Under the pieces are notes generated by a model. That model searched no databases, had not been told where the DNA came from, and saw only the letters and a list, made by a program, of their open reading frames with translations. Source: a virus. From it: 64,000 nt of DNA. Below are positions 1-64,000 of the stretch, in pieces. The position numbers were made by a program, and so were the translations under genes. The first letter of the stretch is position 1; every line of letters starts with the position of its first letter. The stretch lies in the IMG/VR virus record IMGVR_UViG_3300034152_000814, positions 1 through 64,000 of that record; one strand, written 5' to 3'.

Positions 1-43
1 AAAATTGTAGATGCAAACGAAAAATTAGTTAAGGGGGTGAAAG

Positions 44-586
44 ATGGAACAAATACCATTTCCGAATAAAAAGTATCAGATTGTCTATGCTGATCCGCCT
101 TGGGATAGCAATAGCCAGTTTGGTCGAGATAAAAAAAGAGGTAATGTGCAACACTATCCGTTAATGACAATAGGGGATATAAAAAATCTTCCTGTGGAAA
201 GTGTTGCAGATGAAAACTGCGTCTTGCTTCTGTGGACAGTGGACACACAACTGCAAGACGCTTTTGACACGATAAAGTCGTGGGGTTTTACCTTCAAAAC
301 TGTTGGTTTTACTTGGGTGAAAGAAACTAAGCACGGGAAAGACCATTTCGGCGTGGGTATGTGGACAAGAAAAAACCCTGAAATGTGTCTTCTTGCAACG
401 AAGGGGAAACCGAAAAGATTTTCAGCGGGAGTTAGGCAATTACAAAGGCATAAAGTTAGGGAACATAGTCGTAAGCCTGATGAAATACGAGACGAAATTG
501 TAAGGCTTTGCGGGGATTTACCCCGAATAGAATTATTTGCCCGACAAAAGACTGATGGTTGGGATGTTTGGGGCAATGAAGTATGA
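44..586 (+). CDS. MT-A70 family N6-adenine DNA methyltransferase
   Basis: 180 aa; DPPW motif (YADPPWDS); C-terminal PRIELFARQ shared with the paralogue at 48578; strongly AT-rich relative to the rest of the window; RBS aagggggtgaaag. Confidence 0.85.
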   Translation: MEQIPFPNKKYQIVYADPPWDSNSQFGRDKKRGNVQHYPLMTIGDIKNLPVESVADENCVLLLWTVDTQLQDAFDTIKSWGFTFKTVGFTWVKETKHGKDHFGVGMWTRKNPEMCLLATKGKPKRFSAGVRQLQRHKVREHSRKPDEIRDEIVRLCGDLPRIELFARQKTDGWDVWGNEV

Positions 587-731
587 AAATTTATAAAATC
601 ACAGAAGCAAGCGAGTATTTAGGAGTGTCTATCAACATCGAGCCCGAGCACGTCGAGGTCCTCCGCGCTTCGGTACGGAAGTTGCAGCGCATGCGCTCGC
701 ACCACGATTTCTGTCGGAGGCACGGGGTACG

Positions 732-902
732 ATGATCAAGCTCACGCAGCGAGTTCTCCACGACCCGGAGAACGGTCGATACGGCGAATGCTTCCGGACC
801 GCGCTCGGTTGCGTCCTCGGGAACCGGGGCGAGGTCGTCTGGGACCCCCACCCCGGCGAGCTCCACGTTGCCGAGCTAAGTCTTCACCAGAACGTAACTT
901 AA
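732..902 (+). CDS. hypothetical small protein (56 aa)
   Basis: ATG preceded by ggaggcacgggg RBS; begins exactly where GC content jumps. Confidence 0.3.
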   Translation: MIKLTQRVLHDPENGRYGECFRTALGCVLGNRGEVVWDPHPGELHVAELSLHQNVT

Positions 903-904
903 AA

Positions 905-960
905 GAAATCCCTTGCATTCCCCTCGGAGCATCGTATCCTGTAGTGAAAGGGGAATTCCG
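905..960 (+). promoter_or_regulatory. conserved promoter+5'UTR cassette, copy A (TTGCAT-16-TATCCT, leader gtagtgaaaggggaa)
   Basis: matches the repeated element found at 60283, 61997, 63001 and 63566; -35 at 913-918, -10 at 935-940, RBS aaagggga before ATG 961. Confidence 0.55.
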
Positions 961-1110
961 ATGAGAAACGCAATCGCGATCGTGCTGGTCGTCGCCGGCC
1001 TGCTCTGGCTCGGTTCCTTGCTCGGGTCCTGCGTCGAGCGCCTGTCCGAGCGCGCGAAGGACGCCGGCGGATTCGTCGGTTGCGCCTACAACCCGGAGAC
1101 CAACGAATGA
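961..1110 (+). CDS. small membrane protein (49 aa)
   Basis: hydrophobic stretch IAIVLVVAGLLWLGSLLG; directly downstream of cassette copy A. Confidence 0.45.
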   Translation: MRNAIAIVLVVAGLLWLGSLLGSCVERLSERAKDAGGFVGCAYNPETNE

Positions 1111-1235
1111 GACGATGGAGAGTGTTCTTCGGCGACGGGTCGTCCGTCGTCGTGGCCGCCGACGACGCCGACGAGGCTGTCAAGGTGGCGTTCGACCACT
1201 ACCGGCAGCGCGGCGTCCGAGCGGAGATGTGCTGA
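1107..1235 (+). CDS. hypothetical small protein (42 aa)
   Basis: ATGA overlap with upstream stop and TGATG overlap with the next gene; below the ORF-track size cut-off. Confidence 0.3.
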   Translation: MRRWRVFFGDGSSVVVAADDADEAVKVAFDHYRQRGVRAEMC

Positions 1236-1462
1236 TGAGTCGCAACCTATGCCGTCACAACTGCGCCTACTGCGAGTCGGACGTACGGCTCGACGAGGAG
1301 CCGCGCTTCGCGACCGCCGAGGATTGCGGCAGGTACTTCAGCGAGTACGCCACCCTGATCGTCGCGCGCGCGACGTGCCCGCTCTGCGAGGCGAAGGCGA
1401 GGGAGGCGGAGCGCTGGTACGAAGTAATCTGCGACGAATGCACAGGGAGGGTATGCAGATGA
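1235..1462 (+). CDS. Zn-ribbon protein (two CxxC pairs)
   Basis: CRHNCAYCE ... CPLCEAK ... CDECTGRVC. Confidence 0.45.
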   Translation: MSRNLCRHNCAYCESDVRLDEEPRFATAEDCGRYFSEYATLIVARATCPLCEAKAREAERWYEVICDECTGRVCR

Positions 1463-1806
1463 AGTGCGCTTGCTTACTCGCGCTGGTCCTGCTGACCGGC
1501 TGCTCGACGATCGACCTACCTGAAGAACCGCTGACCGACCGCCCTTCCGCGTCGGCGGCCCGCGCGGTGACGGAAGCGTGGGCCAAGAAGTACATGAAGG
1601 ACCCGACGTCGTTCCTGGTCCGGAACGTGACGGAGCCGAAGGTACGGCGCCGACCGGGCCCGCTCTTCGGGCTGGTCCGGGGGCGGATAGGCTGGAGCTG
1701 GACGGCGGAGCTCAACGGGAAGAACGGCTCCGGCGGGTACGCCGGCTGGACGACGTACCGGTTCTACCTGTTCGCGGACGGGAGCTGGTGGGGGACGGTA
1801 TGGTAG
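1453..1806 (+). CDS. lipoprotein
   Basis: signal peptide plus lipobox LLTGCS. Confidence 0.55.
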   Translation: MQMKCACLLALVLLTGCSTIDLPEEPLTDRPSASAARAVTEAWAKKYMKDPTSFLVRNVTEPKVRRRPGPLFGLVRGRIGWSWTAELNGKNGSGGYAGWTTYRFYLFADGSWWGTVW

Positions 1807-2060
1807 CGTACGGACTCATCCTCAGCGTCGCGGCTGCGGTCGCGTTCACCGCGGTGATGGTGGCGATCGCCAACACCGTCGGACGCGGTAGTATCGACGC
1901 TCCGCGCCGCGTCCCGCGTGGCGGTACGGAGGGGACTGTGAGCCCCAACGACGTACTGGAAATCGAGGTCCGGGAGGAGATCTCGGAGTTGATCGGGGAA
2001 ACGGAAGACGACGACGCGCGCGCGTTCCTGCGCCGCCTGCTGGAGCTGCTGGATGGTTGA
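1800..2060 (+). CDS. small membrane protein
   Basis: N-terminal TM helix ILSVAAAVAFTAVMVAIA; acidic C-terminus. Confidence 0.45.
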   Translation: MVAYGLILSVAAAVAFTAVMVAIANTVGRGSIDAPRRVPRGGTEGTVSPNDVLEIEVREEISELIGETEDDDARAFLRRLLELLDG

Positions 2061-2316
2061 CGCGAACGTGATAGGAACGGATCACGGGTTCCAGGCTTTC
2101 AAGCGGTTCGTGAACGACGACCGCCTCCGAACCTTGACGACCGAGGAGCAGTTCCAGGCCGGCGGGATTACCGCCGTAGCGTTCGTGGTCCACCTCGTGG
2201 AGCAGAGCGTCCACGAGTCGTGCTGGAAAGAGCACCTCGGCTCGTTGTTCGAGGCCATGCGCGTGGACGCGGAGAAGATCCTCCGCGACCGGCAACGGAG
2301 AAGGGAGACGGGATGA
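2053..2316 (+). CDS. hypothetical protein
   Basis: ORF in the co-directional operon; ATGG overlap. Confidence 0.4.
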   Translation: MVDANVIGTDHGFQAFKRFVNDDRLRTLTTEEQFQAGGITAVAFVVHLVEQSVHESCWKEHLGSLFEAMRVDAEKILRDRQRRRETG

Positions 2317-2876
2317 CGTTCGGACTCGCGATCGACATCGTGCTGCTGATCTGCCTGTTCCTCGTGACGTCCGCGTTGTGGAAGTTCATGGACCGGACGG
2401 ACAATAATTTTCGTCGCGTCAAGGACGGGCTCTCGAAGCAACTCAGCGTCCTCCGGCGTGAGCTCGACGAGACGGACCGACGACTGGACGTCGTCTCCGA
2501 CGAGGTGGAGCGATTCACCCTCCCGCCCGAGGGGGAGATCACCGTACCACCCGGAACCCTGCGCTCCAAGTTGCTGATCCTCGCGCCCGTGAGCCTGCTC
2601 GTCGGCTGCGGGACGATCTCCTGGACGAACGCGCCGGACCTCGACCTCGCGCTGACGCGCGTCGAGATCTGGCGCGACGACGTCCTGATCTACGGGATGA
2701 CGCTCAACGCCGGCGACGTGTCGATGGACCCCCAGAAGCGGGTCTGGGTATACATCCCGAAGGATTGGAAATTCGAGAAGGGCGTCGAGTACCGCCTCCG
2801 CGCCCGCCACGTGGACGCCGCCGGCAACGTGGGCGACTGGTCCGACTGGTACGAGTTCGAGGGAAACGATGAATGA
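2313..2876 (+). CDS. membrane-anchored protein with C-terminal beta-sandwich (FN3-like) domain
   Basis: RBS aagggagacgg; TM helix AIDIVLLICLFLVTSALW; C-terminal YRLRARHVDAAGNVGDWSDWYEFEG. Confidence 0.5.
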   Translation: MTFGLAIDIVLLICLFLVTSALWKFMDRTDNNFRRVKDGLSKQLSVLRRELDETDRRLDVVSDEVERFTLPPEGEITVPPGTLRSKLLILAPVSLLVGCGTISWTNAPDLDLALTRVEIWRDDVLIYGMTLNAGDVSMDPQKRVWVYIPKDWKFEKGVEYRLRARHVDAAGNVGDWSDWYEFEGNDE

Positions 2877-3075
2877 CAATGAGAAGGCCCGGTTCGAACG
2901 GTCGCTCGCGCGCGCCGTCAAGGATATCGGGCTCCACTACGTCCTCCGACTGACGCGCGTCGCGATCCACCAGCCCCGCCCCGGGTTGGTGCCACGACAA
3001 ATGAACATGCTCTTCGAGAGGGTCGACCCCCTCGTCCGGATCGCCGAGAACATAGCCGTGGAGGAAGACCTTTGA
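2869..3075 (+). CDS. hypothetical protein
   Basis: ATGA overlap coupling. Confidence 0.4.
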   Translation: MNDNEKARFERSLARAVKDIGLHYVLRLTRVAIHQPRPGLVPRQMNMLFERVDPLVRIAENIAVEEDL

Positions 3076-3344
3076 AGCAACGACGAGTACGTGAACCCGC
3101 CGTCCGACCCGACGCGGAGAAGCGGGAACGCATCAAGGAAGCCGTTCGACGCGTCGCCCGGAAGCGCCGGCTCGAGGTTCCGATCCGCTTCGCGGACCCC
3201 GGCCTGCCGGACACGACCTGGATCCTCGAGCTTGACCAGCTCGGGCTGAGGGCCCGGAAGAAGGGCTCCCGCAAGAATACCGCCGTGCGGGCGTCGTGGA
3301 AGTCGATCATCGGCGGGATGCTGATAGCTAACGGGGGAGGGTAA
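3072..3344 (+). CDS. hypothetical basic protein
   Basis: ATGA overlap coupling; Arg/Lys-rich. Confidence 0.4.
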   Translation: MKQRRVREPAVRPDAEKRERIKEAVRRVARKRRLEVPIRFADPGLPDTTWILELDQLGLRARKKGSRKNTAVRASWKSIIGGMLIANGGG

Positions 3345-3381
3345 TGCCTAAGTACCAATACGTCGGCACCGACGAGGGACG

Positions 3382-4635
3382 GTGGAAATGAAGCGTCCGA
3401 AGGTCATAAGCCTTTTTACGGGCGCCGGGGGCTTGGATCTCGGCCTTGAAGCTGCCGGATTTGAGTTGGCTGTCGGGGTAGAATTTGACCCCGAAGCAGT
3501 CGCTACCCTCCGCGCAAATCGGAACTGGCCGATTATTGACCGCGACATACACGAGGTTCCGACCAAGGAGCTGCTCGAGGTCGCGGGGCTTCGCGAGGGC
3601 GAAGCCGATCTCCTCGCTGGTGGGCCGCCCTGTCAGCCCTTCAGTAAATCGGGCTATTGGGCCAGTGGCGACGCCGGCAGACTCGAGGACCCGAGAGCGA
3701 CAACTCTTGAGGCGTTCCTTCGAGTGCTGAGGGACACCAAGCCGAAGGTCTTCTTACTTGAGAATGTCTCTGGGCTTGCATACCGAAACAAGAATGAAGG
3801 CCTGGAGCTTCTCCGAACTACGATTGACGAAATCAACGAGGCCGCCGGCACCGCATACTCGTTCCAATCTTCGGTAATCAACACCGTAGAGTATGGTGTA
3901 CCGCAGGAGAGGGAGCGGTTCTTGGTAATAGGCCACAGAGACGGCGCCTGTTTTGAGTTTCCTAAACCAACTCACACGAAGCCCAAGAAGCAGCGAGGAA
4001 CTCGCCGGAGTTCCTCGGAAGACAAAGATCTCGAGCCGTTTCACACGGCTTGGGACGCGATTGGCGACCTTCAGGAGGACGGCAGCGCCGAGTTGAGAAT
4101 GACTGGCAAGTGGGCAGACCTTTTGCCCTCAATTCCCGAGGGCGAGAACTATCTCTACCACACTGACCGGGGCGCAGGCCTTCCGCTTTTTGGTTGGCGG
4201 AGAAGATATTGGAGTTTTCTTCTCAAGCTATCCAAGCGTCTCCCGTCTTGGACCATAACTGCTCAGCCAGGCTCAGCCATAGGGCCCTTTCATTGGAAGA
4301 ACCGACGTATCTCCATGAAGGAGCTATGCAGGCTTCAGACGTTCCCCGACGACTACGAGATCCTTGGTGGCCGCACCTCCTATCAAAAGCAACTTGGCAA
4401 CGCTGTCCCGGCTGCTTTAGCAGAGAAGCTTGGGCTGGAGATTCGTAAAATGCTTGGTCACGACGTGCGCCGCAGAAAGCTCAAGCTCCTGCCGGCTCGT
4501 CGAACGCCTGTGCCTCCGGCAGAACGCTCTCGAAAGGTTCCACAGAAGTACATGGAGCTTGTCGGCGAACACGAGGCACACCCAGGAACAGGTAAAGGAT
4601 ATGGGGCATTAGCCAGAACTCAAAACCAAAGCTGA
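3382..4635 (+). CDS. dcm: DNA cytosine-5 methyltransferase
   Basis: C5-MTase motifs I FTGAGGLDLG, IV PPCQPFS, ENV, QLGNAVP; lower GC than neighbouring genes. Confidence 0.9.
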   Translation: MEMKRPKVISLFTGAGGLDLGLEAAGFELAVGVEFDPEAVATLRANRNWPIIDRDIHEVPTKELLEVAGLREGEADLLAGGPPCQPFSKSGYWASGDAGRLEDPRATTLEAFLRVLRDTKPKVFLLENVSGLAYRNKNEGLELLRTTIDEINEAAGTAYSFQSSVINTVEYGVPQERERFLVIGHRDGACFEFPKPTHTKPKKQRGTRRSSSEDKDLEPFHTAWDAIGDLQEDGSAELRMTGKWADLLPSIPEGENYLYHTDRGAGLPLFGWRRRYWSFLLKLSKRLPSWTITAQPGSAIGPFHWKNRRISMKELCRLQTFPDDYEILGGRTSYQKQLGNAVPAALAEKLGLEIRKMLGHDVRRRKLKLLPARRTPVPPAERSRKVPQKYMELVGEHEAHPGTGKGYGALARTQNQS

Positions 4636-4716
4636 GACGGGTTCATGGCGTCAAGGAAGCGCACCAAGTCGTTCCCCAAGAAGAAGGACCGGAAACGGGC
4701 GCGCAAGCGCGAGCTC

Positions 4717-4750
4717 GTGCTTGACGCTACGTCAATCCGTGGTATACTTC
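4717..4750 (+). promoter_or_regulatory. sigma70-like promoter TTGACG-16-TATACT
   Basis: near-consensus hexamers upstream of gene 4835; same CTTGACG -35 flavour as the cassette family. Confidence 0.4.
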
Positions 4751-4834
4751 TACTGGAAAGGGGTCCCGGTTGGTACCCACCCAACCCCCTTTCACACAAC
4801 ACCGACCGGGGCCCCGTATTGAAGGGAGACCGAG

Positions 4835-5398
4835 ATGGAAGTTGAAACTTTCGAGATCGAGGAGGCCGTCGGCGAGGCGCTCGGGACCACGCCGGAGATC
4901 GAGGCCGAGGCCCTGGAGCTCATCGAATCGCTGGGACTCGAGGGGCAGAGCAAGCTCGTCGTCAGGAACGAGGAGACCGGCGACGACGAAAGGATCCCCT
5001 ACCCCGAGATGACGAAGGCCGAGGTCGAGACATACCAGGCCCGCTTCCCGGTCTCGGATAAGGTGGAGAACTACTCGATGGGGATCATCCCCGTCCGCGT
5101 CCTCCAGGTCGTCGGGCACGCGCGCGGGATCTTCGAGGAGGTCTACGTCTGGCACGACCGGGTGCGCGACCCCGACCCGATCCTCGTCGGGAAGTCCGAC
5201 AAGGTGTACTACCTCCTCGCGAGGTGGGGCGACGCGCTCAAGAGCTTCGCGGAGGTCAAGGTGGAGGCCGCGACGAAGTTGCGGGAGGACTGGGAGCGGA
5301 AACTGAAGGCGAAGATCGGGGAGTGCCAGTCCTTCCTCGCCTCGCTGGACGCGAAGGTCGAGGAGAAACTGGCCGGCGAGTGGGTGTTCCTGCCATGA
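4835..5398 (+). CDS. hypothetical protein (187 aa)
   Basis: RBS gaagggagaccgag; acidic N-terminus. Confidence 0.55.
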   Translation: MEVETFEIEEAVGEALGTTPEIEAEALELIESLGLEGQSKLVVRNEETGDDERIPYPEMTKAEVETYQARFPVSDKVENYSMGIIPVRVLQVVGHARGIFEEVYVWHDRVRDPDPILVGKSDKVYYLLARWGDALKSFAEVKVEAATKLREDWERKLKAKIGECQSFLASLDAKVEEKLAGEWVFLP

Positions 5399-5450
5399 AG
5401 AAAGATGGACGAATCTACCCGCGCGTGGTGCTCGGCGCGGAGCCCGAGTC

Positions 5451-5603
5451 ATGCGGCACGTCCTGCTCGACATCGGTATGATCTCCGAAGACGTGCTGAT
5501 GCAGCAGGCTCCCGAGCACCGACACGAGTGGCTCCGCATGATGGTCAAGAGATTCATCCACCACCTGATCAACGAGAACCCCGGGCTGTTAGGAGAACCC
5601 TGA
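5451..5603 (+). CDS. hypothetical small protein (50 aa)
   Basis: ATGA coupling into gene 5605. Confidence 0.25.
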   Translation: MRHVLLDIGMISEDVLMQQAPEHRHEWLRMMVKRFIHHLINENPGLLGEP

Positions 5604-5604
5604 A

Positions 5605-6336
5605 ATGAGCTACAAGGAAAACCCCAAGACCAAGGGCAGCGGGATCGTCTGCTGCATCCCGCAGACCGGCGAGTGCCCGCGGCGCTGCACCGACTGCTTC
5701 TTCCAGTCCGGGCGCTCGTACCTCGAGCCGCTGGACGAGAACCTGCCGAACATGCCGCTCGGCGAGAACACGCACGGGCGCGTGGTCCGCGTGAACGACG
5801 GCAACGACTCCGCCGTCGACCGCGAGCTCGTGGTCCGGGCGACGGCCGGCTACCGGTGGCGGTTCTTCAACACCGCCTCGCCGCGAGACCTCGAGAAGTT
5901 CCCCGGTCCCGTCGTCCTGACGCTCAACCCCGGGAAGATGACGGACGAGGACTGGCACGTCGTCGAGGACCCCGTACCCCCGAACCTCATGTTCGTCCGG
6001 TACCGCGCCAACACGTGGAACAAGGAGCTCCGGGACGGCGCCGTGAGTCACTACACGAAGCGCGAGGTCCCCGTGGTACTCACGTGGATGGCGTACCACG
6101 ACGCCTCGTCGATCCCGGAGGGCGAGTCCAACGCATACGTGGAGCGCAAGCGAACCCTGAACCCCTACTGGGCGATCCGGACCGACTCCTGGCAATACGA
6201 GATGGAGGACTACGAGGAGAACCTGTTCGTCTCCTCCTGCGGCAAGGTCGAGGGGGAGCGGGGATCGACGAGGTGCCGCTTCTGCGGCGTGTGCCTGCGG
6301 GAATTCTTCGCGACGATGGAGAGGATGAGGACGTGA
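5605..6336 (+). CDS. Cys-motif protein, possible [4Fe-4S]/radical-SAM-like (CxxxCxxC)
   Basis: N-terminal CPRRCTDCFF (C-x3-C-x2-C); further C-terminal CRFCGVC. Confidence 0.55.
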   Translation: MSYKENPKTKGSGIVCCIPQTGECPRRCTDCFFQSGRSYLEPLDENLPNMPLGENTHGRVVRVNDGNDSAVDRELVVRATAGYRWRFFNTASPRDLEKFPGPVVLTLNPGKMTDEDWHVVEDPVPPNLMFVRYRANTWNKELRDGAVSHYTKREVPVVLTWMAYHDASSIPEGESNAYVERKRTLNPYWAIRTDSWQYEMEDYEENLFVSSCGKVEGERGSTRCRFCGVCLREFFATMERMRT

Positions 6337-6511
6337 GCTGCCGAAGAGAGAGGATCACCATCCGACCGGACAAGTTGCTGAAAGTACTCGCGGATCCTGG
6401 GGCTCGAGCAGAGGGTCGACGAGCTCGCGGATGAGATGCGCTGGGCGCGATCGACCACCTCTGGCGCGAGACCAAGGCGGAGCAGTTGATACCCGTGATG
6501 AGGGAGATGGG

Positions 6512-6715
6512 ATGAGCGACCTGTTACAACTCGACCCCGTGATGACCGGGCGCGCGTTCGCCCGCGTCCTCGGTACGTACTGCCGGGGGAGCTCCTGCAT
6601 CGCGTTCGAGACGCAGTGCCTCTGGATCGCCGAGCGCCTGAACGGGTCCGGCGCGAAGCTCGCGGGCTGGCTGCACCACCTGCGAGAGGAGAAGGAACCG
6701 AAGGTGGACCCGTGA
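6512..6715 (+). CDS. hypothetical small protein
   Basis: GTGA coupling to the next gene. Confidence 0.4.
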   Translation: MSDLLQLDPVMTGRAFARVLGTYCRGSSCIAFETQCLWIAERLNGSGAKLAGWLHHLREEKEPKVDP

Positions 6716-7260
6716 GCAATCTACTCGTAATCGACACCGAAACGACCGGTACGGACCCGGCGCGGAACTCGCTGCTGTCGGTGGCGCTGGTGCCGATGGA
6801 GGAGCCCGAGAAGGGGAGGGAGTGGTTCGTCGAGTTCGACCTGCGGAAGCTCGAGTGGAGCGCCGACGGCTGGCCACTGCGGAACTTCGACCGGTTCGAG
6901 GAACAGTGGGTGCGGCAGGCGAAGCCCTCGGAACAGGTCTGGGTGGAGATTCGAGGCTACCTCACCGAGCACTTTCCCGACGGCGCGACGCTGGTCGGGC
7001 ACTTCGTCGAGTTCGACCTGGCGTTCGCCAAGCAGCTCGGGCCGTTCCACCGGATCGGGCAGCGGAGGACGATCGACACGAAGGGCCTCGCCCGGGTCTG
7101 CCGGGAGCTCGGGCGTATCCCCGAGAACGTCCGGCTCGGGCTGTCCGGGTTGTGCAAGCACTTCGGCATCGAGATCCCCGAGAACGCCCGGCACACGGCG
7201 CTCGGCGACGCGATCGCGACGCGGGAGCTGTACCTGCGACTGGTGGAGACGCTGAGATGA
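6712..7260 (+). CDS. DnaQ-like 3'-5' exonuclease (DEDDh)
   Basis: Exo I motif VIDTETTG, Exo III HTALGDAIATRELY. Confidence 0.8.
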   Translation: MSNLLVIDTETTGTDPARNSLLSVALVPMEEPEKGREWFVEFDLRKLEWSADGWPLRNFDRFEEQWVRQAKPSEQVWVEIRGYLTEHFPDGATLVGHFVEFDLAFAKQLGPFHRIGQRRTIDTKGLARVCRELGRIPENVRLGLSGLCKHFGIEIPENARHTALGDAIATRELYLRLVETLR

Positions 7261-7386
7261 GACGCCGCACCATACGCAAGGAGGTCCTCGTCGCGTGCCT
7301 CGCGCGGGAACTGGAGGTATTCGAGAGATGCTCGACAAGCTGATAGACCTGGTCAAGCGAGACCTCGAGGAAGAGGGAGACGAGAG

Positions 7387-7566
7387 ATGATCTGGATAGC
7401 CCTCGTACTCGCGGCGATCGCCGTTTGGGTCGCGCTGCGGGGCCTCCGGCACGAGGTCCGGTGCCACGACCGAATCCTCTCGGGCAGGGTGCGCCGGCTG
7501 GAGCGGGCGCTCCGGCTGCACGCCGAGGGGCGACCGCTGCTCGCGGAGGAAGAATGCGACGACTGA
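7387..7566 (+). CDS. small membrane protein
   Basis: TM helix IWIALVLAAIAVWVAL. Confidence 0.35.
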   Translation: MIWIALVLAAIAVWVALRGLRHEVRCHDRILSGRVRRLERALRLHAEGRPLLAEEECDD

Positions 7567-7811
7567 ACGCCACGCAACTACGGGAGATGCGGGAAACCCA
7601 CGAGTTCCTCTGGATCAGCGAGCTCGCCGAGATGCTCGAAGCCTCCCCGCACGTGGTCCGGCGGCTCGCCCACGCCGGCAGGCTGCCCGCGGTGAAGCTG
7701 CCGAACGGCACGATCCGGATCCACTACCGACGGGGGGAGGACCCGAGGGGGTTCGGCGCGGACGTCGAGCTGTGGAGCCGTCCGAAGAAAAGAGTTGACA
7801 AGGGCGACTGA
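7554..7811 (+). CDS. excisionase/MerR-like HTH DNA-binding protein
   Basis: ISELAEMLEASPHVVRRLAHAGRLPAVKLPNGTIRI helix-turn-helix. Confidence 0.6.
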   Translation: MRRLNATQLREMRETHEFLWISELAEMLEASPHVVRRLAHAGRLPAVKLPNGTIRIHYRRGEDPRGFGADVELWSRPKKRVDKGD

Positions 7812-7869
7812 GAACGGTACCGTGGAATCGACATGATAACCCGAGCTCATAGAACGTCGATGCAGGGAG

Positions 7870-7901
7870 CCCGAGGGGGCGCACAACCCTCGGGCGTTTT
7901 C
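7870..7901 (+). terminator. rho-independent terminator
   Basis: CCCGAGGG-9nt-CCCTCGGG followed by CGTTTTC. Confidence 0.6.
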
Positions 7902-7993
7902 ATGTCGCAAGCTCAATTCCCAATTGAGCTTACTTCGTCACTGGGCGTTTTCATGTCGCAAGCTCAATTCCCAATTGAGCTTACTTCGTCACT
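7892..7993. repeat. two tandem 51-bp direct repeats, each with palindrome GCTCAATTcccAATTGAGC
   Basis: exact repeat read directly from the sequence; period 51. Confidence 0.9.
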
Positions 7994-8335
7994 TTACGCT
8001 TCGTAAAAGCGAAGAGCGGGATAGCCCCTTATCCCGCAAGGGTTTACTTCACTCACTTCACACACTTTACCGTTTCAAATCGCCAGGAAGTACGTGACGA
8101 TATGCTCACGCACTTCCTGGTAACTTTTTTATATAAAGTGTGTGAAGTGTGTGAAGTAAGTATATACAGTAGTTATAGTTATCTCTCTCTTTACTATAAA
8201 GTAAAGTAAAGTAACGAAGTAAATATAAGGGGTGTATGTAGTTAGCGCCCACTTCTATTTTAGCAGGAAGTTAGGTCTCTTACCGTCGGAAGCTCGAACT
8301 CGCACTTCCGGGCTCCGGTGCGGTAGAATCGAGGC

Positions 8336-8530
8336 ATGGCGCGGATATGGTCGGCTCACCGCTGCGACCGCTGCGGGCTGACGGGCCTGGCGGTCGGCGA
8401 CGCGGCGCTGCCCCCGGGCTGGGAGGCGGCTGCCGTGGGCGACGCGCGCCGCGACCTCTGCGCGAACTGCGCGGCGAAGGTCTCGCGGGCGTTGACCGAT
8501 CCGCCAAGTACTGGTACAATAACCATCTAA
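8336..8530 (+). CDS. small Cys-containing protein
   Basis: CDRCG ... CANC pairs. Confidence 0.4.
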   Translation: MARIWSAHRCDRCGLTGLAVGDAALPPGWEAAAVGDARRDLCANCAAKVSRALTDPPSTGTITI

Positions 8531-8558
8531 GGCGTGACGCCGACGCGAGGAGACCGAG

Positions 8559-9017
8559 ATGGCGGCTCGTAGCATACTGGCCAAGAAGAAGTTAGAGACC
8601 TTCCTGAAGTCCCTGGCATTCACCGGGGAGAAGATCAACTCGGCCGACGCGGCGGGGATCCCTTGGAGCACGCTGGAGAAGCGGATCGCGCGCGACCCGG
8701 GTCTGAGGGGCCGAGTCGACGAGGCGATGTCCCGCTTCCACGAGAGGATCGAGAGCACGGTGCGCGGCCGGGGGATCGAGGGTTGGGAGGAGCCGGTCTT
8801 CTGGCAGGGCGAGGTCGTGGGGCACGTTCGGAAGTACTCGGACCGGTGCCTCGAGATGCTGGCGAAGCGCCACATCGCGGAGTACCGGGACAAGATGCGG
8901 ATCGACGCCTCCGTCCAGGGGGGCGTCCTCGTCGTTGGTGGAATGATGGACGAGGACGAGTGGGTCGAGACGTACGGTGGTAAGCAAGCTGACGAAGACG
9001 AAGGGAGTCAGGAATGA
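8559..9017 (+). CDS. putative terminase small subunit / HTH protein
   Basis: 152 aa with acidic C-terminus; position upstream of terL. Confidence 0.45.
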   Translation: MAARSILAKKKLETFLKSLAFTGEKINSADAAGIPWSTLEKRIARDPGLRGRVDEAMSRFHERIESTVRGRGIEGWEEPVFWQGEVVGHVRKYSDRCLEMLAKRHIAEYRDKMRIDASVQGGVLVVGGMMDEDEWVETYGGKQADEDEGSQE

Positions 9018-9394
9018 ACGAGTTCACGCTGGATCCGAAGGAGGTAACGGGGCGCGCGCTTGACGGGCTCCAGGAGCGCGTCGAGGTCGAGCTCCGCGAA
9101 GAGCCGGAAGCCCTGGCGCCTGCCCGGGGGATGGTCGCGATCTGCTCACGGGACATTCCGGGGATCATCACGTCGGACGAGCCGCGGAAGGTGACGTACC
9201 CGGACGGGAACGAGGGCGTCGCCTACGTCGGTGTCAGGCTGACGGACGGTGGGCCCTGGAGCTCCAGGACGCCGCGCGTGCTGGGACGGGCGCTGGACCT
9301 GCTGCGCGCGCCGCTGACGTTCGCGCAGTGGGCCCGCGGCGCGCGGTTCCGGCACCTCGTCGTGCGGCCCGACGGCACCCTCGAGACCTCCTGA
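9014..9394 (+). CDS. hypothetical protein
   Basis: ATGA overlap coupling. Confidence 0.5.
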   Translation: MNEFTLDPKEVTGRALDGLQERVEVELREEPEALAPARGMVAICSRDIPGIITSDEPRKVTYPDGNEGVAYVGVRLTDGGPWSSRTPRVLGRALDLLRAPLTFAQWARGARFRHLVVRPDGTLETS

Positions 9395-9558
9395 TGCCGC
9401 CGGTATGGCACGTCGCCCGCGCGCGCTGCGTGATCTTGTGGGTGGCTGTCTTCCCGGAGGGGGCCCCGGTCGACGAGCCGGAGGACCTGAAGGAGTACGA
9501 GGAGCTCGACAGCGCTTTCTACTACCCGGAGGACGCGGATGACGATGGCTGTGGCTGA
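9394..9558 (+). CDS. small acidic protein
   Basis: TGATG overlap coupling. Confidence 0.35.
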   Translation: MPPVWHVARARCVILWVAVFPEGAPVDEPEDLKEYEELDSAFYYPEDADDDGCG

Positions 9559-10042
9559 GAGGCTGCACGTCCCGATCTGGAACGGGAGGTTCGTAGCTGA
9601 CGGGCGCGCGGCGTGGGCGGAGGACCCGCTCCGCGCCATGCTGTCGTGGCCGGCGCTGCCTCCGGGGCCCACGAGGACGCGGCTCGAGACCCTCATGTAT
9701 TGCCGTCCGGATCGCGCCGTGAACCTGCTCCCACCGGACGTCCGGATCGGGACGTGGGAACCGACGACGGCGCGCGCGAACGCTTTCCGACTGGCGAGGT
9801 GGGCCGCGAGCGAGTCGGACATGAATTTCTTCCTCCTCGGTAGGCGCGTGGCTACGGCGTTCGGGGTCGGTGACGCCCCGGTAGGCGCCGAATTCCGCGC
9901 GTGGGGTGTCCCGTGCCTCTTCCTGCCCCACCCCAGCGGCCGGAGCAGGTACCTCAACTCGATCGATAAACGCAGAGAAATACGTCGACGGGTACGTGAC
10001 TTCGCAGAAAGGAGAACGCTATGCGGGGCTGCTCTGGATTGA
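9539..10042 (+). CDS. hypothetical protein, possibly UDG-superfamily-like
   Basis: LFLPHPSGRSRYLN resembles UDG/MUG motif B; weak. Confidence 0.45.
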   Translation: MTMAVAERLHVPIWNGRFVADGRAAWAEDPLRAMLSWPALPPGPTRTRLETLMYCRPDRAVNLLPPDVRIGTWEPTTARANAFRLARWAASESDMNFFLLGRRVATAFGVGDAPVGAEFRAWGVPCLFLPHPSGRSRYLNSIDKRREIRRRVRDFAERRTLCGAALD

Positions 10043-10752
10043 CGTTGGTGCTGATCGCGATACTGGGGGTGCTGATCGCGGCGGCGGTAGTCTTCGCCGA
10101 CGAGGACCTGGGGACGGACGTGAACGAGCTGATGAAGCCGGTGGTGCGCGTGGAGAGGGGACCGTCGAGGTCAACGGGCATGATCATCCACCCCAACGCG
10201 AAGGGGAAGGCGTACGTACTGACCGTGAATCATGGGATCGACGACAGCTTGGATGAACCTGTAGTGGTGGTGTTCTTCGAGTACGAGGATGGTGGGCGGG
10301 AAGTAATTGCGAGGCGTTACGAAGCGGAGGTGGTGGCGACGGAAGCCGAGCTGGATCTCGCGCTGCTCCGGATCGACGTCGGGGACGAGAAGCTCCCGGC
10401 GGTGCGCCTGGCGTCGCCGGGACGGAAGTTGCGGCTGCTCGAGAAGGTGCGCGTAGTCGGTTGCCCCCTCGGGAAGGATCCCGTGGTGAGCGACGGTGAG
10501 GTGACGGACCTCGAGCATGAATTAGATGGGCAGAAGTTCGTCATGACGAGCGCGGGGTACTACCTCGGCAACTCCGGGGGGCCCGTCTTCGTGAAGGACG
10601 ACGGGAAGTGGTACGTCGTCGGGATGATGGCGCGCTCGGAGGGCTTCCGTTGTCAATTGATTACGTACATGGGCTACGCGATTCCGGTCTCGCGGATTCA
10701 CACGTGGCTCCTCGAGCTGACCAGGAAGATGGAAGAGAGTATCGATGGTTAA
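10021..10752 (+). CDS. secreted or membrane trypsin-like (S1/DegP-type) serine protease
   Basis: N-terminal TM/signal; TVNHGID (His), DLALLRID (Asp), GNSGGPVF (Ser). Confidence 0.75.
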   Translation: MRGCSGLTLVLIAILGVLIAAAVVFADEDLGTDVNELMKPVVRVERGPSRSTGMIIHPNAKGKAYVLTVNHGIDDSLDEPVVVVFFEYEDGGREVIARRYEAEVVATEAELDLALLRIDVGDEKLPAVRLASPGRKLRLLEKVRVVGCPLGKDPVVSDGEVTDLEHELDGQKFVMTSAGYYLGNSGGPVFVKDDGKWYVVGMMARSEGFRCQLITYMGYAIPVSRIHTWLLELTRKMEESIDG

Positions 10753-11053
10753 GTGGCTCCTCCTCGTTGTTTTGCTGTTCCTCTGCGGCTGCGTACGCTT
10801 CGCGCGGATCGATTGCTCGCGGTACTACGGGATCGCGACGACGGACGCGCGATCCGGCGTCCGCGCCGACCTCGGGCGGGGCTTCGGGACGGAGTGGTCA
10901 ACGGGGTACCGCATGGAGGTAGGTGAGGAGCCTGGATGGTTGGTTACGGGCGGCGTGACCTGGGGGTGGAAACCCTTCTCCCTGTGGCTCGGCGGCGAGG
11001 TCGTGGAGCCGGACGAGTTCAACTGGCACTTGGGGACGGAGATGGAATTCTGA
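10745..11053 (+). CDS. lipoprotein
   Basis: signal peptide plus lipobox LFLCGC; Trp/Gly-rich. Confidence 0.5.
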   Translation: MVKWLLLVVLLFLCGCVRFARIDCSRYYGIATTDARSGVRADLGRGFGTEWSTGYRMEVGEEPGWLVTGGVTWGWKPFSLWLGGEVVEPDEFNWHLGTEMEF

Positions 11054-11144
11054 TGGGATTGACGTTCCTGCACGAGGCGACGGACGACGCCCGCGGCGCG
11101 GCGCTGATCAAGCTGAGTGATCTGGACGAGGACGAGAGGGTGGA

Positions 11145-11456
11145 ATGAGTGGATCCCGAGCGAAGTGGCTCCGGAGCAAGCTGCGCCGGTTGGAGTTCAA
11201 CCTGACGCTGCGCGGTTGGCGGAAGCTGAAGCGGCGGTGGCGGGACACGCCGCGCCCGGAGCGCGAGTTCTTCGTCGTCTCCCGGGAGGCGACGTTCCTG
11301 CGCAACGAGGACGCGCAGAGGTTGGTAGGCAAGATGTCACCGAAGCAGCGGGACCAGCTCGAGGAGCTCGTGGTCGAGCAGCGCGCTACGGGCATGGATT
11401 CCCGCGGTTTCTGGAAGCGATTGATGGGCATCATCCGGGGGAGGCGGCGTGGCTGA
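11145..11456 (+). CDS. hypothetical basic protein
   Basis: Arg/Lys-rich. Confidence 0.45.
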   Translation: MSGSRAKWLRSKLRRLEFNLTLRGWRKLKRRWRDTPRPEREFFVVSREATFLRNEDAQRLVGKMSPKQRDQLEELVVEQRATGMDSRGFWKRLMGIIRGRRRG

Positions 11457-11601
11457 TTTCGCGAAATGCGGGGGGAAGGGCTGCGCCGTCAAGCGACGGT
11501 GCGCCCGCTACGTGGCACCCCCGGGGATGTGGCAGGGGTGGTTCGAGCCGGAGAGCCCGGGCCCGAATTGCCGGTATTTAATGCCGACGCGGGAGAGGTG
11601 A
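11449..11601 (+). CDS. Cys-rich mini-protein (50 aa)
   Basis: VADFAKCGGKGCAVKRRCARY...NCRY; GTG start; TGATG coupling. Confidence 0.35.
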   Translation: MADFAKCGGKGCAVKRRCARYVAPPGMWQGWFEPESPGPNCRYLMPTRER

Positions 11602-11834
11602 TGAAGGCGGTGCTCGTATTCGACCAGGAGGATCCGGACGACCGCGCGGAGCTCCGGAGGGCGGTGGCGGCGCCCCGGATGCTCTCGGCTCTGTGGGAAT
11701 TCAACGAACTTTTCCGGAAGATCCGGAAGTACGAGGACCACGGCCCGTGCGCCCAAGAGATGGTGGATCGGCTGGAGAGTGCTTTCCACGAACTCCTGGA
11801 CGGGTACGGCGTGAGGCTCGAGGACGAGTACTGA
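11601..11834 (+). CDS. hypothetical protein
   Basis: MKAVLVFDQEDPDD... Confidence 0.5.
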   Translation: MKAVLVFDQEDPDDRAELRRAVAAPRMLSALWEFNELFRKIRKYEDHGPCAQEMVDRLESAFHELLDGYGVRLEDEY

Positions 11835-11844
11835 AGGAGGCGGC

Positions 11845-13341
11845 GTGCGGCAGTTGGTGGAGTGGCGCAAGGTGGAGGGCGCCCTCAAGCCCTTCATGAA
11901 CGGCTACGAGGTGGCGTGGGCCCCCCAGCCCGGCTCCCAGGAGGCGTGGCTGGATTGCGGGATCTACGAGGGGCTCTACGAGGGGACCCGCGGGCCCGGG
12001 AAGACCGATTGCCTCCTCATGGATTTCGCGCAGCACGTCGGGAAATCAGTATGTCCGGGCGACCACAAGGGATACGGCGCCGAATGGCGCGGGATCCTCT
12101 TCCGGCAGACCTACCCCCAGCTCGCCGACCTCGTGGCGAAGACGAAGAAGTGGTTCCCGCGGGTCTTCCCCGCGGCGACGTTCAACGAATCGAAGATGAC
12201 GTGGGCCTGGCCGACGGGCGAGACGCTCAGGCTCTCCTACATGGCCCGGGAGGAGGATTACTGGAACTACCACGGGCACTCCTACCCCTGGATCGGGTGG
12301 GAGGAGCTCACGACCTGGCCGAGCGATCATTGCTACAAGATCATGATGTCGTGCTCCAGGTCGACGCAGCCCGGGATGCCCCGCAAGTACCGTGCCACGT
12401 CGAACCCCTACGGGCCGGGGCACAACTGGGTGAAGGCCCGGTGGCGCCTGCCGCTCGCCCCGGGACGGATCATCGGACCGGTGATCCGGGAGGGTGATCT
12501 GCCCCCGAGGGTAGCGATTCGGGGCCGTCTGACGGAGAATAGAATTCTGTTGGAAGCAGATCCGGAGTACATCGACCGGATCCGCGCCGCGGCGAGGAAT
12601 CCCTCGGAGCTGAAGGCGTGGCTGTACGGCTCCTGGGACATCGTGGCCGGCGGGATGTTCGACGACATCTGGCAACCGAGGTACCACGTCGTCGAGAACA
12701 TTCCCCTCGACGCGATACCCTCAACGTGGCGTTTGAACAGGAGTTACGACCACGGCCAATCGAAACCTTTCTCGGTTGGCTGGTGGGCGCAGTCGAACGG
12801 CGAGCCGATCGAGGTGAACGGCGCCGTCTTCGGGCATGTCCCGGGGGACCTGTTCCGGCTCACCGAGTGGTACGGCTGGAACGGCTCCCCGAATGAAGGT
12901 TTGCGCATGCTGTCGACCGAGATAGCCGACGAGATCCGGGAGCGGGAGAACCGGTGGGGACTCAACGGTCACGTCAAACCAGGTCCCGCGGACTCCTCGA
13001 TCTTCGACGACTTCGAGCCCGGTAAGAGCGTGGCGGGCGACATGGCGAGGCGGGGCGTACGGTGGCAGGCGGCGGACAAGCGGGCCGGGTCCCGCAAGCA
13101 GGGGTGGGAGCAGATCCGGAAGTACCTGAAGGGAGCGGTCCCAGGCGAGGAAGGCGTGCGAGAGTCGCCGGGCCTCTTCATCTGCCGGAACTGCGAGCAA
13201 TTCATCCGGACGTTCCCGGTTCTACCACGCGACGGGAAGGATCCCGACGACGTGGACACGGACGCGGAGGATCACATCGCGGACGAGGTGAGGTACCGGG
13301 TGCGCGAGAAGGTACGGACGGCGAGGAGCTACGATGCCTAA
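11845..13341 (+). CDS. terL: terminase large subunit
   Basis: Walker A GTRGPGKT; RATSNPYGPGHNW terminase signature; RBS gaaggagg. Confidence 0.9.
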   Translation: MRQLVEWRKVEGALKPFMNGYEVAWAPQPGSQEAWLDCGIYEGLYEGTRGPGKTDCLLMDFAQHVGKSVCPGDHKGYGAEWRGILFRQTYPQLADLVAKTKKWFPRVFPAATFNESKMTWAWPTGETLRLSYMAREEDYWNYHGHSYPWIGWEELTTWPSDHCYKIMMSCSRSTQPGMPRKYRATSNPYGPGHNWVKARWRLPLAPGRIIGPVIREGDLPPRVAIRGRLTENRILLEADPEYIDRIRAAARNPSELKAWLYGSWDIVAGGMFDDIWQPRYHVVENIPLDAIPSTWRLNRSYDHGQSKPFSVGWWAQSNGEPIEVNGAVFGHVPGDLFRLTEWYGWNGSPNEGLRMLSTEIADEIRERENRWGLNGHVKPGPADSSIFDDFEPGKSVAGDMARRGVRWQAADKRAGSRKQGWEQIRKYLKGAVPGEEGVRESPGLFICRNCEQFIRTFPVLPRDGKDPDDVDTDAEDHIADEVRYRVREKVRTARSYDA

Positions 13342-14830
13342 GAAAGACCCGAAGCTGGATCCGTCGACGGTCAGCGCGGCCTACGCCGCGTCGGAAGCGT
13401 ACTGGGCGCAGGTGTCCACCATCCTCGACGGGACGGAGGCGATGCGGACTGCCGGCGAGCGGTACTTGCCGCAGCACACGAACGAGAAGGAGCAGCGGTA
13501 CCTCGAGCGGCTCGAGTCCGCCGTCCTCTACAACGCTACGGAGCTCACGCTGGAGAGCTGGGTAGGGCGACCGTTCTCGGATCCGATCAACGTCGGCGAG
13601 GACGTTCCGGACGAGGTGCAGGCGTACCTCGAGGACGTCGACCTCCAGGGGAACGCCGCGGGCGTGTTCGCCCGTAACTGGTTCCGGGAGGGGTTGGCGA
13701 AGGGGCTCGCGCACGTCCTCGTGGATTTCCCGGCGATGGAGGACGAGGAGGTAAGCGTCCGCTCCAGGGCGGACGACCTGCGGGAGAACCGCCGGCCCTA
13801 CTGGTGCTTCGTGCAACCCGAGAACCTGATCTTCGCCTCCGCCGTCGTGGAGAACGGTCGGGAGGTCCTGACGCACGTCCGGATCAAGGAGACGGAGGTC
13901 TCGCGCGTCGGGTTCTGCGAGGAGATCGAGCACCGGATCCGTATCTGGGACAGGATCCTCCCGGGCGAAATGCCGGACCGCCCGGAGTTGGCTGGTCTCG
14001 AGCCGGGCGTCTACGTCTCCCTCTGGGCCCTGCGGCGGGCAGGGAAGAGCAGGAGGGCGGAATGGGAGCTGGTCGAGAACCCGCGGCTCGTGGGGATCCC
14101 CGAGATCCCGCTGGTGACGTTCTACGCGCACCGCGAGGAACTCATGAAGGGGAGGAGCCCTCTCGAGGGGTTGGTCGACCTGAACATCCGGCACTGGCAG
14201 AGCCTCTCGGACCAGATCAACATCCTCACGGCGGGACGGTTCCCGCTGCTCGCGTTGAGCGGTGGCAGCGAGGAGGATTCCATCATCACGATCGGGCCGT
14301 GGAAGGTGCTCTTCACGCCGGACCCGAAGGGGAAGTTCTACTACGTGGAGCACTCCGGGGCGGCGATCGGGGCCGGCCGGGACGACCTGCAGGACCTCGA
14401 GGAGAAGATGGCGGCCTACGGGGCGGATTTCCTGCGCAAGAAACCCGGTTCCCTGACGGCGACAGCCAGGGCCCTCGATTCCGCGGAGGCTACCTCCCCC
14501 CTCCAGGACGCCGTGATCATCTTCAACGACGCGCTCTCACGAGTCATGGAGTACATGGCGATGTGGGAGGGACGGGACGAACTCGGGACGATCTCGGTGA
14601 GCTCCGACTTCGGGCCCGAGGAGTTCGTGAGGGGCGACGTCGACGCGATCAAGGAGGCCCGGAAGCTGCGCGACCTGAGCCGGCGGCGGTTCCTCGAGGA
14701 GCTCAAGCGGCGCGGTGCGCTGGCGGACGAGTTCGACTTCGACGAGAACGATCGGGAGCTGGAGGACGAGACGGGCGAGATCGGCGGGGAGGCTATCTCG
14801 GGAGACATTGATCCGGAGGCAGAGGAATGA
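13334..14830 (+). CDS. portal protein
   Basis: 498 aa directly after terL; acidic C-terminal tail. Confidence 0.75.
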   Translation: MPKKDPKLDPSTVSAAYAASEAYWAQVSTILDGTEAMRTAGERYLPQHTNEKEQRYLERLESAVLYNATELTLESWVGRPFSDPINVGEDVPDEVQAYLEDVDLQGNAAGVFARNWFREGLAKGLAHVLVDFPAMEDEEVSVRSRADDLRENRRPYWCFVQPENLIFASAVVENGREVLTHVRIKETEVSRVGFCEEIEHRIRIWDRILPGEMPDRPELAGLEPGVYVSLWALRRAGKSRRAEWELVENPRLVGIPEIPLVTFYAHREELMKGRSPLEGLVDLNIRHWQSLSDQINILTAGRFPLLALSGGSEEDSIITIGPWKVLFTPDPKGKFYYVEHSGAAIGAGRDDLQDLEEKMAAYGADFLRKKPGSLTATARALDSAEATSPLQDAVIIFNDALSRVMEYMAMWEGRDELGTISVSSDFGPEEFVRGDVDAIKEARKLRDLSRRRFLEELKRRGALADEFDFDENDRELEDETGEIGGEAISGDIDPEAEE

Positions 14831-14881
14831 TTCAATTCATGATGGGACGTCTAAGGTGACGCATTACATGTGAGGTGAGCG

Positions 14882-15451
14882 ATGGAAGGCGCGTTCGGCT
14901 GGATCGGCGAGCTATTCGCCTGGTTCGTCTCGCTGCTCCCGCACCTGGACCTCTGCCGCGTGACGCACCGCGGGCTCAAGTTCAAGCGCGGCGGGAAGGT
15001 GAGGGTGATCGAACCGGGGCTCTACTGGTGGTGGCCGTGCGTGACCGAGGTCGTCACCATGCCGGTCGTCCGGCAATCGGTAGATATTCCAGCGCAAACA
15101 CTTACGACGAAAGACGGCTACTCCATACTAATTTCGATGACATTAGTGTACGAGATCACGGACGTCGAGAAGGCGCTGGCGCAGAGCTACGACGTCGACG
15201 ACACGATCACGGAGTTCGGTGGGACCGCCGCCGTGCAGGTCGTGACGTCGAGGAAGTTCGACGAAGTACGAGAGGCACTGTCGACCGTGGTACCGAAGGA
15301 GCTCAAGAGGCGGTGCCAGAAGGCGTTGTATCCGTTCGGCGTGAAGGTAATCATGGCTCGCCTCACCGACTTCGCCGAGTGCACCGTGATCCGGAATGTC
15401 GGCGACGGCGGCGTGCTGCCGGTCGTCAGCAGCAGCGGGGATGACGAATGA
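14882..15451 (+). CDS. SPFH/band-7 (stomatin/prohibitin-like) domain protein
   Basis: VDIPAQTLTTKDGYSILISMTLVYEITDVEKA matches the stomatin core; N-terminal hydrophobic segment. Confidence 0.65.
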   Translation: MEGAFGWIGELFAWFVSLLPHLDLCRVTHRGLKFKRGGKVRVIEPGLYWWWPCVTEVVTMPVVRQSVDIPAQTLTTKDGYSILISMTLVYEITDVEKALAQSYDVDDTITEFGGTAAVQVVTSRKFDEVREALSTVVPKELKRRCQKALYPFGVKVIMARLTDFAECTVIRNVGDGGVLPVVSSSGDDE

Positions 15452-15624
15452 TTCGGTTCTCGATCGATTTTTGGGACGGCTGGGAGCTCAACCTACAGCT
15501 CCGCTTCAACCCGTGGTACTGGCGCCGCTTCGCGCAGCGGGTGGGCAACGAGGTCGCGCGCGCCGTCGAGGTGTACCTCGGACCGTTCGGTCTCTGGTTC
15601 GGGCAGTGGTTGGATCCGTTCTGA
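15448..15624 (+). CDS. small Trp-rich protein
   Basis: ATGA coupling. Confidence 0.35.
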   Translation: MIRFSIDFWDGWELNLQLRFNPWYWRRFAQRVGNEVARAVEVYLGPFGLWFGQWLDPF

Positions 15625-15625
15625 C

Positions 15626-16822
15626 ATGGCGACCGCGAATCAAGAGTACTTCGACGCGGCCCTGCGCCACCACATCCACGTGAGGCGGTGGGCGACGGGC
15701 GAGGTGCGTCGGGCCCTGGAGCTCCTCGAGGACGTGGACCGGGACGTCGTCCGCCGGCTCCGACGGGGGCTCCCCAACGTCGGCTCGTGGCAGACGAAGC
15801 GGTTCAACGCCCTCCTCGAGAGGATCCGGGACATGCGAGGGGCGGCGATCGCGGAGCTTCACCGGAGGACGAGGGACGACCTCAAGGAGTTCGCCGGCAT
15901 CGAAGCCTCCCTGGAGTCGCGGATCCTCGGGGCGGCGATCCCCATCGAGATCGACCTCCTCGGCGTTCCCGCGGCGAAGCTGCGGAAGATCGTCACGGCC
16001 GAGCCGCTCCGGGGGCGCCACCTGCGGACCTGGTTCGCGGACCTGGCGCGGGAGGACCGTCGTCGGGTGGAGGACGCCCTGCGGATCGGGATGGTCGAGG
16101 GGGAGAGCGTGCCGGCCATGGTACGCCGGATCGCGGGGACGCGCGCCCAGAACTTCCGGGACGGCGTCCTGTCGATCACGCGCCGGAACGCGGAGACCGT
16201 CGTCCGGACCGCGGTGAACCATACCTCGAACCGAGCCCGGGAGGAGATGTGGACCGCGAACGAGGACGTAATCCTCGGCTACAGGTGGACTTCGACGCTC
16301 GACGGACGGACGTCGGCGATCTGCCGGGCCCGGGACGGGCACGTCGCGCCGGTGGAGGGGAAGCCCATTCCCGAGGATTTCATTCTCCTCCAGCCCCCGG
16401 GAGCGAGGCCGCCGGCGCACCCGAATTGCCGGTCGATCATGGTGGCGATCCTCGACCCGGACGGGGTCGTGGGCGAGCGGCCATTCGTCGTGGACACGAG
16501 GACCCGGGCGCGCCGTGAGGTGGACTTCCGTCGCATGGCCCGGGAGACGGGGCGCCCCATCCGGGAGATCCGCAGCGAGTGGGCGGCCGAGGCGGTGGGT
16601 CGCGTTCCAGCGAAAACTACGTATAATCAATGGTTGCGGCGACAGTCCGCGGCGTTCCAGGACGACGTCCTGGGACGGACGAAGGGACGGCTATTCAGGC
16701 GTGGCGAGCTGGAGATGGACGCGTTCGTTGACCGCTCCGGCCGTGAACTCACCCTCGCGGAGCTCGCCGATTCGAGACCGGAGGCGTTCCTGTTGGCCGG
16801 GCTGGACCCGGCGGAGTTCTGA
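15626..16822 (+). CDS. head morphogenesis protein (SPP1 gp7 / Mu F family)
   Basis: HPNCRS motif; position after portal. Confidence 0.8.
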   Translation: MATANQEYFDAALRHHIHVRRWATGEVRRALELLEDVDRDVVRRLRRGLPNVGSWQTKRFNALLERIRDMRGAAIAELHRRTRDDLKEFAGIEASLESRILGAAIPIEIDLLGVPAAKLRKIVTAEPLRGRHLRTWFADLAREDRRRVEDALRIGMVEGESVPAMVRRIAGTRAQNFRDGVLSITRRNAETVVRTAVNHTSNRAREEMWTANEDVILGYRWTSTLDGRTSAICRARDGHVAPVEGKPIPEDFILLQPPGARPPAHPNCRSIMVAILDPDGVVGERPFVVDTRTRARREVDFRRMARETGRPIREIRSEWAAEAVGRVPAKTTYNQWLRRQSAAFQDDVLGRTKGRLFRRGELEMDAFVDRSGRELTLAELADSRPEAFLLAGLDPAEF

Positions 16823-16823
16823 C

Positions 16824-17036
16824 ATGCCGGTTTGCATCGACAAGCGCGGGAAGTTGTTCCGCGTCGTGGAGTGCTCTTCGAAGAAGGTCGCGACGCGCGC
16901 GGACGGCGGACCGGTGGACGGTGGCGGGTACAGGAGCCGCGCGAAGGCCCGGGCCCAGGTGCAAGCCATCAATTTGCGGGAGCGACGCGCCGAAGGGAAA
17001 TCGGCGCCGCCTCCCCCGAAGAAGAAACGGAGGTGA
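16824..17036 (+). CDS. small basic protein
   Basis: C-terminal KKKRR. Confidence 0.45.
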   Translation: MPVCIDKRGKLFRVVECSSKKVATRADGGPVDGGGYRSRAKARAQVQAINLRERRAEGKSAPPPPKKKRR

Positions 17037-17105
17037 TCGTGAAGGCTCCCCGCCGGGCCCGCGCCGCTCGGAGCAAGGCCAGGCGTTCGGGAAAGAAGTG
17101 ATTGG

Positions 17106-17132
17106 CAACCCTCCCGGGAGGGTTGGTGTTTG
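17106..17132 (+). terminator. hairpin terminator
   Basis: palindrome CAACCCTCCCGGGAGGGTTG followed by GTGTTTGG. Confidence 0.4.
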
Positions 17133-17187
17133 GCAGTCCGGCGGGGTGATCCCCCGGCCGGCGGAGTGATTCCACCGGAGGTGCATC

Positions 17188-17982
17188 ATGAAGTTCAATT
17201 TCGCTCAGAACACGGAAGTCGACGCGCTGGACGTGGTGCCGGAGGAGTTCCGGCCGCTGTACGCCGAGAAGGAGGCTGGCGGCTACGCGCTCAAGACGGA
17301 GGACGAGACCGTCAAGGGCGCGGTGGCGGCGATCCTCGGGCTGAACAAGGCCCTCGTGGCGAGCAGGGCGGAGGCCAAGGAGGCCAAGTCCCGGACCGTA
17401 GACCTGAGCGCCCTGAGCGACTACGGCGAGAGCGTCGACGAGATCGCGGCCGGCGTCCAGACCAAGCTCGAGGAGCTGGAGACCCAGGTCGCTGGCGGCA
17501 AGAAGGCGAAGCTCGACCTCGACAAGGTGCGGGCGGACCTCGGCGCGGCCCACGCCAAGCAGATGGAAGCGGTGAACAAGAAGAACGAGGCGCTGACCTC
17601 TCAGCTCCATACCCTCTTGATCACCAACGATTTACGCGCCGCGATCGGCGATCGGGCGATCAACGCGGACCTCGTCCTGCCGTTCGCCGAGCGCCAGATG
17701 CGGGTCGTCGACGAGGACGGCACGCTGAAGGCGTACGTCGTCAACCCGGACGGCACGCAGCGCTTCTCGGGCGTGACGGCGCAGCCGATGACCGGCAAGG
17801 AGCTGATCGAGGAGATGGCGGTCTCCGAGGCGTACGCGCCCCTGTTCCGGAGCAACAAGCCGGATGGCGGCGGGACGCCCCCGGGGAGCCCCGGACGACG
17901 GTCCCAGAACCGCCCGACCGAGGAGCTCAGCGCGAACGAGAAGATCGCCCGCGGGCTCGCCGCGCGGGAGCGGACCAGATAA
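17188..17982 (+). CDS. capsid scaffolding protein
   Basis: Ala/Glu/Lys-rich coiled-coil; position immediately before the major capsid gene. Confidence 0.7.
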   Translation: MKFNFAQNTEVDALDVVPEEFRPLYAEKEAGGYALKTEDETVKGAVAAILGLNKALVASRAEAKEAKSRTVDLSALSDYGESVDEIAAGVQTKLEELETQVAGGKKAKLDLDKVRADLGAAHAKQMEAVNKKNEALTSQLHTLLITNDLRAAIGDRAINADLVLPFAERQMRVVDEDGTLKAYVVNPDGTQRFSGVTAQPMTGKELIEEMAVSEAYAPLFRSNKPDGGGTPPGSPGRRSQNRPTEELSANEKIARGLAARERTR

Positions 17983-18130
17983 ACCCTTGCGGTTCCGACC
18001 GTGAGGTGTGAAAATGTAGGATGTGCGCTGTCGCCGCGGGAGACCCGTGGGCGACTACCTCCTCCGGAGGGGGACCCGACGGAGAGGCGACGAAGTCGGT
18101 AACCCTTTGGCAGTGTAGGAGGTACGTAAG

Positions 18131-19087
18131 ATGGCCAGTGTGACTCTCACGGAATCGGCGAAGCTCGCTCAGGACGACCTGGTGGCCGGTGTCATCGAGA
18201 ACATCGTCACCGTGAACCGCATGTTCGAGCTCCTGCCGTTCGACGGCGTCGAGGGCAACGCTCTCAAGTACAATCGAGAGAACGTCCTCGGCGGGGCCGG
18301 TGTGGCCGGCGTCGGCGACACCATTTCCAGCGACGCCTACGACCCGATCCTCGCCGCGAACAACGCCAAGGATCCGGCGACCTTCACCTCGGTGACGGCC
18401 AGCCTGACCACGATCCTCGGTGACGCCGAGGTCAACGGTCTGATCCAGGCGACCCGCAGCGGTGACGGGAACGACCAGAAGGCGGTCCAGATCGCCAGCA
18501 AGGCCAAGAAGTGCGGGCGGATCTACCAGGACATGCTGATCAACGGCACGGGCGCCGCCGATCAGTTCGACGGGCTGATCAACCTCTGCCCGGTGGGGCA
18601 GATGGTGGATACCGGTGCGACCGGTTCGGCCCTGTCCTTCGCGATCCTGGACGAGCTGCTCGACCTGGTCGTCGACAAGGACGGACAGGTGGACTACATC
18701 GCCATGCACGCGCGGACGATCCGCTCCTTCAAGGAGCTCCTGCGCGGACTCGGCGGTGCCGGCATCGGGGACGTCGTGGAGCTGCCCTCGGGCGCCCGCG
18801 TGCTCTCGTACTCCGGGGTTCCCATCCTCCGGAACGACTGGATTCCGGTCAACCAGACGAAGGGTGGGACGCCGAACTGCACCACGATCTTCGCGGGCAC
18901 GTTCGACGACGGTTCCCGGAGTCACGGCATCGCTGGCCTGACGGCCGAGCGGAAGGCCGGGATCAAGGTCGTGGAGGTCGGCGAGCACCAGGATCGCGAC
19001 GAGTCGATCACCCGCCTGACGTGGTACTGCGGCCTCGCGCTCTTCAGCGAGCTCGGGATCGCGTGCGCGGACGGCATCACGGACTGA
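18131..19087 (+). CDS. major capsid protein (HK97 fold)
   Basis: 318 aa; strong RBS gtaggaggtacg; followed by a strong terminator. Confidence 0.85.
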   Translation: MASVTLTESAKLAQDDLVAGVIENIVTVNRMFELLPFDGVEGNALKYNRENVLGGAGVAGVGDTISSDAYDPILAANNAKDPATFTSVTASLTTILGDAEVNGLIQATRSGDGNDQKAVQIASKAKKCGRIYQDMLINGTGAADQFDGLINLCPVGQMVDTGATGSALSFAILDELLDLVVDKDGQVDYIAMHARTIRSFKELLRGLGGAGIGDVVELPSGARVLSYSGVPILRNDWIPVNQTKGGTPNCTTIFAGTFDDGSRSHGIAGLTAERKAGIKVVEVGEHQDRDESITRLTWYCGLALFSELGIACADGITD

Positions 19088-19097
19088 GTCAGGGGGC

Positions 19098-19134
19098 GAG
19101 GGCGGGGGTCGGGAGCGGCTCCCGCCCTTTTCCG
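19098..19134 (+). terminator. rho-independent terminator
   Basis: GGGCGGGGGTCGGGAGC-g-GCTCCCGCCC followed by TTTTCC. Confidence 0.65.
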
Positions 19135-19153
19135 TAACTGAGAAAGGAGCGAC

Positions 19154-19972
19154 ATGGCTCTCTACCTCGTTGAGAAGGAAGACGCCTCCGGTCGGAACGA
19201 CATCGAAGGCGTGAAGGCAATCGTCCTCGAGGCCGACGACGAGGCCACGGCGAAGGAGCTGGCGGCGGCGCGCGTCGAGGGTGACTCGGCTTGGAGCGCC
19301 GCGACGGTCACCGAGATCGCCGCCGGCGTCGCCGCGGACTTCGAGGGGTTCACGTACCGCCTCAAGATCGGGCCGGATCCGACTGGGAGCGAGTACAAGA
19401 ACATCATCGACCTCTCGGAGACGGTCGCGGCCGGCGTCGAGGGGGCTCAGGCGGCAGTGATCGTCGCCGGTGGAACGGGCTACGACGTTGGCGACATCCT
19501 GGAGGTCCAGGGTGGAACCTCGACGGCTCCGGCTCGTCTCGAGGTGACGTCCGAGACCGGGAACGTGATCGACGGCATCAAGGTCATCGACCCCGGACAG
19601 TACAGCGAGACGCCCGCCGATCCCGTCGCCGTGACGGGGGGCAACGGCAACGACGACGCCACGTTCAACATCACGTGGGAGGAGTCGACCCCCGTGGTGG
19701 CCGGTGGCGCCCTCGTCGAGGCCCTGAACGCGGAGCTGGCCATCGCCGGCGCCAAGTTCGAGCCGGCGACGCTCCTGCTCACCGCCGCGGCGGGCAGTGG
19801 TGTGGACGACCTCGGGGACCATACGCTGGTTCTGGAGGTCACGTCTCCGGACGCCGTGCGACCGTTGACCGTGCTCGTCGGTACGATCACCGACAAGGGC
19901 CTCGCGACTGACGACCTGTCGGTCGAGCTCGTAGTTCCCACGGCTGTCCCCGCGATCATGCGGGCACTGTGA
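19154..19972 (+). CDS. capsid decoration / Ig-like-domain protein
   Basis: RBS gagaaaggagcg; contains the GGTGYDVGD..NITWEE module that is also repeated in tail gene 32348. Confidence 0.6.
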   Translation: MALYLVEKEDASGRNDIEGVKAIVLEADDEATAKELAAARVEGDSAWSAATVTEIAAGVAADFEGFTYRLKIGPDPTGSEYKNIIDLSETVAAGVEGAQAAVIVAGGTGYDVGDILEVQGGTSTAPARLEVTSETGNVIDGIKVIDPGQYSETPADPVAVTGGNGNDDATFNITWEESTPVVAGGALVEALNAELAIAGAKFEPATLLLTAAAGSGVDDLGDHTLVLEVTSPDAVRPLTVLVGTITDKGLATDDLSVELVVPTAVPAIMRAL

Positions 19973-19975
19973 GAG

Positions 19976-20268
19976 ATGGCGCTCTACCTGCTCGAGCGCA
20001 GTGGTGGAGGGGCGGAGGCCCTCATCGACGGGGTTCGCTCGTTGGTCCTCGAGGCCACGGCGAAGGAGCTGGCCTCCGCCCTCTACCACGGTGACAGCTC
20101 GTGGAGCGACGCCTCGGTGACGGAGCTCGTCGCGGGAACGGCTGCCGACTACGCGGGGTGGCCAGTGGTGGGGAGTTCATTCCGTCGCCACACCAGCCCG
20201 AGCTCGACGTCTCGGTCACGGGCGGTGTGGAACCCACCGCGATCCCGGTCATCATTCGAGCCATCTGA
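19976..20268 (+). pseudogene. internally deleted, frameshifted tandem paralogue of gene 19154 (or a -1 frameshifted product)
   Basis: N-terminus MALYLLERSGG...AADYAG in frame 2; C-terminus GEFIPSPHQPELDVSVTGGVEPTAIPVIIRAI in frame 1 resembles the C-terminus of gene 19154; junction near 20158. Confidence 0.45.
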
Positions 20269-20283
20269 GAAGGGAGGCTGACC

Positions 20284-20610
20284 ATGTGGCGGATGCGACT
20301 CACCGGGGCCCTCGAGGGCCAGACCAAGAAGCTGAAGGGCGTGCAGTACGTCAACGGAGTGGCAACGCTTCAACACATGTCGCGCGAGGACTTCGAGAAG
20401 GTCCTCCTCTACCACCGGAAGTGCTACCAAGTGGAGGAAGTGAAGCATGGCGAGCGTGCGCCTGATCCTGGAGAGCGTGACGCCGATCGAGAGGCGGTAC
20501 CGAGCCGAGTTTCGAAGGGTCGGCGGTCTTCCAAGACGAAAACAAAGGTCGTCCCAAGAGATGACTCAGTTGTCGCCGGGGACGGTGGGGTTCCGACCCC
20601 GGGGGACTGA
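20284..20610 (+). CDS. hypothetical protein (overlaps alternative ORF 20447..20635)
   Basis: first ~55 aa protein-like, the remainder low-complexity. Confidence 0.3.
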   Translation: MWRMRLTGALEGQTKKLKGVQYVNGVATLQHMSREDFEKVLLYHRKCYQVEEVKHGERAPDPGERDADREAVPSRVSKGRRSSKTKTKVVPRDDSVVAGDGGVPTPGD

Positions 20611-20631
20611 CCGGGACGCTCCGAGGACGAG

Positions 20632-21138
20632 ATGAGACTGACGCCGGCTACCGATGGGCGATCGCACACGTCCCTCGAGACGGGTCCGGGCGATCACCAC
20701 GCGGAGCCGGCGTCAGTCACTATTGACAACACGTCCCAATCCCTCCCCCCGGGGACCACGTTCGATCTCGACGTCGCGCTCCCGCACGACGGTTTTCAGG
20801 TCGCACGAATCCAGATCACGGGGCCCAAGACGATGCCGGCGTACGCCGGCAATTGGCGCGAGTGCGCGGAGATCGTCGCTACCACGGATTCGGCTGAGGC
20901 CATGGGGCACAGCGTCCGGGAGGCGGGGACCAGGAAGGTGTACGCATCGACGTACTCGAAGCAGAACGCGGACGCGTACCTGAGTCACAAGATATTCGAC
21001 GACAATACCGGCAGCGGGAACCGGTACATCGCGGTGCAGGACGTCGCCATCGTGGGGGCGGTCCTGCGGATCACGTTCCGGAACTTCTTCGGCGGCTCGG
21101 CGACCCTCTGGGTGAAGGGGCAAGCCCTGCTGTGGTGA
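20632..21138 (+). CDS. structural-module protein, paralogue 1 of 3 (MRL...HH N-terminus)
   Basis: 168 aa; ATGA coupling. Confidence 0.55.
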   Translation: MRLTPATDGRSHTSLETGPGDHHAEPASVTIDNTSQSLPPGTTFDLDVALPHDGFQVARIQITGPKTMPAYAGNWRECAEIVATTDSAEAMGHSVREAGTRKVYASTYSKQNADAYLSHKIFDDNTGSGNRYIAVQDVAIVGAVLRITFRNFFGGSATLWVKGQALLW

Positions 21139-21142
21139 CGAC

Positions 21143-21628
21143 ATGCGACTCGGTGGACGACGGATCGTCGCGACGCACGACGCGCTCCTCGACGTCGGGG
21201 AGGAGGATCACCACCCGCGCGCCACGTCGTTCTCGATCCTGATCAATTCCCAAGCCATCCCGGCCGGTTCCGCGTGGGAGTACCGCGTGGACCTCGGCGA
21301 CGACCGGCACCGAACCCTCCGGGCGGTTCTCCGAGGGAACCAGAACGTCGACATCCAGGGACATACCGGCGTCTTCGTGCTCGGCTCGGATTCGTCCGGG
21401 CAGTGCAGCGGGATAGGGATCAAGCCGTACGGCTCGGGCTACGTGACGAGCTACATGGGTGGCTACTCCAGGATCCACGGGGACTCGTACCTGACGCCGC
21501 CGATGTTCGGTGGCGGGATCCGCCTGCGGGATGCGTACATCGACGGGACCGACGCGGTCCTGGAGTTCTTCAACCCGGCGGTGATTCAACGGTTCATGTC
21601 GTGCTACGGAGCGGTCGCGGTAAAATGA
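21143..21628 (+). CDS. structural-module protein, paralogue 2 of 3
   Basis: 161 aa; MRLGGRRIVATHDALLDVGEEDHH. Confidence 0.55.
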   Translation: MRLGGRRIVATHDALLDVGEEDHHPRATSFSILINSQAIPAGSAWEYRVDLGDDRHRTLRAVLRGNQNVDIQGHTGVFVLGSDSSGQCSGIGIKPYGSGYVTSYMGGYSRIHGDSYLTPPMFGGGIRLRDAYIDGTDAVLEFFNPAVIQRFMSCYGAVAVK

Positions 21629-22146
21629 GGTTGCAAGACTACCTACGACATCCGATCGCGCACGGTTCACTCGTGGGCGTGCTGCCGAACCAGCACCACG
21701 AACGCCCGGAGAACATCGAGGTCGCGAACACGACCCTCTCCGTCTTCCCGCTTCCCGGAGGACCCAGCGTTTGGGATATACCAGTGCCGTACGAGGCGCA
21801 GGTCGTGATCTTCTCGTTCCGCAGCAACCACACGTGTTCGGAAGGAGCCGGCAAGGCGGGCGTGACGGGCGTCGCGACGCGCAGCCAGTTCGATGCGTCA
21901 ACGGTTTCCACCGGTGGGCACGGCACCATTTCCACAAGTGCCTACAACGCGGTATACTCGAAGAGGGCCGCGGCGATGAACCTGTCGCACAAGGTCTTCT
22001 CGTCGGTTGGTTCGTACATAAGTTTAACGGAAATATATCTTTACGAAACGGCCCCTCTGACCCGCGTCCTCCGGACGGAGTGGACGAACTACGGGGCGGC
22101 GTTGTATACGCTGAATTGCTGGGGCGAGGTAGCGGTGCTGAAGTGA
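21625..22146 (+). CDS. structural-module protein, paralogue 3 of 3
   Basis: 173 aa; MRLQDYLRHPIAHGSLVGVLPNQHH. Confidence 0.55.
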   Translation: MRLQDYLRHPIAHGSLVGVLPNQHHERPENIEVANTTLSVFPLPGGPSVWDIPVPYEAQVVIFSFRSNHTCSEGAGKAGVTGVATRSQFDASTVSTGGHGTISTSAYNAVYSKRAAAMNLSHKVFSSVGSYISLTEIYLYETAPLTRVLRTEWTNYGAALYTLNCWGEVAVLK

Positions 22147-23390
22147 GCGACAAGCTACGGGTACTCGCGATTTGCCAGGAGGATCCGGAGTGGATCCTCG
22201 GGGGCATGGGGCGCCACGTCCGGGAGCTCTACCGCGCCATGGCGGAGCGCGGCGACGTCGAGATTGACCTCCTCGTCGGCGGGCCCGGGGAGGAGCCCAC
22301 GGAGTACCTCGGCTGTACGAAGCACGTCGCGGACAAGCTCGTCTGTTGGAAGCCACGCGTGCCGAACATGTCGAGTCTCCTGATCGCGGATCTCCAGCTC
22401 ACGAAGACGCTCGCCAAGCTGCTCGCCCAGGGGCAGACGTGGGACGTGATCCACGTCCACGAGTGGAACGCGCTCCAGGTGGCCAGGGTGGCGCGCGACG
22501 CCCTGGGGGTACCGGTGGTCGGTACCATGCACCTATGCATCACGGAGCTGATGCGGCAGGACGCGACGCCGGACGGACGGTACGGCGAGGCGGACATCTA
22601 CCTGATGCAGCAGGAGGGCCACCTCGTTGTGGATTCCGACGAGCTGATCCTCTGCTCCCAGTCGTACGTGGACCTGGTCCGCAACCTCTTCATGACGGAC
22701 CGCCCTATCAATTTGATCCACAACGGGATCCGTCCGTCGGAGTGGCGACGGGACGAGGCGGCGGGACGGCGGGCCCGGGAGGAGTTCGACCTACCGGACA
22801 GGCCGATCGCGCTCTTCGTCGGGCGGATCGCTGATATGAAAGGGATCCGGGAGCTCCTCGACGCCGTGCGCCGGTGGGACTCGGGCTACTGCGTCGTGGT
22901 GGCCGGCGAGATCAACGCGAACACGGACGACGAGAAGGAGCGGTGGGTAGTTACGCGCAAGTTACGTGATACCGTCAAGAAATATCCTGACCGCATGCGG
23001 TGGGTCGGTTTCCAGCACGACGACAAGCTCCGAGGACTGTACTCCGCGGCGGAGGTCGGGCTCGTCCCGTCGCTCCACGAGCCGTTCGGGATCGTGGCGC
23101 TGGAGCACATGGCGATGGGGGTTCCCCTCGTCACGACGGAGGTCGACGGGCTCGGGGAGATCGTCGTGGACGGGGAGGGGAACGAGTTCTCCCTGATCGT
23201 CGAGCCCGGCAAGAGCGGGCAGATTCACCGGGCGTTGAAGTTCCTGCGGAACCACCCGGAGGCGCGAGAGGAGCTGGCGGAGCTGGGGCGGCTCCGCGTC
23301 CTCGATTTCGATTGGCACGCCGCGGCGGCTGCCACGGTGGAGGTATACAGGAAGGTGGTGCGCGATGTCGCTGCAACTCGTCAATCCTAA
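22143..23390 (+). CDS. GT4-family (GT-B fold) glycosyltransferase
   Basis: EPFGIVALEHMAMGVPLVTTEVDGLGEIV (E-x7-E motif); GTGA coupling. Confidence 0.85.
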   Translation: MSDKLRVLAICQEDPEWILGGMGRHVRELYRAMAERGDVEIDLLVGGPGEEPTEYLGCTKHVADKLVCWKPRVPNMSSLLIADLQLTKTLAKLLAQGQTWDVIHVHEWNALQVARVARDALGVPVVGTMHLCITELMRQDATPDGRYGEADIYLMQQEGHLVVDSDELILCSQSYVDLVRNLFMTDRPINLIHNGIRPSEWRRDEAAGRRAREEFDLPDRPIALFVGRIADMKGIRELLDAVRRWDSGYCVVVAGEINANTDDEKERWVVTRKLRDTVKKYPDRMRWVGFQHDDKLRGLYSAAEVGLVPSLHEPFGIVALEHMAMGVPLVTTEVDGLGEIVVDGEGNEFSLIVEPGKSGQIHRALKFLRNHPEAREELAELGRLRVLDFDWHAAAAATVEVYRKVVRDVAATRQS

Positions 23391-23856
23391 GCAGGCGGTG
23401 CAACTGGACCGCGTCCGGATCGCTTGCATCAAGATCGAGTACAACCCCTACAAGGGCCAGACGTGGGTGGAATTCTGGTTGACGATCGGGCGGCTGGCCG
23501 TGCCGGGCAATGAGGCGTCATTCCAGCAGCACATCGATCCGGACACGGGCGAGGAGGTCTTTGCGTACCTCAAGATCGAGAACGGGATGAACCCGTTCCG
23601 CGGCGGAACGATGCTCGGTAAGTGTGGGACGTGCGGGAAGTGGTTCGCGCTCGTATCCGGATCGTGCGACGCGGACGGTTGCGACGGCACGATTGGACCG
23701 TACGACGGCTTCACTCGTTTGATGACGGCGACTGCTTCGGCCGGGACGATCTTCGACGCGATCGCGAACATCGCGTACTCGTTCCTCTGCACCGAGCAGG
23801 TGCCGGACCCGGACACGTGGGAGATCAAGAGGCTCCTGGAGGCGAACCTTGGATGA
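23365..23856 (+). CDS. hypothetical protein with Cys cluster
   Basis: GKCGTCGKW ... GSCDADGCDG. Confidence 0.5.
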   Translation: MSLQLVNPKQAVQLDRVRIACIKIEYNPYKGQTWVEFWLTIGRLAVPGNEASFQQHIDPDTGEEVFAYLKIENGMNPFRGGTMLGKCGTCGKWFALVSGSCDADGCDGTIGPYDGFTRLMTATASAGTIFDAIANIAYSFLCTEQVPDPDTWEIKRLLEANLG

Positions 23857-24682
23857 CACGAGGATACAGACTGGCGCGACGGAGCGCGTCGAGGTACTGG
23901 TCCTCGACGCCGCCCTCGACCCGCTCACGGGCAAGACGGACATCCTGCTCTCGATTCGCCGCGTGAGCGACGGGCAGTGGTTCGACTTCGCGGACCTCAC
24001 TTTCAAGGCCGCGGGCTGGACGACTCGCCAGCAGCAGATGACGGAGACGGACGTCACGAACGACCCGGGGGTCTACCATTACGACTTTGTTACGTCGACG
24101 ATCGCGAACCCGACGGCGGACGACACGTACGAGATGCGCGCTGACCAGTCGCCCGGGACGGACGCGGCGAACTTGCCGCAGACCGGGGAGCTGAAGGTTG
24201 GGCAGTTCGTCGATGACATCGACCAGGCAATCTCCACGATGGAGGTGAATATCCGGGGCGGGGCGGGCGACACGTTGGAGACGCTCTCGAATCAGCTCGA
24301 TCTCGTGGCGCTCGAGGCGAACGTCGAGGGGCACGTGACGGACGGGCTGACCGCGCAGGGCTACACGTCCGTCCGGGCCCTCCTGCTCGACAACCTGGAC
24401 GCGGCCGTGAGCGCCATTCTTACCGCGATCGCGGCGCTGAACGACGTAAGTATAGCGGACGTCGAGACGGCGATGGGTAATCAAGGCTATACTACCGCCA
24501 GGGCGGCATATTTGGACGACCTGGTGACGATCCTCGCGGCGGTGGAGAAGGTCAGGAAGGTGACCTCGAACCGGGTAGTCGTGAACGCGGCGGACACGCT
24601 CGTCACGATCTACGAGGACGACGGCTCGACGCCGGCCTTCACCTTCACGATCAGCGGCGATCGCCGGGAAAGGACGCCCTGA
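23849..24682 (+). CDS. virion-associated protein (head fibre-like)
   Basis: 277 aa; Thr/Asp-rich. Confidence 0.5.
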   Translation: MDDTRIQTGATERVEVLVLDAALDPLTGKTDILLSIRRVSDGQWFDFADLTFKAAGWTTRQQQMTETDVTNDPGVYHYDFVTSTIANPTADDTYEMRADQSPGTDAANLPQTGELKVGQFVDDIDQAISTMEVNIRGGAGDTLETLSNQLDLVALEANVEGHVTDGLTAQGYTSVRALLLDNLDAAVSAILTAIAALNDVSIADVETAMGNQGYTTARAAYLDDLVTILAAVEKVRKVTSNRVVVNAADTLVTIYEDDGSTPAFTFTISGDRRERTP

Positions 24683-24864
24683 TGGCCGATCCGATCAGCG
24701 TCTTTCCGGAATTCGTTCGGAACCAGGTCTACCCGCCGACACCGACGGCGCCCGTCGTGGGACCCATCACCGCGACGGTCTCGGATCCCGGGCTGACCGT
24801 CACGGTGACGGAGGAGACGATCGTCGTTACAATAGAACCGGAGGAGCTGGACGCGGGAGTGTAA
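24682..24864 (+). CDS. small hypothetical protein
   Basis: ATGG overlap coupling. Confidence 0.4.
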   Translation: MADPISVFPEFVRNQVYPPTPTAPVVGPITATVSDPGLTVTVTEETIVVTIEPEELDAGV

Positions 24865-24865
24865 C

Positions 24866-25213
24866 ATGGCGTGCCCTTCTGAGATCAACATCTGCCGCGT
24901 GCGCGGCGACACGTACCCCTTCACGGTTACCGTGAAGGATGGCGACGGAAACCCAATCAACATAACTGCTTACGGATTCCTCCTGACCGTGGACCCGGCG
25001 CCGGACCCGCCGGACGCTTCGGAGAACTTGCTCCAGCTCGCCGGCGTGATCCTGGACGGTCCGAACGGGATCGTCCAATTCCAGCCGAGCGCGCTGGACG
25101 CGGACCAGGAGCCGGACACGTACTACTACGACCTCCAGATGGAGGACGGCTCCGGTGACTTCCGGACGATCCTGAAGGGGACGTTCACGATCTCGCAGGA
25201 CATCACGAAGTGA
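24866..25213 (+). CDS. Ig-like / beta-sandwich structural protein
   Basis: GDTYPFTVTVKDGDGNPINIT ... GTFTI. Confidence 0.5.
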   Translation: MACPSEINICRVRGDTYPFTVTVKDGDGNPINITAYGFLLTVDPAPDPPDASENLLQLAGVILDGPNGIVQFQPSALDADQEPDTYYYDLQMEDGSGDFRTILKGTFTISQDITK

Positions 25214-25220
25214 GGGTGAC

Positions 25221-25736
25221 ATGGCATTCTCGGTACAGGACGACGGCGGCACGATCGACGGCGCCAACGCGTACATAACTGTCGATGAGTTCAAGACGTA
25301 CCACCGAGACCGCGGGAACTCGTGGAGCGGTGGTAGCGGTGCGATCCAGGACGCCATCGTGGTCGCTACGGACTACCTCGACACGCGCTTCCAGTTCGTC
25401 GGGGACCGGAAGAGCGTGAGCCAGCGGACGCAGTGGCCCCGCGTCGACGCGATAGATCGTGACGGCAACGCCCGCTCCGGCGTACCGGTCGAGGTCGAGG
25501 AAGCCTGCGCCGAGTACGCCTTGATCGCGCTGAGCTCCACGCTCAACCCGACGCCGACGCGGGACGACACGGGCCAGCCGGTGGAGATGAGTCGGAAGAA
25601 GGTCGGGCCCCTGGAGAAGGAGATCCGGTACGGCGGGGGCGGGGCCGTCTTCCAGCTCCCGAAGTACCCGATCGCGGATCAGAAGCTCCGCGCCGCGGGC
25701 CTCGTGGTCAGCGGGCGCGACATCGTGAGGGGCTGA
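25221..25736 (+). CDS. head-tail connector (gp6-like adaptor)
   Basis: ANAYITVDEFKTYHRDRG N-terminal signature. Confidence 0.55.
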   Translation: MAFSVQDDGGTIDGANAYITVDEFKTYHRDRGNSWSGGSGAIQDAIVVATDYLDTRFQFVGDRKSVSQRTQWPRVDAIDRDGNARSGVPVEVEEACAEYALIALSSTLNPTPTRDDTGQPVEMSRKKVGPLEKEIRYGGGGAVFQLPKYPIADQKLRAAGLVVSGRDIVRG

Positions 25737-25737
25737 G

Positions 25738-26112
25738 GTGGGCTACTACGACGACGAGATCGCGACCGCCCTCGAGCTCATCGCGGAGTTCGGGGAGACG
25801 TCGACGCTCCGGCGGACGGAGCCCGGGGACCCTCCGGACACGGATCAACCCTGGCGAACCGGGGCTCCCACGCCGGCGGACCACTCGGTCTCCGCGGTAT
25901 GGCTCGACTGGGAGGTCGACCGGATCGACGGCGAGCTGATCAAGGCGGGGGACCAACGGGTCTTCGTCGCTGCCTCCGGGATGACGGTGACGCCGTCCCC
26001 CACGGTGGATCGGATCCTCCGGGCGAGCGGCGAGGAATGGACCATCGTCACGGTGCGAACACTCAACCCCAACGGGGAAACCATCTTGCATGAATTGCAG
26101 GTGAGGAAGTGA
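25738..26112 (+). CDS. head-tail joining protein
   Basis: synteny; GTG start. Confidence 0.45.
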   Translation: MGYYDDEIATALELIAEFGETSTLRRTEPGDPPDTDQPWRTGAPTPADHSVSAVWLDWEVDRIDGELIKAGDQRVFVAASGMTVTPSPTVDRILRASGEEWTIVTVRTLNPNGETILHELQVRK

Positions 26113-26113
26113 T

Positions 26114-26569
26114 ATGGCGGCGGACTTGACGACGGCGAAGAACGAGATGTTCAGCGCCTTCAAGGTGGCGTGGGACGCGAATACGCCCGGCGTGACGCCC
26201 GACGGCAGCGTTCCCTACGTGTACTGGGACGGCGTTCCGGACGACACGCCGCCGCCGCCGGACGCACCGTACGCTCGGATCCGGATCCGGCACGGACCTT
26301 CGGAGCAGGCCAGCCTCGCGGGCGCCGTGGGGTCGCGGAGGTTCGAGCGTTTCGGTACAATTACGGTACAGGTGTTCACGCCCTTGTCGGCGACCGACCC
26401 TCCCACGCTCGGGGAGAACCTGGCGGCGATCGCCAGGGCGGCCTACGAGGGGCAGAGCACCGCGAGCCAGGTATGGTTCAGGAACGTGCGGGCGAACGAG
26501 ATCGGCGAGGACGGGCCCTGGTACCAGTGGAACGTCGTGGCCGAATTTCGGTACGACGAGCTGGTCTGA
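26114..26569 (+). CDS. tail terminator / neck protein
   Basis: [28 protein letters not shown]. Confidence 0.5.
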
Positions 26570-26582
26570 AGGAGGTACGACA

Positions 26583-28121
26583 GTGGCGCAGCTACAGAAG
26601 ATCGATTCCAATGTGACCGGGCTCCGCTACGCTGAGGAGCTGAGCCTGGGCGTGCTCCCGGGGTCCCCCGTCTGGACGCCCCTGGAGCCGAACTCCTACG
26701 CCGATTTCGGCGGGGAGATCTCCACCATCGCGAGGAACCCCATCAACCCCTCGCGACAACGGAAGAAGGGAACCACGACGGACCTCGACGCGTCCGGCGG
26801 GTTCAACACGGACATCACGCAGGAGAACCTCCAGGACATCCTCCAGGGGTTCTTCTTCGCGGATCTCCGCGTGAAGGCCGAGGTCGGCGGATCCAGCGAG
26901 ATCACGAACGTCGACGGGACGACCGAGGAGTACGAGGCCGCGGCCGGCCTGGACGTCTTCGAGGTCGGCGACCTGGTCCACGCCAGCGGCTTCACGAACG
27001 CCGCGAACAACGGGCTCAAGCGCGTGACGACGGTCTCCGCGACGGACCTCGCGGTGGCCGAGGACCTGGTCGACGAGACGCCGCCGGCAGCCGCGAAGCT
27101 CGTGGCCGTGGGATTCCAGTTCGACGCGGGCGACGCGGACATCGACACCTCGGGCTCCCTGCCGGCGCTCACGACCACCACGAAGGACCTCACGGAGCTC
27201 GGGGCTACCCCCGGCGAGTGGGTGTTCCTCGGTGGGGACACGGCCGCGGTGCAGTTCGCGAACTCGGAGAACAACGGCTTCGCGCGCGTCCGGAGCGTCA
27301 CCGCGGACACGATGACGTTCGACAAGACGGCGTCGACGATGGTCCCGGAAACCACGACGACCGAGACGATCCAGATCTTCGTCGGTCGGGTGCTCAAGAA
27401 CGAGACCGGGACGCTGATCACGCGCCGGACGTACCAGCTCGAGCGGACGCTCGGTGCGCCGGACGACGCGGCTCCCGCGGACATCCAGGCGGAGTACCTG
27501 GTCGGCGCCGTGCCGAACGAGCTGACCATGAACATCGCCACGGCCGACAAGCTCCACGCCGACCTCTCCTTCGTGGGGATCGACGTCGAGCAGATCGACG
27601 CCGCGACGGCCCTGAAGACCGGCTCGAGGCCAGCCATCGCCGAGGCGGATCCGTTCAACACGTCGAGCGACTTCAGCCGGATCAAGATGGCGGAGGTGAG
27701 CGACACGGACGCCGCGCCGACGCCGCTCCTCGCGTTCCTCCAGGAGCTCACGATCACGCTCTCGAACAACGCGAGCCCGAACAAGGCGGTCGGGACCCTC
27801 GGGGCGTTCGAGGTGACCGCCGGCACGTTCCAGATCGGCGGATCGATGACGGCGTACTTCTCGGACATCGCCGCGGTGCAGGCCGTCCGGAACAACGCCG
27901 ACGTGACGATCGACGCTCACCTGGTGAAGCAGAACGCGGGGATCTCCATCGACATCCCGCTGCTGTCCCTGGGCGACGGGCGACCGAGCGTGGAGCAGGA
28001 CGAACCCATCACGCTGCCTCTGTCCATGGACGCGGCGACCGGGGCGAAGATCGATACGAACCTCGATCACACGCTCCTGATGGTGTTCTTCGACTACCTA
28101 CCGGATCTCGCAGACGTCTGA
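26583..28121 (+). CDS. major tail protein
   Basis: 512 aa; sits between terminator and chaperone; Thr/Ala-rich. Confidence 0.6.
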
Positions 28122-28189
28122 TTCATGGGGCCCGGTGCGGTCGTACGCGCCGGGCCACCTCTTCTCTACTCTCGAAGGAAGGATGTATC

Positions 28190-28609
28190 ATGTCCCTCTC
28201 GAAACAGTTCAAGACCGATCGGTCCGCCGAGACCGACGGCGTCGTCCTCGACTACGGCGACGGCGTGTGGATCCGCATCGCTCGCGCCGGCGGCGCGAAC
28301 AAGAAGTACCTCCGCGCCCTCGAGCGGCTCGGGCGGAAGTACCGGCGGCAGATCCAGCTCGAGACCCTACCCGAGGAGGTCGCGCGGAAGCTCTTCCGGG
28401 AGACGTACGCGGAGACCGTCGTCCTCGGGTGGGGCGGGATCACGCAGGAAGACATCGGCAGCGAGGGTGACGAGCCCGTGGAGTTCACGAAGGCGAACTG
28501 CGTCGCGCTCTTCGAGAACCTCCCGGACCTCTTCCTCGACGTCCAGTCCCAGGCCCAGAACATGGCCCTCTTCCGGGCCGAGCTCGACGAGGACGACGCA
28601 AAAAACTGA
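28190..28609 (+). CDS. tail assembly chaperone (G-like)
   Basis: 139 aa just upstream of the tape measure gene; ends in slippery A_AAA_AAC. Confidence 0.7.
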   Translation: MSLSKQFKTDRSAETDGVVLDYGDGVWIRIARAGGANKKYLRALERLGRKYRRQIQLETLPEEVARKLFRETYAETVVLGWGGITQEDIGSEGDEPVEFTKANCVALFENLPDLFLDVQSQAQNMALFRAELDEDDAKN

Positions 28610-29022
28610 CCGAGGTCCTGCTCTACTCGCTGGAGCAGGGCAAGGACGAGGGCTGGATCGCGGAGCAGTGCCGGCGGGAGCGGCGGAAGCTACCGAAGAA
28701 GATCGCGGAAGCACCGGAGCTCCGTCTCGGCCTCGAGCTCTTCTGGGAGGCATACCACGACCTAAGTACGTGCCGCCCCTCGAGTTTCGGGGGAGTCCCG
28801 CCGATCCCGTGGACCGCGATCCACGCCTACGTCCACGCGCACAACTTCGACCCGTACCAAGCCTCGCGGTTGGAGTACTTCGTCCGTAAAATGGATGGAG
28901 AGTTCGCGCGATGGCACGAGAGGAAGTGCGGTGCCGATAAGACCAAGACCCGGGGAATTCGAGCGAAGGATGTCCCTCCTGGCTGGACGGCTCGGACGGG
29001 ACGTCGGTCGCGTCGTTCGTAA
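28600..29022 (+). other. programmed -1 ribosomal frameshift site (A_AAA_AAC at 28600-28606) plus GT-like extension
   Basis: X_XXY_YYZ heptamer at the last codons of gene 28190; the -1 frame then stays open for 138 codons (LTEVLLYSLEQGKDEGW...) to TAA at 29020. Confidence 0.6.
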
Positions 29023-29392
29023 GGCAGCGCTGGCGGCGGACCAGGCGGCGGTGACCGGTACGCCCGTGGACACCGGCAGGGCCCGGGCGAACTGGTTCGC
29101 GTCCGTGGGATCGCCCAGCTCCGAGACCCGGGAACCGATCGAGCAGGGGGAACCGGGCAGCGACGCCCGCGGGGCGGTGAACGCCCAGGCGGCGCTGGAC
29201 CAGTCCCAGCAGCCGATCTCCCGATTCGTGGTCGGCAAGGGGACCCTCGGCTCGATCTTCCTCACGAACAACACCGAGTACATCGGCGAGCTCGAGGCGG
29301 GCAAGAGCATGCAGGCGCCGGAGGGGATGGCGCAACAGGCGGTAGAGGCGGCGGCGCAAGTCGTGAGGCGAGCACGAGTTATAAAGAGGTGA
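28970..29392 (+). CDS. HK97 gp10-like tail component
   Basis: TGTPVDTGRARANWF matches the VDTGRLRNS signature. Confidence 0.5.
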   Translation: MSLLAGRLGRDVGRVVRKAALAADQAAVTGTPVDTGRARANWFASVGSPSSETREPIEQGEPGSDARGAVNAQAALDQSQQPISRFVVGKGTLGSIFLTNNTEYIGELEAGKSMQAPEGMAQQAVEAAAQVVRRARVIKR

Positions 29393-29396
29393 CGGG

Positions 29397-32348
29397 GTGG
29401 CGCGCGAACGACTGATCATCGAGGTCACGGAGAGCGGGACGCGCGTCGTCCAGCGCCGGCTCGGCGGGATCGGGCGGGCGGCCACGGGCGCTACGTCCCA
29501 GGTCAACCTCCTGCGGCGGGCCCTGACGTTCGTTGGTGGAGCCCTCGTCCTGCGGGAGAGCGTCCGGACGCTGGCGAACTTCTCGCAGGCCATGAGCACC
29601 GTCAAGGCCGTCTCCGGGGCGACGGCGGACGAGTTCGCGGAGCTCCGCGACGTGGCGCGCGACCTCGGAGCCACGACCCGCTTCTCCGCGACCCAGGCGG
29701 CGGAGGGGATGGTCCTCCTGGCGCGCGCCGGCTTTGAGGTGGCGGAGACCATGGAGGCGACCGGGGACGTCCTCCTGCTCGCCCAGGCCGGCGGGCTCGA
29801 CCTCGCCTCGGCCGCAGACGTGGCGGCGAGCACCCTCCGGGGCTTCAGGCTCGAGACGGACCAAGCGTCGCGCGTGGCGGACGTCCTGGCCGCCGCCGCG
29901 AACAGCGCGAACACCAACGTAGCCGAGCTCGGGGAAGCCCTGAAGCTCGTGGCGCCGATCTCCGCGGGTTTGGGGGTCTCCCTCGAGGAGACGACCGCGG
30001 CGATCAACACGCTGTCCGACGCCGGTCTGAAGGGCACCCTCGCGGGGACGGGCCTCCGGCGCGTGCTGGCGGAACTGGAGAGCCCCAGCCAGCGGACCCA
30101 GAAGATCTTCCGGCAGCTCGGGATCGAGGCGGAGGACGTCCGGATCTCCCAGGTCGGGTTGACCCAGGCGCTCAAGACCCTCGCCGAGGCCGGCGTCGAT
30201 ACCGGCCTCGCCCTGGAGATCTTCCAGCAGCGCGGCGGTCCCGCCTTCGAGGTCCTGGCGAACGCCATCCCGAAGGTCGAGGGCATGACTGAGAGGCTCC
30301 GTGAGTCGGAGGGCACGGCACGCCGAGTTGCGGAGATCATGGACGACAACCTGAACGGCGCCCTCCTCCGGGTGCGGTCGGCGATCGAGGCGGTCCTCCT
30401 GTCCATAGGCGACGCCGATACGGCGATGGGGAAGGTCCTCGTGAAGGCGGTGAACTCCCTCGCGACCGGGATCCGGTTCCTCGCGCAGCACACGGGGGTC
30501 CTCGCTGGGGTCCTGGCTGGGATCGCGGTAACCCAGCTCCCGCTGGTGATCTCCGGCGTGCGGAAGCTCTTCGTCCTGATCGCGACGCACCCGTTCGGCG
30601 CGCTGGCGCTCGCCCTCGGGGTGGTGATCGGGTACCTCGTCGAGTTCCAGGACGAGATCCAGATCTCCCAGGACGGCGTCGCCACGCTGAGGGACCTCTT
30701 CGCCGAGGTCGGCGCGGTCCTGAAGGAGACCTTCGCCGGCGCCCTCCAGATCTTCCGAGAGGTCTTCGGTGGACTCAAGGCGGAAGCCCAGGGTGCGGTC
30801 GGCGACGTGAACCTCTCGCTCCGGAGCGTCGCGGACACGGTGGCGCTCGTCTACGACTCCTTCGTGGGTTTCTTCACGGGGGTATTCACGACGATTCGGA
30901 CGGTCTTCTCGAAGCTCCCCGCGGCGATCGGGGATTACTTCGTCCAGGCGGTGAACCTGGCGATCTTCGCGATCGAGGACCTGGTGGATACCACGATCGA
31001 AGGGATCAATGAGGTGATCAAGCTGGGGACCGACGCGATCAACGCGGTCCGGATAGCCCTCGGCAAGGAGGCGATCTCGATCGACGCCTACACGATCGAT
31101 CCAGTGGATCTCGGACGCGTGAAGAACTCGTGGGCGAACGCCGGCACGGAGCTCGGCGATTCGATCCGGGAGGGCTGGAAGATCTCCTTCGAGAAGGCTA
31201 CCGGCGGGCGGGATTTCGTCGAGCGCGTGTTCCGCGGTGCCGAGGCCCGGGCGGAATCCCGCAGACTCGGTGAGGAGATGGCCGCGGAGGTCGTCGCTGG
31301 CATGGGAATTGCAATGGGGTACCTCCCGGGGCTCGGGGAGTTCCAACGGGAGACGGCTCCGGCAGCGACGGCACCGGGCGCTCCGGGCAGGGACCGAGAA
31401 GTGGAGTCCGCAGAGCGGCTCTCCCGGGCGATCGACCAGGTCAACGCCGCGCTCGAGGAGGAACGGCGGATCCTCTCGGTCACCGGGCAGGACCGGCGGA
31501 TCGTGACGGACCTGATCGCGATCGAGAACCAGCTCCGGAAGGACGGGATCGACCTCAAGGCGGAGGACACGCAGCTCCAGCTCGCGTCCGTCGAGGCGCA
31601 GCTCGCGGACCTGGACGTCCTCCGGGCGAAGGCGGACCTGCTCGAGCAGATCAAGGGGCCCGAGGAGGAGCGGCGGTTACAGCTCGAGGCGCTGAACCAG
31701 CTCCTCGCCGATGGCACGATCAACCAGGACCAGTACAACCAGATGGTCGCGCAGCTCGGCCTGAATTCCGAGCAGACGGCTACGCAGCTCCAGCAGTTCG
31801 TGGACAAGCTGAAGGGCGCGAAGCAGCAGTCGGAGCAGCTCGGCGCGGCGATCGGCGACGCGCTCGTCAAGGCGATCGACAGCGCGTCGGACGCGCTCGC
31901 CGACTTCGCCCTGTCGGGCTTCCAGAACACGAAGGACCTCAAGAAGGCGTTCTCCGACCTGTTCGCGTCGCTCGCGAAGGACATCCTGAAGGCGATCATC
32001 AAGATGCTCCTCTTCAGGGCGATCTTCGGGGCGATCGGCGGGGCGGCGGGCGGTGGTGGAGGTGCTGCCGCAGGTGGCGGGGTTCCCGGTTTGCAGGCCG
32101 GCGGTCCCGTCCACCGCGGCGCCCCCGTGATCGTCGGCGAGCAGGGGCGGGAACTCTTCGTTCCACCGTCGCAAGGAAATATCGTCCCGGCGAGCCAGGC
32201 CGCGGCGCCCCCGGAGGTGAACGTCTCCGTCGTCAACGTGACGGATCCGGAGGAGGTCACCGCGGCGATGGGCTCCGCCGAGGGCGAGCAGGTGATCCTC
32301 AACGTGATTCAGAAGAATCGGCACGCGATCGGGAGGTCGTTGGTCTGA
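29397..32348 (+). CDS. tape measure protein
   Basis: 983 aa, Ala/Gly/Leu-rich, C-terminal GG-rich region, canonical position. Confidence 0.9.
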   Translation: MARERLIIEVTESGTRVVQRRLGGIGRAATGATSQVNLLRRALTFVGGALVLRESVRTLANFSQAMSTVKAVSGATADEFAELRDVARDLGATTRFSATQAAEGMVLLARAGFEVAETMEATGDVLLLAQAGGLDLASAADVAASTLRGFRLETDQASRVADVLAAAANSANTNVAELGEALKLVAPISAGLGVSLEETTAAINTLSDAGLKGTLAGTGLRRVLAELESPSQRTQKIFRQLGIEAEDVRISQVGLTQALKTLAEAGVDTGLALEIFQQRGGPAFEVLANAIPKVEGMTERLRESEGTARRVAEIMDDNLNGALLRVRSAIEAVLLSIGDADTAMGKVLVKAVNSLATGIRFLAQHTGVLAGVLAGIAVTQLPLVISGVRKLFVLIATHPFGALALALGVVIGYLVEFQDEIQISQDGVATLRDLFAEVGAVLKETFAGALQIFREVFGGLKAEAQGAVGDVNLSLRSVADTVALVYDSFVGFFTGVFTTIRTVFSKLPAAIGDYFVQAVNLAIFAIEDLVDTTIEGINEVIKLGTDAINAVRIALGKEAISIDAYTIDPVDLGRVKNSWANAGTELGDSIREGWKISFEKATGGRDFVERVFRGAEARAESRRLGEEMAAEVVAGMGIAMGYLPGLGEFQRETAPAATAPGAPGRDREVESAERLSRAIDQVNAALEEERRILSVTGQDRRIVTDLIAIENQLRKDGIDLKAEDTQLQLASVEAQLADLDVLRAKADLLEQIKGPEEERRLQLEALNQLLADGTINQDQYNQMVAQLGLNSEQTATQLQQFVDKLKGAKQQSEQLGAAIGDALVKAIDSASDALADFALSGFQNTKDLKKAFSDLFASLAKDILKAIIKMLLFRAIFGAIGGAAGGGGGAAAGGGVPGLQAGGPVHRGAPVIVGEQGRELFVPPSQGNIVPASQAAAPPEVNVSVVNVTDPEEVTAAMGSAEGEQVILNVIQKNRHAIGRSLV

Positions 32349-33883
32349 TGGCTTACCAAACAGGAACCGTAACGGACTACGTCGACCTCCTGAACGAGCT
32401 GGTCGATTTCCTCACGTCGCAGGGCGTCGCCACCGTCGCGGTCAACGCCGGCGGGGGCAGCTACGTCGTAGGGGACGTCCTGACGGCGTCGGGTGGGACG
32501 TCGACGCACGCCGCGACGTTCGAGGTGACGAGCGTCGGTGGTGGGGGCGACGTGACCGGGATCATCGTCCTGGAGCACGGGGCGTACACGTCGACGCCCG
32601 GGAACCCGGTCTCGACGACCGGTGGAACCGGCACGGGCTGCACGCTCGACCTCACCTGGCAGGACACGGGCTGGTCGATCCTGCGCGAGACGCAGGAGGC
32701 CGTCTCCGCCACGCCGGCGGCCGGCGGGACCGGCTACCAGGTCGGGGACCAGCTCTCGCTCGTGGGTGGCGTGGAGGTCGCCGAGACGGCCGTCTTCAAC
32801 GTGGACTCCGTGGGTGGCGGCGGGGACGTGACCGGCGTGAGCCTCGTCACGGACGGGTCGTACGGCGAAACGCCGGCGAACGCCGTCTCGACGACGGGCG
32901 GCAACGGCTCCAACTGCACGCTGAACGTCACCTGGCAGGACCTCGACGACGAGGACAAGCAGGTCATCCTCGAGGGTGAGGGGTCCGGCGCCGACCAGAT
33001 CTTCGTCGGGATCAGGTCCTTCAGCTCCGCCCCCATCTACAACTGGGAGCTCGCCGGCATGACCGGATTCGATTCCGGTCTGATCTTCGGCAACCAGCCC
33101 GGGATCTCACCTGGACGGTGGGACGCTGGACCGGTCGCGGACCAGTGCGGCGCCTACGTACCATTGAACAACTCGACGATGACGTACTGGTTCTTCGCGG
33201 ACGGTCGTCGGTTCATCGTGATCGCGAAGATCGGCGCGGTCTACGCGAACCTTCACGTTGGTTTCATCGACCCGTTCTCGATCTCCGCGGACTACCCGTA
33301 CCCGCTGCTGATCCTGGGCTGCTCCAGCGATCCCATGAAACCGTACAACGACACGAGCATCGGGTACTCCGGCATGACGGAACCGATCAGCGCTGACGGT
33401 TACGAGGTCGGGGGGCCCGGTTGGCTCCGGGAGCCCGGTGGTACGTGGACCATGGTGCGGTGCAGCAAGCAGACCACCCCGACTGGACGGCTGGATCCCG
33501 ATCCGGAGGACGTCGTGATTTACCCCACGGGGCAGATAGATCGCGCGAACCTCGACGAGGAGGACCTGTTCTACTACACGGAATGGACGCCGGACGATCT
33601 GGTGCCGTACGCGGGCATTCCAGGATCGCCGGACGTGGAGTACTGGCAAACTCCGGAGACGCCCGATTTCATCACGCCGATATATCCCGCCACGCTCTAC
33701 AAGAGCGGGACGCAGATGCAGGTCTTCGGCGAGATGGCTGACGTGTTCTGGATGAGCACGTTCACGGAGACGACGAACATCGTCACCGAGGATACGGTCA
33801 CGATAAACGGCGACGTTTACCTCGTCTTCCAGAACTGCAACCGCAACGACGCGTGGGCGCACTTCTGCATCAAGAGGAGCTAA
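32348..33883 (+). CDS. distal tail protein with two internal ~85-aa repeats
   Basis: repeats GGTGYQVGD...NVTWQD; N-terminus and C-terminal half paralogous to gene 33885. Confidence 0.6.
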   Translation: MAYQTGTVTDYVDLLNELVDFLTSQGVATVAVNAGGGSYVVGDVLTASGGTSTHAATFEVTSVGGGGDVTGIIVLEHGAYTSTPGNPVSTTGGTGTGCTLDLTWQDTGWSILRETQEAVSATPAAGGTGYQVGDQLSLVGGVEVAETAVFNVDSVGGGGDVTGVSLVTDGSYGETPANAVSTTGGNGSNCTLNVTWQDLDDEDKQVILEGEGSGADQIFVGIRSFSSAPIYNWELAGMTGFDSGLIFGNQPGISPGRWDAGPVADQCGAYVPLNNSTMTYWFFADGRRFIVIAKIGAVYANLHVGFIDPFSISADYPYPLLILGCSSDPMKPYNDTSIGYSGMTEPISADGYEVGGPGWLREPGGTWTMVRCSKQTTPTGRLDPDPEDVVIYPTGQIDRANLDEEDLFYYTEWTPDDLVPYAGIPGSPDVEYWQTPETPDFITPIYPATLYKSGTQMQVFGEMADVFWMSTFTETTNIVTEDTVTINGDVYLVFQNCNRNDAWAHFCIKRS

Positions 33884-33884
33884 C

Positions 33885-34856
33885 ATGGCGTATAGCAGTG
33901 GGGTAGCGGTGGACCAGGACGCCCTGATGACGGCCCTGGAGGCTTTCGCACTGGCGGAGGGGTGGACAATCGACGACGGTGCGGCCGGCAATAACCTGTC
34001 CATCAGCAAGGGCACGATCTACGTACAGTTCCGGTGGGACGACACGAACCACATCGCGATCTTCCAGTCCACCGGTTACCTCGGTAGCGGGCCGGGGTAC
34101 GAACCGGGGGACAGTGGGAACGGTGACCGTGATGGCCCGATCACGAGCGGTCGACGCCTCTCCGACATCGGTGCAGGTCCTTTCACGCGGTACCACTTCT
34201 TCTCGCCGACCAGCGGGGAGGACTACATCCACGTCGTGCTGGAGTTCTCGCCCGGGATATATCGTCACATGACCTTCGGCGAGCTCGTCAAGGTCGGAAC
34301 GTGGACCGGTGGGGAGTACTGCTTCGGGCAGATCTGGGACCTGGATCCAGTCACCATCAGCGACGACCCGACGGTGAACTCGCACGTCATGCCGTTCGAG
34401 GGACGGTTCTCCCTGAATAGCGGGGACCCGGGAACGATCCACGTCGAAGATCTCCCGGGACAGGACCCGTCCGGCGTGTGGGGCGTCGTATGGTCGGGCA
34501 CGTCGGCCGGCAACGACCGCGGCGGGAACCCCCGCGAGAACATAGTCAGCGGTGTGCGAGCCGGGTTCCTCGGGTACTCGTTCTCACCCATGCCAGCTAA
34601 CCCGGCGAATGGCTTCGTCCCATTGATCCCGATCCAGGTATACCACCGACAAGACGCGTACTCCCCGGAGCGGTGGCGCCTGCTGGGCTACGCGCCGGAC
34701 ATGCGCGTCATCAACTTGAAGCACCTCGCGGTGGGTGACGAGTTCACCGTCGGTACTGATACGTGGATGGTCTTCCCGTGGTGCCGGAAGCGGCACGCGA
34801 AGGACGACACGCAGGAGAGCTGGAACGCGGGCTTCGCGTACAAGAAGAATACATAA
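33885..34856 (+). CDS. tail protein, paralogue of gene 32348 without the repeat insertion
   Basis: MAYSSGVAVDQDALMTALEAFALAEGW vs MAYQTGTVTDYVDLLNELVDFLTSQG. Confidence 0.6.
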   Translation: MAYSSGVAVDQDALMTALEAFALAEGWTIDDGAAGNNLSISKGTIYVQFRWDDTNHIAIFQSTGYLGSGPGYEPGDSGNGDRDGPITSGRRLSDIGAGPFTRYHFFSPTSGEDYIHVVLEFSPGIYRHMTFGELVKVGTWTGGEYCFGQIWDLDPVTISDDPTVNSHVMPFEGRFSLNSGDPGTIHVEDLPGQDPSGVWGVVWSGTSAGNDRGGNPRENIVSGVRAGFLGYSFSPMPANPANGFVPLIPIQVYHRQDAYSPERWRLLGYAPDMRVINLKHLAVGDEFTVGTDTWMVFPWCRKRHAKDDTQESWNAGFAYKKNT

Positions 34857-34857
34857 G

Positions 34858-36591
34858 ATGACTGATCACGCGGGATACAGCGACGGACGGCTATGTCTGT
34901 CCGACCAGGTGGGATACGGCGCGGACCGCCTCTTCCCCAATGGACTATCCACGTCCCTCGGGATCCCCCCGCAGTGGCAGGCGCCGGCCCTGAAGGATGG
35001 CGCGTCCCTGACCGTCCTCCAGCTCCCCGACCTCGCGGGCGTCCACGCCGAGGGCGTGATCGTCCCGACTCCCACGGAGTTCTACGGCGTGGTCGCCATG
35101 GGGCTCGGGGACGACTTCTTCGAGCGCCTGATCCTCGTCCCGCACCGGATCGACGCTGGCCTGGTCCTCTCACTGAAGGAGTACGACGTCGAGATCTACA
35201 ACTCCTTCAGGGACGCGGATCGAACCTTCCAGACGTACGTGAACAACGTCGACGCCGGGATCCTGATCCCGGACCTGCCGACGCTGCCGACCACGGTGTA
35301 CCGGCAAACCGGTGTGCAGATGACCGTACAGGTCACGACGGACGGCCCGGCGGCGGTGGACGGCACGCTCGATTTCGCGTTCGACACGCGGACGGTCTAC
35401 CTCCCGCTGACTGGGCAGCGATCGGTGATCTTCCCGTTCGAACCCGAGGCGCCGATGATCGAGCGCCTGGAGTTCCTGACGGACGTCCTCAAGCACCGGG
35501 ACGACACGGAGCAGCGAGTCGCGCTGCGGCACGTGCCGAGGTCGATCTTCCAGCTCCGCGTCGGGGAGTACGGACGTCCCCGGCAGTTCCTCACGGCGCT
35601 GGAGTTCTCGTCGCAGGGACGCGTCTTCGGGCTTCCCATGTGGCACGAACCGGCGATCCTGACGCAGCCGGCGGCGATCAGTGACTACACGGTGCAGGTC
35701 GACTCGACGAACTACGCGAGCTTCGAGGAGGACGCGCTGGCGCTGGTCTTCGTCACGCCGACGTACTACGAGCTCCTCCAGGTGGATTCATTCACGGCGG
35801 ACACGATCACCTTCGTCACGCCGTTCACGAAGGTCTTCGGACTGGGGACGAGGATCCTCCCGGTCCGGCAGGCCACGATGAATCAGATCATCCGGGGCGA
35901 GAAGGAACCGATCGCTCACCAGTGGGCAGACATCCGGTTCACCGTGCTCGACGCCGACGAGGACATCGCGGACGTGTCCGCGTTCAGCTCGTACAACGGC
36001 AAGGTCCTCCTCGACGAGCCGAACATGATCGACGGCTCCCTCCGGGAGACCATGGAGCGACGCCTGACGATCGTCGATAATAACGTCGGTAACTTCCAGG
36101 TAACCTTCGAGGCGGACGTCAGCCGGCGGACGCACGTCAAGCAGTTCAGATCCGACAACCGGCAGCGGCTCTGGGAGGTGCGTCAGCTCCTCTACGCGCT
36201 GCGGGGGCGTGCTGTATCCTTCTATCTCCCAACATTTTACGACGAGTTCACGGTGACGCAGCCCATCGTCTCCTCGTCGACGCTGCTCACGTTCGAGAAC
36301 TACGGCTACACGAAGTACGTCCAGGGCCGGCCGCCGGCGGACGTGATCCGCGTCCTGCTGACCGATGGGACGACGATCGTTCGACGGGTGGTCAACGTGA
36401 CGGAGATCGATGAGGACGAGGAGCAGGTGGAGGTCGACGCCGCCTGGGGCGTCGACGCGCTGGCCGAGGAGGTCGAGCGAACCGACGTCGTCGAGAAGGT
36501 ACGCATGGACGACGACAACGTGGAGATCAGACACCACAACGCGATAGGCGGCGCGATCGTGCGCATGCCGGTGAGGGCGGTTCTGGAGTGA
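34858..36591 (+). CDS. tail protein (GTA g12/DUF2460-like region)
   Basis: 577 aa; synteny with the BR0599-like and J-like genes. Confidence 0.55.
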   Translation: MTDHAGYSDGRLCLSDQVGYGADRLFPNGLSTSLGIPPQWQAPALKDGASLTVLQLPDLAGVHAEGVIVPTPTEFYGVVAMGLGDDFFERLILVPHRIDAGLVLSLKEYDVEIYNSFRDADRTFQTYVNNVDAGILIPDLPTLPTTVYRQTGVQMTVQVTTDGPAAVDGTLDFAFDTRTVYLPLTGQRSVIFPFEPEAPMIERLEFLTDVLKHRDDTEQRVALRHVPRSIFQLRVGEYGRPRQFLTALEFSSQGRVFGLPMWHEPAILTQPAAISDYTVQVDSTNYASFEEDALALVFVTPTYYELLQVDSFTADTITFVTPFTKVFGLGTRILPVRQATMNQIIRGEKEPIAHQWADIRFTVLDADEDIADVSAFSSYNGKVLLDEPNMIDGSLRETMERRLTIVDNNVGNFQVTFEADVSRRTHVKQFRSDNRQRLWEVRQLLYALRGRAVSFYLPTFYDEFTVTQPIVSSSTLLTFENYGYTKYVQGRPPADVIRVLLTDGTTIVRRVVNVTEIDEDEEQVEVDAAWGVDALAEEVERTDVVEKVRMDDDNVEIRHHNAIGGAIVRMPVRAVLE

Positions 36592-37406
36592 GCTACGACG
36601 CATACGAGAGCAGCGTGGAGGGCGGCGCACCGATCGAGATATACACGATCGCGTTCGGCGCTACCGCCTACCGCTACACGAGCTACAAGATCGACGTGAA
36701 CATCCTCTCGGAGGACTTCGAGGCGATCCCGATCTCGCGCGGTACGATCTCCCAATCCGTGGAGCAGAGGTCGGAGGGTCGGCTCGAGGTCGTCGTCCCC
36801 GGGGACAACCCGTTCGTCCAGCAATTCATCACGGCCGTCCCCGGGATCCGGGCGACATTAACCCTCCAGCGCTACCACCGGGACGACCCCGCCGAGGAGG
36901 TCGTCCTGATCTACAAGGGTACCGTCCAGACGGTCCGCTTCGAGAAGAACGGCCGGCGAGCGGTCCTGATCGTGGTCGGGCTCACCGCGGCGAAGGGACG
37001 CTCCGTCCCTCGCTTCACTTACCAGGGACTCTGCAACCACATGCTCTACGACGGGCGCTGCAAGGTGAACTCCTCCCTGTACCAACACACGCTCTACGTC
37101 GTCTCGGTGAACGGGCGCGTCCTCACGGTATCGGGCGCCGGCGCGATCGGTGCTGACTACTTCGAGAACGGCTTCGTGGAGTACAACGGCGACTACCGCA
37201 TGGTCACCGCGCAGGGAGGCGTCGGGAACAACGACCTCACGCTCCTGATCCCGTTCTCCACGTCCCCGGTCGGGCAGTGGCTCGAGTTCTACGCGGGCTG
37301 CAAGCACACGCCGACGGTCTGCGATACGAAGTTCGCTAACATCGTCAACTACGGGGGATTCCCGAGCGTTCCCACGAAGAACCCGTTCGAGTCGGGGCTG
37401 GAGTAA
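36588..37406 (+). CDS. tail hub protein, phage BR0599 / GTA g13-like
   Basis: conserved Cys motifs LCNHMLYDGRC and GCKHTPTVCD. Confidence 0.6.
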   Translation: MSYDAYESSVEGGAPIEIYTIAFGATAYRYTSYKIDVNILSEDFEAIPISRGTISQSVEQRSEGRLEVVVPGDNPFVQQFITAVPGIRATLTLQRYHRDDPAEEVVLIYKGTVQTVRFEKNGRRAVLIVVGLTAAKGRSVPRFTYQGLCNHMLYDGRCKVNSSLYQHTLYVVSVNGRVLTVSGAGAIGADYFENGFVEYNGDYRMVTAQGGVGNNDLTLLIPFSTSPVGQWLEFYAGCKHTPTVCDTKFANIVNYGGFPSVPTKNPFESGLE

Positions 37407-37408
37407 TC

Positions 37409-40234
37409 ATGGCGTTCTTCACGATGCTGATCGTCGGGTTGATCCTGAGCGCCGCGAGCCTCGCGCTCTCCGAGATCCTCAAGCCGAAGCCCAACCTCGA
37501 GAACGCCCGACCGGCGGGACTGGGGGACTTCCGGTTCCCGACCGCCGTGGAGGGTCGCCCAGTCCCGATCATCTGGGGGACGGTCAAGCTCGCCGGTCCC
37601 AACGTCGTGTGGTACGGCGACCTGAAGCAGTACCCGATCCGGGAGAAGGTGAAGACGGGACTCTTCAGCTCGAAGCGGATCACGGTCGGGTACCACTACT
37701 ACGTCGGGATCCAGTTCGCGCTCTGCCGCGGCGAGATCGACGAGTTCACCAAGATATACGTCGGCGACAAGCCGCACGCGATCACCTCGGACCGACAGTA
37801 CATCTACAACCCGACGTGGTTCGGCGACAACGGTGGGATGGTTGGCTGGCTCCAGTTCTACCCAGGCACCGAGACGCAGACGGTCGATACCTACCTGACC
37901 GGGAAGCAGAGCCCCCTCCCCGCGTACCGCGGAACATCCTACGCGGTATGGGAAGGCGGCTGGATCGGGGACTCCCCCAACATCCAGGCGTGGTCGTTCG
38001 AGCTCGGGCGCTTCCCGAAGATCTCCGGCAGCGCGTACAAGGTCAACGGAGACAAGGACGCGAACCCGGCGTGCGTCCTCTACGAGATCCTCACGGACGA
38101 TGACTGGGGATTCGGGTTCTCCGCCGCCGACCTCGACGTGACGTCGTTCACGGCCGCGGCGTCCACGCTCGTCACGGAGGGGAACGGCTTCTCATTCATC
38201 CTCGACGGTACGCGCGAGGCGACCGACCTGATGGAGGAAGTCCAGCGGCAGATCGATGGCGTGGTCTACCTCGACCAGACGACCGGGAAATTCACGCTGA
38301 AGCTCGCCCGGGACGATTACGACATCGACCTGGTGCCCGAGGTGGACTCCACGAACCAGATCGAGGTCCGCGAGTTCTCCCACGGGACGTGGGAGGAGAC
38401 GACCAACCAGGTGCGCGTCGGGTTCGTGGACCGTGCCCGGAACTACTTCGAGACGTTCGCCATGGCGACGGACCTGGCGAACCAGCGAATCCAGGGCGGG
38501 CAGCTCGTCAGCGTCCAGCAGCAGTACCCAGGCGTGAAGGACAAGACGCTCGCCGCGTCGATCGCTGCCCGGGAACTCCGGGCGTTGAGTGTCCCGTTGG
38601 CGAAGGCGGAGGTCGTCACGGACCGGAGCATGTGGCAGCTCAAGCCCGGGGACGTCGTCGCGTGGACCGACGAGAACCTCGGCATCGACAAGGTCGCCAT
38701 GCGGGTGAACCGCGTGAACTTCGGGGAGCTCACCAGCGGTCGGATCATCGTCTCGCTGACCCAGGACATCTTCGAGTACACCAGCCCCTTCGACGGGGAA
38801 CCTCCCGACCCGGAGTGGGAACCTCCCGAGGAGGACGTGTCCGCGATCCCGGACACCGAGTCGAAGGTCTTCGAGGCGCCGTACGCATTGATCAGGCGGG
38901 ACGAGGCGTACCCGGACGTCCTCGACCGGATATGGGCCGGCGGGCGCCACCAGGGGACCGGCGAGTACTACATCAAGATCTACCAGCGGAACGCCCCGGG
39001 CGTGCCCAGCGGGAGCTACGTGAATTCCGGGGAGGTCTACGGGTTCCTCCTGATCGGGGAGCTCCGGACGGCGCTGGACGGTTCGGGGACGCAGACCACC
39101 ATCGAGGTCGACCCGAGCCCGGACGCGATCGAGGACCTGGAGGACGCGTTCTCCACGAACGTCTCCGACGGTGACCTCGGGCAGTACCTCGTCAACCTGA
39201 TCATGATCGGTGACGAGTTCTTCCTCGTCAAGGACGTGACCAACCAGACGACGTACCTCGACTTCGACGACGCGTACCGCGCCGTGCTGGACACGGTGCC
39301 CGAGGCGCACTCGGCCGGCGCGGACGTCTGGCTCCTGTTCGTGGCGGGCGGGCTCACGGACGACACGATCCCCCAGACGAACAACGTGGACGTCCAGCTC
39401 CGGTCGGTAAACAGGACGGACGAGGTGACGGAGGCCGAGGCGGACACGATCCAGATCACCATGGCCAACCGCGCGCGGCGCCCCTACCCGCCGGCGCACA
39501 TGGGATTGAACGGCGCCCCCTGGGACGACGACGTGGACGTCGACGACCCGTGGGGGTCCGGGATCGACAACGTGGGGATCGTACTCACGATCCGCAGGCG
39601 CGACTACCGCAACCTCGACGAGGTGGAGAGCCTCGGTGCGGATGCCGCGTCGTTCGTCGCGGACTTCCTCTCCGCGACGAACCACGAGAACCAGGCGACG
39701 CTTACCGACGACCCGGACGGGACGCCCACGCTGATCGAGACGAAGACGTGGTCGACCACGAACGCGTGGGGGTTCAGCCGGACGAAGATCCTCCGGGTTC
39801 TGAACGGCGTCCTGCCGACGCGCATGCGGATGGAGGTCGAGGCTCGGCACGACTACGCGGAGGTCTCGTACGAGGCGCGCGACGTGCTGACCTGGGACTT
39901 CGACGTGTCCTTCTCCGACCTCGTCGACGACTTCAACCTTGGCGTCCTGGCGTACAACGTGACGAGCAACTCCTGGACCGCCCCCGTCGCAGGGACATAC
40001 AACGTGACGCTCGGGGTGGCACTGTCTGGCAACGTGGAGTACCGTCTAAACGGTGGGATGTGGACCGTCGCCGTTACCGCGGGGAACACGGTGGGGGCCT
40101 TGACAGGCGTCGCGGTGAATGATACTATCGAGATTCGTCACCTGGACAACAGTGGGTCCGGGACGACGGAAACGATGTGTCTGGTCAACGCGCCGACGGT
40201 GACGACGGACGCCTATGCGGTTCTGGTGATCTGA
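37409..40234 (+). CDS. host specificity protein (lambda J / GTA g15-like)
   Basis: 941 aa; N-terminal hydrophobic segment plus RPVPIIWGT motif. Confidence 0.75.
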   Translation: MAFFTMLIVGLILSAASLALSEILKPKPNLENARPAGLGDFRFPTAVEGRPVPIIWGTVKLAGPNVVWYGDLKQYPIREKVKTGLFSSKRITVGYHYYVGIQFALCRGEIDEFTKIYVGDKPHAITSDRQYIYNPTWFGDNGGMVGWLQFYPGTETQTVDTYLTGKQSPLPAYRGTSYAVWEGGWIGDSPNIQAWSFELGRFPKISGSAYKVNGDKDANPACVLYEILTDDDWGFGFSAADLDVTSFTAAASTLVTEGNGFSFILDGTREATDLMEEVQRQIDGVVYLDQTTGKFTLKLARDDYDIDLVPEVDSTNQIEVREFSHGTWEETTNQVRVGFVDRARNYFETFAMATDLANQRIQGGQLVSVQQQYPGVKDKTLAASIAARELRALSVPLAKAEVVTDRSMWQLKPGDVVAWTDENLGIDKVAMRVNRVNFGELTSGRIIVSLTQDIFEYTSPFDGEPPDPEWEPPEEDVSAIPDTESKVFEAPYALIRRDEAYPDVLDRIWAGGRHQGTGEYYIKIYQRNAPGVPSGSYVNSGEVYGFLLIGELRTALDGSGTQTTIEVDPSPDAIEDLEDAFSTNVSDGDLGQYLVNLIMIGDEFFLVKDVTNQTTYLDFDDAYRAVLDTVPEAHSAGADVWLLFVAGGLTDDTIPQTNNVDVQLRSVNRTDEVTEAEADTIQITMANRARRPYPPAHMGLNGAPWDDDVDVDDPWGSGIDNVGIVLTIRRRDYRNLDEVESLGADAASFVADFLSATNHENQATLTDDPDGTPTLIETKTWSTTNAWGFSRTKILRVLNGVLPTRMRMEVEARHDYAEVSYEARDVLTWDFDVSFSDLVDDFNLGVLAYNVTSNSWTAPVAGTYNVTLGVALSGNVEYRLNGGMWTVAVTAGNTVGALTGVAVNDTIEIRHLDNSGSGTTETMCLVNAPTVTTDAYAVLVI

Positions 40235-40506
40235 TGCCGAACTTCTCGCGAGCCGAGCTTCAAGCGATCGTGGCGGAGGCCGCGGAGACGGCGTCCGAGC
40301 GTACCGTCGAGAAAACACTCCGCGGTCTCGGCGTCGACGTCGATAACCCGTTGGAGATGCAGCAGGACTTCCAGAGCCTACGGGAGTTCCGCAAGCTGAT
40401 GGGTCTCGCCCGTCGCAAGGTGTTTCTCACGCTCCTCGGCCTCGTGGTCGTCGGGCTGGTCGCCGCGGCCGGCGCGTACGTCAAGTTCTACGTCCTCGGC
40501 CGGTAA
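40234..40506 (+). CDS. small membrane protein (holin candidate)
   Basis: C-terminal TM VFLTLLGLVVVGLVAAAGAY; TGATG coupling. Confidence 0.4.
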   Translation: MPNFSRAELQAIVAEAAETASERTVEKTLRGLGVDVDNPLEMQQDFQSLREFRKLMGLARRKVFLTLLGLVVVGLVAAAGAYVKFYVLGR

Positions 40507-40518
40507 GAGAAGGGATTC

Positions 40519-41883
40519 TTGATGGCTAAGCGCACACGTGGGAAGAATATACCTACCGACAAGGTCGACGAGATCGTCCGTCTCCGGAAGCGCGGTCTCA
40601 GCACGCGCGAGATCGGGAAGGAGGTTGGAACGGACGCCGGTACGGTATCTCGCGTCGTGGAGAAGTACATGCCTAACGGCGGCGCGAAGGGAGGTCCCCC
40701 ACCTGACGATATGGAGGTTGGGAAGATCTACGATCGCCTCGACGTGGACGGTTCCGTCGAGATCCTCACTGCCGACCACGTGATGAGCGAGGAGGAGATG
40801 ATCCGCCTCTGCAAGCTCGATCCCAAGAAGTGGATCCCCCAGTTCTACCGCGGCAACGTCTGGCAGAACTTCTACCGGAACAAGGAGAGGACCGGGCACC
40901 GCAAGGTCGCCCTCTGCCAGAGCCGGATCGTGTGCAAGCGCGTGATCACGGAGCAGCTCGAGGAAGCGATCCACGCGTTCATAAAGGAATTCGGACCGAA
41001 GCCCCTCCCGAAACCGAAAATCGGGCGCCGTAAGCGAAAAACGAAGAAGGGGCAGATGGTCTCCTGGGGCATGTGGGACGCCCACGTCGGGTCGTACGCC
41101 TGGAACAGGGAATGCCCGGACAGCTGGGACGTCGACACGGCGTGCAACCGCGTGTGCCATTCCGTTGACGAGATGGTGGAGGAGCTCCAGGACTACCCGG
41201 TGCAGAAGATCCTCATGCCGATCGGAAATGACTTCATGCACTTCGACAGCGTCAGGCTCACCACGGCCTTCGGTGACCATTTCCTGGACACCGACACGCG
41301 CTACGCCCGGGTGTACCAGGCGGCGCTGATCTGCCTGTCGTACCAGGTGGAGAGGGCGCTGGAGATCTGCGACGACGTCGAGCTCCTGTACGTCCCGGGG
41401 AACCACGACACGACGTCGAGCTTCACCTTGACGGTGGCGCTCGCCCAGCGGTACCGGAACGACCCTCGGATCTCGGCGGACCTCGCCATGAACCCGAGGA
41501 AGTACCGGCTCTGGGGCGGCGTGCTCCTCGGGTTCGACCACGGGCGGGACGCGACGCCCGACAGGCTCGCCCAGGCCCTCGCGGAGGAGGCGATCGAGTA
41601 CTGGTCGAGGTCGACCTACCGTGAGATCCAGGTGGGCGACAAGCATCGGAAGTGGGAGAAGAGATACGAGGCGACGATCCCGACGAACGGCGTCACGATC
41701 TACCGCCACCCGGCGCTCTGCAATACCGACGCGTGGCACCACCGCCACGCGTTCGTCGGCGAGCCGATGAAGAGCGTGGAGGCCCGTCGCTACGACCACG
41801 TCGGGCTACGGGGGACGCACGTCACATGGGCCCGGGACGACGACCACGCGCGCGTGAAGGGTGCGCTGAAGCGTATCACGTAG
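40519..41883 (+). CDS. HTH domain + calcineurin-like metallophosphoesterase
   Basis: N-terminal RLRKRGLSTREIGKEVGTDAGTVSRV; LLYVPGNHD phosphoesterase motif. Confidence 0.6.
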   Translation: MMAKRTRGKNIPTDKVDEIVRLRKRGLSTREIGKEVGTDAGTVSRVVEKYMPNGGAKGGPPPDDMEVGKIYDRLDVDGSVEILTADHVMSEEEMIRLCKLDPKKWIPQFYRGNVWQNFYRNKERTGHRKVALCQSRIVCKRVITEQLEEAIHAFIKEFGPKPLPKPKIGRRKRKTKKGQMVSWGMWDAHVGSYAWNRECPDSWDVDTACNRVCHSVDEMVEELQDYPVQKILMPIGNDFMHFDSVRLTTAFGDHFLDTDTRYARVYQAALICLSYQVERALEICDDVELLYVPGNHDTTSSFTLTVALAQRYRNDPRISADLAMNPRKYRLWGGVLLGFDHGRDATPDRLAQALAEEAIEYWSRSTYREIQVGDKHRKWEKRYEATIPTNGVTIYRHPALCNTDAWHHRHAFVGEPMKSVEARRYDHVGLRGTHVTWARDDDHARVKGALKRIT

Positions 41884-41910
41884 TAAGTTCCTGAACTGAA
41901 GGGAGATGGA

Positions 41911-42231
41911 ATGGCAGGTCAAGCACCGATTCTCAAGCTCCGCTCCGGCGCGCTCCAGGTCGCCGCGTGGAAGAACACCGGCGAGAAGGGCGACTGGTTC
42001 TCGGTCAAGCTCGAGAAGAGCTACAAGGACGCCCAGGGCAACTGGCAGCGGACCCAGAGCCTCACGAACCGGGACCTCCTCGCCGCGGCACGACTCCTCG
42101 AGACCGCCTGGGACTACCTGAGCGCCCACATCACGATCGAGGGGAAGGACCAGCACCCCGTGGGCTTCACGCCCCGGACGGGCGGACAAGTTCGCGCACC
42201 GCAACCGCAGGGTGACGACTGCCCGTTCTGA
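41911..42231 (+). CDS. hypothetical protein
   Basis: RBS gaagggagatgg. Confidence 0.5.
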   Translation: MAGQAPILKLRSGALQVAAWKNTGEKGDWFSVKLEKSYKDAQGNWQRTQSLTNRDLLAAARLLETAWDYLSAHITIEGKDQHPVGFTPRTGGQVRAPQPQGDDCPF

Positions 42232-42322
42232 GTGGTATGATGGGAGGTACATTCCATCCTCCCTTCACCGGGTCCGGGGCGGAGGTGCGCTCCGGACCCA
42301 CCTTTGATTACCGGAGAAAATC

Positions 42323-42550
42323 ATGGTAGTAGGATGCAGGGAGCTCTCCGAAGCCTTCGACGACTACCCCGGGTGCTGCGACTCGTGTCACGAGGACGAG
42401 GCCGAGTTCGGGTACGACATGTGCGAAGCCACGATCGGGACCGTCCTCGTGCGGGCGTGCTGCCGCGTCGTGAACTGGATCCACGGCACGGAGAGGGCCT
42501 GGGAGCAGGAGATCCTTGATTATGTCAACGCCAACCGAGAAGATCTGTAG
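42323..42550 (+). CDS. Cys-rich small protein
   Basis: GCCDSCHED ... CCRVV. Confidence 0.45.
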   Translation: MVVGCRELSEAFDDYPGCCDSCHEDEAEFGYDMCEATIGTVLVRACCRVVNWIHGTERAWEQEILDYVNANREDL

Positions 42551-43046
42551 GTCCACCGATTACTTCACGCCGCCGCGTATCCTGGATCCGGTGAGGGAGT
42601 ACTTCGGGGGTCGCATCGATCTCGACCCCGCCACGACGTGGGAGAATCCGACCGGCGCGAGGCGCATCCATACGCCCGCCAATTCCGGGCTCGACGCCCA
42701 GTGGATCCCCTACCGCGTCTTCGTCAATCCCCCGTACGGCAGGGTCCTCCGGCGATGGGTGGGGAAGATCTACGAGGAGTCCCGGAAGGGCTGCGAGATC
42801 GTCGCCCTCCTGCCCGGGCAGCGGTTCGAACAGAAGTATTGGCAGGTCGAGGTCTTCAACCCTACCTTGATCGGGTTCTGTATGGTACGGAAGCGCGTCT
42901 CGTTCCTGCGACCCGACGGGACGGTAGCCAAGGGGAACCCGTACGGTAGCTTCGTCTATCTGTATAATGGGGATTTCACGCGGTTCGAGAAGGCGTTCTC
43001 CGAGGTCGGACTCTGCATCCGGATCGACTACGACGATGAGATTTAA
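42522..43046 (+). CDS. phage Dam-type N6-adenine DNA methyltransferase (T1 Dam-like)
   Basis: DYFTPPRILDPVREYFGGRIDLDPA and VFVNPPYG. Confidence 0.8.
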   Translation: MSTPTEKICRSTDYFTPPRILDPVREYFGGRIDLDPATTWENPTGARRIHTPANSGLDAQWIPYRVFVNPPYGRVLRRWVGKIYEESRKGCEIVALLPGQRFEQKYWQVEVFNPTLIGFCMVRKRVSFLRPDGTVAKGNPYGSFVYLYNGDFTRFEKAFSEVGLCIRIDYDDEI

Positions 43047-44508
43047 GACCGAACCCTTCGCACACCAGCGCGAGGAGTGGGATCTCAGCCGGGACTTCGA
43101 GACGCGCGCGTTGTTCTGGGAGATGGGCACCGGGAAGTCCAAGACCACGATCGACACCGCCGCGCACCTCTACGAGACCGGCAAGATCGACGCCTTCCTC
43201 GTCGTGGCTCCCAACGGCGTCCACACGAACTGGGTGAACGACGAGCTACCGGCGCACATGCCCAACGAGGTCCCGTTGCGGGCCTTCGCGTACTCCTCGA
43301 AGCGAGCGAAGACGAAGAAGCACCAGCGCGCGATAGACGCCGTGCTCCACCACGACGGGCTCGCCTTCCTCGGCATGTCCTATAGCGGGATTATGACGAA
43401 GGCGGGTCGGGCGTTCGCCAGGAAGTTCCTCGAGCGGCGGAAGGTCTTCTACGTTCTCGACGAGAGCCAGCGAATCAAGACGCCCGGCGCCAAGCGGACG
43501 AAGGCGCTGATCGCCTCGGGCAAGCTGGCGACCCACAAGCGGATCCTCACAGGGACGCCGATCACCAAGAACCCATTCGACGTCTACACGCAGCTCCGGT
43601 TCCTGGACGCCGATTTCTGGAAGGCGCACGGCTTCGCGTCGTTCCAGGCGTTCAAGACTCATTTCGGGATCTGGCAGGAGCGGATCAACGGCGCCACGGG
43701 GCAGCGGTTCCCGGACCTCGTCGCCTTCCGGGACCTGCCGCGGCTCAAGGAGATCGTGGGAACCATCGCGTCGAGGATCACGAAGGACGAGGTCCTCGAC
43801 CTGCCGCCGAAGCTCTACTCGAAGCGGTACTTCGACCTGAGCTCGGAGCAGGCGCGCCTCTACCGGGAACTCCGCGACGAGTACATCACGTTCCTCGGTT
43901 CCGGTGAGATGGTGACCGCTCCCATGGCGATCACCCGCCTCCTACGGCTCCAGCAGGTGCTATGCGGCTACCTGCCCGGGGACGACTCCGATCGCCTGAC
44001 GCTCCTCGACGAGAATCCTCGCCTCGATCTGCTCCGCGAGATCGTGAACGACCTGGACAAGGCGGCCATCATCTGGGCCCGGTTCCGGCAGGACGTGGAC
44101 CAGATATGCGGACTGCTCGGGGATCGGTGCGTCCGGTACGACGGCAAGGTCGGCGAGGACGACCGGGAACTCGCGAAGCGGCGCTTCCAGGGAGGCGACG
44201 TCCAGTTCTTCGTCGGTAATCCCGCGGCGGCGGCTACCGGACTCACGCTGCACGCGGCGAGCACCGCGATCTACTACTCGAACTCGTTCGACCTGGAGCA
44301 CCGCCTCCAGTCGGAGGACCGGAACCACCGGATCGGGCAGGACGGCGAGATCATCACGGTGGACGAGGACGGGAACCCCGTTGTGGGCGTGAGCTACATC
44401 GACGTCCTCGCCCACGGGACCGTCGGGCCCTACATCGTGCGGGCCCTCCGGAACAAGAGGAACGTCGCCGCGGAGATCACGGGGGACGAGCTTGCATCCT
44501 GGCTCTGA
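43036..44508 (+). CDS. SNF2-family helicase
   Basis: Walker A MGTGKSKT, DESQRIKT, helicase-C RNHRIGQ. Confidence 0.85.
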   Translation: MRFKTEPFAHQREEWDLSRDFETRALFWEMGTGKSKTTIDTAAHLYETGKIDAFLVVAPNGVHTNWVNDELPAHMPNEVPLRAFAYSSKRAKTKKHQRAIDAVLHHDGLAFLGMSYSGIMTKAGRAFARKFLERRKVFYVLDESQRIKTPGAKRTKALIASGKLATHKRILTGTPITKNPFDVYTQLRFLDADFWKAHGFASFQAFKTHFGIWQERINGATGQRFPDLVAFRDLPRLKEIVGTIASRITKDEVLDLPPKLYSKRYFDLSSEQARLYRELRDEYITFLGSGEMVTAPMAITRLLRLQQVLCGYLPGDDSDRLTLLDENPRLDLLREIVNDLDKAAIIWARFRQDVDQICGLLGDRCVRYDGKVGEDDRELAKRRFQGGDVQFFVGNPAAAATGLTLHAASTAIYYSNSFDLEHRLQSEDRNHRIGQDGEIITVDEDGNPVVGVSYIDVLAHGTVGPYIVRALRNKRNVAAEITGDELASWL

Positions 44509-44530
44509 CGTGGTACAATGGTGGCGTGGA

Positions 44531-45109
44531 ATGACGGTTGAGGTCGCAACTCCGGAGGCTGGAATGGATTACGGTGAAGATAGCAGGACCCCCACCAACG
44601 AGGAAACCGGCAACCTTTTCGCCCTCGTCAAGGAGCTCGTCACGATGGACGTGGAGATCGCGGACCTCGAGGAGCAGCTCAAGGAAGCGAAGCGCGTCCG
44701 CAAGGAGCTCGCCGAGGAGCGGATCCCAGCGGTGATGGAGGACGTCGGGATGGAGGTCGGTGAGGGGATCTCGCTGAAGGACGGGCGCTGGCTCCTGTTG
44801 GAGGAGGCCGTTCACACGAGCATCACGAAGGCGAACCAGGCGGCGGCGTTCAAGTGGCTCGACGAGAACGGGCACGGCGGCATGATCAAGCGCGCCGTCG
44901 TGGTCTCCTTCAACCGGGACCAGGAGGAGGAGGCCCGGGAGCTTCAGAATTCGATCCGGAACTCGTACCCCGGCGTGAAGGAGGAGGGACGGATCGAATC
45001 GTCGACCCTCAAGGCGTGGGGCCGGCAGATGCACGACGAAGAGGTCGAGCTTCCGCCGAGCATATCGGTCCATGCCCAGAAGGTCGCGAAGATCAAGAAG
45101 AACCGATAA
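44531..45109 (+). CDS. coiled-coil hypothetical protein
   Basis: 192 aa; Glu/Lys-rich. Confidence 0.5.
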   Translation: MTVEVATPEAGMDYGEDSRTPTNEETGNLFALVKELVTMDVEIADLEEQLKEAKRVRKELAEERIPAVMEDVGMEVGEGISLKDGRWLLLEEAVHTSITKANQAAAFKWLDENGHGGMIKRAVVVSFNRDQEEEARELQNSIRNSYPGVKEEGRIESSTLKAWGRQMHDEEVELPPSISVHAQKVAKIKKNR

Positions 45110-45158
45110 CGAGAACGAGCGTACCGAGTATTCAACTTCAACGAGAAAGGAACCAATC

Positions 45159-45971
45159 ATGGCGAAGAAGAAGAACCAGGAAGTCGCAACCACGGAGCCG
45201 AAGGACGTCGTGAAGTTCGACTACGGCGAGGATGCCGGGCTGGGGTACGAGGGACAGACGGCTCAGGACCTCACGATCCCGTTCCTCGTCCTGCTCCAGT
45301 CGCAGTCGAAGCAGGTCGTCGGCGATCCCGGGGAGAAGGTCGAGGGCGCCGAGGCCGGCAAGTTCCTCAAGGCGGACACGGACGACGTCATCGACGGCCG
45401 GATCGACGTCGTGATCTCGCTCTTCGAGCACTGCTTCGTGGAGTGGATCCCCAGGAACCAGGGAGGCGGACTCGTCGGGCGACACGGGCTCCACGACCCG
45501 ATCATCACGGAGGCGAAGGCCAACGCGGAGCGGTTCGGGGAGTACAAGCACCCGAAGACCGGGAACGACCTCGTCGAGACGTACTACGCGTTCGGCGTGC
45601 TCGCCGCGACGGCCGAGCCGATCGTCCTTGCCTTCACGTCCATGAAGATCAAGCCGTTCCGCACGTGGAACACGGCGATCAACAAGGTGACGTACAAGGA
45701 TCAGCAGGGGAACAAGAGGAAGCCCCCTCGGTTCGCCTTCCTGTCCACCCTGTCCGCGGTGCCCGACAAGGCGCAGGGCTACAATTTCTTCAACGTGAAG
45801 CTGGAGCCCACGAAGAACGCGATCGACAGTATGCTCGATCCAAGCGATCCGCGCTACCAGGCTGCGAAGGCGGTCTACGACGCGTACACCGCCGGCAACG
45901 TCAAGATCGACGAGGAGCAGCAGGCTTCCCGATCCTCCGCGGGTGACGACGACGGCGACGGAGTATTCTGA
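45159..45971 (+). CDS. hypothetical protein with SSB-like acidic C-terminal tail
   Basis: ends GDDDGDGVF; RBS gagaaaggaa. Confidence 0.5.
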   Translation: MAKKKNQEVATTEPKDVVKFDYGEDAGLGYEGQTAQDLTIPFLVLLQSQSKQVVGDPGEKVEGAEAGKFLKADTDDVIDGRIDVVISLFEHCFVEWIPRNQGGGLVGRHGLHDPIITEAKANAERFGEYKHPKTGNDLVETYYAFGVLAATAEPIVLAFTSMKIKPFRTWNTAINKVTYKDQQGNKRKPPRFAFLSTLSAVPDKAQGYNFFNVKLEPTKNAIDSMLDPSDPRYQAAKAVYDAYTAGNVKIDEEQQASRSSAGDDDGDGVF

Positions 45972-46014
45972 CACCCAATTCCCAAGCGAGGCGGCCTGAC
46001 CCACCGCCTATACG

Positions 46015-46038
46015 CCCGGGGGGTGCGCACCCCCCGGG
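46015..46038. repeat. perfect 24-bp palindrome CCCGGGGGGTGC|GCACCCCCCGGG
   Basis: read directly; sits at the boundary of the AT-richer island. Confidence 0.9.
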
Positions 46039-46057
46039 CCCCTTCCTTGAAAGGATA

Positions 46058-46873
46058 GTGATGCGCTCATTCTTCCGGTACCCTGGAGGTAAAGCGAAGC
46101 TGTACGCGCCGATTGCCGCCGCACTTCGGCGCGTGGCTCCTGTCGCCACACGATACGTTGAGCCGTTCTTCGGTGGTGGGAGCATCGGTATTCGCTTCCT
46201 GACAGAAGCGCCGGGAATTGTGTCGGCGGAGCTCAACGATCGGAACGACGCGCTTATCGCACTCTGGCGAAGCGTTCAGAAGTTCCCGAACGCCCTGAAC
46301 CGATGCATAACAGATTTCGTACCGACCCCGGACGCTTTCTATGAAATACGGGAAATTCTTCTCGATGTTGAGCGGCGTCAGTCCATTCCGTTGGTTCGTC
46401 GAGGTTTCTTCGAGCTGGTAATCCACCAAATATCATATTCCGGCCTCGGTGTGAAGTCCGGTAGCCCGCTTGGGGGGCGGGCGCAGGCGTCCAAGTACAA
46501 GATCGATTGCCGGTGGTCCCCGGACTACCTATGCCGACGGATACACGAGCTCCATCAGCTATTCAACTCGCTGCGCGTGGTGTTCACGTCTCAACATTTT
46601 AGCGCGTGCCTCCCGACCAGTCCGGATTCGGTTACGTACTTGGATCCCCCCTACTACCATCGCGGTAATGATCTGTATCAATTCGGTTTCACCCAAATGG
46701 ACCACGAGGAACTCGCCGCCCTCCTTCGACGTGGACCTAACTGGGTCCTATCGTACGATGACTGTGAAGAGATCCGTGATCTCTATTCATGGGCGAAAAT
46801 CGAGGAACTCGAGACGAACTACTCCATCACGACGGCACGTCGCCGTAGAGAAATCTTAATCACATGGCGATAA
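46058..46873 (+). CDS. D12-class (Dam-like) N6-adenine DNA methyltransferase
   Basis: YPGGK, EPFFGGGS, DPPYY motifs; AT-richer than the flanks. Confidence 0.85.
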   Translation: MMRSFFRYPGGKAKLYAPIAAALRRVAPVATRYVEPFFGGGSIGIRFLTEAPGIVSAELNDRNDALIALWRSVQKFPNALNRCITDFVPTPDAFYEIREILLDVERRQSIPLVRRGFFELVIHQISYSGLGVKSGSPLGGRAQASKYKIDCRWSPDYLCRRIHELHQLFNSLRVVFTSQHFSACLPTSPDSVTYLDPPYYHRGNDLYQFGFTQMDHEELAALLRRGPNWVLSYDDCEEIRDLYSWAKIEELETNYSITTARRRREILITWR

Positions 46874-47391
46874 GAGTCACAATATGTCCGGAAGACTACG
46901 CACGATGCGCAGAGTACGCGGAGACGTGCATGTGCGCTAAGAAACGTGGAACTACGTTCAACGAGGGATGCATCAACAACTCACAAGATCCGTACCGGGC
47001 GCAGCGGATTGGGAAGCTCGGGGAAACTGCTTTCGGGCGTCACTTCGGTTACCCCGTTGATTATAAGTATAGGCGATTCGGCGATCGGCAGGATTTTATC
47101 GTTGGAAAGAAACGCGTCGACGTGAAGACATCATCGTATTCTCGCGCGTCTGTCGTTTTCCTGCGCGTCCGTCACTCGAGCGGATCCCCCATCCTGATTC
47201 GGCACGACGTGTATGTCCTCGCACGGCTCGTACACGAGGACCGAGAAGCTCAACAAGCGGTGGTGGATCTTTGCGGTTATTGTACCCGGGAGGACGTCGA
47301 GCGCCTCCCAGAGGTTCCAGCACGGCGTGGACATCACGTCAATATCGAGATACCCTTCAAGGGGCTCCGAAAATTCAGGGAAGAACGATGA
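46864..47391 (+). CDS. candidate PD-(D/E)XK nuclease
   Basis: GETAF ... QDFIVG ... VDVKT spacing fits E / D / (D/E)xK; overlaps the MTase stop. Confidence 0.45.
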   Translation: MAIRVTICPEDYARCAEYAETCMCAKKRGTTFNEGCINNSQDPYRAQRIGKLGETAFGRHFGYPVDYKYRRFGDRQDFIVGKKRVDVKTSSYSRASVVFLRVRHSSGSPILIRHDVYVLARLVHEDREAQQAVVDLCGYCTREDVERLPEVPARRGHHVNIEIPFKGLRKFREER

Positions 47392-48581
47392 ACTGGTCCC
47401 CCCAGCAACGACGAGCCCTCGACGCCGCCGGCGCGTGGCTCCGGAACGGCGACAGGCAGGTCTTCCGCCTGTTCGGGTACGCCGGCACCGGGAAGACCAC
47501 GCTCGCGAAGCGCCTCGCGGAGGGGGTGGGCAAGGTCCTCTTCGCGGCGTACACCGGCAAAGCGGCGCTCGTCATGCGCCGGGCGGGCTGTCCCTGCGCG
47601 TCGACCCTCCACTCCCTGATCTACCGACCGAAGGAGAAGAGCCGGGCGCGGCTGATTGAGTTGGTAGCGATCCAGCGGGAGCTCGAGGCGAGCGACAGCC
47701 CGGACGACGCGGAGCCCTTGCGCCGGATCACCGGGGAGATCGAGGCCGAGCGGAAGCGCGTACGGGAGCCCGGCTGGGATCTGAACCCGGACAGCGCGCT
47801 CCGGGACGCCGACCTCCTCGTGATCGACGAATGCTCGATGGTCGGTGAGCGGATGGCCCGAGACCTGCTGAGCTTCGGGACGCCGATCCTCGTGCTCGGG
47901 GACCCCGCCCAGCTCCCACCGGTGAGGGGGACGGGATTCTTCACGGACGCCAAGCCCGACGCGATGCTGACCGAGATTCACCGTCAAGCCGCGGACAACC
48001 CGATCATCGAGCTCGCGACGTGTGCCCGCGAGGGGCACGAACTGCGTCCAGGATCTCACGGTGATAGCCTCGTGATCCCGCGGGCGGAGTTCGACAAGAG
48101 TACGATCGAGCGGGACACCCAGATCCTCGTCGGTCGGAACAGGACCCGACGGAAGGGTAACGAATTCCGGCGAAAATCGCTTGGTTTCGGGCACGAGCTG
48201 CCCGAGGCGGGGGATCGACTCGTCTGCCTGCGAAACAACCACGACCTCGGGCTCCTCAACGGCGCGATCTGGTACGTGGAGGATGCGATCGACGAGAACT
48301 GCGACACGGTGGACCTTCGCGTCTCGAACGAGGACGACGGCGACGAGCTCGTCGTGCCGGTCCACGTGGCTCCCTTCCGCGGGGAGGAGCCCCCGCCGTG
48401 GAGCTGGCGGGACGCGGAGCTCTTCGATTACGGCTACGCGATCACCGTCCATAAATCGCAGGGATCCCAGTGGCCGGAGGTCTGCCTCGTCGACGAGAGC
48501 GCGTGCTTCCGGAAGGACAGGTGGAGGCACCTCTACACGGGCATCACGCGGGCAGCGGAGAAGGTGACGGTAGTGATATGA
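47388..48581 (+). CDS. Dda/RecD-like SF1 helicase
   Basis: GYAGTGKTT, LLVIDECSM, AITVHKSQGSQW. Confidence 0.85.
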   Translation: MNWSPQQRRALDAAGAWLRNGDRQVFRLFGYAGTGKTTLAKRLAEGVGKVLFAAYTGKAALVMRRAGCPCASTLHSLIYRPKEKSRARLIELVAIQRELEASDSPDDAEPLRRITGEIEAERKRVREPGWDLNPDSALRDADLLVIDECSMVGERMARDLLSFGTPILVLGDPAQLPPVRGTGFFTDAKPDAMLTEIHRQAADNPIIELATCAREGHELRPGSHGDSLVIPRAEFDKSTIERDTQILVGRNRTRRKGNEFRRKSLGFGHELPEAGDRLVCLRNNHDLGLLNGAIWYVEDAIDENCDTVDLRVSNEDDGDELVVPVHVAPFRGEEPPPWSWRDAELFDYGYAITVHKSQGSQWPEVCLVDESACFRKDRWRHLYTGITRAAEKVTVVI

Positions 48582-49153
48582 AATTCAAATTGATTTACGC
48601 TGATCCCCCCTGGCAATACCGTAATTCTCAAAAATCCAAGAAATTCAGTGGAACCGCCGCGTCGGCTTACGAGACACATTCCGATTCCGATATTAGTGCA
48701 TGGGATGTCGGCTCCATTGCCGATGCGAATTCGTTGTTGTTCCTATGGGCGACGTTCCCGAAGATGCCGGAGGCCCTCTCCGTCATGGCGGCGTGGGGCT
48801 TCAAATTCGTGACCGCCCCTTTCGTCTGGAACAAGACGTACGCGAGCGGGAAACCGTTCTGCGGTGTAGGTTTCTGGACCCGAAACGCCGCGGAGGTCGT
48901 GCTCCTCGGGCGACGTGGAAAAGGTCTGCCGCGAATCGCACGCGGCATCCGACAGGTCGTGACGGCGCCAGTGGAGAGACCCCACAGCACTAAGCCAGCG
49001 ATCGTACGAAGCCGGATTATAGAGCTCGTCGGCGATGTACGACCACGGATCGAATTATTCGCGCGACAGGAGACGGAGGACTGGTATGCGACGGGACTTG
49101 AGCTCGATGGACGCCTCCTCACGGACGCGATCCAATACTACACCGCTCTATGA
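48578..49153 (+). CDS. MT-A70 family N6-adenine DNA methyltransferase (paralogue of gene 44..586)
   Basis: YADPPWQY; PRIELFARQ; ATGA coupling. Confidence 0.85.
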   Translation: MKFKLIYADPPWQYRNSQKSKKFSGTAASAYETHSDSDISAWDVGSIADANSLLFLWATFPKMPEALSVMAAWGFKFVTAPFVWNKTYASGKPFCGVGFWTRNAAEVVLLGRRGKGLPRIARGIRQVVTAPVERPHSTKPAIVRSRIIELVGDVRPRIELFARQETEDWYATGLELDGRLLTDAIQYYTAL

Positions 49154-49200
49154 TTTCGGGGGGCAGTATGTCTTCGGTGAGCGTGGGGAAGAACTGTTAG

Positions 49201-49580
49201 TGAACCGCTTCGGCTGGACACGAATTGGCCGCCGCGGTTCGGATCTCGTGACCCGTACTGGGATCCGTGTCGAGCTCAGGACGGATTCCCGTGCGAGTAC
49301 GGAAACTGGAAATTTTTTCATTGAACGATATTCGGACATCGCGCGTCGTACGCCTGGGGGACCCTGGAAAGCGAAACGGGACGAATCTACTGGTTTCCTG
49401 TACCTTTTCTGGCCGGACCGGATCCTGTATGAATTCAGAACGGACCTCGTTATCGAGCGGATGGAGAAGCTCATCCCGTTTCTCCAACGACGACGAGTTC
49501 GTAACGCACGATATTTTACCGGCGGTTACCTGGTTCCAATTCCGAAACCTGAGGATTTAGCAGTAGTAACAGAATTATGA
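49201..49580 (+). CDS. hypothetical protein (GTG start uncertain)
   Basis: frame open from 49150 but no ATG; AT-richer. Confidence 0.3.
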
Positions 49581-50248
49581 ACGACACCCTCACGACGCAG
49601 ACGGTAGGAACGATTCACCCGAGCGAAATCGAGTTCCTCCGCGACGTGCAGCTCGTCGCGCTGTACTTCGAGCTGACGGGCGCGTCGATGATCACGCCCA
49701 CGAGGAGGGAGATGATCGCCGCCGTCCGGGACGTCGTGGAGTGCCGATTGAATCCGCCGCCGGCGACGTGCAACAGGAGGAAGAGGTTCGACCTCGCATG
49801 CACCGGTAGGATCAGGAGCCACCGTCCCGGAACGGCTCGGGAACGGGTGATCCAGCTCCTCCGGCGCGGGGCCACGTTCGGCGAGATCCAGCACCTATTC
49901 AAGTGGGACTACGGCACCTGCCACAACGCGATATGGTCCCTACATTCCATCCTCGGGTACGGCATCATGGAGGACGACGACGGACGTATCTGGCTCGTGG
50001 AGGAGCCACGCGACAGCCTGGAGGTCTGGATCACGGGCTGCGTCGAGGACGACGGTGAACGGCTGACGTGCATGGGCGCGTCGTACCGGTCGAGAATAAC
50101 CTTGAGACTCATCCGGATGGTCCTGGAGGACATGGAGTTCGATACGGACGTCCGGAACTTCCGGTGCTGGGAGGAGAACGGACGCTTCGTGGCGTCCTGG
50201 GAATGTGGTAAAATCGCTTCTGAGAAAGGAGACCCCCATGAAGCGTGA
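49577..50248 (+). CDS. hypothetical protein
   Basis: 223 aa. Confidence 0.5.
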   Translation: MNDTLTTQTVGTIHPSEIEFLRDVQLVALYFELTGASMITPTRREMIAAVRDVVECRLNPPPATCNRRKRFDLACTGRIRSHRPGTARERVIQLLRRGATFGEIQHLFKWDYGTCHNAIWSLHSILGYGIMEDDDGRIWLVEEPRDSLEVWITGCVEDDGERLTCMGASYRSRITLRLIRMVLEDMEFDTDVRNFRCWEENGRFVASWECGKIASEKGDPHEA

Positions 50249-50504
50249 CACCATCCCCGGTATCGTGATCGTCTGCCTGGCCCTCGCGATCGCGGGCTGC
50301 GCGGCGATGGACTCTTTCTTCACCCCTGATCCGGAGACGAACGTCTCTCCGGCGCAGGAGGTCGGTCAATCGATCGTCGACGCGGGGGACGGCGCCATCG
50401 CCGGGCCCTACGGCGAGATCGGTCTGGCCGCGCTCATGCTGATCCAGAACGGGTACCTGCTCGTCCGTCGGATCCAGAATCGGAAGAAGGACGACGCGGC
50501 CTGA
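50238..50504 (+). CDS. lipoprotein
   Basis: lipobox LAIAGC. Confidence 0.5.
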   Translation: MKRDTIPGIVIVCLALAIAGCAAMDSFFTPDPETNVSPAQEVGQSIVDAGDGAIAGPYGEIGLAALMLIQNGYLLVRRIQNRKKDDAA

Positions 50505-50728
50505 TGCGATCGCCGGACCGACGCGTGACGGTCGAGGTCTCCCTTCCCGGGGAGTTCCTCGACCGCCTCGCGTTCGTCGGTCGACTCATCGACGAGGCGG
50601 ACGTGGGGGAGGTGATCTGCCGCGCGATCAGGTTCTACGACCGCGCGACGTGCGCCGCCGTCGTGGACGGCGCGCGCATCGAGATAGTCCACCGGAACCA
50701 GTACCGCGAGGAGCTCGATCCGAAATGA
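50504..50728 (+). CDS. ribbon-helix-helix-like small protein
   Basis: RVTVEVSLPGEFLDRL beta-strand followed by helices. Confidence 0.4.
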   Translation: MRSPDRRVTVEVSLPGEFLDRLAFVGRLIDEADVGEVICRAIRFYDRATCAAVVDGARIEIVHRNQYREELDPK

Positions 50729-51126
50729 TTACCATGATACCGGAAGCGATCCACACGAGCCCGTACGAGCAGTTCTTCCGGACGCTCTGGAAGCTCGCCG
50801 GTCGCACGGATCACGAGCAGTTCCGCGACGAGTTCCACGCAATGTGCAACGTGTTCACCGGTGCAGAGGGGTACGAGATCATCCGTTCGACGCTCTCCGA
50901 GTGGCACGGCGACCTCCTCATGTTCTGCGCGGAGGGGGACCGCGCGGTTGGGTTCAAGGACCGCTTCTTCCGACGCGTCGCGATCCCGATCCTCCGCTCA
51001 TGGAGGGCGTACAAGCTCGACGATTGGCGAGGCGCGCTGAAGGAGATCGAGGCGTGCAGTGCCGACGATTGGCGAGACGCGATCCGCTGCTGGGTCGAGG
51101 AGAGGCGAGCGTGGCGAAAGGAATGA
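50725..51126 (+). CDS. hypothetical protein
   Basis: ATGA coupling with gene 50504. Confidence 0.5.
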   Translation: MITMIPEAIHTSPYEQFFRTLWKLAGRTDHEQFRDEFHAMCNVFTGAEGYEIIRSTLSEWHGDLLMFCAEGDRAVGFKDRFFRRVAIPILRSWRAYKLDDWRGALKEIEACSADDWRDAIRCWVEERRAWRKE

Positions 51127-51527
51127 AGTTTGACGAGTTCAAGCCGCGGATGGAGCTCCTTCCCTGGGAGGCGCTCGAGTTCGTGGCGTGGGTTCTCACG
51201 TACGGCGCCGAGAAGTACGACGATGACAACTGGCGCGACCTCCCCAACGCCGAGAAGCGGCTCATGGGAGCCGCGCTCAGGCACATCGCGAAGGACCAGG
51301 CGGGGAAGCGCCTCAACACGGACGAACGGGACCTCCCTCACCTCGCGCAGGCGGCATGCAACATCTTGATGTTGCTATGGTTCCGTCGAGACGATTACCC
51401 GAGGGGGTATAATTTCAAGGGGGTCCGGGAGGAGTTCGAGGAGCAACGCAGGAAGGCGCAGGATGGAATGGATACAGGAACCGATGTTCGACCCCCCGTC
51501 GGATTGGACGGCGACGCCGGTTCGTGA
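51123..51527 (+). CDS. dATP/dGTP pyrophosphohydrolase N-terminal-domain-like protein
   Basis: ELLPWEALEFVAWVLTYGAEKYDDDNWRD. Confidence 0.45.
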   Translation: MKFDEFKPRMELLPWEALEFVAWVLTYGAEKYDDDNWRDLPNAEKRLMGAALRHIAKDQAGKRLNTDERDLPHLAQAACNILMLLWFRRDDYPRGYNFKGVREEFEEQRRKAQDGMDTGTDVRPPVGLDGDAGS

Positions 51528-53340
51528 CCTCCCGTCCTGGGGGGACGCGAAGCGCGTCGCGATCGACTGCGAGACGAGGGATCCGCAACTGAGGACGCTC
51601 GGGCCCGGCGTGCGCAGGGACGGGCGGATCGTCGGGATCTCGTTCGCGATCGAGGACGGACCGGCGCACTACCTCCCGATCCGACACGCCTCCGGCGGCA
51701 ACCTACCGGAGGAGCACGTCCTATCGTACTTGCGCGACCAGGCGGCCGTCTTCCGTGGGGACGTCGTCGGTGCGAACCTGCCGTACGACTTAGATTTCCT
51801 CGCGGAGGAGGGGATCTGGTTCGGCGCGTGCCGCTCCTTCCGGGACGTCCAGGTCGCGGAACCCCTCCTCGACGAGCTCCAGCTCTCATACTCCCTGGAC
51901 AACATCGCCGCGCGGCACGGGATCCCCGGTAAGGCGGAGGAGGGGCTCGTCGAGGCCGCGCGCGCGTGGGGGCTGGACCCGAAGGCGGAGCTCTGGAAGC
52001 TGCCGGCGCGGCACGTGGCGCCCTACGCGATCCAGGACGTGCGGCTCCCCCTGGCGCTCCTGCGGCGCCAGGAGCGTCGCATAGACGAGGAGAGCCTCTG
52101 GGACGTCTACAACCTCGAGAGCCGCGTCCTCCCGATCCTCGTGAAGATGCGGCGCCGCGGCGTCCGCGTCGACCTGGACCAACTCGACCGGATCGAGGAA
52201 TGGACCGAGGAGCAGGAGGCGGAGGCGCTCGACGTGGTGTATACCAAAACTGGTATACGGATCGAGCTCGGCGACGTCTGGCGACCTGAGCCCATCGCCC
52301 GGGCGCTCGAGGCCATCGGGGTCCGAGTTCCGAAGACCAAGACCGGCAAGCCCTCCACGAAGGCGGACGTCGTCAACGCGATCGACCACGACGCCGCGCG
52401 CGCGATCTCCCGGGCTCGCCGCATGAATAAAGTTAGAACGACGTTCGTGCAATCGATCCGGGACCACGCGATCGGCGACCGCATCCATTGCACGTTCAAC
52501 CAGCTACGTGCGCAGAAGGAGGCGGGACAGATCCTCGGCGCGGCGTACGGTCGGCTCAGCTCCATCGACCCGAACATGCAGCAGCAGCCCGCGCGCGACA
52601 AGGAGCTCGGGCCCATGTGGCGGTCGATCTACCTGCCCGAGGAGGGGGCGTCCTGGGGGGCGCTGGACTACTCGCAGCAGGAACCCCGGATGACGGTCCA
52701 CTACGCCGTCCGAACGGGCTGCACGCGGGCGGAGGAGGCGGCGTACGCTTACCGGACGGACCCGTCGACCGACAACCACCAGATGATGGCCGACCTCGCG
52801 GGGATCGAGCGGAAGGCCGCGAAGACGATCTTCCTCGGGCTCTGCTACGGCATGGGTGGCGGGAAACTCTGCCGATCCCTCGGGCTCCCCACGAGGGAAA
52901 CAACCATCCGGGGGCGCCGCGTCGAGGTGGCGGGCCCGGAGGGGGAGGCGCTCTTAGCGAAGTTCGACCTCCAGGTCCCGTTCGTCCGGGAGCTCGCCCG
53001 GAAGGCGAGCCTGCGCGCCGCGCGGAGGGGCTACATCACCACCCTCTCGGGCCGTCGGTGCCGCTTCCCGCGAACCCCCACCGGGCAGTACGACTGGACC
53101 CACAAGGCGTTGAACCGCCTGATACAGGGGAGCTCCGCCGACCAGACGAAGACGGCGATGGTCGCTATGGACGCCGCCGGCTGGGAGCTCCAGCTCCAGA
53201 TCCACGACGAGATGGACCTCTCCGTCGAGAGCCGGGAACAGGCGGAGGAGGCGGCGGAGATCATGCGGACGTGCATCGAGCTCGAGGTACCGTCGAAGGT
53301 CGACGTGGAGATCGGTCCGAGCTGGGGGGAGGCGAAGTGA
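51463..53340 (+). CDS. family A DNA polymerase with 3'-5' exonuclease domain
   Basis: VAIDCETRD exo I; DYSQQEPRM motif A; KTIFLGLCYGMG motif B; QIHDEMDL motif C. Confidence 0.9.
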   Translation: MEWIQEPMFDPPSDWTATPVRDLPSWGDAKRVAIDCETRDPQLRTLGPGVRRDGRIVGISFAIEDGPAHYLPIRHASGGNLPEEHVLSYLRDQAAVFRGDVVGANLPYDLDFLAEEGIWFGACRSFRDVQVAEPLLDELQLSYSLDNIAARHGIPGKAEEGLVEAARAWGLDPKAELWKLPARHVAPYAIQDVRLPLALLRRQERRIDEESLWDVYNLESRVLPILVKMRRRGVRVDLDQLDRIEEWTEEQEAEALDVVYTKTGIRIELGDVWRPEPIARALEAIGVRVPKTKTGKPSTKADVVNAIDHDAARAISRARRMNKVRTTFVQSIRDHAIGDRIHCTFNQLRAQKEAGQILGAAYGRLSSIDPNMQQQPARDKELGPMWRSIYLPEEGASWGALDYSQQEPRMTVHYAVRTGCTRAEEAAYAYRTDPSTDNHQMMADLAGIERKAAKTIFLGLCYGMGGGKLCRSLGLPTRETTIRGRRVEVAGPEGEALLAKFDLQVPFVRELARKASLRAARRGYITTLSGRRCRFPRTPTGQYDWTHKALNRLIQGSSADQTKTAMVAMDAAGWELQLQIHDEMDLSVESREQAEEAAEIMRTCIELEVPSKVDVEIGPSWGEAK

Positions 53341-53531
53341 AGCCCTTCAGCGAGACGATCGGCGAGTTCGAATTCCATTACCACGAGGATCACCGCGGCT
53401 GGTACGTCCTTCGATATCAACACGGAAAGATGAGCGGGGGAGGGGAGCGGCGTTTCCCGAAGATGATCGACGCGAGGAACTGGGTGCACAACCATTACCG
53501 TAGGTACGGGAAGAAGAGGAAGGATCCGTGA
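53337..53531 (+). CDS. small hypothetical protein
   Basis: GTGA coupling. Confidence 0.35.
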   Translation: MKPFSETIGEFEFHYHEDHRGWYVLRYQHGKMSGGGERRFPKMIDARNWVHNHYRRYGKKRKDP

Positions 53532-53974
53532 GACGCATATACCTGGTTGGTCCGATCACCGGTTGCACCCTCGACGAATGCGCCGATTGGAGGAAGAAGG
53601 TTCGCCGGGACCTCTCTCCGCACGAATTCGAAGTTCTTTCCCCGCTGCGCGCGGACGCGTTCCTGGCGAACGTGAGCACCCCGGAGATTCCGGACGCCCC
53701 GGGCATGTCCGGGCGGAACGCATTCAACCGCGACGTGTTCGACGTTCGGTCGTGCGACATCCTCTTCGCGAACCTGCTCTACGCGAAGCGCGTGTCGATC
53801 GGTTCCGTCATGGAGGTAATGCACGGCTGGGGGATCGGGAAGTACGTCGTGGTGATCATGGAGAAAGGCGGCATCCATGACCACCTGTTCGTTCGGGAAG
53901 CCGCGTCTATCGTCTTCCGGGACGTGCCGTCAGCCACGAGATACGTGATCGAGGCATTCGGAAATGAGCGGTAA
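53528..53974 (+). CDS. nucleoside 2-deoxyribosyltransferase-like protein
   Basis: RRIYLVGPITG N-terminal signature. Confidence 0.55.
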   Translation: MRRIYLVGPITGCTLDECADWRKKVRRDLSPHEFEVLSPLRADAFLANVSTPEIPDAPGMSGRNAFNRDVFDVRSCDILFANLLYAKRVSIGSVMEVMHGWGIGKYVVVIMEKGGIHDHLFVREAASIVFRDVPSATRYVIEAFGNER

Positions 53975-54188
53975 GGGATCGAAGCGCAGGCCGTCGCGCG
54001 TGAGCGATGAGGAATTCACCTGTAACTGGAACATCGCGTTCGGGACTCGTTGCACGGACTGCATCTGGTACGTCGCTCAAGGCGGGTGGCCTGCCGAGAG
54101 GATGTGTGAGAACGCGCTGTACGCTGGTTCCATCGAAGATCCTAATGAGCCGCATTGCGACGGACTCGGTCACGGACGATTGCTATGA
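53964..54188 (+). CDS. small Cys-containing protein
   Basis: CNWNIAFGTRCTDC. Confidence 0.4.
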   Translation: MSGKGSKRRPSRVSDEEFTCNWNIAFGTRCTDCIWYVAQGGWPAERMCENALYAGSIEDPNEPHCDGLGHGRLL

Positions 54189-54589
54189 GTCTCGAGAGCG
54201 ACATGCGTCAACGGGTGATCAAGGCGTTGCGGTCCCTGGACGCCGTCAGCATCGAGAACTGCGTCGGGAACGGAACACCGGACGTGAACTACATCGGGGG
54301 CTGGCTCGAGCTGAAGAGCCGCGACGAGTGGCCGAAGCGCGCCTCGACGCCGGTCCGCATCGAGCATTTCACACCCGATCAGCGCGTCTGGCTCCGACGC
54401 CGTCGTCACCGCGGGGGTGACGTGCGCATGCTCCTGAAGGTCGCGAACGACTGGCTCCTGATCGACGGCGTCGATGCCGCGAAGCACGTGGGAGAGGCGA
54501 CGAAGGAAGAGCTCTTCTCCATAGCGGAGAAGGTGTGGGAGAACGGCCTGAACGAAGCCGAGCTACTGGAATGCTTGAGGAAACCCTGA
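54185..54589 (+). CDS. VRR-NUC domain nuclease
   Basis: GNGTPDVNYIGGWLELKS fits the VRR-NUC PD-(D/E)XK core. Confidence 0.55.
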   Translation: MSLESDMRQRVIKALRSLDAVSIENCVGNGTPDVNYIGGWLELKSRDEWPKRASTPVRIEHFTPDQRVWLRRRRHRGGDVRMLLKVANDWLLIDGVDAAKHVGEATKEELFSIAEKVWENGLNEAELLECLRKP

Positions 54590-54888
54590 GCCGCGGCGAG
54601 AAGATTTTTCTTGCCCGTCACCGCGCCGAGCGCTCCATCGCGACGGAGGCGGAACGGCGCGGCGTGTCCGAGAAGACGTACCGTGCCTGGGAGCTCGACG
54701 ACCTCGAAGGGCCCAACGTGTCGCTCGGCGGTCTCGAGCCGCACGAACACTACCTGATCCTGCGTTTCCGAACGAGGATCCCTCTCGCCCGATTCGCCCG
54801 CATGCTCGGGATCAATTACAAAACGCTCCGCGACATGGAACGGGGTAGACGCCCCCTCCACCGCCTGATAGAATACTGGGGAGGATGA
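54571..54888 (+). CDS. HTH DNA-binding protein
   Basis: IATEAERRGVSEKTYRAWE. Confidence 0.45.
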   Translation: MLEETLSRGEKIFLARHRAERSIATEAERRGVSEKTYRAWELDDLEGPNVSLGGLEPHEHYLILRFRTRIPLARFARMLGINYKTLRDMERGRRPLHRLIEYWGG

Positions 54889-54889
54889 A

Positions 54890-57265
54890 ATGAGGCCCAA
54901 CTACCAGGCGGCGATCGAATTCCTCCGCCTCTGGGCGCCGGACGGTCCGTGGATCCTGACGGCGATCCAGGTGGACAGGAAGGGGATCGAGACCAAGACG
55001 TTCAAGCCGGGCGACGAAGCGGAGCTTCTCGCTTGGCTCGAGGATCAAGGCGCGACGCGGAACCTCTACTTCCACGTCAACCCCGCGACGCGCGACCTGA
55101 CGAAGAAGGCCGAGCGAACCGACGTCAAGGCGCTCGCCTGGCTGCACGTAGACATCGACCCACGGGCGGGGGAGGACCTCGCGGAGGAGCAAGCTCGCGC
55201 GCTCGAGACGTTGCGGCGGCGACTCCCTCCCGACGTCCCCCCGCCCACGGTCATCGTATTCAGCGGTGGCGGCTACCAGGGCTTCTGGAAGCTGCGCGAG
55301 CCCGTCCCCATCGACGGGGACCTCGAGAAGGCCGAGGACGCCGCCCGCTACAACCTCCAGCTCGAGCTGCTATTCGGTGCCGACGAGTGCCACAACGTCG
55401 ACCGGATCATGCGCCTCCCGGGCACCCTGAACCGCCCGAACAAGCGCAAGCGCGACAAGGGCCAGAGGATCGCCCTCGCGGAGGTCGTCGAGTTCGAACC
55501 GGAGCGGGTCTACGACGTCGGACAATTCGTCAAGGCCCTGAAGGTCCAGGAGCCCGACGAGGGCTTCGCCGCGGACCGACTCCAGGCGCCGGGCAACGTC
55601 GCGCGCCTCGACAGCGTCGAGGACCTGCCCGAGAACGTCCCGGACTGGTGCCGGGTCCTGATCGTGCAGGGGCACGACCCCGAGGACCCGGAGAAGTGGG
55701 GCGGCGACCGCTCCCGGGCGCTCTTCGCGGTCGTCTGCGAGCTCGACCGCTGCGGCGTGCCGGCGGACGTGATCTACAGCGTGATCACCGACCCCGGCTT
55801 CCTGATCTCGGAGAGCGTCCTCGACAAGGGGACGCAGGTCGAGCGGTACGCCCTGCGACAGATCGAGCGGGCCCGGGAGGAGAACGTCAACCCGACGCTC
55901 CGGATTCTCAACGAGCGCCACGCCGTCATCGCGAACTGGGGTGGCGACTGCTGCGTGATCGAGGAGCAGCACGACCCCGTGATGAAGCGGTCCCGCCTGA
56001 CGTCGCAATCGTTCGCGAATTTCAAGAAGCGGTACGACAACCAGCGAGTCCAGGTCGGCGTCGACGCGAACGACAACCCGCGCACCGCGCCCATGGGGTC
56101 GTGGTGGCTCAGCCAGGGGATGCGCCGGCAGTACGACACCGTCGTTTTCGCGCCCGGTCGGGACGTGGAAGGATCGTACAACCTCTGGCGCGGCTTCGCG
56201 TACGACGCCAGGCCGGGCGACTGCTCGCTCTTCCTCGCGCACGTCCGGAACGTCGTCTGCGGCGGGAACGAGGACCACTACCGCTACCTGATGCGGTACC
56301 TCGCCCGCGCCGTCCAGTGCCCGGGCGAGCCGGGCTACGCCTCGATCGTCCTCCGGGGGAAGGAGGGCGTCGGGAAGGGCTTCTTCGTGACGCGCTTCGG
56401 GCGGCTCTTCGGGCGGCACTTCGTCCAGGTGACGAGCGCGAAGCACCTCGTCGGGAACTTCAACTTCCACCTCTGGGACTGCGTCGTCCTCTTCGCGGAC
56501 GAGGCTTTCCGGGCGCGCGACAAGCAGGCCGAGGCGATCCTGAAGACGATCGTCACGGAGGAGACGCTCCAGATCGAGAAGAAGGGCAAGGACACGATCA
56601 CCGCGCCGAACTTCCTCCACGTCTTCATGGCGTCGAACGAGGAGTGGGTGATCCCAGCCGGCTACGACGACCGGCGCTTCTTCGTGCTGGACGTCTCCGA
56701 CGCGCACCAGAAAGATTACAATTACTTCGGCGCGATCGACGCGCAGCTCGAGGACGGCGGCTACGCGGCGCTCCTCCACCACCTCCTGACGTACGACGTC
56801 GGGGAATTCAACGTGCGCGACATCCCGGAGACCGAAGCCCTGAAGACGCAGAAGGAGCTATCCTTGGGGAGCGCCGAGGACTGGTGGATGTCGAAGCTCC
56901 TCGACGGTCGCCTGGACGATTCCCACGAGGAATGGGGACCGCGGATCCTGCGTGAGAACCTCCTCTATGATTTCACGCAGCATGTCGCGAAGTTCGGGGG
57001 ACGCGGGAAGACGAGCGAAATCTCCATCCGTCGTTTCCTCTCGCGAGTCATGCCTGGTCACTACCCGAGACGCAAGCAGGGATCGCAGCCCGCCTACGTG
57101 AAGCAGCTCGACGGGTCCGAGAAGACCGCCACGCGGCCGTATTACTACTACGTTCCTCCCCTCCAGGCGTGCCGCGACTACTGGGACGAGCACTTCGGCG
57201 GTCCGTACGACTGGCCGGAGGTCGAGGTGGTCGACGACGTGGAGCCCGGCGAGGACGCCTTCTGA
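54890..57265 (+). CDS. bifunctional primase-polymerase (prim-pol) / P4-D5-like helicase
   Basis: WLHVDIDP and VIVFSGGGYQGFW prim-pol motifs; Walker A GKEGVGKG; RRFFVLDVSDAH P4-primase C-terminal signature. Confidence 0.85.
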   Translation: MRPNYQAAIEFLRLWAPDGPWILTAIQVDRKGIETKTFKPGDEAELLAWLEDQGATRNLYFHVNPATRDLTKKAERTDVKALAWLHVDIDPRAGEDLAEEQARALETLRRRLPPDVPPPTVIVFSGGGYQGFWKLREPVPIDGDLEKAEDAARYNLQLELLFGADECHNVDRIMRLPGTLNRPNKRKRDKGQRIALAEVVEFEPERVYDVGQFVKALKVQEPDEGFAADRLQAPGNVARLDSVEDLPENVPDWCRVLIVQGHDPEDPEKWGGDRSRALFAVVCELDRCGVPADVIYSVITDPGFLISESVLDKGTQVERYALRQIERAREENVNPTLRILNERHAVIANWGGDCCVIEEQHDPVMKRSRLTSQSFANFKKRYDNQRVQVGVDANDNPRTAPMGSWWLSQGMRRQYDTVVFAPGRDVEGSYNLWRGFAYDARPGDCSLFLAHVRNVVCGGNEDHYRYLMRYLARAVQCPGEPGYASIVLRGKEGVGKGFFVTRFGRLFGRHFVQVTSAKHLVGNFNFHLWDCVVLFADEAFRARDKQAEAILKTIVTEETLQIEKKGKDTITAPNFLHVFMASNEEWVIPAGYDDRRFFVLDVSDAHQKDYNYFGAIDAQLEDGGYAALLHHLLTYDVGEFNVRDIPETEALKTQKELSLGSAEDWWMSKLLDGRLDDSHEEWGPRILRENLLYDFTQHVAKFGGRGKTSEISIRRFLSRVMPGHYPRRKQGSQPAYVKQLDGSEKTATRPYYYYVPPLQACRDYWDEHFGGPYDWPEVEVVDDVEPGEDAF

Positions 57266-57294
57266 CGTGATCCATTACTAAAGGACACCGGGAC

Positions 57295-57549
57295 ATGGCC
57301 CGAAGAGAGATCACATTGTTGAACGGTCCGACAGTGAAAGCTGAAGTGACGAAGCAAGGTCTTCTCGCGATTCACAAAGCGACGCACAAGGGATACGTAA
57401 TAACGCACCTGCCGACGGGTCGAGTCGTGCTATGGACACCGCGGCAAACCGATGCTAAGATGGTGCGGAAGGAGCTCGAGTTGATGGACTGGTCCGACCT
57501 CGAGGCGATTCGAGCTCGGGTTATTCAACTCAGAAAGGAGTACTGCTGA
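57295..57549 (+). CDS. hypothetical protein
   Basis: 84 aa. Confidence 0.45.
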   Translation: MARREITLLNGPTVKAEVTKQGLLAIHKATHKGYVITHLPTGRVVLWTPRQTDAKMVRKELELMDWSDLEAIRARVIQLRKEYC

Positions 57550-58844
57550 TGGGTGATCGCTACATGATCAATCACTCGGTCGACGAGGGACAGGAGTCGG
57601 ACTGGATCACGTTCCAGACCATGCCCGGTCTCGACGAGCTGCCGTGGGCCGCGTCCGTCGCGCGCCGCAACAGCGGGGACAGGGCGAAGGTCGGTATCCG
57701 ATTCGAGGACGCGGACGGCGTCGTGATGCAGGAGGTCAACTACTACGGTCGCGGCGAGTTCTCGAGCGCGGTTCCGAACCTGACCAGCTTCCGCGCACCA
57801 TTCAAGGTGAAAACGAAAGCGCTCATCGGGGACCAGCTCACGACCACGCGCGCGGACGACCAGCTCGTGATCGCTGATCCGCCTGGAGTGATCCAGCCGC
57901 GCAGGTGGGTACACGTCGCGACGTGCACCCTTTCCAGCATCAAGAGCTGCTTCGCGACGACGGTCGGTGGTGCCCGCATCCTGATCGCGGGACACAGCAA
58001 GGACGTCCATTCGTTCAACGGGACCACCGTCGGGCTCGCGACCTCGCTTCCCGCTGCCGATCCGCGCGTGCGCGTCGGGACGTTCCTCAACCGCGGTGGG
58101 CTCGTCTACATGGTCGGCTGCTGCGGTGTGGGTGACCCTGACGCGCGGCTCTACTCGTGGAACGGACTCGCGCCCGAGGTCACCCCGGAAGGGAATCCGA
58201 TCATCGTGGATTCCCCGCAGTGCCGCATGATGGCCACCTTCAACAACGAGCAGCTCCTCGGGCCCGTCCTGAGCGCGGAGGGGCTGAAGCCGATCCTGCG
58301 GTACGACGGTGGTGGGACGTTCACGCAGCGCCTCCAGGCGTTCTGCGGCGGGACGGGGTCGTGGTTCTACGCGCCGGTGATCCACAACGGCGAGCTCTAC
58401 TGGTACGAACCGCACGCCGACCGGCTCCACCGGTGGGACGGGAGCGCGGCCGAGACGTCGTACGAGGATCCCGCGTGGGGAGAGATCAACGCCTTCTCCA
58501 TGGCGTCCTTCAACGGCAACCTCGACATCTTCGGTCCCAAGTGGAAGCGGTGGAACCCCGTCTCCAAGCAGTTCGACAAGGTTGTCCTCGCGTCGGGCTA
58601 CGACTTCGCCAGCCAGGCCGACCAGCAGCACGACTGCTACAGCCCCGTCTACTGGGGGAAGCTGTATACCGCGGACCAGCGCGGTCGGGTGTACCGCTAC
58701 CGGACGAACGGCCAGATCTCCTTCATGGGGCACCTCAAGGAAGCCCCGGTCGGGCTCGCGATGCTCGGCCCGTACCTCTACGCCGTGACGGAGAGCGGGA
58801 AGATCTTCCGCCAGCCGTTCAAGTTCCAGGACATCTTCGCCTGA
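57549..58844 (+). CDS. beta-propeller-like protein, paralogue 1
   Basis: 431 aa; paralogous to gene 58960. Confidence 0.55.
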   Translation: MGDRYMINHSVDEGQESDWITFQTMPGLDELPWAASVARRNSGDRAKVGIRFEDADGVVMQEVNYYGRGEFSSAVPNLTSFRAPFKVKTKALIGDQLTTTRADDQLVIADPPGVIQPRRWVHVATCTLSSIKSCFATTVGGARILIAGHSKDVHSFNGTTVGLATSLPAADPRVRVGTFLNRGGLVYMVGCCGVGDPDARLYSWNGLAPEVTPEGNPIIVDSPQCRMMATFNNEQLLGPVLSAEGLKPILRYDGGGTFTQRLQAFCGGTGSWFYAPVIHNGELYWYEPHADRLHRWDGSAAETSYEDPAWGEINAFSMASFNGNLDIFGPKWKRWNPVSKQFDKVVLASGYDFASQADQQHDCYSPVYWGKLYTADQRGRVYRYRTNGQISFMGHLKEAPVGLAMLGPYLYAVTESGKIFRQPFKFQDIFA

Positions 58845-58849
58845 TCAAC

Positions 58850-58880
58850 CAGGGGCCCGTCCTCCGGGGCGGGCCCCTCT
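58850..58880 (+). terminator. GC-rich hairpin terminator
   Basis: GGGGCCCG..CGGGCCCC followed by TCTCTACTT; a TTGACG-17-TAACAT promoter follows at 58886. Confidence 0.45.
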
Positions 58881-58959
58881 CTACTTGACGACGTGCCGCG
58901 CAACGCGTAACATCGTTGGTAGTATCTCAACACGTCGTCAAGCAAGAGGAGGTCCAACC

Positions 58960-60237
58960 ATGGCGAACACTTACGTCGTCAACCACCAGCTCACGGCCGG
59001 CGAGGACACGGACCGAGTCGAATTTCGAACCGCCGGTGGGCTCGGGACGCTGAACCTCGAGTTCCACGTCTCGCAGCTCGACGAAGACGCCATCGACGTA
59101 ACGATGCGCGTGATCAGCGGTAAGGGGACCGTGATCACGAGCCAGAACCGGACGACGCCCGGGACGGACGCCGTCCCGATCGCGGACGTCGAGAGCTACG
59201 TCCTGCCCCTGTCGATCGAGGTCTCCTGCGCGGCCGGCGCTGCCCACACCTACGTCCGGGCGCCGGACACCGAGGTTCCGATTGGACCGGCTGGAATCTC
59301 GCAGCCACCGCCGTGGGAGGAGGTCGCGGAGTTCACGCTCGCGGACATCCGCGGGATCGTCGCCGCAGGACGGTGGCTCGTCGCCCACGGGCGGCAGAAG
59401 GACATCCACGGCTACAAGGGCTTCGACGCCCCCGTATTGATCGCCCAGATCCCCGCGGCGGACGACCATAGTCGTGTGGGGAATCCCCTCGTCGTCGACG
59501 GCGTCCCGTACTTCATCGCCTGGGGAGGCACCAACGCCCCGACGCTCTACTCCTGGGACCAGGTCGTCGGCTCGGACCTCGACCTCGAGGGCATCCCGAG
59601 CGCCACGGCCTCGCAGCTCCACGTCCACGAGGTCTTCGGCGGGAAGCACCTGCTCGGGCCCGTCGAGCCCGGACCGGAGGCCCCGAAGAACGTCTGGGAG
59701 TACCAGGGGAGCGGCGTTTTCGCCTCGGAGTTCCAGTCGATCTGTAGCACCGCGGGCTCCTGGTGGTGGGGCGGGGCGGAGCTCGACGGGAAGCTCTACT
59801 TCCACGAGGCGAACTCCGACTGGCTGAACTGGTGGGACGGTTCGGTGGCCTCCCAGATCCGGGACGCGAACGGCACGACCGCCGAGAACAACATGAGGGG
59901 CTTCGACGGCGCGGTCCACGCCTTCTCCCGGGACGCCTGGCGCGTCTGGGACGGTGCGTCGCGGTTCATCGTCTACCTGAACACCGGCTCCGGATTCTTC
60001 TGGGACGGCGACCTCGCGAACGGCTCGCAGTCGATCGAGTACCTCGGCCGGTTGCTCGCCGCGGACCAGAGCGGGGACATCTACTCGCTCCGGGACGGCG
60101 TCCTCTCGCTGGAGGGCGACATCGGCGAGGCGCCCGTCGGGCTGGCCGCGGTCGGGCACCACGCCTACTGCGTCGCCCGCAGCGGCAAGATCTACCGTCG
60201 GCGCCTGCGGCTGACCGAGATCCTCCCGGCACTGTAA
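58960..60237 (+). CDS. beta-propeller-like protein, paralogue 2
   Basis: RBS agaggagg; shared N-terminal NH..T.GED and C-terminal EAPVGLA..Y.V..SGKI. Confidence 0.55.
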   Translation: MANTYVVNHQLTAGEDTDRVEFRTAGGLGTLNLEFHVSQLDEDAIDVTMRVISGKGTVITSQNRTTPGTDAVPIADVESYVLPLSIEVSCAAGAAHTYVRAPDTEVPIGPAGISQPPPWEEVAEFTLADIRGIVAAGRWLVAHGRQKDIHGYKGFDAPVLIAQIPAADDHSRVGNPLVVDGVPYFIAWGGTNAPTLYSWDQVVGSDLDLEGIPSATASQLHVHEVFGGKHLLGPVEPGPEAPKNVWEYQGSGVFASEFQSICSTAGSWWWGGAELDGKLYFHEANSDWLNWWDGSVASQIRDANGTTAENNMRGFDGAVHAFSRDAWRVWDGASRFIVYLNTGSGFFWDGDLANGSQSIEYLGRLLAADQSGDIYSLRDGVLSLEGDIGEAPVGLAAVGHHAYCVARSGKIYRRRLRLTEILPAL

Positions 60238-60246
60238 GATCACTCC

Positions 60247-60280
60247 GGGCCCCGTCTTCCAGCGGGGCCCTTCGTTTTTC
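60247..60280 (+). terminator. rho-independent terminator
   Basis: GGGCCCCG-8nt-CGGGGCCC followed by TTCGTTTTTC. Confidence 0.7.
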
Positions 60281-60388
60281 TAAGATTTTCCTTGACGATT
60301 CCCGGGGATGTTGTATGCTGTAGGTGAAAGGGGAAAACGAAATGCTCAGCAACGCGACCTACTACACCGGGAACAACGGCAAGGTGGA
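60281..60388 (+). repeat. 108-bp exact duplicate (other copy at 61997..62104) covering promoter, 5'UTR and first 15 codons
   Basis: identical strings taagattttccttgacgattcccggggatgttgtatgctgtaggtgaaaggggaaaacgaaatgctcagcaacgcgacctactacaccgggaacaacggcaaggtgga. Confidence 0.9.
60286..60341 (+). promoter_or_regulatory. promoter+5'UTR cassette, copy B (TTGACG-16-TATGCT)
   Basis: -35 at 60292-97, -10 at 60314-19, leader gtaggtgaaaggggaaaacgaa. Confidence 0.6.
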
Positions 60389-60590
60389 GCGGATCGTGAT
60401 CGGTCGGAGCGCGAGCCTCGACACGGCCCTCGAGGAAGCGCAGCGGATCATCCGGGAGGACGGCTTCCAGAATAGCGTCCGGGACTGGATCGAGGACGAG
60501 GACGGGAAGGCGGCAGCCTTCTCGAAGGAAGAGAGCGGGCGCGGCATCTACGCCTGCGCGACCCGATCGATCACGATCGTCCGGAAGTGA
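60342..60590 (+). CDS. small early protein (82 aa)
   Basis: MLSNATYYTGNNGKV N-terminus shared with gene 62058. Confidence 0.55.
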   Translation: MLSNATYYTGNNGKVERIVIGRSASLDTALEEAQRIIREDGFQNSVRDWIEDEDGKAAAFSKEESGRGIYACATRSITIVRK

Positions 60591-60657
60591 ATACTCGCGG
60601 GCAGGGGCCCCGGGCGGTCCGGGGTCCCTATAACTAACCCTCGAAAGGAGATACGCT

Positions 60658-61494
60658 ATGAAAGGTCTGCTTCTACACTGCGGCGCGTCCGCCACGACTC
60701 GGGAAGCGATCGTCGCCACGCCGACGCCCCCGCCCACGGACACGCACTTCCCGATCCCGCACGGCGAGCTCCTGCGGAGCGTCGAGGAGTACCTATCCGA
60801 GAGCGGGTACGAGGTCGTCGAGCAGGCGCACGGCCTCGGGAACTACGGCGCCCGGTACTTCGGGCTCCTGCGCGTCCGTCGCCCCCAGCGAGCCTGGGAT
60901 ACCCTCGACACGCCGGTCGGGACGATCCCGTTCGGGGTCGACACGCCGGACCTCGCGCGCGGCGAGGTGGTCGGGCTGCGGAACGCCCACGACAAGCGGT
61001 ACAGCGCGTCCGTCGCCCTGGGCGACTACGTGTTCGTCTGCGACAACCTGTCCTTCGCCGGCGAGGTCGTGATCGGCCGGAAGCACACGAGGTTCATCCG
61101 GCGCGACCTCGACGGGATCATCCGGCGCGCGGTCGGCGAGCTCGGCGAGTTCCGCCAGCGCCAGGAGACCCGCCGGGACGCCTACCGGCAGACGGAGCTC
61201 TCGACTCGGGACGCCTACGCCCTCACCGTCGACGCCCTGAAGGCCGGCGCGATCGGTCAGCAGCGATTCCGCCGGGTGATCCGCGAGTGGGACGAGCCCT
61301 CCCACGAGGAGTTCGCCCAGGAGCGGAACGTCTGGCGGCTCTACAACGCCGTCACGGAGGCATTCAAGCCCCGCGTGCTCGCCGACGGGTCCTTCGCCAG
61401 GGGAGCGGGTCTGAACGCCCTGGCGGACAACGTGAAGGCGTCCAGGGCCCTCCACGGCGTCCTGGACGGGCACTGCGGGATCGCACTCAACTGA
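60658..61494 (+). CDS. hypothetical protein, possibly DUF932-like phage/plasmid protein
   Basis: 278 aa; RBS gaaaggagatacgct. Confidence 0.55.
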   Translation: MKGLLLHCGASATTREAIVATPTPPPTDTHFPIPHGELLRSVEEYLSESGYEVVEQAHGLGNYGARYFGLLRVRRPQRAWDTLDTPVGTIPFGVDTPDLARGEVVGLRNAHDKRYSASVALGDYVFVCDNLSFAGEVVIGRKHTRFIRRDLDGIIRRAVGELGEFRQRQETRRDAYRQTELSTRDAYALTVDALKAGAIGQQRFRRVIREWDEPSHEEFAQERNVWRLYNAVTEAFKPRVLADGSFARGAGLNALADNVKASRALHGVLDGHCGIALN

Positions 61495-61515
61495 GAAAAT
61501 GTTCCTCTCAAGCAC

Positions 61516-61556
61516 CGCGCCCCGGGGGCTCTTCCCTGGGGCGCATTTATTTTCAA
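61516..61556 (+). terminator. rho-independent terminator
   Basis: GCGCCCCGGGG..CCCTGGGGCGC followed by ATTTATTTTC. Confidence 0.5.
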
Positions 61557-61557
61557 G

Positions 61558-61627
61558 ATTTTCCTTGACGGTCCCGCGATCCCATCGTATCCTTCTGTGG
61601 CTTCGAGAGACAAGGAAAGGGGGAGCC
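61558..61627 (+). promoter_or_regulatory. promoter+5'UTR cassette, copy C (TTGACG-17-TATCCT, variant leader)
   Basis: -35 at 61565-70, -10 at 61588-93, leader tctgtggcttcgagagacaaggaaaggggg. Confidence 0.55.
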
Positions 61628-61999
61628 ATGAGTATCAAGTACGTCACGGTCGTCGGGAAGTTCGACACGTTCGCGGAAGCGGTCAAGAGCGTCCAGGGGA
61701 TCAACCTGGATGCGGTCGAGGGTCCAGTGGTTTCCACGGTCGAGGAGGACCCTCAGAAGGCGGCGAACTGGGAGCTCGTCGTCTCCTGTCTATCCCCCAC
61801 CAAAGGGACTGTCCGCCAAGCGGCGATCGCCGGGGACGAGGGCGCAGCCACGATCTTCGAGGTCGCCTACCTGCTCTGCGACGGTTTCGGGCAGATTGAC
61901 GGGCGGTGGGCCCGGGAGCAGTGCTGGGACTGGTCGCACGTCCGGGACTCATCGGACGAAGCCCTGGCGCGCTGCGCGGACTACCTTCGCAGCGTCTAA
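61628..61999 (+). CDS. small early protein (123 aa)
   Basis: ATG right after the variant leader. Confidence 0.55.
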   Translation: MSIKYVTVVGKFDTFAEAVKSVQGINLDAVEGPVVSTVEEDPQKAANWELVVSCLSPTKGTVRQAAIAGDEGAATIFEVAYLLCDGFGQIDGRWAREQCWDWSHVRDSSDEALARCADYLRSV

Positions 62000-62000
62000 G

Positions 62001-62057
62001 ATTTTCCTTGACGATTCCCGGGGATGTTGTATGCTGTAGGTGAAAGGGGAAAACGAA
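62001..62057 (+). promoter_or_regulatory. promoter+5'UTR cassette, copy D (identical to copy B)
   Basis: -35 at 62008-13, -10 at 62030-35. Confidence 0.6.
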
Positions 62058-62411
62058 ATGCTCAGCAACGCGACCTACTACACCGGGAACAACGGCAAGG
62101 TGGACGGCTTCCGGAACAGCGTCCGGGACTGGATCGAGGACAGAGAAAACCCAAAAGGAGAAACAGAGATGACACTACTGCAGCAAGCAATCGACCGGAG
62201 CCGGACCCACACCGAGCGAGTCAGCGTGGAGTTCGACGGCGATAAATCAGACCTGATGGTGGCATTGGCCGGTCTGTACGATGGTGAGATTGATGACGCG
62301 ACAGAGAATGACGGCACGGTCGACGTGTGGGGGTGGACCGAGGAAATGGCCGAGGGGGAAATGGATTGGCGACTCTGCGTGACGCTGACCCGGCGCGTTC
62401 GCGAGCTGTGA
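62058..62411 (+). CDS. small early protein (117 aa), mosaic
   Basis: first 15 aa identical to gene 60342, then joins at the shared GF(Q/R)NSVRDWIED segment. Confidence 0.55.
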   Translation: MLSNATYYTGNNGKVDGFRNSVRDWIEDRENPKGETEMTLLQQAIDRSRTHTERVSVEFDGDKSDLMVALAGLYDGEIDDATENDGTVDVWGWTEEMAEGEMDWRLCVTLTRRVREL

Positions 62412-62740
62412 TTCGCTGCCCGAAATGCGGGCACGAGTGGAAGGACGAGGGGCGCGCCAAGGGTGGGCGCGCCTCTCGGCGCACGATCACGCCAGCACAG
62501 CAGGCACGGATGCAGGCCGCCAGGAAACGGCGCAAGGCCATAGAAAACTTATTTCCAGGATTTTCCTTGACGGTTCCGCGATCCCATCGTATCCTTCTCT
62601 GGCTTCGAGAGACACGGAAGGGAGGGAGCCATGAGCAAGTGCGAATGCGGACGCCGGAAGAGTCAGTACGCGGGACGCTGCCGGAAGTGCACGCGGGAGC
62701 GGGACGAGGCCCGCGCAAACGAGAACCGGGCGATCGTTGA
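62408..62740 (+). CDS. Zn-ribbon protein; ORF reads through cassette copy E
   Basis: CPKCGHEW; GTGA coupling; no in-frame stop before 62740, so the real C-terminus is uncertain. Confidence 0.3.
   Translation: MIRCPKCGHEWKDEGRAKGGRASRRTITPAQQARMQAARKRRKAIENLFPGFSLTVPRSHRILLWLRETRKGGSHEQVRMRTPEESVRGTLPEVHAGAGRGPRKREPGDR
62558..62630 (+). promoter_or_regulatory. promoter+5'UTR cassette, copy E (TTGACG-17-TATCCT, variant leader)
   Basis: -35 at 62567-72, -10 at 62590-95. Confidence 0.55.
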
Positions 62741-62885
62741 GACCGGTCACTGCCCGGACTGCGGGGCCCCGCTGCGCCGGAACCTGGCCCTGGCCGGCTG
62801 GTGGCAGTGCTCGCAGTACGGCGCCGAGGGGTTCCGCGCCGACGACTCGAAGCCCTCCTGTAACTTCCAATGCTCCACGGAGTAA
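62631..62885 (+). CDS. Zn-ribbon protein (84 aa)
   Basis: CECGRR..CRKC ... CPDCG ... CNFQC. Confidence 0.5.
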   Translation: MSKCECGRRKSQYAGRCRKCTRERDEARANENRAIVETGHCPDCGAPLRRNLALAGWWQCSQYGAEGFRADDSKPSCNFQCSTE

Positions 62886-63001
62886 CGAATGAACATATTC
62901 GCCACGGACCCAGACCCGGTCGCTTCGGCCCGCGCGCTGGACGCGGTGCACGCCGCCAGCCTGGATAAGCGGCGAGGACACAGCAACTTAGAAAACCACC
63001 A

Positions 63002-63059
63002 AGAATCTCCTTGAAAATCCTCTGGAGCATCGTATCATGTAGGTGAAAGGGGAAACGGA
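63002..63059 (+). promoter_or_regulatory. promoter+5'UTR cassette, copy F (TTGAAA-16-TATCAT)
   Basis: -35 at 63011-16, -10 at 63033-38, leader gtaggtgaaaggggaaacggaa. Confidence 0.55.
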
Positions 63060-63362
63060 ATGAGCAAGACGATCGAGGCGGGAAGCGGGCGGGTCGAGGC
63101 GAGCGCGGCGGTGGGTTGCATCCTGGAGCCGGACGGGCGCATGGGCGAGAATCTCCTCCCCTGCGAGGACTACTCGGACGCGAGCTTCCGCTTCCCCGTC
63201 CTGGGACTCGAGATCGCCTGCAACGTCCACGTCACCGGCCGGAAGCTCCAGTACGACGGCGGCAACACGAAGGTCCGCGTGCGAATCGAGTGGGTCGGCG
63301 ACGGCGAGCCCTCCACGTTCTGCGGCGGGTGGCTCTGGCGGCCGGTCCTGAAGTTCGCGTGA
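63060..63362 (+). CDS. small early protein (100 aa)
   Basis: ATG directly after the leader. Confidence 0.5.
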   Translation: MSKTIEAGSGRVEASAAVGCILEPDGRMGENLLPCEDYSDASFRFPVLGLEIACNVHVTGRKLQYDGGNTKVRVRIEWVGDGEPSTFCGGWLWRPVLKFA

Positions 63363-63373
63363 GAGGGGATCCC

Positions 63374-63556
63374 ATGAAGTACGATTGCACCTACTACTGG
63401 GTCGGCGGGACGGAGCGCGGCGAGTGGCGCCGCGCAGATCCGGGACTCCGCGCCGAAATCCGTCGCCAGGGCTACGTCGCCCATGACGGACGCACCGACG
63501 TCGGGCCCCCGGAGGGGGCGCCCTCTGCGGAAGAGCTCCGGAACATCCTTGCCTGA
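63374..63556 (+). CDS. small protein (60 aa)
   Basis: RBS gagagggg. Confidence 0.4.
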   Translation: MKYDCTYYWVGGTERGEWRRADPGLRAEIRRQGYVAHDGRTDVGPPEGAPSAEELRNILA

Positions 63557-63565
63557 CGTATTCCC

Positions 63566-63624
63566 AAGATTTTCCTTGAAAATCCCCAGGAGCATCGTAT
63601 CATGTAAGTGAAAGGGGAAACGAA
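63566..63624 (+). promoter_or_regulatory. promoter+5'UTR cassette, copy G (TTGAAA-16-TATCAT)
   Basis: -35 at 63576-81, -10 at 63598-603, leader gtaagtgaaaggggaaacgaa. Confidence 0.55.
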
Positions 63625-63909
63625 ATGAGAAAATGTCGGGTCTGCAAGACGAACGAGATCAGCGAGCACTACGACATCTGCCTCGACTGCTTCGAGAAGC
63701 TCCCGCGCGTCCGCGTGTCGAGCCCCGTGGGACCCTGCCTGACCAACCGCCGCCTCGTCCGCGTGAACCGGACGACCTGCACCGTCGCCTTCCGGAACGG
63801 TGAGTACGCCTCGACCGAACGGGAGACGAAGGGACTCGTGCACGGCGAGCCCTGCTCCTGCTGCACGGACCACGAGCACACGCAGTATCCCATGGGATAC
63901 ACGAACTGA
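63625..63909 (+). CDS. Zn-ribbon protein (94 aa)
   Basis: CRVCK ... CLDC ... CSCC. Confidence 0.5.
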   Translation: MRKCRVCKTNEISEHYDICLDCFEKLPRVRVSSPVGPCLTNRRLVRVNRTTCTVAFRNGEYASTERETKGLVHGEPCSCCTDHEHTQYPMGYTN

Positions 63910-64000
63910 ACGCCCTTTCCTCCGGGGAGGGGGCAGCCGGCACCCCTCCCCGCCCCCTGGCTCGCCGGCGCGAAGGGAGACGGAAGATGGAAATTCAGCT

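Follow-up and report, generated by a model that had tools for sequence, protein, structure and literature searches.

A siphophage genome related to Mesyanzhinovviridae with five DNA methyltransferase genes, four of them very probably of horizontal origin

The window analyzed here (the whole stretch of DNA, 64,000 nt) was found to encode five DNA methyltransferases of four families, while zero to two per genome were counted in the sampled relatives. Self-methylation against host restriction was the best explanation of this load, and the explanation as a whole is considered moderately probable. In this phage, the cassette for 5-hmdU-based thymidine hypermodification that related phages of its clade use against restriction has been lost.

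Results

The sequence-only reading had counted five DNA methyltransferases of four classes. This count was confirmed, as all five open reading frames were recovered on the + strand (Table 1) above the Pfam gathering thresholds, and all five proteins matched PHROG families of the type "DNA methyltransferase". Two of them had been described as paralogous MT-A70 enzymes sharing DPPW and PRIELFARQ; both motifs were present in both proteins, which were 41% identical (E = 4e-42). The catalytic motifs, for which mutation had been raised as a concern, were intact in all five, namely, DPPW in both MT-A70 enzymes, NPPY in the PF05869 protein, FGGG and DPPY in the D12 enzyme, and FTGAGG, PPCQ, ENV, QERER, and GNAV (motifs I, IV, VI, VIII, and X) in the C5 enzyme. 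A sixth amino-methyltransferase motif in a real coding frame was not found in the window. The gene identities of the five methyltransferases are regarded as practically certain.

The first MT-A70 enzyme matched phrog_359 (E = 1.6e-81) and the PADLOC model MTase_II (E = 3e-66), with metagenome homologues of up to 93% amino-acid identity, and the PF05869 enzyme matched phrog_111 (E = 1e-24) and the PADLOC orphan methyltransferase model (E = 2.5e-13). The D12 enzyme, with PD-Lambda-5_B as its best PADLOC model (177 bits), was 100% identical to protein P0121 of a 64,545-nt JGI contig; beyond this match, identity to homologues was 53% or lower. No cultured-phage homologue of the five exceeded 54% identity (48% for the second MT-A70 enzyme), and no Mesyanzhinovviridae phage was among the matches listed. 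The PDB matches of the C5 enzyme, to HaeIII and HhaI, covered its catalytic domain only. Since PDB similarity spanned catalytic domains only and the TIGR/NCBIfam equivalog cut-offs were not reached, the target motifs were not predictable.

Table 1. Coordinates of the methyltransferase genes and neighboring features in the window.
Position (nt)	Strand	Feature	Details
1..637	+	Island A, foreign low-GC segment	GC 0.35-0.46; left edge cut by window start
44..586	+	MT-A70 N6-adenine methyltransferase 1	180 aa; DPPW; PF05063, 104 bits
583..735	+	Recombinase gene, 5' remnant	Right breakpoint of island A (~nt 637)
~3345-4845		Low-GC segment around C5 gene	
3382..4635	+	C5-cytosine methyltransferase	417 aa; PF00145, 194.9 bits; TIGR00675, 175.8 (cut-off 100.65)
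42522..43046	+	PF05869 (phage T1 Dam-type) N6-adenine methyltransferase	174 aa; NPPY; 40.4 bits (cut-off 28.1)
42967..44508	+	SNF2-family helicase, YuA gp02 homologue	Pfam SNF2-rel_dom and Helicase_C; 45% identity
46058..46873	+	D12-class (alpha) N6-adenine methyltransferase	270-271 aa; DPPY; PF02086 MethyltransfD12, 71.4 bits
46864..47391	+	PD-(D/E)XK restriction-endonuclease-fold nuclease	175 aa; overlaps D12 stop codon and helicase start codon
47388..48581	+	Dda/RecD-like helicase, YuA gp06 homologue	52% identity; Pfam AAA_30 and UvrD_C_2
48578..49153	+	MT-A70 N6-adenine methyltransferase 2	191 aa; DPPW; PF05063, 79.8 bits; phrog_359, E = 8e-61
49107..49580	+	ORF of unknown function in the low-GC island of MT-A70 2	~157 aa; GC 0.534, GC3 0.53
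50650..51126	+	dUMP hydroxymethylase (DUHMT, YuA gp17 homologue), 3' remnant	~C-terminal 140 residues

The window probably comprises nearly all of a ~64.5-kb uncultured siphophage genome, with about 545 nt of the source contig lying outside it. This is suggested by the JGI contig mentioned above, in which both the D12 and the nuclease proteins are on record, and by the two window ends, which belong to the same early region and have repeated elements in common. The phage is related to Mesyanzhinovviridae (YuA, Ab18, PaMx11, and Epa5) at order or family level. Identity to YuA was 61% for TerL, 70% for the major capsid protein, 59% for Pol, and 47% for primase, with the gene order kept and no tested core protein above 70%, and Pol was 63% identical to those of PaMx11, Epa5, and Lucjan. 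In the IMG/VR and JGI collections, the best identity for Pol, TerL, and helicase was 63%. As in Mesyanzhinovviridae (YuA, M6, and Lydia; Ab18, PaMx11, Lucjan, and Epa5), TerL, portal, major capsid, and tail genes were present, together with those for SNF2 helicase, gp04/gp05, Dda-like helicase, PolA, and primase-helicase in the same order; unlike in that family, a nucleoside-deoxyribosyltransferase-like gene was located in place of dCMP deaminase. Pam3 gp33/gp34-like domains were also present. The SNF2 helicase, whose alignment to YuA gp02 begins at 43042, serves as a backbone anchor 3' of the PF05869 gene, and the Dda/RecD-like helicase anchors the backbone between islands C and D.

The PF05869 gene occupied the second position in the replication operon, directly 5' of the SNF2 helicase gene, and a promoter-like site with a strong hairpin was located nearby at 42212-42299. 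ATGA overlaps were observed at 47388 (nuclease stop and helicase start) and 48578 (helicase stop and second MT-A70 start), and separate promoters or terminators for the methyltransferase genes were not found. The methyltransferase genes lie within the early and replication transcription units, with translational coupling in part. Therefore, the enzymes would be made during phage DNA replication.

Base composition was compared with a reference set of 71 backbone genes (GC 0.652 ± 0.028, GC3 0.855 ± 0.055). Several methyltransferase genes had been described as AT-richer than the backbone, and this held for four of the five, which were below all 71 backbone genes in both GC and GC3. The first MT-A70 gene was the most extreme (GC 0.418, GC3 0.36; z = -8.4 and -9.0), with milder deviations in the D12 (0.556, 0.63), C5 (0.565, 0.61), and second MT-A70 (0.569, 0.66) genes. 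The PF05869 gene was backbone-like (GC 0.610, GC3 0.83) and is thus outside any AT-rich island. In a 1-kb windowed profile, the check that the earlier reading had proposed for the islands, the deepest GC troughs fell on the four low-GC genes. An additional trough at ~7.5-9.0 kb was mostly intergenic. The ORF that follows the second MT-A70 gene had no match in Pfam, PHROG, or PADLOC; a nuclease-family relationship was considered from a local motif (GERGEE...SDLV...RVELRT) and found no support (BLAST E = 0.5, hhalign probability 0.15).

Horizontal acquisition, the second part of the earlier proposal, was supported directly for the first MT-A70 gene and by composition for the C5, D12, and second MT-A70 genes. 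Island A was 86.7-86.8% nucleotide-identical over 637-638 nt to four metagenomic phage contigs (L182-L185) with a GC content of 40-48% and an unrelated PolA/PDDEXK/SNF2 backbone. At its right breakpoint, the first 18 codons of the truncated recombinase gene were 100% identical to those of a recombinase gene located 3' of the MT-A70 gene in L182 and L183; beyond these codons, the sequences diverged. The gene in these two contigs encodes a MerR-HTH and YARCST..Q, and from sequence inspection the remnant is taken to be that of a putative IS607-like serine-recombinase gene. For the D12 and second MT-A70 genes, acquisition was also backed by their absence at the syntenic site in relatives. The D12 gene opens island C, which is inserted between homologues of YuA gp05 and gp06, and was missing at the corresponding site in YuA and seven syntenic IMG/VR loci, while the second MT-A70 gene occupies the position of the YuA ribonucleotide reductase gene. 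None of the five methyltransferases was found in YuA or these seven loci. That the four low-GC genes were acquired horizontally is considered highly probable. They would have been inserted recently, either into the variable early region or between adjacent genes of the replication operon, and the PF05869 enzyme would have resided in the genome for longer, its composition having drifted to backbone values. The term moron in its strict sense was not supported, as no excess of promoters or terminators was found beside the islands and the genes were translationally coupled to replication genes.

Mesyanzhinovviridae are characterized by 5-hmdU-derived thymidine hypermodification (PMC5889632, PMC8989533, PMC11946847), which passages in PMC5889632 and PMC6449724 describe as protective against restriction. 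In the related family, all 33 classified members are reported to have thymine-modification genes. In the window, no homologue of YuA gp07-gp15 was found, and ribonucleotide reductase, 5-hmdU kinase, PLP, and radical-SAM genes and a full DUHMT gene were absent. The DUHMT remnant matched residues 249-330 of 351 in YuA gp17 (42% identity, E = 7e-14) and positions 217-340 of 357 in phrog_5131 ("thymidylate synthase"), with no Pfam thymidylate-synthase match, and dozens of relatives aligned to it by their C-termini alone. Full-length DUHMT was present in 34 of 42 unique Pol-anchored relatives. A methyltransferase was found in three of the eight loci without a full-length DUHMT match and in two of the 34 with one, a weak anti-correlation (Fisher p = 0.04, phylogenetically uncorrected). 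We tentatively suggest, from one genome and this marginal p value of 0.04, that the methyltransferase load might substitute for the lost hypermodification, although this is rather doubtful.

The D12 gene was paired with a gene for a nuclease of the PD-(D/E)XK fold, a pairing that is conserved; neither Pfam nor PADLOC contains an entry for this nuclease family. Because of this pairing, the five methyltransferases are not all orphan protective enzymes. It is slightly favored that the pair constitutes a compact type II restriction-modification cassette, with the nuclease as candidate restriction enzyme and the D12 enzyme providing modification in a mobile unit of two genes. Such a pair could cut unmethylated DNA of the host or of competing phages while its own DNA is protected. 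Alternatively, though this is unlikely, the pair may be a selfish mobile element rather than a functional restriction-modification system, in which a homing endonuclease spreads the cassette among related phages, or the nuclease acts in recombination or repair, and the D12 enzyme guards only the carrier's own site. As in known pairs, the D12 gene adjoins, and overlaps with, the gene of a small nuclease within a mobile element. The best PADLOC model for the D12 protein comes from PD-lambda-5; however, the partner here has a PD-(D/E)XK fold, whereas the PD-lambda-5 partner is reported with a HEPN domain (preprint 10.1101/2024.10.26.620412).

Recognition sites were also counted. CTAG was wholly absent from the window (0 observed, 37-50 expected), and GGCC, CAGCTG, and CTGCAG were depleted. 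Therefore, at least those sites are handled by avoidance and not by methylation. GATC was abundant (679 sites, observed/expected 1.19; 10.6 per kb compared with 4.5-5.4 per kb in relatives), with 12 sites in one 200-nt stretch.

Discussion

An anti-restriction role of the methyltransferases was judged somewhat more probable than not. If active, the enzymes would modify progeny DNA at several adenine motifs and a single cytosine motif, and this methylation would shield the phage from type I-III restriction systems of the strains it meets. The broad anti-restriction protection proposed earlier is plausible as an interpretation of the gene content.

The earlier reading had also raised epigenetic marking for packaging or replication, for which nothing was found in support. 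The methyltransferases could serve the phage's own biology as a packaging mark, as Dam does at phage P1 pac, or in the timing of replication or expression, and the location of three of the five genes within the replication module, the GATC enrichment, and the GATC cluster agree with such a role. However, none of these genes is present in relatives that share the packaging and replication machinery, and because four of the five were imported recently from foreign sources, a conserved process cannot depend on them. Moreover, the GATC cluster lies in the tape-measure gene, far from terS, and GATC targeting by these enzymes is a supposition. This role is considered improbable. Equally low weight is given to the possibility that some or all of the genes are functionless passengers, hitch-hiking phage fragments bound to decay. 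Island A, with a truncated recombinase gene beside it, is a recombination scar, the nearby DUHMT fragment indicates that gene remnants are tolerated, and the composition of four of the genes has not drifted toward backbone values. Against this, all five proteins are full-length relative to the Pfam models, with every catalytic motif intact and no frameshift or internal stop in any, and homologues of the first MT-A70 enzyme are abundant (76-93% amino-acid identity; 8000 at E ≤ 1e-10), which suggests purifying selection.

It is also quite unlikely that the methyltransferases counter methylation-sensing non-classical defenses (such as BREX or DISARM), with the host mark being copied so that the phage escapes. 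The C5 enzyme scored highest with the PADLOC cytosine-methylase models Druantia DruM (E = 1.7e-80) and DISARM DrmMII (E = 2e-51), and the D12 enzyme with PD-Lambda-5_B; however, these profiles are generic for C5 and D12 enzymes, and type II methyltransferase models scored nearly equally. Self-methylation against host restriction is retained as the preferred explanation.

Phage orphan methyltransferases, reportedly reviewed by Murphy et al. in 2013 ("Bacteriophage orphan DNA methyltransferases"), are used against restriction, as exemplified by the Dam enzymes of T1, T2, and T4. Like these, the genes described here encode small stand-alone MT-A70, D12, PF05869, and C5 enzymes with intact motifs in early or replication regions; unlike them, there are five enzymes of four families in one genome, including one that is not an orphan. 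Many methyltransferases along with site-specific endonucleases are found in chloroviruses. Methyltransferases are also accumulated in a 105-kb metagenomic phage contig (D12, N6_N4, and C5 enzymes with an EcoO109I-like restriction enzyme) and in the "Quimbyviridae" gut phages (four within 7 kb; PMC8008677). In these, as here, several adenine and cytosine methyltransferases share one viral genome, in some cases together with partner endonucleases, but the genes in the window are scattered in separate low-GC insertions and not clustered, and the backbone is that of a clade that usually depends on thymidine hypermodification. As phages with several methyltransferases were already known, this genome is a clear case of an established anti-restriction strategy and not of a new type of system.

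Results

Identity of the five methyltransferases

The sequence-only reading had proposed five DNA methyltransferases (MTases), and all five open reading frames were found where it had placed them, each scoring above the gathering threshold of its Pfam family (see table). All five fell into "DNA methyltransferase" families of PHROGs and into type II or orphan methyltransferase models of PADLOC, and the catalytic motifs, for which mutation had been considered, were intact in every translation. The two MT-A70 proteins covered profile positions 1–172 of PF05063 (cut-off 23.9 bits), carried DPPW, and were, as suggested, paralogues (41% identity, E 4e-42) with PRIELFARQ in both. In a search of PDB sequences, their nearest solved structures were the ciliate MTA1 DNA 6mA complex and METTL3, from which no specificity is readable. 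The C5 enzyme exceeded the cut-offs of PF00145 (22 bits) and TIGR00675 (175.8 against 100.65 bits), and motifs I (FTGAGG), IV (PPCQ), VI (ENV), VIII (QERER) and X (GNAV) were read in its translation. The PDB sequence searches gave alignments to HaeIII, HhaI, MTA1 and METTL3 over catalytic domains only, and nothing for the PF05869 protein. A six-frame motif scan and a tblastn search with the beta-class MTase of the relative Lucjan gave no further candidate in the window; thus, the number of MTases was set at five.

The "Dam" naming held only at the level of broad families. The PF05869 protein passed the Pfam cut-off with NPPY in place and scored 27.6 bits against the T1-type Dam equivalog cut-off of 97.05 (TIGR01712); it is best described as a predicted, distant T1-type Dam member. 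Similarly, the D12 protein exceeded the PF02086 cut-off (22 bits) and contained FGGG and DPPY, while it remained below the subfamily and equivalog cut-offs for GATC-methylating Dam (TIGR00571, 75.8 against 114.85; NF008152, 27.9 against 441). Because these NCBIfam cut-offs were missed, GATC methylation should not be assumed for either protein.

Coordinates, strand, assignment and composition of the features discussed
Feature	Position (nt)	Strand	Assignment	GC	GC3
MT-A70-1	44-586	+	MT-A70, 104 bits	0.418	0.36
C5	3382-4635	+	DNA_methylase, 194.9 bits	0.565	0.61
PF05869 "Dam"	42522-43046	+	40.4 bits (cut-off 28.1)	0.610	0.83
D12	46058-46873	+	MethyltransfD12, 71.4 bits	0.556	0.63
MT-A70-2	48578-49153	+	MT-A70, 79.8 bits	0.569	0.66
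175-aa ORF	46864-47391	+	Predicted nuclease
Small ORF after MT-A70-2	49107-49580
Small ORF travelling with a low-GC MTase	4645-4845
AT-rich stretch	7718-8498			down to 0.31
Small terminase gene	8559-9017		phrog_4044
GATC cluster	30921-31120		Within tape-measure gene
454-aa ORF	40519-41883		"DNA repair exonuclease", phrog_704, E 1e-61
Retained ORF upstream of gp10 position	49577-50248
dUMP hydroxymethylase remnant	50650-51126		Matches gp17 residues 249-330 of 351
Deoxyribosyltransferase-like gene	53528-53974		PF05014, E 6.6e-7
431-aa ORF	57549-58844				0.89-0.90
450-aa ORF	58885-60237				0.89-0.90
Intergenic repeats, ~66 nt	903-955, 60273-60344, 61998-62060, 62999-63064, 63564-63629		78-91% identical
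Repeat pair, 87 nt	61547-61632, 62549-62635		92% identical

The D12 enzyme and its adjoining nuclease

The D12 enzyme does not appear to be an orphan MTase. The 175-aa ORF that overlaps its 3' end had no Pfam, PHROG-function or PADLOC assignment, and a word-indexed homologue search returned only the protein itself. However, a homologue of this ORF (30–35% identity, E 1e-24 to 1e-31) came directly after, and overlapped, each of three D12 homologues (P0123, P0124 and P0148), which are carried by unrelated phage-like contigs of 30–39% GC. The overlap with the D12 3' end was observed in the window and in the loci L257/L258, L259/L260 and L261; it was not seen for the P0144 contig, which is available as protein records only. 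A full HMMER search collected 367 cluster representatives, with lengths of 158–314 aa among the best 150 listed. An alignment of 55 sequences gave the signature GxLGE...GDxxDF...IDVKT, in which D77 and K88 were invariant, E54 was present in 54 of 55, and position 86 was D in 42, N in 8 and E in 4. This combination of a PD-(D/E)XK fold with conserved catalytic residues marks the ORF as a predicted PD-(D/E)XK nuclease tied to an MTase. Nothing significant came from searching PDB sequences with a profile of the family or from scanning the 55 members against Pfam, and a single-sequence AlphaFold model, with a pLDDT of 36, was unusable. The most economical reading is that the D12 enzyme and the nuclease form a type II restriction-modification cassette that is compact and mobile and for which site-specific cleavage, blocked by the cognate methylation, is predicted.

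The small ORF after MT-A70-2 resembled the nuclease by eye and was considered as a second copy; it was rejected after BLAST (E 0.5) and hhalign (probability 0.15).

Composition and insertion sites

The 71 backbone genes of the window had a GC content of 0.652 ± 0.028 and a GC3 of 0.855 ± 0.055. Both MT-A70 genes, the C5 gene and the D12 gene lay below every backbone gene in both measures (z −3 to −9), as did the 175-aa ORF and the two small ORFs travelling with the low-GC MTases, and the PF05869 gene was indistinguishable from the backbone. The proposal that the MTases sit mostly in AT-richer islands was thus borne out for four of the five.

The positions of the genes were compared with phage YuA and its relatives. 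In YuA, only a terminator and approximately 100 nt separate gp05 from gp06; in the window, this gap is filled by the D12 gene and the 175-aa ORF. MT-A70-2 begins at the very end of the gp06 homologue, its start overlapping the stop codon there, and the C5 gene and MT-A70-1 are located in the early region, which is hypervariable. A promoter-like site and a strong hairpin (42212-42299) precede the PF05869 gene with one gene in between, and the SNF2 helicase gene directly follows it. None of the five MTases occurred in the seven IMG/VR loci sharing the helicase-gp04-gp05-helicase block, and none of their families in YuA (50 kb examined) or Epa5; Lucjan has one beta-class MTase. The best homologues in cultured phages shared 54% (MT-A70-1), 48% (MT-A70-2), 36% (C5), 32% (D12) and 31% (PF05869) identity.

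The islands had been called horizontally acquired morons. Acquisition agrees with deviant composition and with insertion between genes that are adjacent in relatives, as for the D12-nuclease pair and MT-A70-2. The strict term does not fit, as consensus scans for sigma-70-type promoter sites gave no more sites than shuffled sequence and no promoter or terminator of their own was found flanking the islands, and as the start and stop codons of the island genes overlap neighbouring genes. The islands are insertions into existing operons.

For MT-A70-1, transfer is directly visible. Nucleotides 1–637, a foreign low-GC segment, were 86.8% identical to four metagenomic phage contigs (L182–L185) with a GC content of 40–48% and a differing PolA/PDDEXK/SNF2 backbone. 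In these contigs, the gene after MT-A70 encodes a MerR-HTH serine recombinase (L182, 8645-9169; L183, 7418-8023), which we take to be IS607-like. Since positions 583-735 of the window retain exactly the first 18 recombinase codons and then diverge, a recombination breakpoint was placed at approximately nt 637. All four donor-like contigs end in or near the recombinase gene, which points to a repeated mobile element.

Phage identity and genome completeness

The window has a GC content of 64.7%, and nearly every gene is on the plus strand. Its PolA was 63% identical to those of the Pseudomonas phages PaMx11, Epa5 and Lucjan and 59% identical to that of YuA, all of which belong to the Mesyanzhinovviridae. 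A translated search with YuA genes recovered a head and tail block in YuA order, comprising terS, TerL (61%), portal, head protein, scaffold, major capsid protein (70%) and tail genes, followed in YuA order by gp01, the SNF2 helicase gp02, gp04, gp05, the Dda-like helicase gp06 (52%), Pol, gp24, gp25 and the primase-helicase (47%). Approximately 24 of the queried YuA proteins had homologues in the same order, and the probable link to this family is one by shared genes and gene order. No close relative was found in IMG/VR scans with the helicase, TerL and Pol or in a JGI metagenome scan with Pol, the best amino acid identity being 63%. Megablast against cultured phages gave a single match, to the capsid (74%), and none over 42–64 kb; no tRNA gene was found in the window. 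As the D12 protein and its 175-aa neighbour are on record in a JGI contig of 64,545 nt, and both ends of the window lie in the same early region with common repeated intergenic elements, the window probably represents essentially the whole genome.

Several other features were observed. The early region at both window ends contains intergenic repeats of approximately 66 nt and a pair of 87-nt repeats, which resemble the repeated elements annotated in YuA as "sigma70 promoter requiring phage-encoded cofactor". The AT-rich stretch, largely non-coding and GATC-free, lies upstream of the small terminase gene near a promoter-like site (8492-8520) and may serve in packaging or regulation. The exonuclease gene and two small ORFs, which lie between the gp01 homologue and the replication operon, are absent from YuA and the fetched loci. 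In the position after PolA that a dCMP deaminase occupies in YuA and 54 related loci, the window has a nucleoside 2-deoxyribosyltransferase-like gene, which had no homologue in the 181 loci searched. The two large ORFs after the primase-helicase gene have backbone GC3; they had no homologue in fetched relatives, and none of their matches to Pfam, PHROGs or PADLOC was significant.

Loss of the hypermodification cassette

In YuA and most relatives, a 5-hmdU-based hypermodification cassette lies between the Dda-like helicase and PolA; YuA gp07-gp15 include a ribonucleotide reductase, a PLP enzyme, a radical-SAM enzyme and a 5-hmdU kinase. No homologue of gp07-gp15 was found in the window, and the ribonucleotide reductase and the cassette are gone from 48581-51463. 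The dUMP hydroxymethylase (DUHMT, gp17) is reported as "present in all analyzed" members of the Mesyanzhinovviridae (PMC11946847); in the window, a full gene was absent. A remnant was found corresponding to the 3' third of the gene (residues ~235–373), to which dozens of DUHMTs of relatives align only via their C-termini; in PHROGs, it matched a "thymidylate synthase" family only at positions 217–340 of 357. No other DUHMT match occurred in the window. Taken together with the retained ORF, which is conserved upstream of gp10 in relatives, the C-terminal-only matches outline a probable deletion that begins at gp10 and takes in the first two-thirds of the DUHMT gene.

A full-length DUHMT was present in 34 of the 42 unique Pol-anchored relatives for which 4.5 kb or more of sequence lay upstream. 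An MTase was present in three of the eight relatives without a full-length match and in two of the 34 with one (Fisher p = 0.04, uncorrected for phylogeny). The loci of the relatives, approximately 20 kb each, carried at most one of the queried MTase families, against three genes of three families in the matching window region. Derived thymidine modifications, namely 5-NedU in M6 and Nalpha-GlyT/5-NmdU in PaMx11, are described as anti-restriction devices (PMC5889632, PMC8989533, PMC6449724, PMC11472151). From the lost cassette, the distribution of MTases among relatives and the three families in one region, we propose that the MTase load may substitute for the lost hypermodification. A YuA-like IMG/VR contig (L137, 8403-9995) has two tandem beta-class MTases upstream of Pol.

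Site statistics

The tetranucleotide CTAG was absent from the window, against 37–50 sites expected from a maximal-order Markov model and despite 371 CTA and 121 TAG. It was not avoided in Lucjan (47 observed, 49 expected) or Epa5 (49 observed, 70 expected); two IMG/VR loci (L073 and L074) also had none. GGCC (305 observed, 439 expected), CAGCTG (1 and 14.5) and CTGCAG (2 and 9.6) were depleted, as were AACGTT and AGGCCT. GATC was abundant, with 679 sites, an observed-to-expected ratio of 1.19 and twice the density of relatives. Thus, avoidance handles some sites, while GATC is under no counter-selection. The site statistics assign no motif to any MTase. Within the tape-measure gene, one 200-nt segment holds 12 GATC sites (mean 2.1) with no tandem repeat; the probable source of this clustering is Ala-Ile, Asp-Arg and Ile-Asp codon pairs.

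Discussion

The best-supported model has three parts. The MTases would be produced early and during replication, and their methylation of progeny DNA would shield it from the restriction systems of successive hosts. The proposed restriction-modification cassette may in addition have a role in offence or exclusion, and the whole MTase set would compensate for the loss of hypermodification.

Other explanations were weighed against this model. The MTases might place regulatory or packaging marks, as the sequence-only reading had also suggested; the location of three MTase genes in the replication module and the GATC cluster are circumstantial hints in this direction, but relatives operate the same machinery without these MTase genes, which contradicts the suggestion. 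The MTase genes could instead be non-functional passengers, a reading to be set beside the intact catalytic motifs of all five. It was also considered that the MTases mimic BREX- or DISARM-type marks, and that the D12-nuclease pair is a homing-endonuclease cassette; for the pair, the conserved PD-(D/E)XK residues and the recurrent overlap with D12 genes are the observations on which the restriction-modification reading rests.

Returning to the three-part model, its elements can tentatively be joined into a strategy swap, a reading that we hold as possible rather than probable. The phage would have deleted the 5-hmdU cassette, which all classified phages of the related family are reported to have, and replaced it with a patchwork of MTases captured from unrelated phages. 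An offensive restriction-modification cassette, with a small PD-(D/E)XK endonuclease of a widespread, undescribed phage-carried family, might be aimed at host DNA or at phages infecting the same cell. On this reading, the complete lack of CTAG would point to a restriction threat against which no captured MTase protects.

One genome displays three probable anti-restriction routes: a hypermodification that was lost and is still visible as a gene scar, five captured MTases at differing stages of drift toward backbone composition, and one tetranucleotide avoided completely. With such a genome, one can ask concretely whether MTase stacking and base hypermodification are interchangeable solutions. 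The nuclease family, with its cluster representatives, no Pfam entry and a place beside D12 methylases in phage contigs, is a candidate new family of small restriction endonucleases. For annotation, the "Dam" label should be withheld from the D12 and PF05869 genes, and a nuclease annotation is warranted for the 175-aa "hypothetical protein".

In comparison with known systems, the D12 enzyme matched best the B component of PD-lambda-5 in PADLOC (PDLC04018, PD-Lambda-5_B; E 9e-53, 177 bits). The A component of that system is reported to contain a HEPN domain (preprint 10.1101/2024.10.26.620412), whereas the neighbour of D12 in the window had no PADLOC match and a PD-(D/E)XK fold; membership in PD-lambda-5 was rejected because the partner protein differs. 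Phage orphan MTases, phage-borne restriction-modification systems and multi-MTase phage genomes are already established. Less expected are a YuA-like phage without the hallmark hydroxymethylase of its family and a family of small nucleases that is linked to D12 methylases and not yet catalogued. Quimbyviridae carry four MTases within 7 kb (PMC8008677), and the 105-kb phage contig of P0144 holds D12, N6_N4 and C5 MTases and an EcoO109I-like restriction enzyme within 4 kb; both have several MTases per phage genome, as does the present phage.

Follow-up and report, generated by a model that had tools for sequence, protein, structure and literature searches.

Repeated promoter-like cassettes in the small-gene array of a siphovirus-like phage

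This locus raises the question of why a block of promoter-like and leader sequence should be repeated ahead of one small phage gene after another, and what the repeats do. The window, meaning the whole stretch of 64,000 nucleotides that was analysed, is nearly the entire genome (~64.5 kb, 65 % GC) of a metagenomic, siphovirus-like tailed phage, in which all genes lie on the + strand, among them those for portal, MuF, capsid, tube, tape measure, SNF2, PolA, and primase. The primase is ~50 % identical to those of cultured Mesyanzhinovviridae phages of Pseudomonas and Bordetella, such as Epa5, and 63 % identical to that of L230, the closest relative found. Mesyanzhinovviridae are reported to be circularly permuted (PMC11946847), and synteny with L230 joins the two ends of the window. 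The repeats, with the primase block on one side and the terminase on the other, therefore most likely form a single array that runs across the contig ends, and are listed here in that order.

60247 to 60279, + strand: intrinsic terminator T1, a 9-bp GC stem (60247-60270) with T-tract tail TTCGTTTTTC (-21 kcal/mol, z = -4.2); closes the replication/unknown-gene block and adjoins cassette 1 upstream.
60280 to 60344, + strand: cassette 1, type A, AAGATTTTCC-TTGACG-16-TATGCT-GTAGGTGAAAGGGGAAAACGAA-ATG.
60342 to 60590, + strand: orf82, a small ORFan under cassette 1 (GC3 0.92).
60658 to 61494, + strand: DUF932-family gene (PF06067, 2.5e-7), second in unit 1, with its own Shine-Dalgarno; kept in L230 (52 % aa).
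61517 to 61553, + strand: intrinsic terminator T2, a hairpin (61517-61544; 12 pairs by scan, 11 by MFE fold, -26.8 kcal/mol, z = -4.7) with a T-tract; adjoins cassette 2 upstream.
61553 to 61630, + strand: cassette 2, type B, AAGATTTTCC-TTGACG-17-TATCCT-TCTGTGGCTTCGAGAGACAAGGAAAGGGGGAGCC-ATG.
61628 to 61999, + strand: orf123 (L230 ortholog, 51 % aa).
61995 to 62060, + strand: cassette 3, type A, within a perfect duplicate.
62058 to 62168, + strand: remnant copy of orf82 with an in-frame internal deletion of 72 nt, running into the next gene.
62169 to 62411, + strand: orf80, an ORFan with its own Shine-Dalgarno (GC3 0.73, below its neighbours).
62408 to 62556, + strand: truncated Zn-ribbon ORF with no stop ahead of cassette 4, its frame continuing through the cassette.
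62554 to 62633, + strand: cassette 4, type B, from the sigma-70 scan and alignment.
62631 to 62885, + strand: 84-aa Cys-rich (Zn-ribbon-like) ORFan under cassette 4.
62889 to 63014, + strand: 41-aa gene fragment (GC3 0.69), with residues 1-22 aligning to positions 1-22 of phrog_624 (309 positions; E = 1.6e-4); its end lies inside cassette 5.
62999 to 63062, + strand: cassette 5, type A′, TTGAAA-16-TATCAT (10/12 to consensus).
63060 to 63556, + strand: ORFans orf100 (63060-63362) and orf60 (63374-63556) under cassette 5.
63564 to 63627, + strand: cassette 6, type A′, from the sigma-70 scan and alignment.
63625 to 63909, + strand: 94-aa Cys-rich (Zn-ribbon-like) ORFan under cassette 6.
1 to 637, + strand: AT-rich island with an MT-A70 methylase (44-586) and the opening 18 codons of an HTH_17 gene, ending in an abrupt junction at ~637; circular permutation of the contig would place it within the array.
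732 to 902, + strand: 56-aa gene fragment, with residues 1-30 aligning to positions 16-45 of phrog_5845 (170 positions; E = 2.2e-9); adjoins cassette 7 upstream.
901 to 963, + strand: cassette 7, divergent type A, TTGCAT-16-TATCCT-GTAGTGAAAGGGGAATTCCG-ATG; matched in position by the L230 cassette at 18473.
961 to 1806, + strand: genes under cassette 7 (49-aa membrane peptide, 42-aa ORF, Zn-finger ORF at 1235-1462, lipoprotein-like ORF to 1806), syntenic with L230 18529-19685.

The preliminary description had reported seven copies, and all were recovered, on the + strand and 63-79 nt long, by promoter scan, exact matches, and profile search. An nhmmer profile finds exactly these seven in the window (next match E = 2.3) and none on its minus strand. 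Exact matches to TTCCTTGANNNTNCC occur at five cassettes only, and the 12-mer GTGAAAGGGGAA occurs five times, in type-A leaders only (chance expectation ~0.008 per 64 kb). A sigma-70 scan of 58000-64000 gave seven sites, compared with 0.6 ± 0.9 in shuffled sequence; six of these are cassettes (60292, 61565, 62008, 62567, 63011, and 63576), and the promoter sites are all co-oriented with the genes, 45-60 nt ahead of start codons.

Each cassette consists of an A/T-rich UP-like tract (AAGAWTTYCC), a -35 of the TTGAC/A type (TTGACG or TTGAAA), a 16-17 nt spacer, a TATNNT -10, a purine-rich leader, and a Shine-Dalgarno 5-8 nt ahead of the ATG. The spacer is 16 nt in type A and, by our own count, in the copy at 905 (cassette 7), and 17 nt in type B. 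At every copy the -35, -10, Shine-Dalgarno, and ATG are in register, ahead of an intact ORF with high GC3. This anatomy fits the earlier proposal of portable promoter and 5′ UTR modules ahead of small ORFan genes. The 905 copy, however, is divergent: it reads GAAATCCCTTGCAT, matches the -35 at three of six positions, and was missed by the sigma-70 consensus scan. The small proteins of the array, candidates for the anti-host role that had been proposed, have no informative match in Pfam, PHROGs, or PDB. Three had been described as Zn-ribbon proteins, for which there are CxxC pairs and sub-threshold Pfam matches only, and one of these Cys-rich ORFs (from 62408) is truncated.

Several footprints of recombination are present. 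Positions 61995-62104 are a 100 % identical, 110-nt duplicate of 60279-60388 that extends 47 nt into the downstream ORF; the copy at 62001 (cassette 3) lies inside it and is therefore not independent. The remnant copy of orf82, with its internal deletion, is a further footprint. Four genes are clipped or fragmentary at the left edges of cassettes: orf123, the truncated Zn-ribbon ORF, and the phrog_624 and phrog_5845 fragments. Compared with its L230 ortholog, orf123 is ~5 codons short at the end, and its stop is a TAA supplied by cassette 3 at its left edge. Segments of lower GC3 and several gene fragments also lie within the array.

Comparisons with relatives also support the exchange of small genes at the cassettes, as had been suggested. 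A search for the leader in related phages found five cassette copies in L230, in the same place after the primase and of both leader subtypes, preceding mostly non-homologous genes; only two of ~11 array genes are common to both. Cassettes are 91-100 % identical within the genome (91 % for cassette 4 against 2, both type B, and for cassette 6 against 5, both type A′) versus at most 76 % between genomes, and the cross-genome identity of 75-76 % exceeds by only a modest margin the 65-71 % nucleotide identity of coding DNA (orthologous genes of the window and L230). L230, the sole cassette-sharing relative, is too distant for any indel breakpoint to be assigned to a cassette with single-nucleotide precision. 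L249, L271, L300, L308, and L234 have multi-copy promoter cassettes of their own downstream of the primase, private in sequence to each lineage, and among the relatives examined L316, L317, and Epa5 have no such array.

It is probable that the seven elements are one family of self-contained expression cassettes, host-type sigma-70 promoters that double as recombination patches. Host RNA polymerase, possibly with sigma-70 alone, would initiate at each cassette and, presumably at an early stage of infection, express between one and four small accessory genes, and T1 and T2, directly ahead of two cassettes, would insulate the transcription units.

A less likely, though possible, explanation is that the cassettes are phage-controlled promoters, the array being switched as a block (a middle class, or early shut-off), as proposed for YuA. 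An activator, repressor, or RNA polymerase-modifying cofactor would bind conserved positions outside the hexamers, the candidate sites being the spacer (GGAGCATCG / CCCATCG), the discriminator (GTAGGT / TCTGTGG), and the upstream AAGAWTTYCC. Positions outside the -35 and -10 hexamers are indeed conserved, both among the copies of one genome and from one genome to another, the privacy of cassette sequence to each lineage agrees with this explanation, and an XRE/HTH protein encoded just upstream of the primase in relatives is annotated as a putative repressor. However, recent duplication or gene conversion explains the extra conservation equally well, given the higher identity within than between genomes. 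Spacer and discriminator differ between types A and B, so a single regulator site would be very short, and no convincing dyad symmetry common to all copies was seen by eye.

In YuA (Pseudomonas, Mesyanzhinovviridae), nine mapped transcription starts share a repeat motif that fits the sigma-70 consensus at 9/12, yet these promoters are inactive without phage infection, the motif giving no activity in a promoter trap (Putzeys et al., 2024; PMC10914365). The repeats are annotated in NC_010116 as 'putative sigma70 promoter requiring phage-encoded cofactor'. A consensus match is therefore no proof of host-only activity. The two phages share a broad group, gene order, and single-strand genes, as well as a multi-copy promoter whose spacer and flanks are conserved, and -35/17/-10 geometry, and one YuA copy lies directly 3′ of the primase gene. 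However, the YuA sequence is CTTTACTTCTTCGGA-N6-CACTATACTT, which was not found in the window, and its copies are scattered genome-wide, whereas here they are clustered in 4 kb. The YuA -35 (TTTACT) lacks the TTG that is intact here, where the consensus fit is good (10/12 in two copies) and the copies appear to resemble autonomous host promoters; unlike YuA, they also have a conserved leader with a Shine-Dalgarno.

It is improbable that the repeats arose as by-products when segments of a non-essential, decaying region were recently duplicated, and that they have no function beyond one ancestral promoter. The 110-nt duplicate, the remnant gene copy, the gene fragments, and the lower-GC3 segments would all be expected from this, but the cassette types and their position are kept in L230 (where neighbouring genes are 65-66 % identical in nucleotides), every copy stands in register before an intact ORF, and analogous arrays occur in other lineages.

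Still less probable, and largely refuted, is the suggestion that the conserved leader is a structured regulatory RNA (a riboswitch, thermosensor, or sRNA- or protein-binding element) controlling translation of the small genes, although GTGAAAGGGGAA, identical in five copies, also occurs in L230. With a start site ~7 nt past the -10, the leader would be only ~15-17 nt in type A and ~28 nt in type B; GTAGGT / TCTGTG, part of what had been called a conserved leader, therefore probably belongs to the discriminator and is not transcribed, the rest being a short Shine-Dalgarno leader; discriminator and Shine-Dalgarno together account for the conserved part. Folded together with the first 30 nt of coding sequence, leaders are no more stable than shuffled sequence (z = -1.3 to +1.5, above zero in five of six), nor are whole cassettes (z = -0.2 to +1.5), and no leader matches Rfam at E ≤ 1. 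The 5′ UTR thus appears unstructured and purine-rich, with a strong Shine-Dalgarno as its sole evident function. It is hardly credible that the element is not a promoter but a terminator, a repeat for attachment or packaging, or an iteron of a replication origin. Hairpins do adjoin two copies, and a consensus scan gives a weak 6-pair hairpin over the type-A -35, but the cassettes are themselves unfolded and have no T-tract, the true terminators are separate, upstream, and at only two of seven copies, the spacing is irregular (443-1272 bp) with genes in between, and every copy stands in fixed register with a start codon.

Two other systems bear comparison with the cassettes. The host-takeover module of Bacillus phage SPO1 has many strong early sigma-A promoters and strong ribosome-binding sites driving small genes in short operons, densely placed at one genome end. 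Its promoters are alike mainly in their hexamers, unlike the 90-100 % identical cassettes, phage and host are unrelated, and to our knowledge no gene-shuffling role has been proposed for them. Likewise, the start-associated sequences of Cluster K mycobacteriophages are short, conserved, present in 10-20 copies immediately upstream of the start codons of a subset of genes, and overlap the ribosome-binding site; they are, however, 13-bp translation-initiation-associated motifs without a promoter, whereas the cassette unit is a complete promoter and leader.

The nearest parallels to self-contained expression cassettes are, along with the YuA repeats, the promoter-early stem-loop (PeSL) cassettes of T4-like myoviruses (Arbiol et al., 2010, PMC2839356; Comeau et al., 2014, PMC4122927). 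PeSLs too are multi-copy, conserved intergenic modules of ~60-100 bp with a near-consensus sigma-70 promoter, A/T-rich tract, Shine-Dalgarno, and ATG, concentrated in a plastic region rich in small ORFans, some paired with an insulating terminator stem-loop. They are tied to insertions, deletions, and replacements, and are proposed as homology for modular shuffling. Unlike PeSLs, the present cassettes are carried by a siphovirus-like phage, have an adjacent stem-loop at only two copies, and show no sequence similarity to them; the experimental core of the PeSL model is mini-circles and breakpoints between near-identical phages. The novelty of the locus had been overstated, therefore, given these precedents and the annotated YuA repeats: the cassettes are a new example of a kind of element already described, repeated conserved promoter cassettes being known in T4-like phages and YuA. 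For this phage, cassettes 60-100 % identical over 63-79 nt would offer homology patches at which recombination may duplicate, delete, and swap small genes, keeping copies within the genome similar and leaving clipped genes at their edges, as proposed for PeSLs.

All credible genes in the window lie on the + strand. They encode a portal protein (DUF4055), MuF, a capsid protein, a GT4 glycosyltransferase, a tail tube protein, a tape measure and a tail protein, with SNF2 and SF1 helicases, a Pam3-gp34-like protein, PolA and a DUF5906/RepB primase behind the tail genes. The glycosyltransferase gene (21771-23390, 539 aa) stands among the head and tail genes. Because the identical primase (P0001) is recorded on a 64,545-bp JGI contig, the window represents almost the whole of that contig. 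The nearest cultured phages, with about 50% primase identity, are the Pseudomonas phages Epa5/Epa43 (Mesyanzhinovviridae), PaMx11 and Ab18-20, and likewise Bordetella and Stenotrophomonas phages; from these relatives, the host of this phage is probably proteobacterial. Of the relatives found, the closest is L230, a Logan contig of 67.9 kb whose primase is 63% identical, and no relative above that identity turned up in any of the collections searched.

The seven sites at which the preliminary description had placed a repeated promoter and leader are all present on the + strand and can be aligned over 63-79 nt. A profile search returned exactly these seven copies, none of them on the minus strand, and the next-best match had E = 2.3.

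Cassette copies in the window, by start position.
60280, + strand: cassette 1, type A, before orf82, with a DUF932 gene second in the unit
61553, + strand: cassette 2, type B, before orf123
61995, + strand: cassette 3, type A
62554, + strand: cassette 4, type B
62999, + strand: cassette 5, type A'
63564, + strand: cassette 6, type A'
901, + strand: cassette 7, divergent type A (the 905 copy)

Each copy contains an A/T-rich tract, AAGAWTTYCC, which lies at the position of an UP element within a genome of 65% GC. This is followed by a -35 hexamer that reads TTGACG in four of the copies, TTGAAA in another two and TTGCAT in the 905 copy, then by a spacer of 16 nt in type A copies (including the 905 copy, by our own count) or 17 nt in type B, and a -10 hexamer of TATGCT, TATCCT or TATCAT. 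Two versions of the downstream segment exist, both closing with a Shine-Dalgarno sequence rich in purines and the ATG. Exact matches to the 12-mer GTGAAAGGGGAA number five, all of them in type A leaders. All of the cassettes point the same way as the genes, and about 45-60 nt separate the -35 from the ATG downstream of it. If transcription starts about 7 nt past the -10, the transcribed leader would measure about 15-17 nt for type A cassettes and about 28 nt for type B.

Six of the cassettes match the sigma-70 consensus (a -35 near TTGACA and a -10 near TATAAT, with A2 and T6, 16-18 nt apart) at 9-10 of 12 positions, with spacers of 16 or 17 nt. A consensus promoter scan of 58-64 kb gave seven sites against 0.6 +/- 0.9 in shuffled sequence, and six of the seven are cassettes. 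These six have good sigma-70 geometry, from which promoter activity is predicted. The 905 copy does exist as a cassette, but it is divergent and has a weak -35, with only 7 of 12 positions agreeing by direct reading (TTGCAT / TATCCT). A second class of promoter-like sequence, lacking the cassette flanks, is present on the + strand at 4721, 8492, 40100, 42212, 54846 and 57433; the -10 is of the TGn extended form at every one of them (as in TTGACG-N14-TGG-TATACT), and the three compared with ORF coordinates (4721, 8492 and 40100) fall between genes or immediately ahead of one.

It is possible, albeit rather unlikely, that the cassettes are promoters that depend upon a phage-encoded factor or carry an operator, which would be compatible with the main model of host-type promoter cassettes. 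Their sequence is conserved beyond the hexamers, and there is a precedent in Pseudomonas phage YuA (NC_010116), in which repeats, one of them just after the primase, are annotated as 'putative sigma70 promoter requiring phage-encoded cofactor' and nine mapped transcription starts share the motif of these repeats (PMC10914365). As in YuA, the window has a predicted multi-copy promoter with a conserved spacer in a Mesyanzhinovviridae-type genome, with copies after the primase. The good -35, however, favours autonomous host promoters, as does the lack of a dyad common to the copies; inspection of the cassette by eye for an operator-like dyad found only 3-6 bp TCC(CC)/GG(GG)A pairs in inconsistent placement. 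The YuA motif itself, CTTTACTTCTTCGGA-N6-CACTATACTT, has no match in the window at up to three mismatches. It was seen in YuA at 7722, 10500, 22639 and 29058, and recurs at equivalent positions in a metagenomic relative, L300 (12608, 18361 and 18791).

The proposal that the conserved leader is a regulatory RNA was not borne out, and a structured leader is unlikely. Whole cassettes have no stable fold (z = -0.2 to +1.5 against shuffles), the predicted leaders with their first codons fold no better than shuffled sequence (z = -1.3 to +1.5, five of six positive), and an Rfam search of 59500-64000 gave no covariance-model match at E <= 1. With the leaders unfolded and unmatched in Rfam, this segment is best read as a promoter discriminator followed by an accessible Shine-Dalgarno region. 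Functionless duplication is likewise an unlikely explanation, as in every copy the register to the start codon is fixed and an intact high-GC3 ORF follows. That the cassette is itself a terminator or attachment repeat is also unlikely, strong intrinsic terminator hairpins being directly upstream of two of the seven copies (60247-60270, z = -4.2; 61517-61544, z = -4.7) and no adjacent stem-loop being found at the other five by terminator scanning or folding. The first of these hairpins closes the post-primase genes, and the array begins right behind it.

The leader was sought in related phages, as the preliminary description had suggested, and both types were found in L230. Behind its primase, this relative carries five members of the cassette family (12693, 14295, 17297, 17961 and 18473), of which the copy at 17961 has a type A leader, GTAGGTGAAAGGGGAACGAAATG, and that at 12693 a type B leader, TCTGTGGCTCGAGAGGAAAGG. 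The last copy is only 512 bp past the one before it, and the genes behind it (a small membrane peptide, a Zn-finger ORF and a lipoprotein-like gene) correspond to those after the 905 copy in the window. From this synteny, the seven copies would most simply form one array, running from 60280 through 63627 and across the contig ends to 901; Mesyanzhinovviridae are reported to be circularly permuted (PMC11946847). The array starts about 3 kb after the window primase, with two genes between, and the first copy after the primase gene is at about 300 nt in L230 and about 265 nt in YuA.

If the array spans the contig ends, it would most simply include an AT-rich island at 1-637 (GC 0.42, GC3 0.36, within the 65% GC genome). 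The island contains a complete MT-A70 adenine methyltransferase gene (44-586) and 18 codons from the start of an HTH_17-type gene, and at about 637 it gives way abruptly to GC-rich sequence. Either foreign DNA was captured recently within the promoter array, or the contig end is an assembly chimera. In L230, the MT-A70 gene is GC-rich, is elsewhere in the genome, and adjoins a helicase gene. A second DNA methyltransferase gene near the array, at 3382-4635, is of the cytosine-C5 type by sequence motifs only; anti-restriction functions are plausible for both.

Several features at the cassette edges suggest past rearrangement. The copy placed at 62001 by the preliminary description does exist, but within a duplicated stretch of 110 nt: 61995-62104 repeats 60279-60388 with 100% identity, and the repeat takes in 47 nt from the start of the ORF that follows. 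The second orf82 copy then has an in-frame 72-nt deletion and diverges into a different gene of lower GC3, preceded by a Shine-Dalgarno sequence of its own. The end of orf123 comes about five codons earlier than in its L230 ortholog, where the left edge of the duplicated cassette supplies a TAA, and the reading frame of the Zn-ribbon ORF at 62408 meets no stop codon ahead of cassette 4. By comparison with PHROGs, two further ORFs are fragments, one ending at cassette 5 and the other at cassette 7: in the first, residues 1-22 correspond to positions 1-22 of a 309-position PHROG, and in the second, residues 1-30 correspond to positions 16-45 of a 170-position PHROG. The cassettes resemble one another more closely within the genome (100%, 91%, 91% and 74-78% identity) than they do their best L230 counterparts (75-76%); orthologous genes of the two phages share 65-71% nucleotide identity. 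These footprints would fit duplication, gene conversion and gene replacement with the cassettes as the regions of homology, although a dedicated mechanism is not proven.

The cassette-driven proteins have no significant match and no informative homologs in Pfam, PHROGs or PDB, the exceptions being the co-transcribed DUF932 gene and sub-threshold Zn-ribbon matches; the labels 'early' and 'anti-host' applied to these genes are presumptive, and an anti-RM, anti-CRISPR or Abi role would be hypothetical. Only two of approximately 11 array genes, DUF932 and orf123, are shared with L230, and the type of cassette before the orthologous genes differs between the two phages. The search for homologs of orf123 found only L230 and unrelated AT-rich phages (L312-L315) that have promoter repeats of their own. 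In L312, a 37% GC phage contig with a distant homolog, the repeated cassette TTGACATTCTTTTCGTTTTTGTGATATCTT is at 3424, 9930, 11189 and 15361, one of these being directly before the homolog.

Matches by nhmmer over 83 sequences (the window and 82 loci of relatives) were only in the window and the distant relative L230; the cassette is absent from the relatives L102 (49% primase identity), Epa5, L316 (58%) and L317 (57%), and blastn of the array against GenBank phages gave zero matches. Approximately 230 exact-pattern loci for the cassette core in viral, metagenome and genome collections were rejected as generic strong sigma-70 promoters of unrelated organisms, none being related to the window by blastn. 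A different, highly conserved promoter-like sequence, GATTTTCCTTGACTTTCTACAGGTTAGCAGTATGATTCCCCACAAT, is common to unrelated sediment and MAG contigs (L107, L115, L123, L129, L131, L134, L135, L139, L145, L161, L169 with two copies, L179, L187-L189 and L216) and may serve some other mobile element or group of phages as a multi-copy promoter.

Among the closest known parallels are the promoter-early stem-loop cassettes (PeSLs) of T4-like phages, conserved composite promoter/terminator cassettes of hyperplastic regions, through which modules are shuffled and which give rise to mini-circles (PMC2839356, PMC4122927). The window cassettes are also multi-copy and conserved, with a strong sigma-70-like promoter (predicted here), an A/T tract, and a Shine-Dalgarno sequence and ATG, and they are concentrated in a rearranged region rich in small ORFans, where the duplication, deletion and clipped genes at their edges give indirect support for PeSL-like shuffling. 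The stem-loop parallel is partial, a terminator hairpin adjoining two of the seven copies. They differ in belonging to a phage unrelated to T4, which has a siphovirus-type tail tube and tape measure and a primase closest to Mesyanzhinovviridae. A closer structural analogue of PeSLs is seen in L271 (51% primase identity), where five nearly identical cassettes of about 100 nt follow the primase (12889, 16887, 19156, 20320 and 21504), each with a promoter-like TTTACC-N17-CATAGT and then a conserved hairpin (CCCCGTTCCCGATGACCGGGG).

Multi-copy promoter cassettes of their own, some with leaders, were also found after the primase in L249, L271, L300 (YuA-type), L308 and L234, and not in Epa5, L316 or L317; the self-blast repeat screen of relatives was too insensitive, missing the window itself, and served for examples only. 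We consider it possible, though on balance somewhat doubtful, that promoter-plus-leader cassettes are family-wide in Mesyanzhinovviridae-like siphoviruses, each lineage having a private, homogenised sequence after the primase that acts both as a set of co-regulated promoters and as PeSL-like linkers. The lineage types may then be those of the window and L230, YuA and L300, L249, L271, L308, and L234. The promoters would possibly be read by a lineage-specific phage factor, and the linkers may capture and shuffle foreign genes, of which the AT-rich MT-A70 island may be one capture. If true, cassette-mediated modular shuffling would extend from T4-like myoviruses to an unrelated and widespread phage group.

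Overall, the repeated cassettes of the preliminary description are confirmed, and their interpretation as an exchangeable module is supported in part, without the regulatory RNA. The array in the window is an ordinary but tidy case of repeated phage promoter cassettes with recombination scars, extending known ideas rather than introducing a new principle. If active, the cassettes mark the start of every accessory transcription unit in this phage, and are ready-made strong promoter and ribosome-binding-site parts for a high-GC, probably proteobacterial, host. As a non-T4 case in which repeated regulatory cassettes coincide with the duplication, truncation and replacement of small ORFan genes, the array adds support to the idea of such cassettes as general hot spots at which accessory, possibly anti-defence, genes are acquired.

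Follow-up and report, generated by a model that had tools for sequence, protein, structure and literature searches.

Genetic context of the AT-rich gap

The stretch of viral DNA analysed here (64,000 nt, hereafter the window) carries at positions 7812-8335 an AT-rich gap of 524 bp, located directly before the DNA-packaging genes. It is delimited by the stop codon of an HTH_17 gene (7554-7811) and by the ATG of a zinc-ribbon ORF at 8336, exactly where an earlier note on this sequence had drawn its limits. That note had also described the gap as non-coding and AT-rich, as is indeed the case: no other part of the window free of + strand ORFs of at least 60 codons is as long (the runners-up measure 326 and 174 bp), and GC content falls to 0.36-0.53 in 200-bp windows and down to 0.31 in 100-bp windows, compared with ~0.65. 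Other low-GC patches were rejected as further non-coding regions, since they contain methyltransferase genes (44-586, 3382-4635) and other ORFs.

All genes of the genome are on one strand, with the early block giving way to the late one precisely at this region, which ends 224 bp before the gene of the small terminase subunit (TerS). The location "just upstream of the terminase genes" proposed earlier needs correcting: the zinc-ribbon ORF intervenes before the TerS gene, and TerL is found 3.5 kb downstream. Replication genes are located at 47-60 kb, including a primase-helicase (RepB-primase/DUF5906) at 54890-57265.

By profile match, by a TerS-like modelled fold and by its location upstream of TerL and portal, gene 8559-9017 has the predicted attributes of a small terminase. 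Its AlphaFold model (pLDDT 82) comprises an HTH (residues 25-45), a long helix (47-74) and a beta-hairpin (76-92). The top Foldseek matches of TerS were small terminases (2ao9, Sf6 gp1, NV1), at non-significant scores (E>0.5). PDB sequence searches with TerS and TerL gave no matches, and no close TerS relatives were found in IMG/VR and JGI metagenome contigs. The HTH is the variable part of TerS, with 16-35% identity versus 41-60% for the core.

Anatomy of the region

From left to right, the region is composed of a terminator-like hairpin of the early operon, three iterons, a 62-bp spacer with a hairpin, three mirror iterons and outer arms. Individual features are listed in Table 1.

Table 1. 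Features of the AT-rich region and its neighbourhood (positions in the window)
Feature	Position	Strand	Basis or remark
HTH_17 / MerR-like (Xis-like) protein, 85 aa, last early-block gene	7554-7811	+	Pfam HTH_17 E=2.8e-7, phrog_66
Promoter-like element TTGACA (7795-7800), 17-nt spacer, TACCGT (7818-7823)	7795-7831	+	read from sequence
Terminator-like hairpin GCCCGAGGG-(9 nt)-CCCTCGGGC, then GTTTTCAT	7869-7903	+	inverted repeat; kept in centroid fold
Exact 51-bp tandem duplication, 2 copies	7892-7942, 7943-7993	+	TRF score 204
Large imperfect palindrome, dyad centre ~8102	7981-8222	.	arms 7981-8023 / 8180-8222
GC hairpin GCGGGATA-(6 nt)-TATCCCGC in left arm	8016-8037	.	terminator-like read on - strand
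Left inner iteron array ACTTCACTC ACTTCACAC ACTTTACCG, 3 units	8046-8072	+	TRF period 9
Central hairpin/palindrome CCAGGAAGTACGTGA-(8 nt)-TCACGCACTTCCTGG in 62-bp spacer	8083-8120	.	inverted repeat, 15 nt, 93% complementary
Right inner iteron array AAAGTGTGT GAAGTGTGT GAAGTAAGT	8135-8161	-	TRF period 9 at 100%; lag-9 scan; I2
Right outer iterons: CT tract CTCTCTCTTT, then AAAGT x3, AACGAAGTAA	8183-8222	-	region's AT-richest part
Distal iteron-like motifs CACTTCTA...GGAAGTTA (8249-8273), GCACTTCC (8302-8309)	8249-8312	.	motif positions; repeats D7, I14
Border repeat copy 2 CGGTGCGGTAGAATCGA with -10-like TAGAAT (8324-8329)	8316-8335	+	direct repeat
Zinc-ribbon ORF, 64 aa, CxxC...CxxC, between region and TerS	8336-8530	+	GC3 0.83; weak DZR_2 match
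Sigma-70-type promoter TTGACC-17-TACAAT with TG	8492-8520	+	10/12 match; immediately upstream of TerS
Small terminase subunit TerS	8559-9017	+	phrog_4044 E=1.9e-31
TerL	11845-13341	+	3.5 kb downstream of region, behind 2.8-kb insert

The putative promoter at the left end overlaps border repeat copy 1, CGGTACCGTGGAATCGA (7815-7831), and is followed by an ATG at 7833. This 17-bp border element occurs exactly twice in the window (7815-7831 and 8316-8332). In L081, one of the related loci described below, the equivalent of the left element reads TTGACA-N18-TAGACT. The GC arms of the terminator-like hairpin span 7869-7895; the hairpin probably ends the early operon, and a hairpin with a T-run after the upstream gene is also present in L081, L084 and the Abidjanviruses. 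The exact 51-bp tandem repeat with its palindrome, already pointed out in the earlier note, was recovered at 7892-7942 and 7943-7993. In each copy, the palindrome AAGCTCAATT-ccc-AATTGAGCTT (arms of 10 bp; 7909-7931, 7960-7982) is accompanied by a single iteron, TTACTTCGTCACT (7930-7942, 7981-7993). As the copies are 100% identical, the duplication appears to be recent. The equivalent left part of L082 carries direct repeats of 27 bp (x3) and 38 bp (x3).

All inner elements are enclosed by the large palindrome, which was recognized from two inverted repeats: I1, of 43 nt with 74% complementarity, and I2, of 26 nt with 96%. Only six lag-9 arrays exist in the 64 kb, the left inner array among them, and the right array is its mirror image. 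The central hairpin, seen in both MFE and centroid folds, carries one GGAAGT/ACTTCC pair of opposite polarity and may be a cleavage or bending centre. Hairpins, the two copies of AAGTGTGTG (8136-8153) and the AGTAAA tract (AAAGT x3, 8198-8212) had been listed in the earlier note and are all present; the overall mirror-image plan had escaped it.

At the right end, GCACTTCC falls in the -35 region, ~15-22 bp upstream of the -10-like TAGAAT. Only 6 nt separate the latter from the ATG at 8336; if the border element 8316-8335 acts as a promoter, the mRNA may be leaderless. The L081 counterpart is TATACT-CCGGGC-ATG, and both YuA and L070 carry GCTATACTCGC ~90 bp before terS.

The region anatomy is real and not due to chance. 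We counted 12 occurrences of ACTTC/GAAGT versus 1.07 +/- 1.02 expected (2000 shuffles, maximum 6), and the iteron cluster is found once in the 64 kb, at 7900-8300 only. The single-stranded DNA fold of 7975-8228 reached -60.7 kcal/mol with z=-12.5, and z=-15.5 was obtained for the L081 equivalent of the large palindrome.

Related regions accompany the same TerS family

Long gaps of lower GC content with related iterons were found immediately before the gene of this TerS family in >20 further phage loci, among them L081-L084, L092 and L093; PaMx11, Ab18, Ab20, ZC01, PAKlein3, Lucjan and RaNi; Epa5, Achromobacter JWX and YuA; and, from IMG/VR, L002/3, L005/70, L024, L030, L039, L046 and L075. Read from their sequences, these loci share a candidate iteron core, ACTYNAS, with related cores ACTTCAC, ACTTTACC, ACTCTACC, ACTCGACC, ACTCTAG, ACTTACC and ACTTAGG. 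Mirror arrays recur with spacers of 53-113 bp where measured (PaMx11, ~110 bp by eye). The left array of the window shares its CTTCAC core with a 26.8-copy 9-bp array of L093, which forms one direct array of ~27 units with no mirror partner array reported. A '(CT)n - AAAG - iterons' block is also present in PaMx11, Epa5, L082 and L084; among seven Abidjanviruses it belongs to the best-conserved non-coding blocks (0.91-0.94) and is about as conserved as coding DNA. This design is that of a conserved candidate protein-docking site made of 9-bp repeats in mirror-image arrays.

Only TerS (12/12), TerL and portal are common to the related loci while the upstream genes are not, and L082 keeps the region though its TerL and portal are non-homologous. 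TerS is the sole gene always adjoining this kind of region, which accompanies it across otherwise different phages. A homologue of the HTH_17 gene occurs at the same position in L081 only; elsewhere among the related loci, unrelated genes occupy the upstream position, and the HTH_17 protein was for this reason rejected as a general iteron binder.

A YuA-type gap is also present in L007/L013/L018, masked there by spurious GC-rich ORFs under the ORF-start rule. In Rhodobacter phages, more distant TerS relatives, no gap adjoins TerS. A crude scan of 66 distant TerS loci of bacterial genomes gave no upstream repeat enrichment, an uninformative outcome under a rule (ORF start) that overshoots and with spurious ORFs hiding gaps. 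The TerS recognition helix and the iterons did not co-vary in any simple way: the L093 HTH is only 21% identical to that of the window despite the shared CTTCAC core, and PaMx11 and Epa5 have iterons in common and different TerS recognition helices.

Comparison with known phage systems

The closest counterpart is the homologous YuA gp49-gp50 intergenic region (NC_010116, 32840-33498). Like the region of the window, it lies directly upstream of terS of the same family and contains mirror 9-bp arrays, TACTTAGG TTACTTGGG TTTCTTACC / ...AAGGTAAGTAAGTTAAGTAAG, here around an 85-bp spacer at about 33,076-33,161 (8073-8134 in the window) and followed by a pyrimidine-rich microsatellite. PaMx11 (like Ab18 an Abidjanvirus) and Epa5 share a '(CT)n-AAAG-AGTAGAGTAACTAGAGTC' block. 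YuA, PaMx11/Ab18 and Epa5 are nevertheless unalignable with the window beyond the iteron core, and only the window has the extra zinc-ribbon ORF and the 51-bp duplication. In the records and papers examined, the YuA region is annotated as a promoter fragment only, and no description of a pac, ori or iteron function was found. YuA-type phage-specific promoter architecture was not found elsewhere in the window.

Among characterized packaging sites, phage P1 pac spans 162 bp, with 4+3 hexamers TGATCA/G flanking a ~90-bp cleavage zone that contains an IHF site. P1, a headful phage, thus resembles the window in having clusters of short repeats on either side of a 60-110-bp central zone. The repeat units differ from the P1 hexamers, and those of the window are oriented as mirror images; moreover, P1 pac is located inside pacA and regulated by Dam methylation, whereas region 7812-8335 contains neither GATC nor a match to the IHF consensus WATCAANNNNTTR, the latter result being of limited weight. 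Lambda cosB (R3-I1-R2-R1, bound by the gpNu1 HTH) similarly has repeated sites just upstream of the small-terminase gene, but lambda has fixed cohesive ends while relatives of the window are permuted, and the window region has no IHF site among its repeats. The pac DNA of Bacillus phage SPP1 is AT-rich and bent. Its recognition region (pacL-pacC-pacR) lies at or upstream of terS, as does the candidate of the window, and SPP1 is a headful packager; no sequence or TerS homology was detected, the SPP1 boxes are not 9-bp mirror iterons, and the function in the window is putative. SPP1 TerS makes multiple contacts flanking the TerL cut site (PMC9611059).

A candidate site for initiation of headful packaging

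Among the options of the earlier note (cos/pac site, replication origin, operator array), pac and operator stay under consideration, the origin is weakened by its lack of linkage to replication genes and of a DnaA box, and cos is disfavoured. The Ab18 group, of the same TerS family, was reported as circularly permuted with 'no abnormal peaks' in reads (PMC4482731) and Yuaviruses, again of this family, were also reported as circularly permuted (PMC11946847, PMC13560652), which makes a cos site unlikely. The distance from the start of the window to the region is 7.8 kb, and the source contig, at 64,545 bp, exceeds the window by just 545 bp; hence, if this contig is linear and complete, the region is not at its end. 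Circular permutation of the relatives is compatible with headful packaging and silent on its start site. The absence of peaks in the Ab18-group reads counts against pac, as a frequently used pac might leave a signal; the lack of simple helix/iteron co-variation and the missing gap in more distant TerS relatives count against it as well. The suggestion that the physical genome start lies here would be tenable only weakly, as the position of a first headful cut.

Two further clues on termini were discarded. Some contigs of IMG/VR relatives end 3.4-4.4 kb before TerL, but these ends are off the region and the family is permuted; the '77-bp terminal repeat' of RcSimone-Hastad is probably an assembler k-mer overlap.

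We propose, with a probability of roughly 0.4, that the region is a TerS-linked assembly site which marks the initiation of headful packaging (pac) and overlaps late-operon promoters. The proposal starts from the observed anatomy, statistical significance, genome uniqueness, conservation and exclusive TerS linkage, and it has the binding protein, cleavage at the region and regulatory coupling as its presumed parts. As expected of a pac site, the sequence lies in cis next to the small-terminase gene, here and in the >20 loci, and the candidate recognition cluster is single in the 64-kb window. According to this model, transcription of the early block would stop at hairpin 7869-7903. The iterons (core ACTTC/ACTTT, 9-bp period) make up two mirror arrays around the 62-bp spacer with its central hairpin, and the outer arms and the duplicated 51-bp unit provide further copies. 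A phage DNA-binding protein, most likely a TerS oligomer via its N-terminal HTH domains, would load cooperatively on both arrays and bend or wrap the AT-rich DNA; the concatemer would thereby be tagged for TerL to make the first cut of the headful (pac-type) series, within or near the spacer. Given that promoter elements overlap the arrays or lie beside them, and that the left array of YuA overlaps a promoter with measured activity, this complex would also modulate transcription of the zinc-ribbon/TerS/late operon. The pac and operator functions are compatible with each other.

Alternative explanations

Pure transcriptional control is a rather unlikely alternative that deserves consideration: the arrays would be operators for an early/late regulator other than TerS, without packaging role, and promoters of the packaging/morphogenesis operon would be repressed or activated, for instance if the two mirror arrays were brought together in a DNA loop. 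Contiguous short-period iterons are bound in this way by P2 Cox, 186 Apl and the omega repressor, and the region combines its position at the exact early/late boundary of a genome with all genes on one strand, a terminator-like hairpin upstream, three promoter-like elements and GCACTTCC within the -35 region of TAGAAT. Furthermore, the YuA left array coincides with the -35/-10 of an annotated promoter pointing at terS, whose promoter-trap fragment gave 1000 Miller units; a sigma-70-like promoter was detected in YuA by ONT-cappable-seq, consistent with the promoter-trap assay (PMC10914365). Yet no candidate regulator gene is conserved beside the region (the HTH_17 gene being restricted to the window and L081), a separate sigma-70-like promoter lies between the arrays and TerS, and the region stays with TerS when all else changes, as in L082 and JWX. 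This reading is also not exclusive of a packaging role. The same constancy makes a phage replication origin unlikely, in which the iterons would bind an initiator such as the RepB-primase/DUF5906 primase-helicase, AT-rich segments 8120-8135 and 8160-8235 would melt, with transcriptional activation from promoters close by: some 15 kb separate the region from the replication genes, in none of the relatives examined does it accompany them, and it follows TerS instead, even into Steinhofvirus JWX and L082. No DnaA box TTATCCACA was found in 7812-8335 at <=1 mismatch; the L081 region, for its part, carries two CTATCCACA copies. Cumulative GC skew lacks a global inflection at the region, a test that is uninformative in a genome transcribed in one direction. 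On the other hand, the primase-helicase is encoded, and the region is present in single copy with strong cruciform potential and with iterons in both orientations plus, adjacent to them, a potential unwinding element in the AT-richest DNA of the window (GC 0.31, 100-bp windows). The alpha primase-helicase of phage P4 uses 8-bp iterons in both orientations. More generally, short direct and inverted iterons beside AT-rich DNA, with cooperative filament-like binding, characterize iteron origins (lambda ori, P4 ori/crr) as well as short-period operator arrays (P2 Cox boxes, omega-repressor heptads). Such origins and operator arrays show AT-richness, iterons and dyad symmetry just as typically, which counts against pac; unlike these systems, the region of the window is linked to TerS and not to an initiator or regulator gene.

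We also considered a non-coding RNA folded into a long hairpin (~240 nt), whose transcription would start at the promoter-like element 7795-7831. Despite this upstream element and a very stable predicted fold (RNA z=-9.8), such an RNA is very unlikely: a terminator-like hairpin separates promoter and palindrome, tandem 9-bp iterons, a signature of protein sites, make up the arms, and relatives retain the array design although their sequences are unalignable. The direct array of L093, with no reported mirror partner, could form no such hairpin. Rfam (gathering and E-value thresholds) and tRNA scans gave no gathering-level match in the window; within the region, the only Rfam matches were sub-threshold ones to plant miRNA and enterovirus, and no Rfam family was assigned beyond chance matches to a plant miRNA hairpin. 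Finally, low GC in a high-GC genome, inverted repeats and imperfect direct repeats at both borders could evoke a miniature inverted-repeat mobile element or a foreign AT-rich insertion flanked by a 17-bp direct repeat (7815-7831 / 8316-8332). An analogous but sequence-divergent element at the same position in >20 phages makes this highly improbable. No further copies exist in the window, an exact IMG/VR scan for the 23-nt palindrome gave 0 matches, and the border repeats rather resemble duplicated -10/start elements, of which L081 has its own version.

TerS recognition of viral DNA

Recognition of viral DNA by small terminases has been described as 'unclear and controversial' (PMC9611059). For the present TerS family there is an unusually explicit candidate target, mirror tracks of 9-bp iterons, whose design is conserved across many phages. 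Because these include culturable YuA, Ab18 and PaMx11 (Pseudomonas) and JWX (Achromobacter), the question of TerS recognition is directly testable. If our packaging model is true, it would give a pac site, hence a prediction of transduction, for Mesyanzhinovviridae-like phages of therapy cocktails; with a promoter/operator or origin function only, the region would be an ordinary though well-conserved control region. A more specific form of the model, which we hold to be doubtful, takes the iteron tracks (3+3 mirror units in the window, ~27 tandem units in L093) as a docking lattice for a ring-shaped TerS oligomer, one iteron per HTH subunit, with avidity-based recognition and auto-regulation of the late promoter. 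The mirror arrays would then hold two rings, or a single wrapped one, in place around the first cut, and sequence-specific genome recognition would arise from avidity along the periodic track. Such a natural pac site would expose, by its periodicity, the long-disputed mode of TerS-DNA recognition.

The interval between the region and TerS has its own counterparts. In L081, a zinc-ribbon homologue (55% identical) occupies the same place and TTGACG-17-TAAGAT is found at the equivalent of 8492-8520, while L083 carries two Cys-rich ORFs in place of the zinc-ribbon ORF.

An iteron-bearing gap upstream of TerS

All convincing genes of the window lie on the + strand. Nowhere in the window is there a longer run of sequence free of + strand ORFs (minimum 60 codons) than the region at 7812-8335 (524 bp; the next two measure 326 and 174 bp). 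GC content falls here to 0.31-0.53 vs 0.65, and the remaining low-GC patches are coding (the MT-A70 and C5 methylase genes at 44-586 and 3382-4635). An AT-rich non-coding region of about 520 bp, the only large one in the window, had been claimed in the earlier note and is thus borne out. Every item listed there was found again: the exact 51-bp tandem repeat, the palindrome in both copies (10-bp arms), further hairpins, two copies of AAGTGTGTG and the AAAGT/AGTAAA tract. The overall layout had been missed.

Features of the region and its neighbours (window coordinates)
Feature	Position	Strand	Remark
HTH_17 (Xis/MerR-like) gene, 85 aa	7554-7811	+	stop codon is left edge of region
Promoter-like element, TTGACA	7795-7800	+	overlaps end of HTH gene
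17-bp border element CGGTNCNGTNGAATCGA	7815-7831 and 8316-8332		direct orientation, one per border
GC hairpin with T-run	7869-7903		terminator-like end for early block
51-bp duplication, two copies	7892-7993		one palindrome and one TTACTTCGTCACT motif per unit
Large imperfect palindrome	7981-8222		encloses both arrays and spacer
Left array, three 9-bp iterons	8046-8072		ACTTCACTC ACTTCACAC ACTTTACCG
Spacer, 62 bp	between arrays		contains 15-nt-arm hairpin, 8083-8120
Right array	8135-8161		exact mirror image of left array
CT tract, more AAAGT/GAAGT units	8183-8222		pairing partner 7981-8023
Zinc-ribbon ORF, 64 aa	8336-8530	+	ATG is right edge of region
TerS gene	8559-9017	+	after zinc-ribbon ORF
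TerL gene	11845-13341	+	downstream of TerS

The 51-bp duplication is probably a recent event. The border element occurs exactly twice in the 64-kb window, each time with a -10-like hexamer and closely followed by an ATG; the pair may be either a duplicated leaderless start or an insertion footprint. This anatomy is not due to chance, since ACTTC/GAAGT occurs 12 times in the region vs 1.07 ± 1.02 in shuffles, no second iteron cluster was found across the 64-kb window and 7975-8228, folded as single-stranded DNA, gave z=-12.5. A lag-9 scan detected six arrays in the whole window, two of them inside the region.

The gap accompanies TerS in related loci

No close relatives were found in IMG/VR or the metagenome collection, and genomic context was drawn from TerS homologues at 36-48% identity. 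One related locus, L081, is syntenic (HTH_17 gene, AT-rich gap, zinc-ribbon ORF, TerS, then downstream genes including a trypsin-like protease), with an imperfect palindrome of 420 nt (z=-15.5) as its gap. The L081 gap shows a matching border arrangement with its own sequence; its palindrome also holds an inverted CTATCCACA pair (9420-9432 and 9518-9530), a sequence that agrees with the DnaA-box consensus at 8 of 9 positions and has no counterpart in the window. In the other related loci a repeat-rich gap of 0.3-1.5 kb and lower GC lies directly upstream of TerS, preceded by unrelated genes. Such gaps were seen in loci L082, L083, L084, L092 and L093, in Pseudomonas phages PaMx11, Ab18, Ab20, ZC01, PAKlein3, Lucjan and RaNi, in Epa5, in YuA, in Achromobacter phage JWX, of a different genus, and in IMG/VR loci L002/3, L005/70, L024, L030, L039, L046 and L075, whose TerS match the family profile with E-values of 1e-14 to 1e-42.

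Many of these loci carry mirror arrays of 9-bp period around a spacer, measured at 53-113 bp.

Mirror arrays in related loci
Locus	Iterons	Spacer
L084	left array ACTTTACCT ACTCTACCT ACTCTACCT	~70 bp
L082	ACCTACTCG units	~75 bp
L070	TTACTTACC x3	113 bp
L075	units of TTACTTACC type	53 bp
YuA	left array TACTTAGG TTACTTGGG TTTCTTACC	85 bp
Epa5 / PaMx11	GACTCTAGA TACTTGAGT ... / AAAGTAGAGTAACTAGAGTC	~90-110 bp (PaMx11, ~110 bp, judged by eye)

Of nine related loci put through the lag-9 scan, four had such arrays in their gaps, as did the window itself. Locus L093 has 26.8 tandem 9-bp units that share the CTTCAC core with the window. Its array (5147-5387, upstream of TerS) runs head-to-tail with consensus TCGCTTCCC and variants CGCTTCACT, is much longer than the window's and is covered by a spurious-looking, basic minus-strand ORF. 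The iteron cores of the window and the related loci make up one family, ACT-Y-N-A-S. Conservation of the iteron block among seven Abidjanviruses (the PaMx11/Ab18 group) is 0.91-0.94, on par with flanking genes, and the microsatellite beside it is hypervariable.

Homologues of just three window proteins turn up in the related-locus flanks: TerS (12 of 12 loci), TerL and portal. The upstream neighbours share no common family, and L082 retains TerS of this family together with the iteron region, yet its TerL (Terminase_6C) is a different one and its portal is of Mu type. For these reasons the element belongs to TerS, and not to the HTH_17 gene or the replication module at 47-60 kb (SF1 helicase, PolA, RepB-primase/DUF5906). 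The confidently predicted TerS structure (pLDDT 82) comprises a helix-turn-helix at the N-terminus, followed by a long helix and a beta-hairpin; the helix-turn-helix is the variable part (16-35% identity vs 41-60% in the core).

A packaging or control site adjoining terS is a known kind of element; what is new is the form it takes here, an explicit mirror-image lattice of 9-bp iterons that is conserved in many phages. In searchable records and literature the homologous YuA region carries only a promoter annotation, and nothing on pac, ori or iterons turned up for the family. The element matters because the mode of DNA recognition by TerS is still debated, and because it is present in several culturable phages.

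Packaging, control and other readings

We give a probability of about 0.4 to the region being a TerS-linked assembly site for packaging and late control. The exclusive linkage to TerS and the uniqueness of the cluster in the window support pac, and the likeness to P1 pac was counted toward it. So was the likeness to SPP1 pac, where TerS contacts lie on either side of the cut (PMC9611059). The headful lifestyle of relatives fits as well. A cos site, also proposed in the earlier note, is unlikely because the Ab18 group, with the same TerS family, has circular assemblies without read peaks (PMC4482731), Yuaviruses (the YuA group) are reported to be circularly permuted (PMC11946847, PMC13560652) and the region is internal to the window. 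The missing read peak in the Ab18 group (PMC4482731) counts against the assembly site too, as do Rhodobacter phages, distant relatives without a gap adjoining TerS. A further point against it is that simple co-variation of the TerS recognition helix with the iteron core was not found: with the same iteron core, the L093 helix-turn-helix shares only 21% identity with that of the window, and PaMx11 and Epa5 share iterons and differ in recognition helix. Sixty-six prophage-like loci, scanned crudely and with spurious GC-rich ORFs masking gaps, showed no repeat enrichment upstream of TerS.

The earlier note's pac, operator and origin options were all kept as DNA-level readings. A pure operator/promoter region, a weaker candidate, would suit the early/late boundary and its promoter elements, and a YuA promoter-trap fragment with -35 and -10 within the left array gave 1000 Miller units; a conserved regulator gene is missing, however. 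Once loaded at pac, TerS might act on its own operon as a regulator too, which makes the pac and operator readings compatible; we therefore rank the assembly site before the pure operator, and then the origin, RNA gene and mobile element. Iterons, AT-rich DNA and cruciform potential would suit a replication origin, but this is improbable, as linkage to replication genes and a DnaA box in the region are both lacking. A structured RNA gene is very unlikely because the palindrome arms are built from tandem iterons, relatives keep the design rather than the sequence, the long L093 array is one-directional with no mirror partner reported, and there is no Rfam match. Conserved position and single copy make a mobile element the least probable of all.

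Two YuA promoters (L182 3059-3086 and 5099-5126; YuA 29058 and 31098), annotated as 'sigma70 promoters requiring a phage-encoded cofactor', have the sequence GGGGCTTTACTTCTTCGG...CCACTATACTTTCTTCAC, and TTTACTTC, the -35 portion, is similar to the window iteron TTTACTTCAC. The likeness may be fortuitous, or it may hint at an iteron binder that acts as transcription cofactor.

Neighbouring genes and composition

About 2.8 kb of small genes (9014-11845) lie between TerS and TerL in the window, one of them coding for a trypsin-like serine protease (10021-10752, Trypsin_2 E=1e-21). L081 has the same insert, protease included, and L083, L092 and L093 also have several kb of small genes there; in many relatives TerS adjoins or sits near TerL. 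The Cys-rich zinc-ribbon ORF is 55% identical to that of L081 (9792-9959). L083 has two Cys-rich ORFs at this position (3356-3700) and the Pseudomonas phages none; the ORF product may have an accessory role in DNA binding or packaging.

Hypervariable microsatellites lie within homologous regions (L085, i.e. PaMx11, 190-250; L182, i.e. YuA, 7190-7212; L070 7087-7110), with (CAGCAC)x10 in PaMx11, missing from Ab18, and (TCTA)n in YuA and L070. Two independent Logan contigs with one TerS relative start 270 bp (L094 1-270) and 43 bp (L095 1-43) upstream of TerS, which fits assembly breaks at the repeat/palindrome region, or possibly real ends.

The MT-A70 adenine methyltransferase gene (Pfam E=1e-29) lies in a low-GC block covering the first ~637 bases of the window (0.36-0.48). 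An HTH_17-like ORF (583-735) has its first ~18 codons in this block, then GC jumps abruptly to ~0.65 within the ORF. Window 1-735 is either a recent foreign cassette recombined into the HTH gene or a chimera that assembly produced close to the end of the contig. The C5 cytosine DNA methyltransferase (417 aa, Pfam DNA_methylase E=3e-57, patch GC 0.51-0.60) is a second methylase of foreign-looking composition in the early region.
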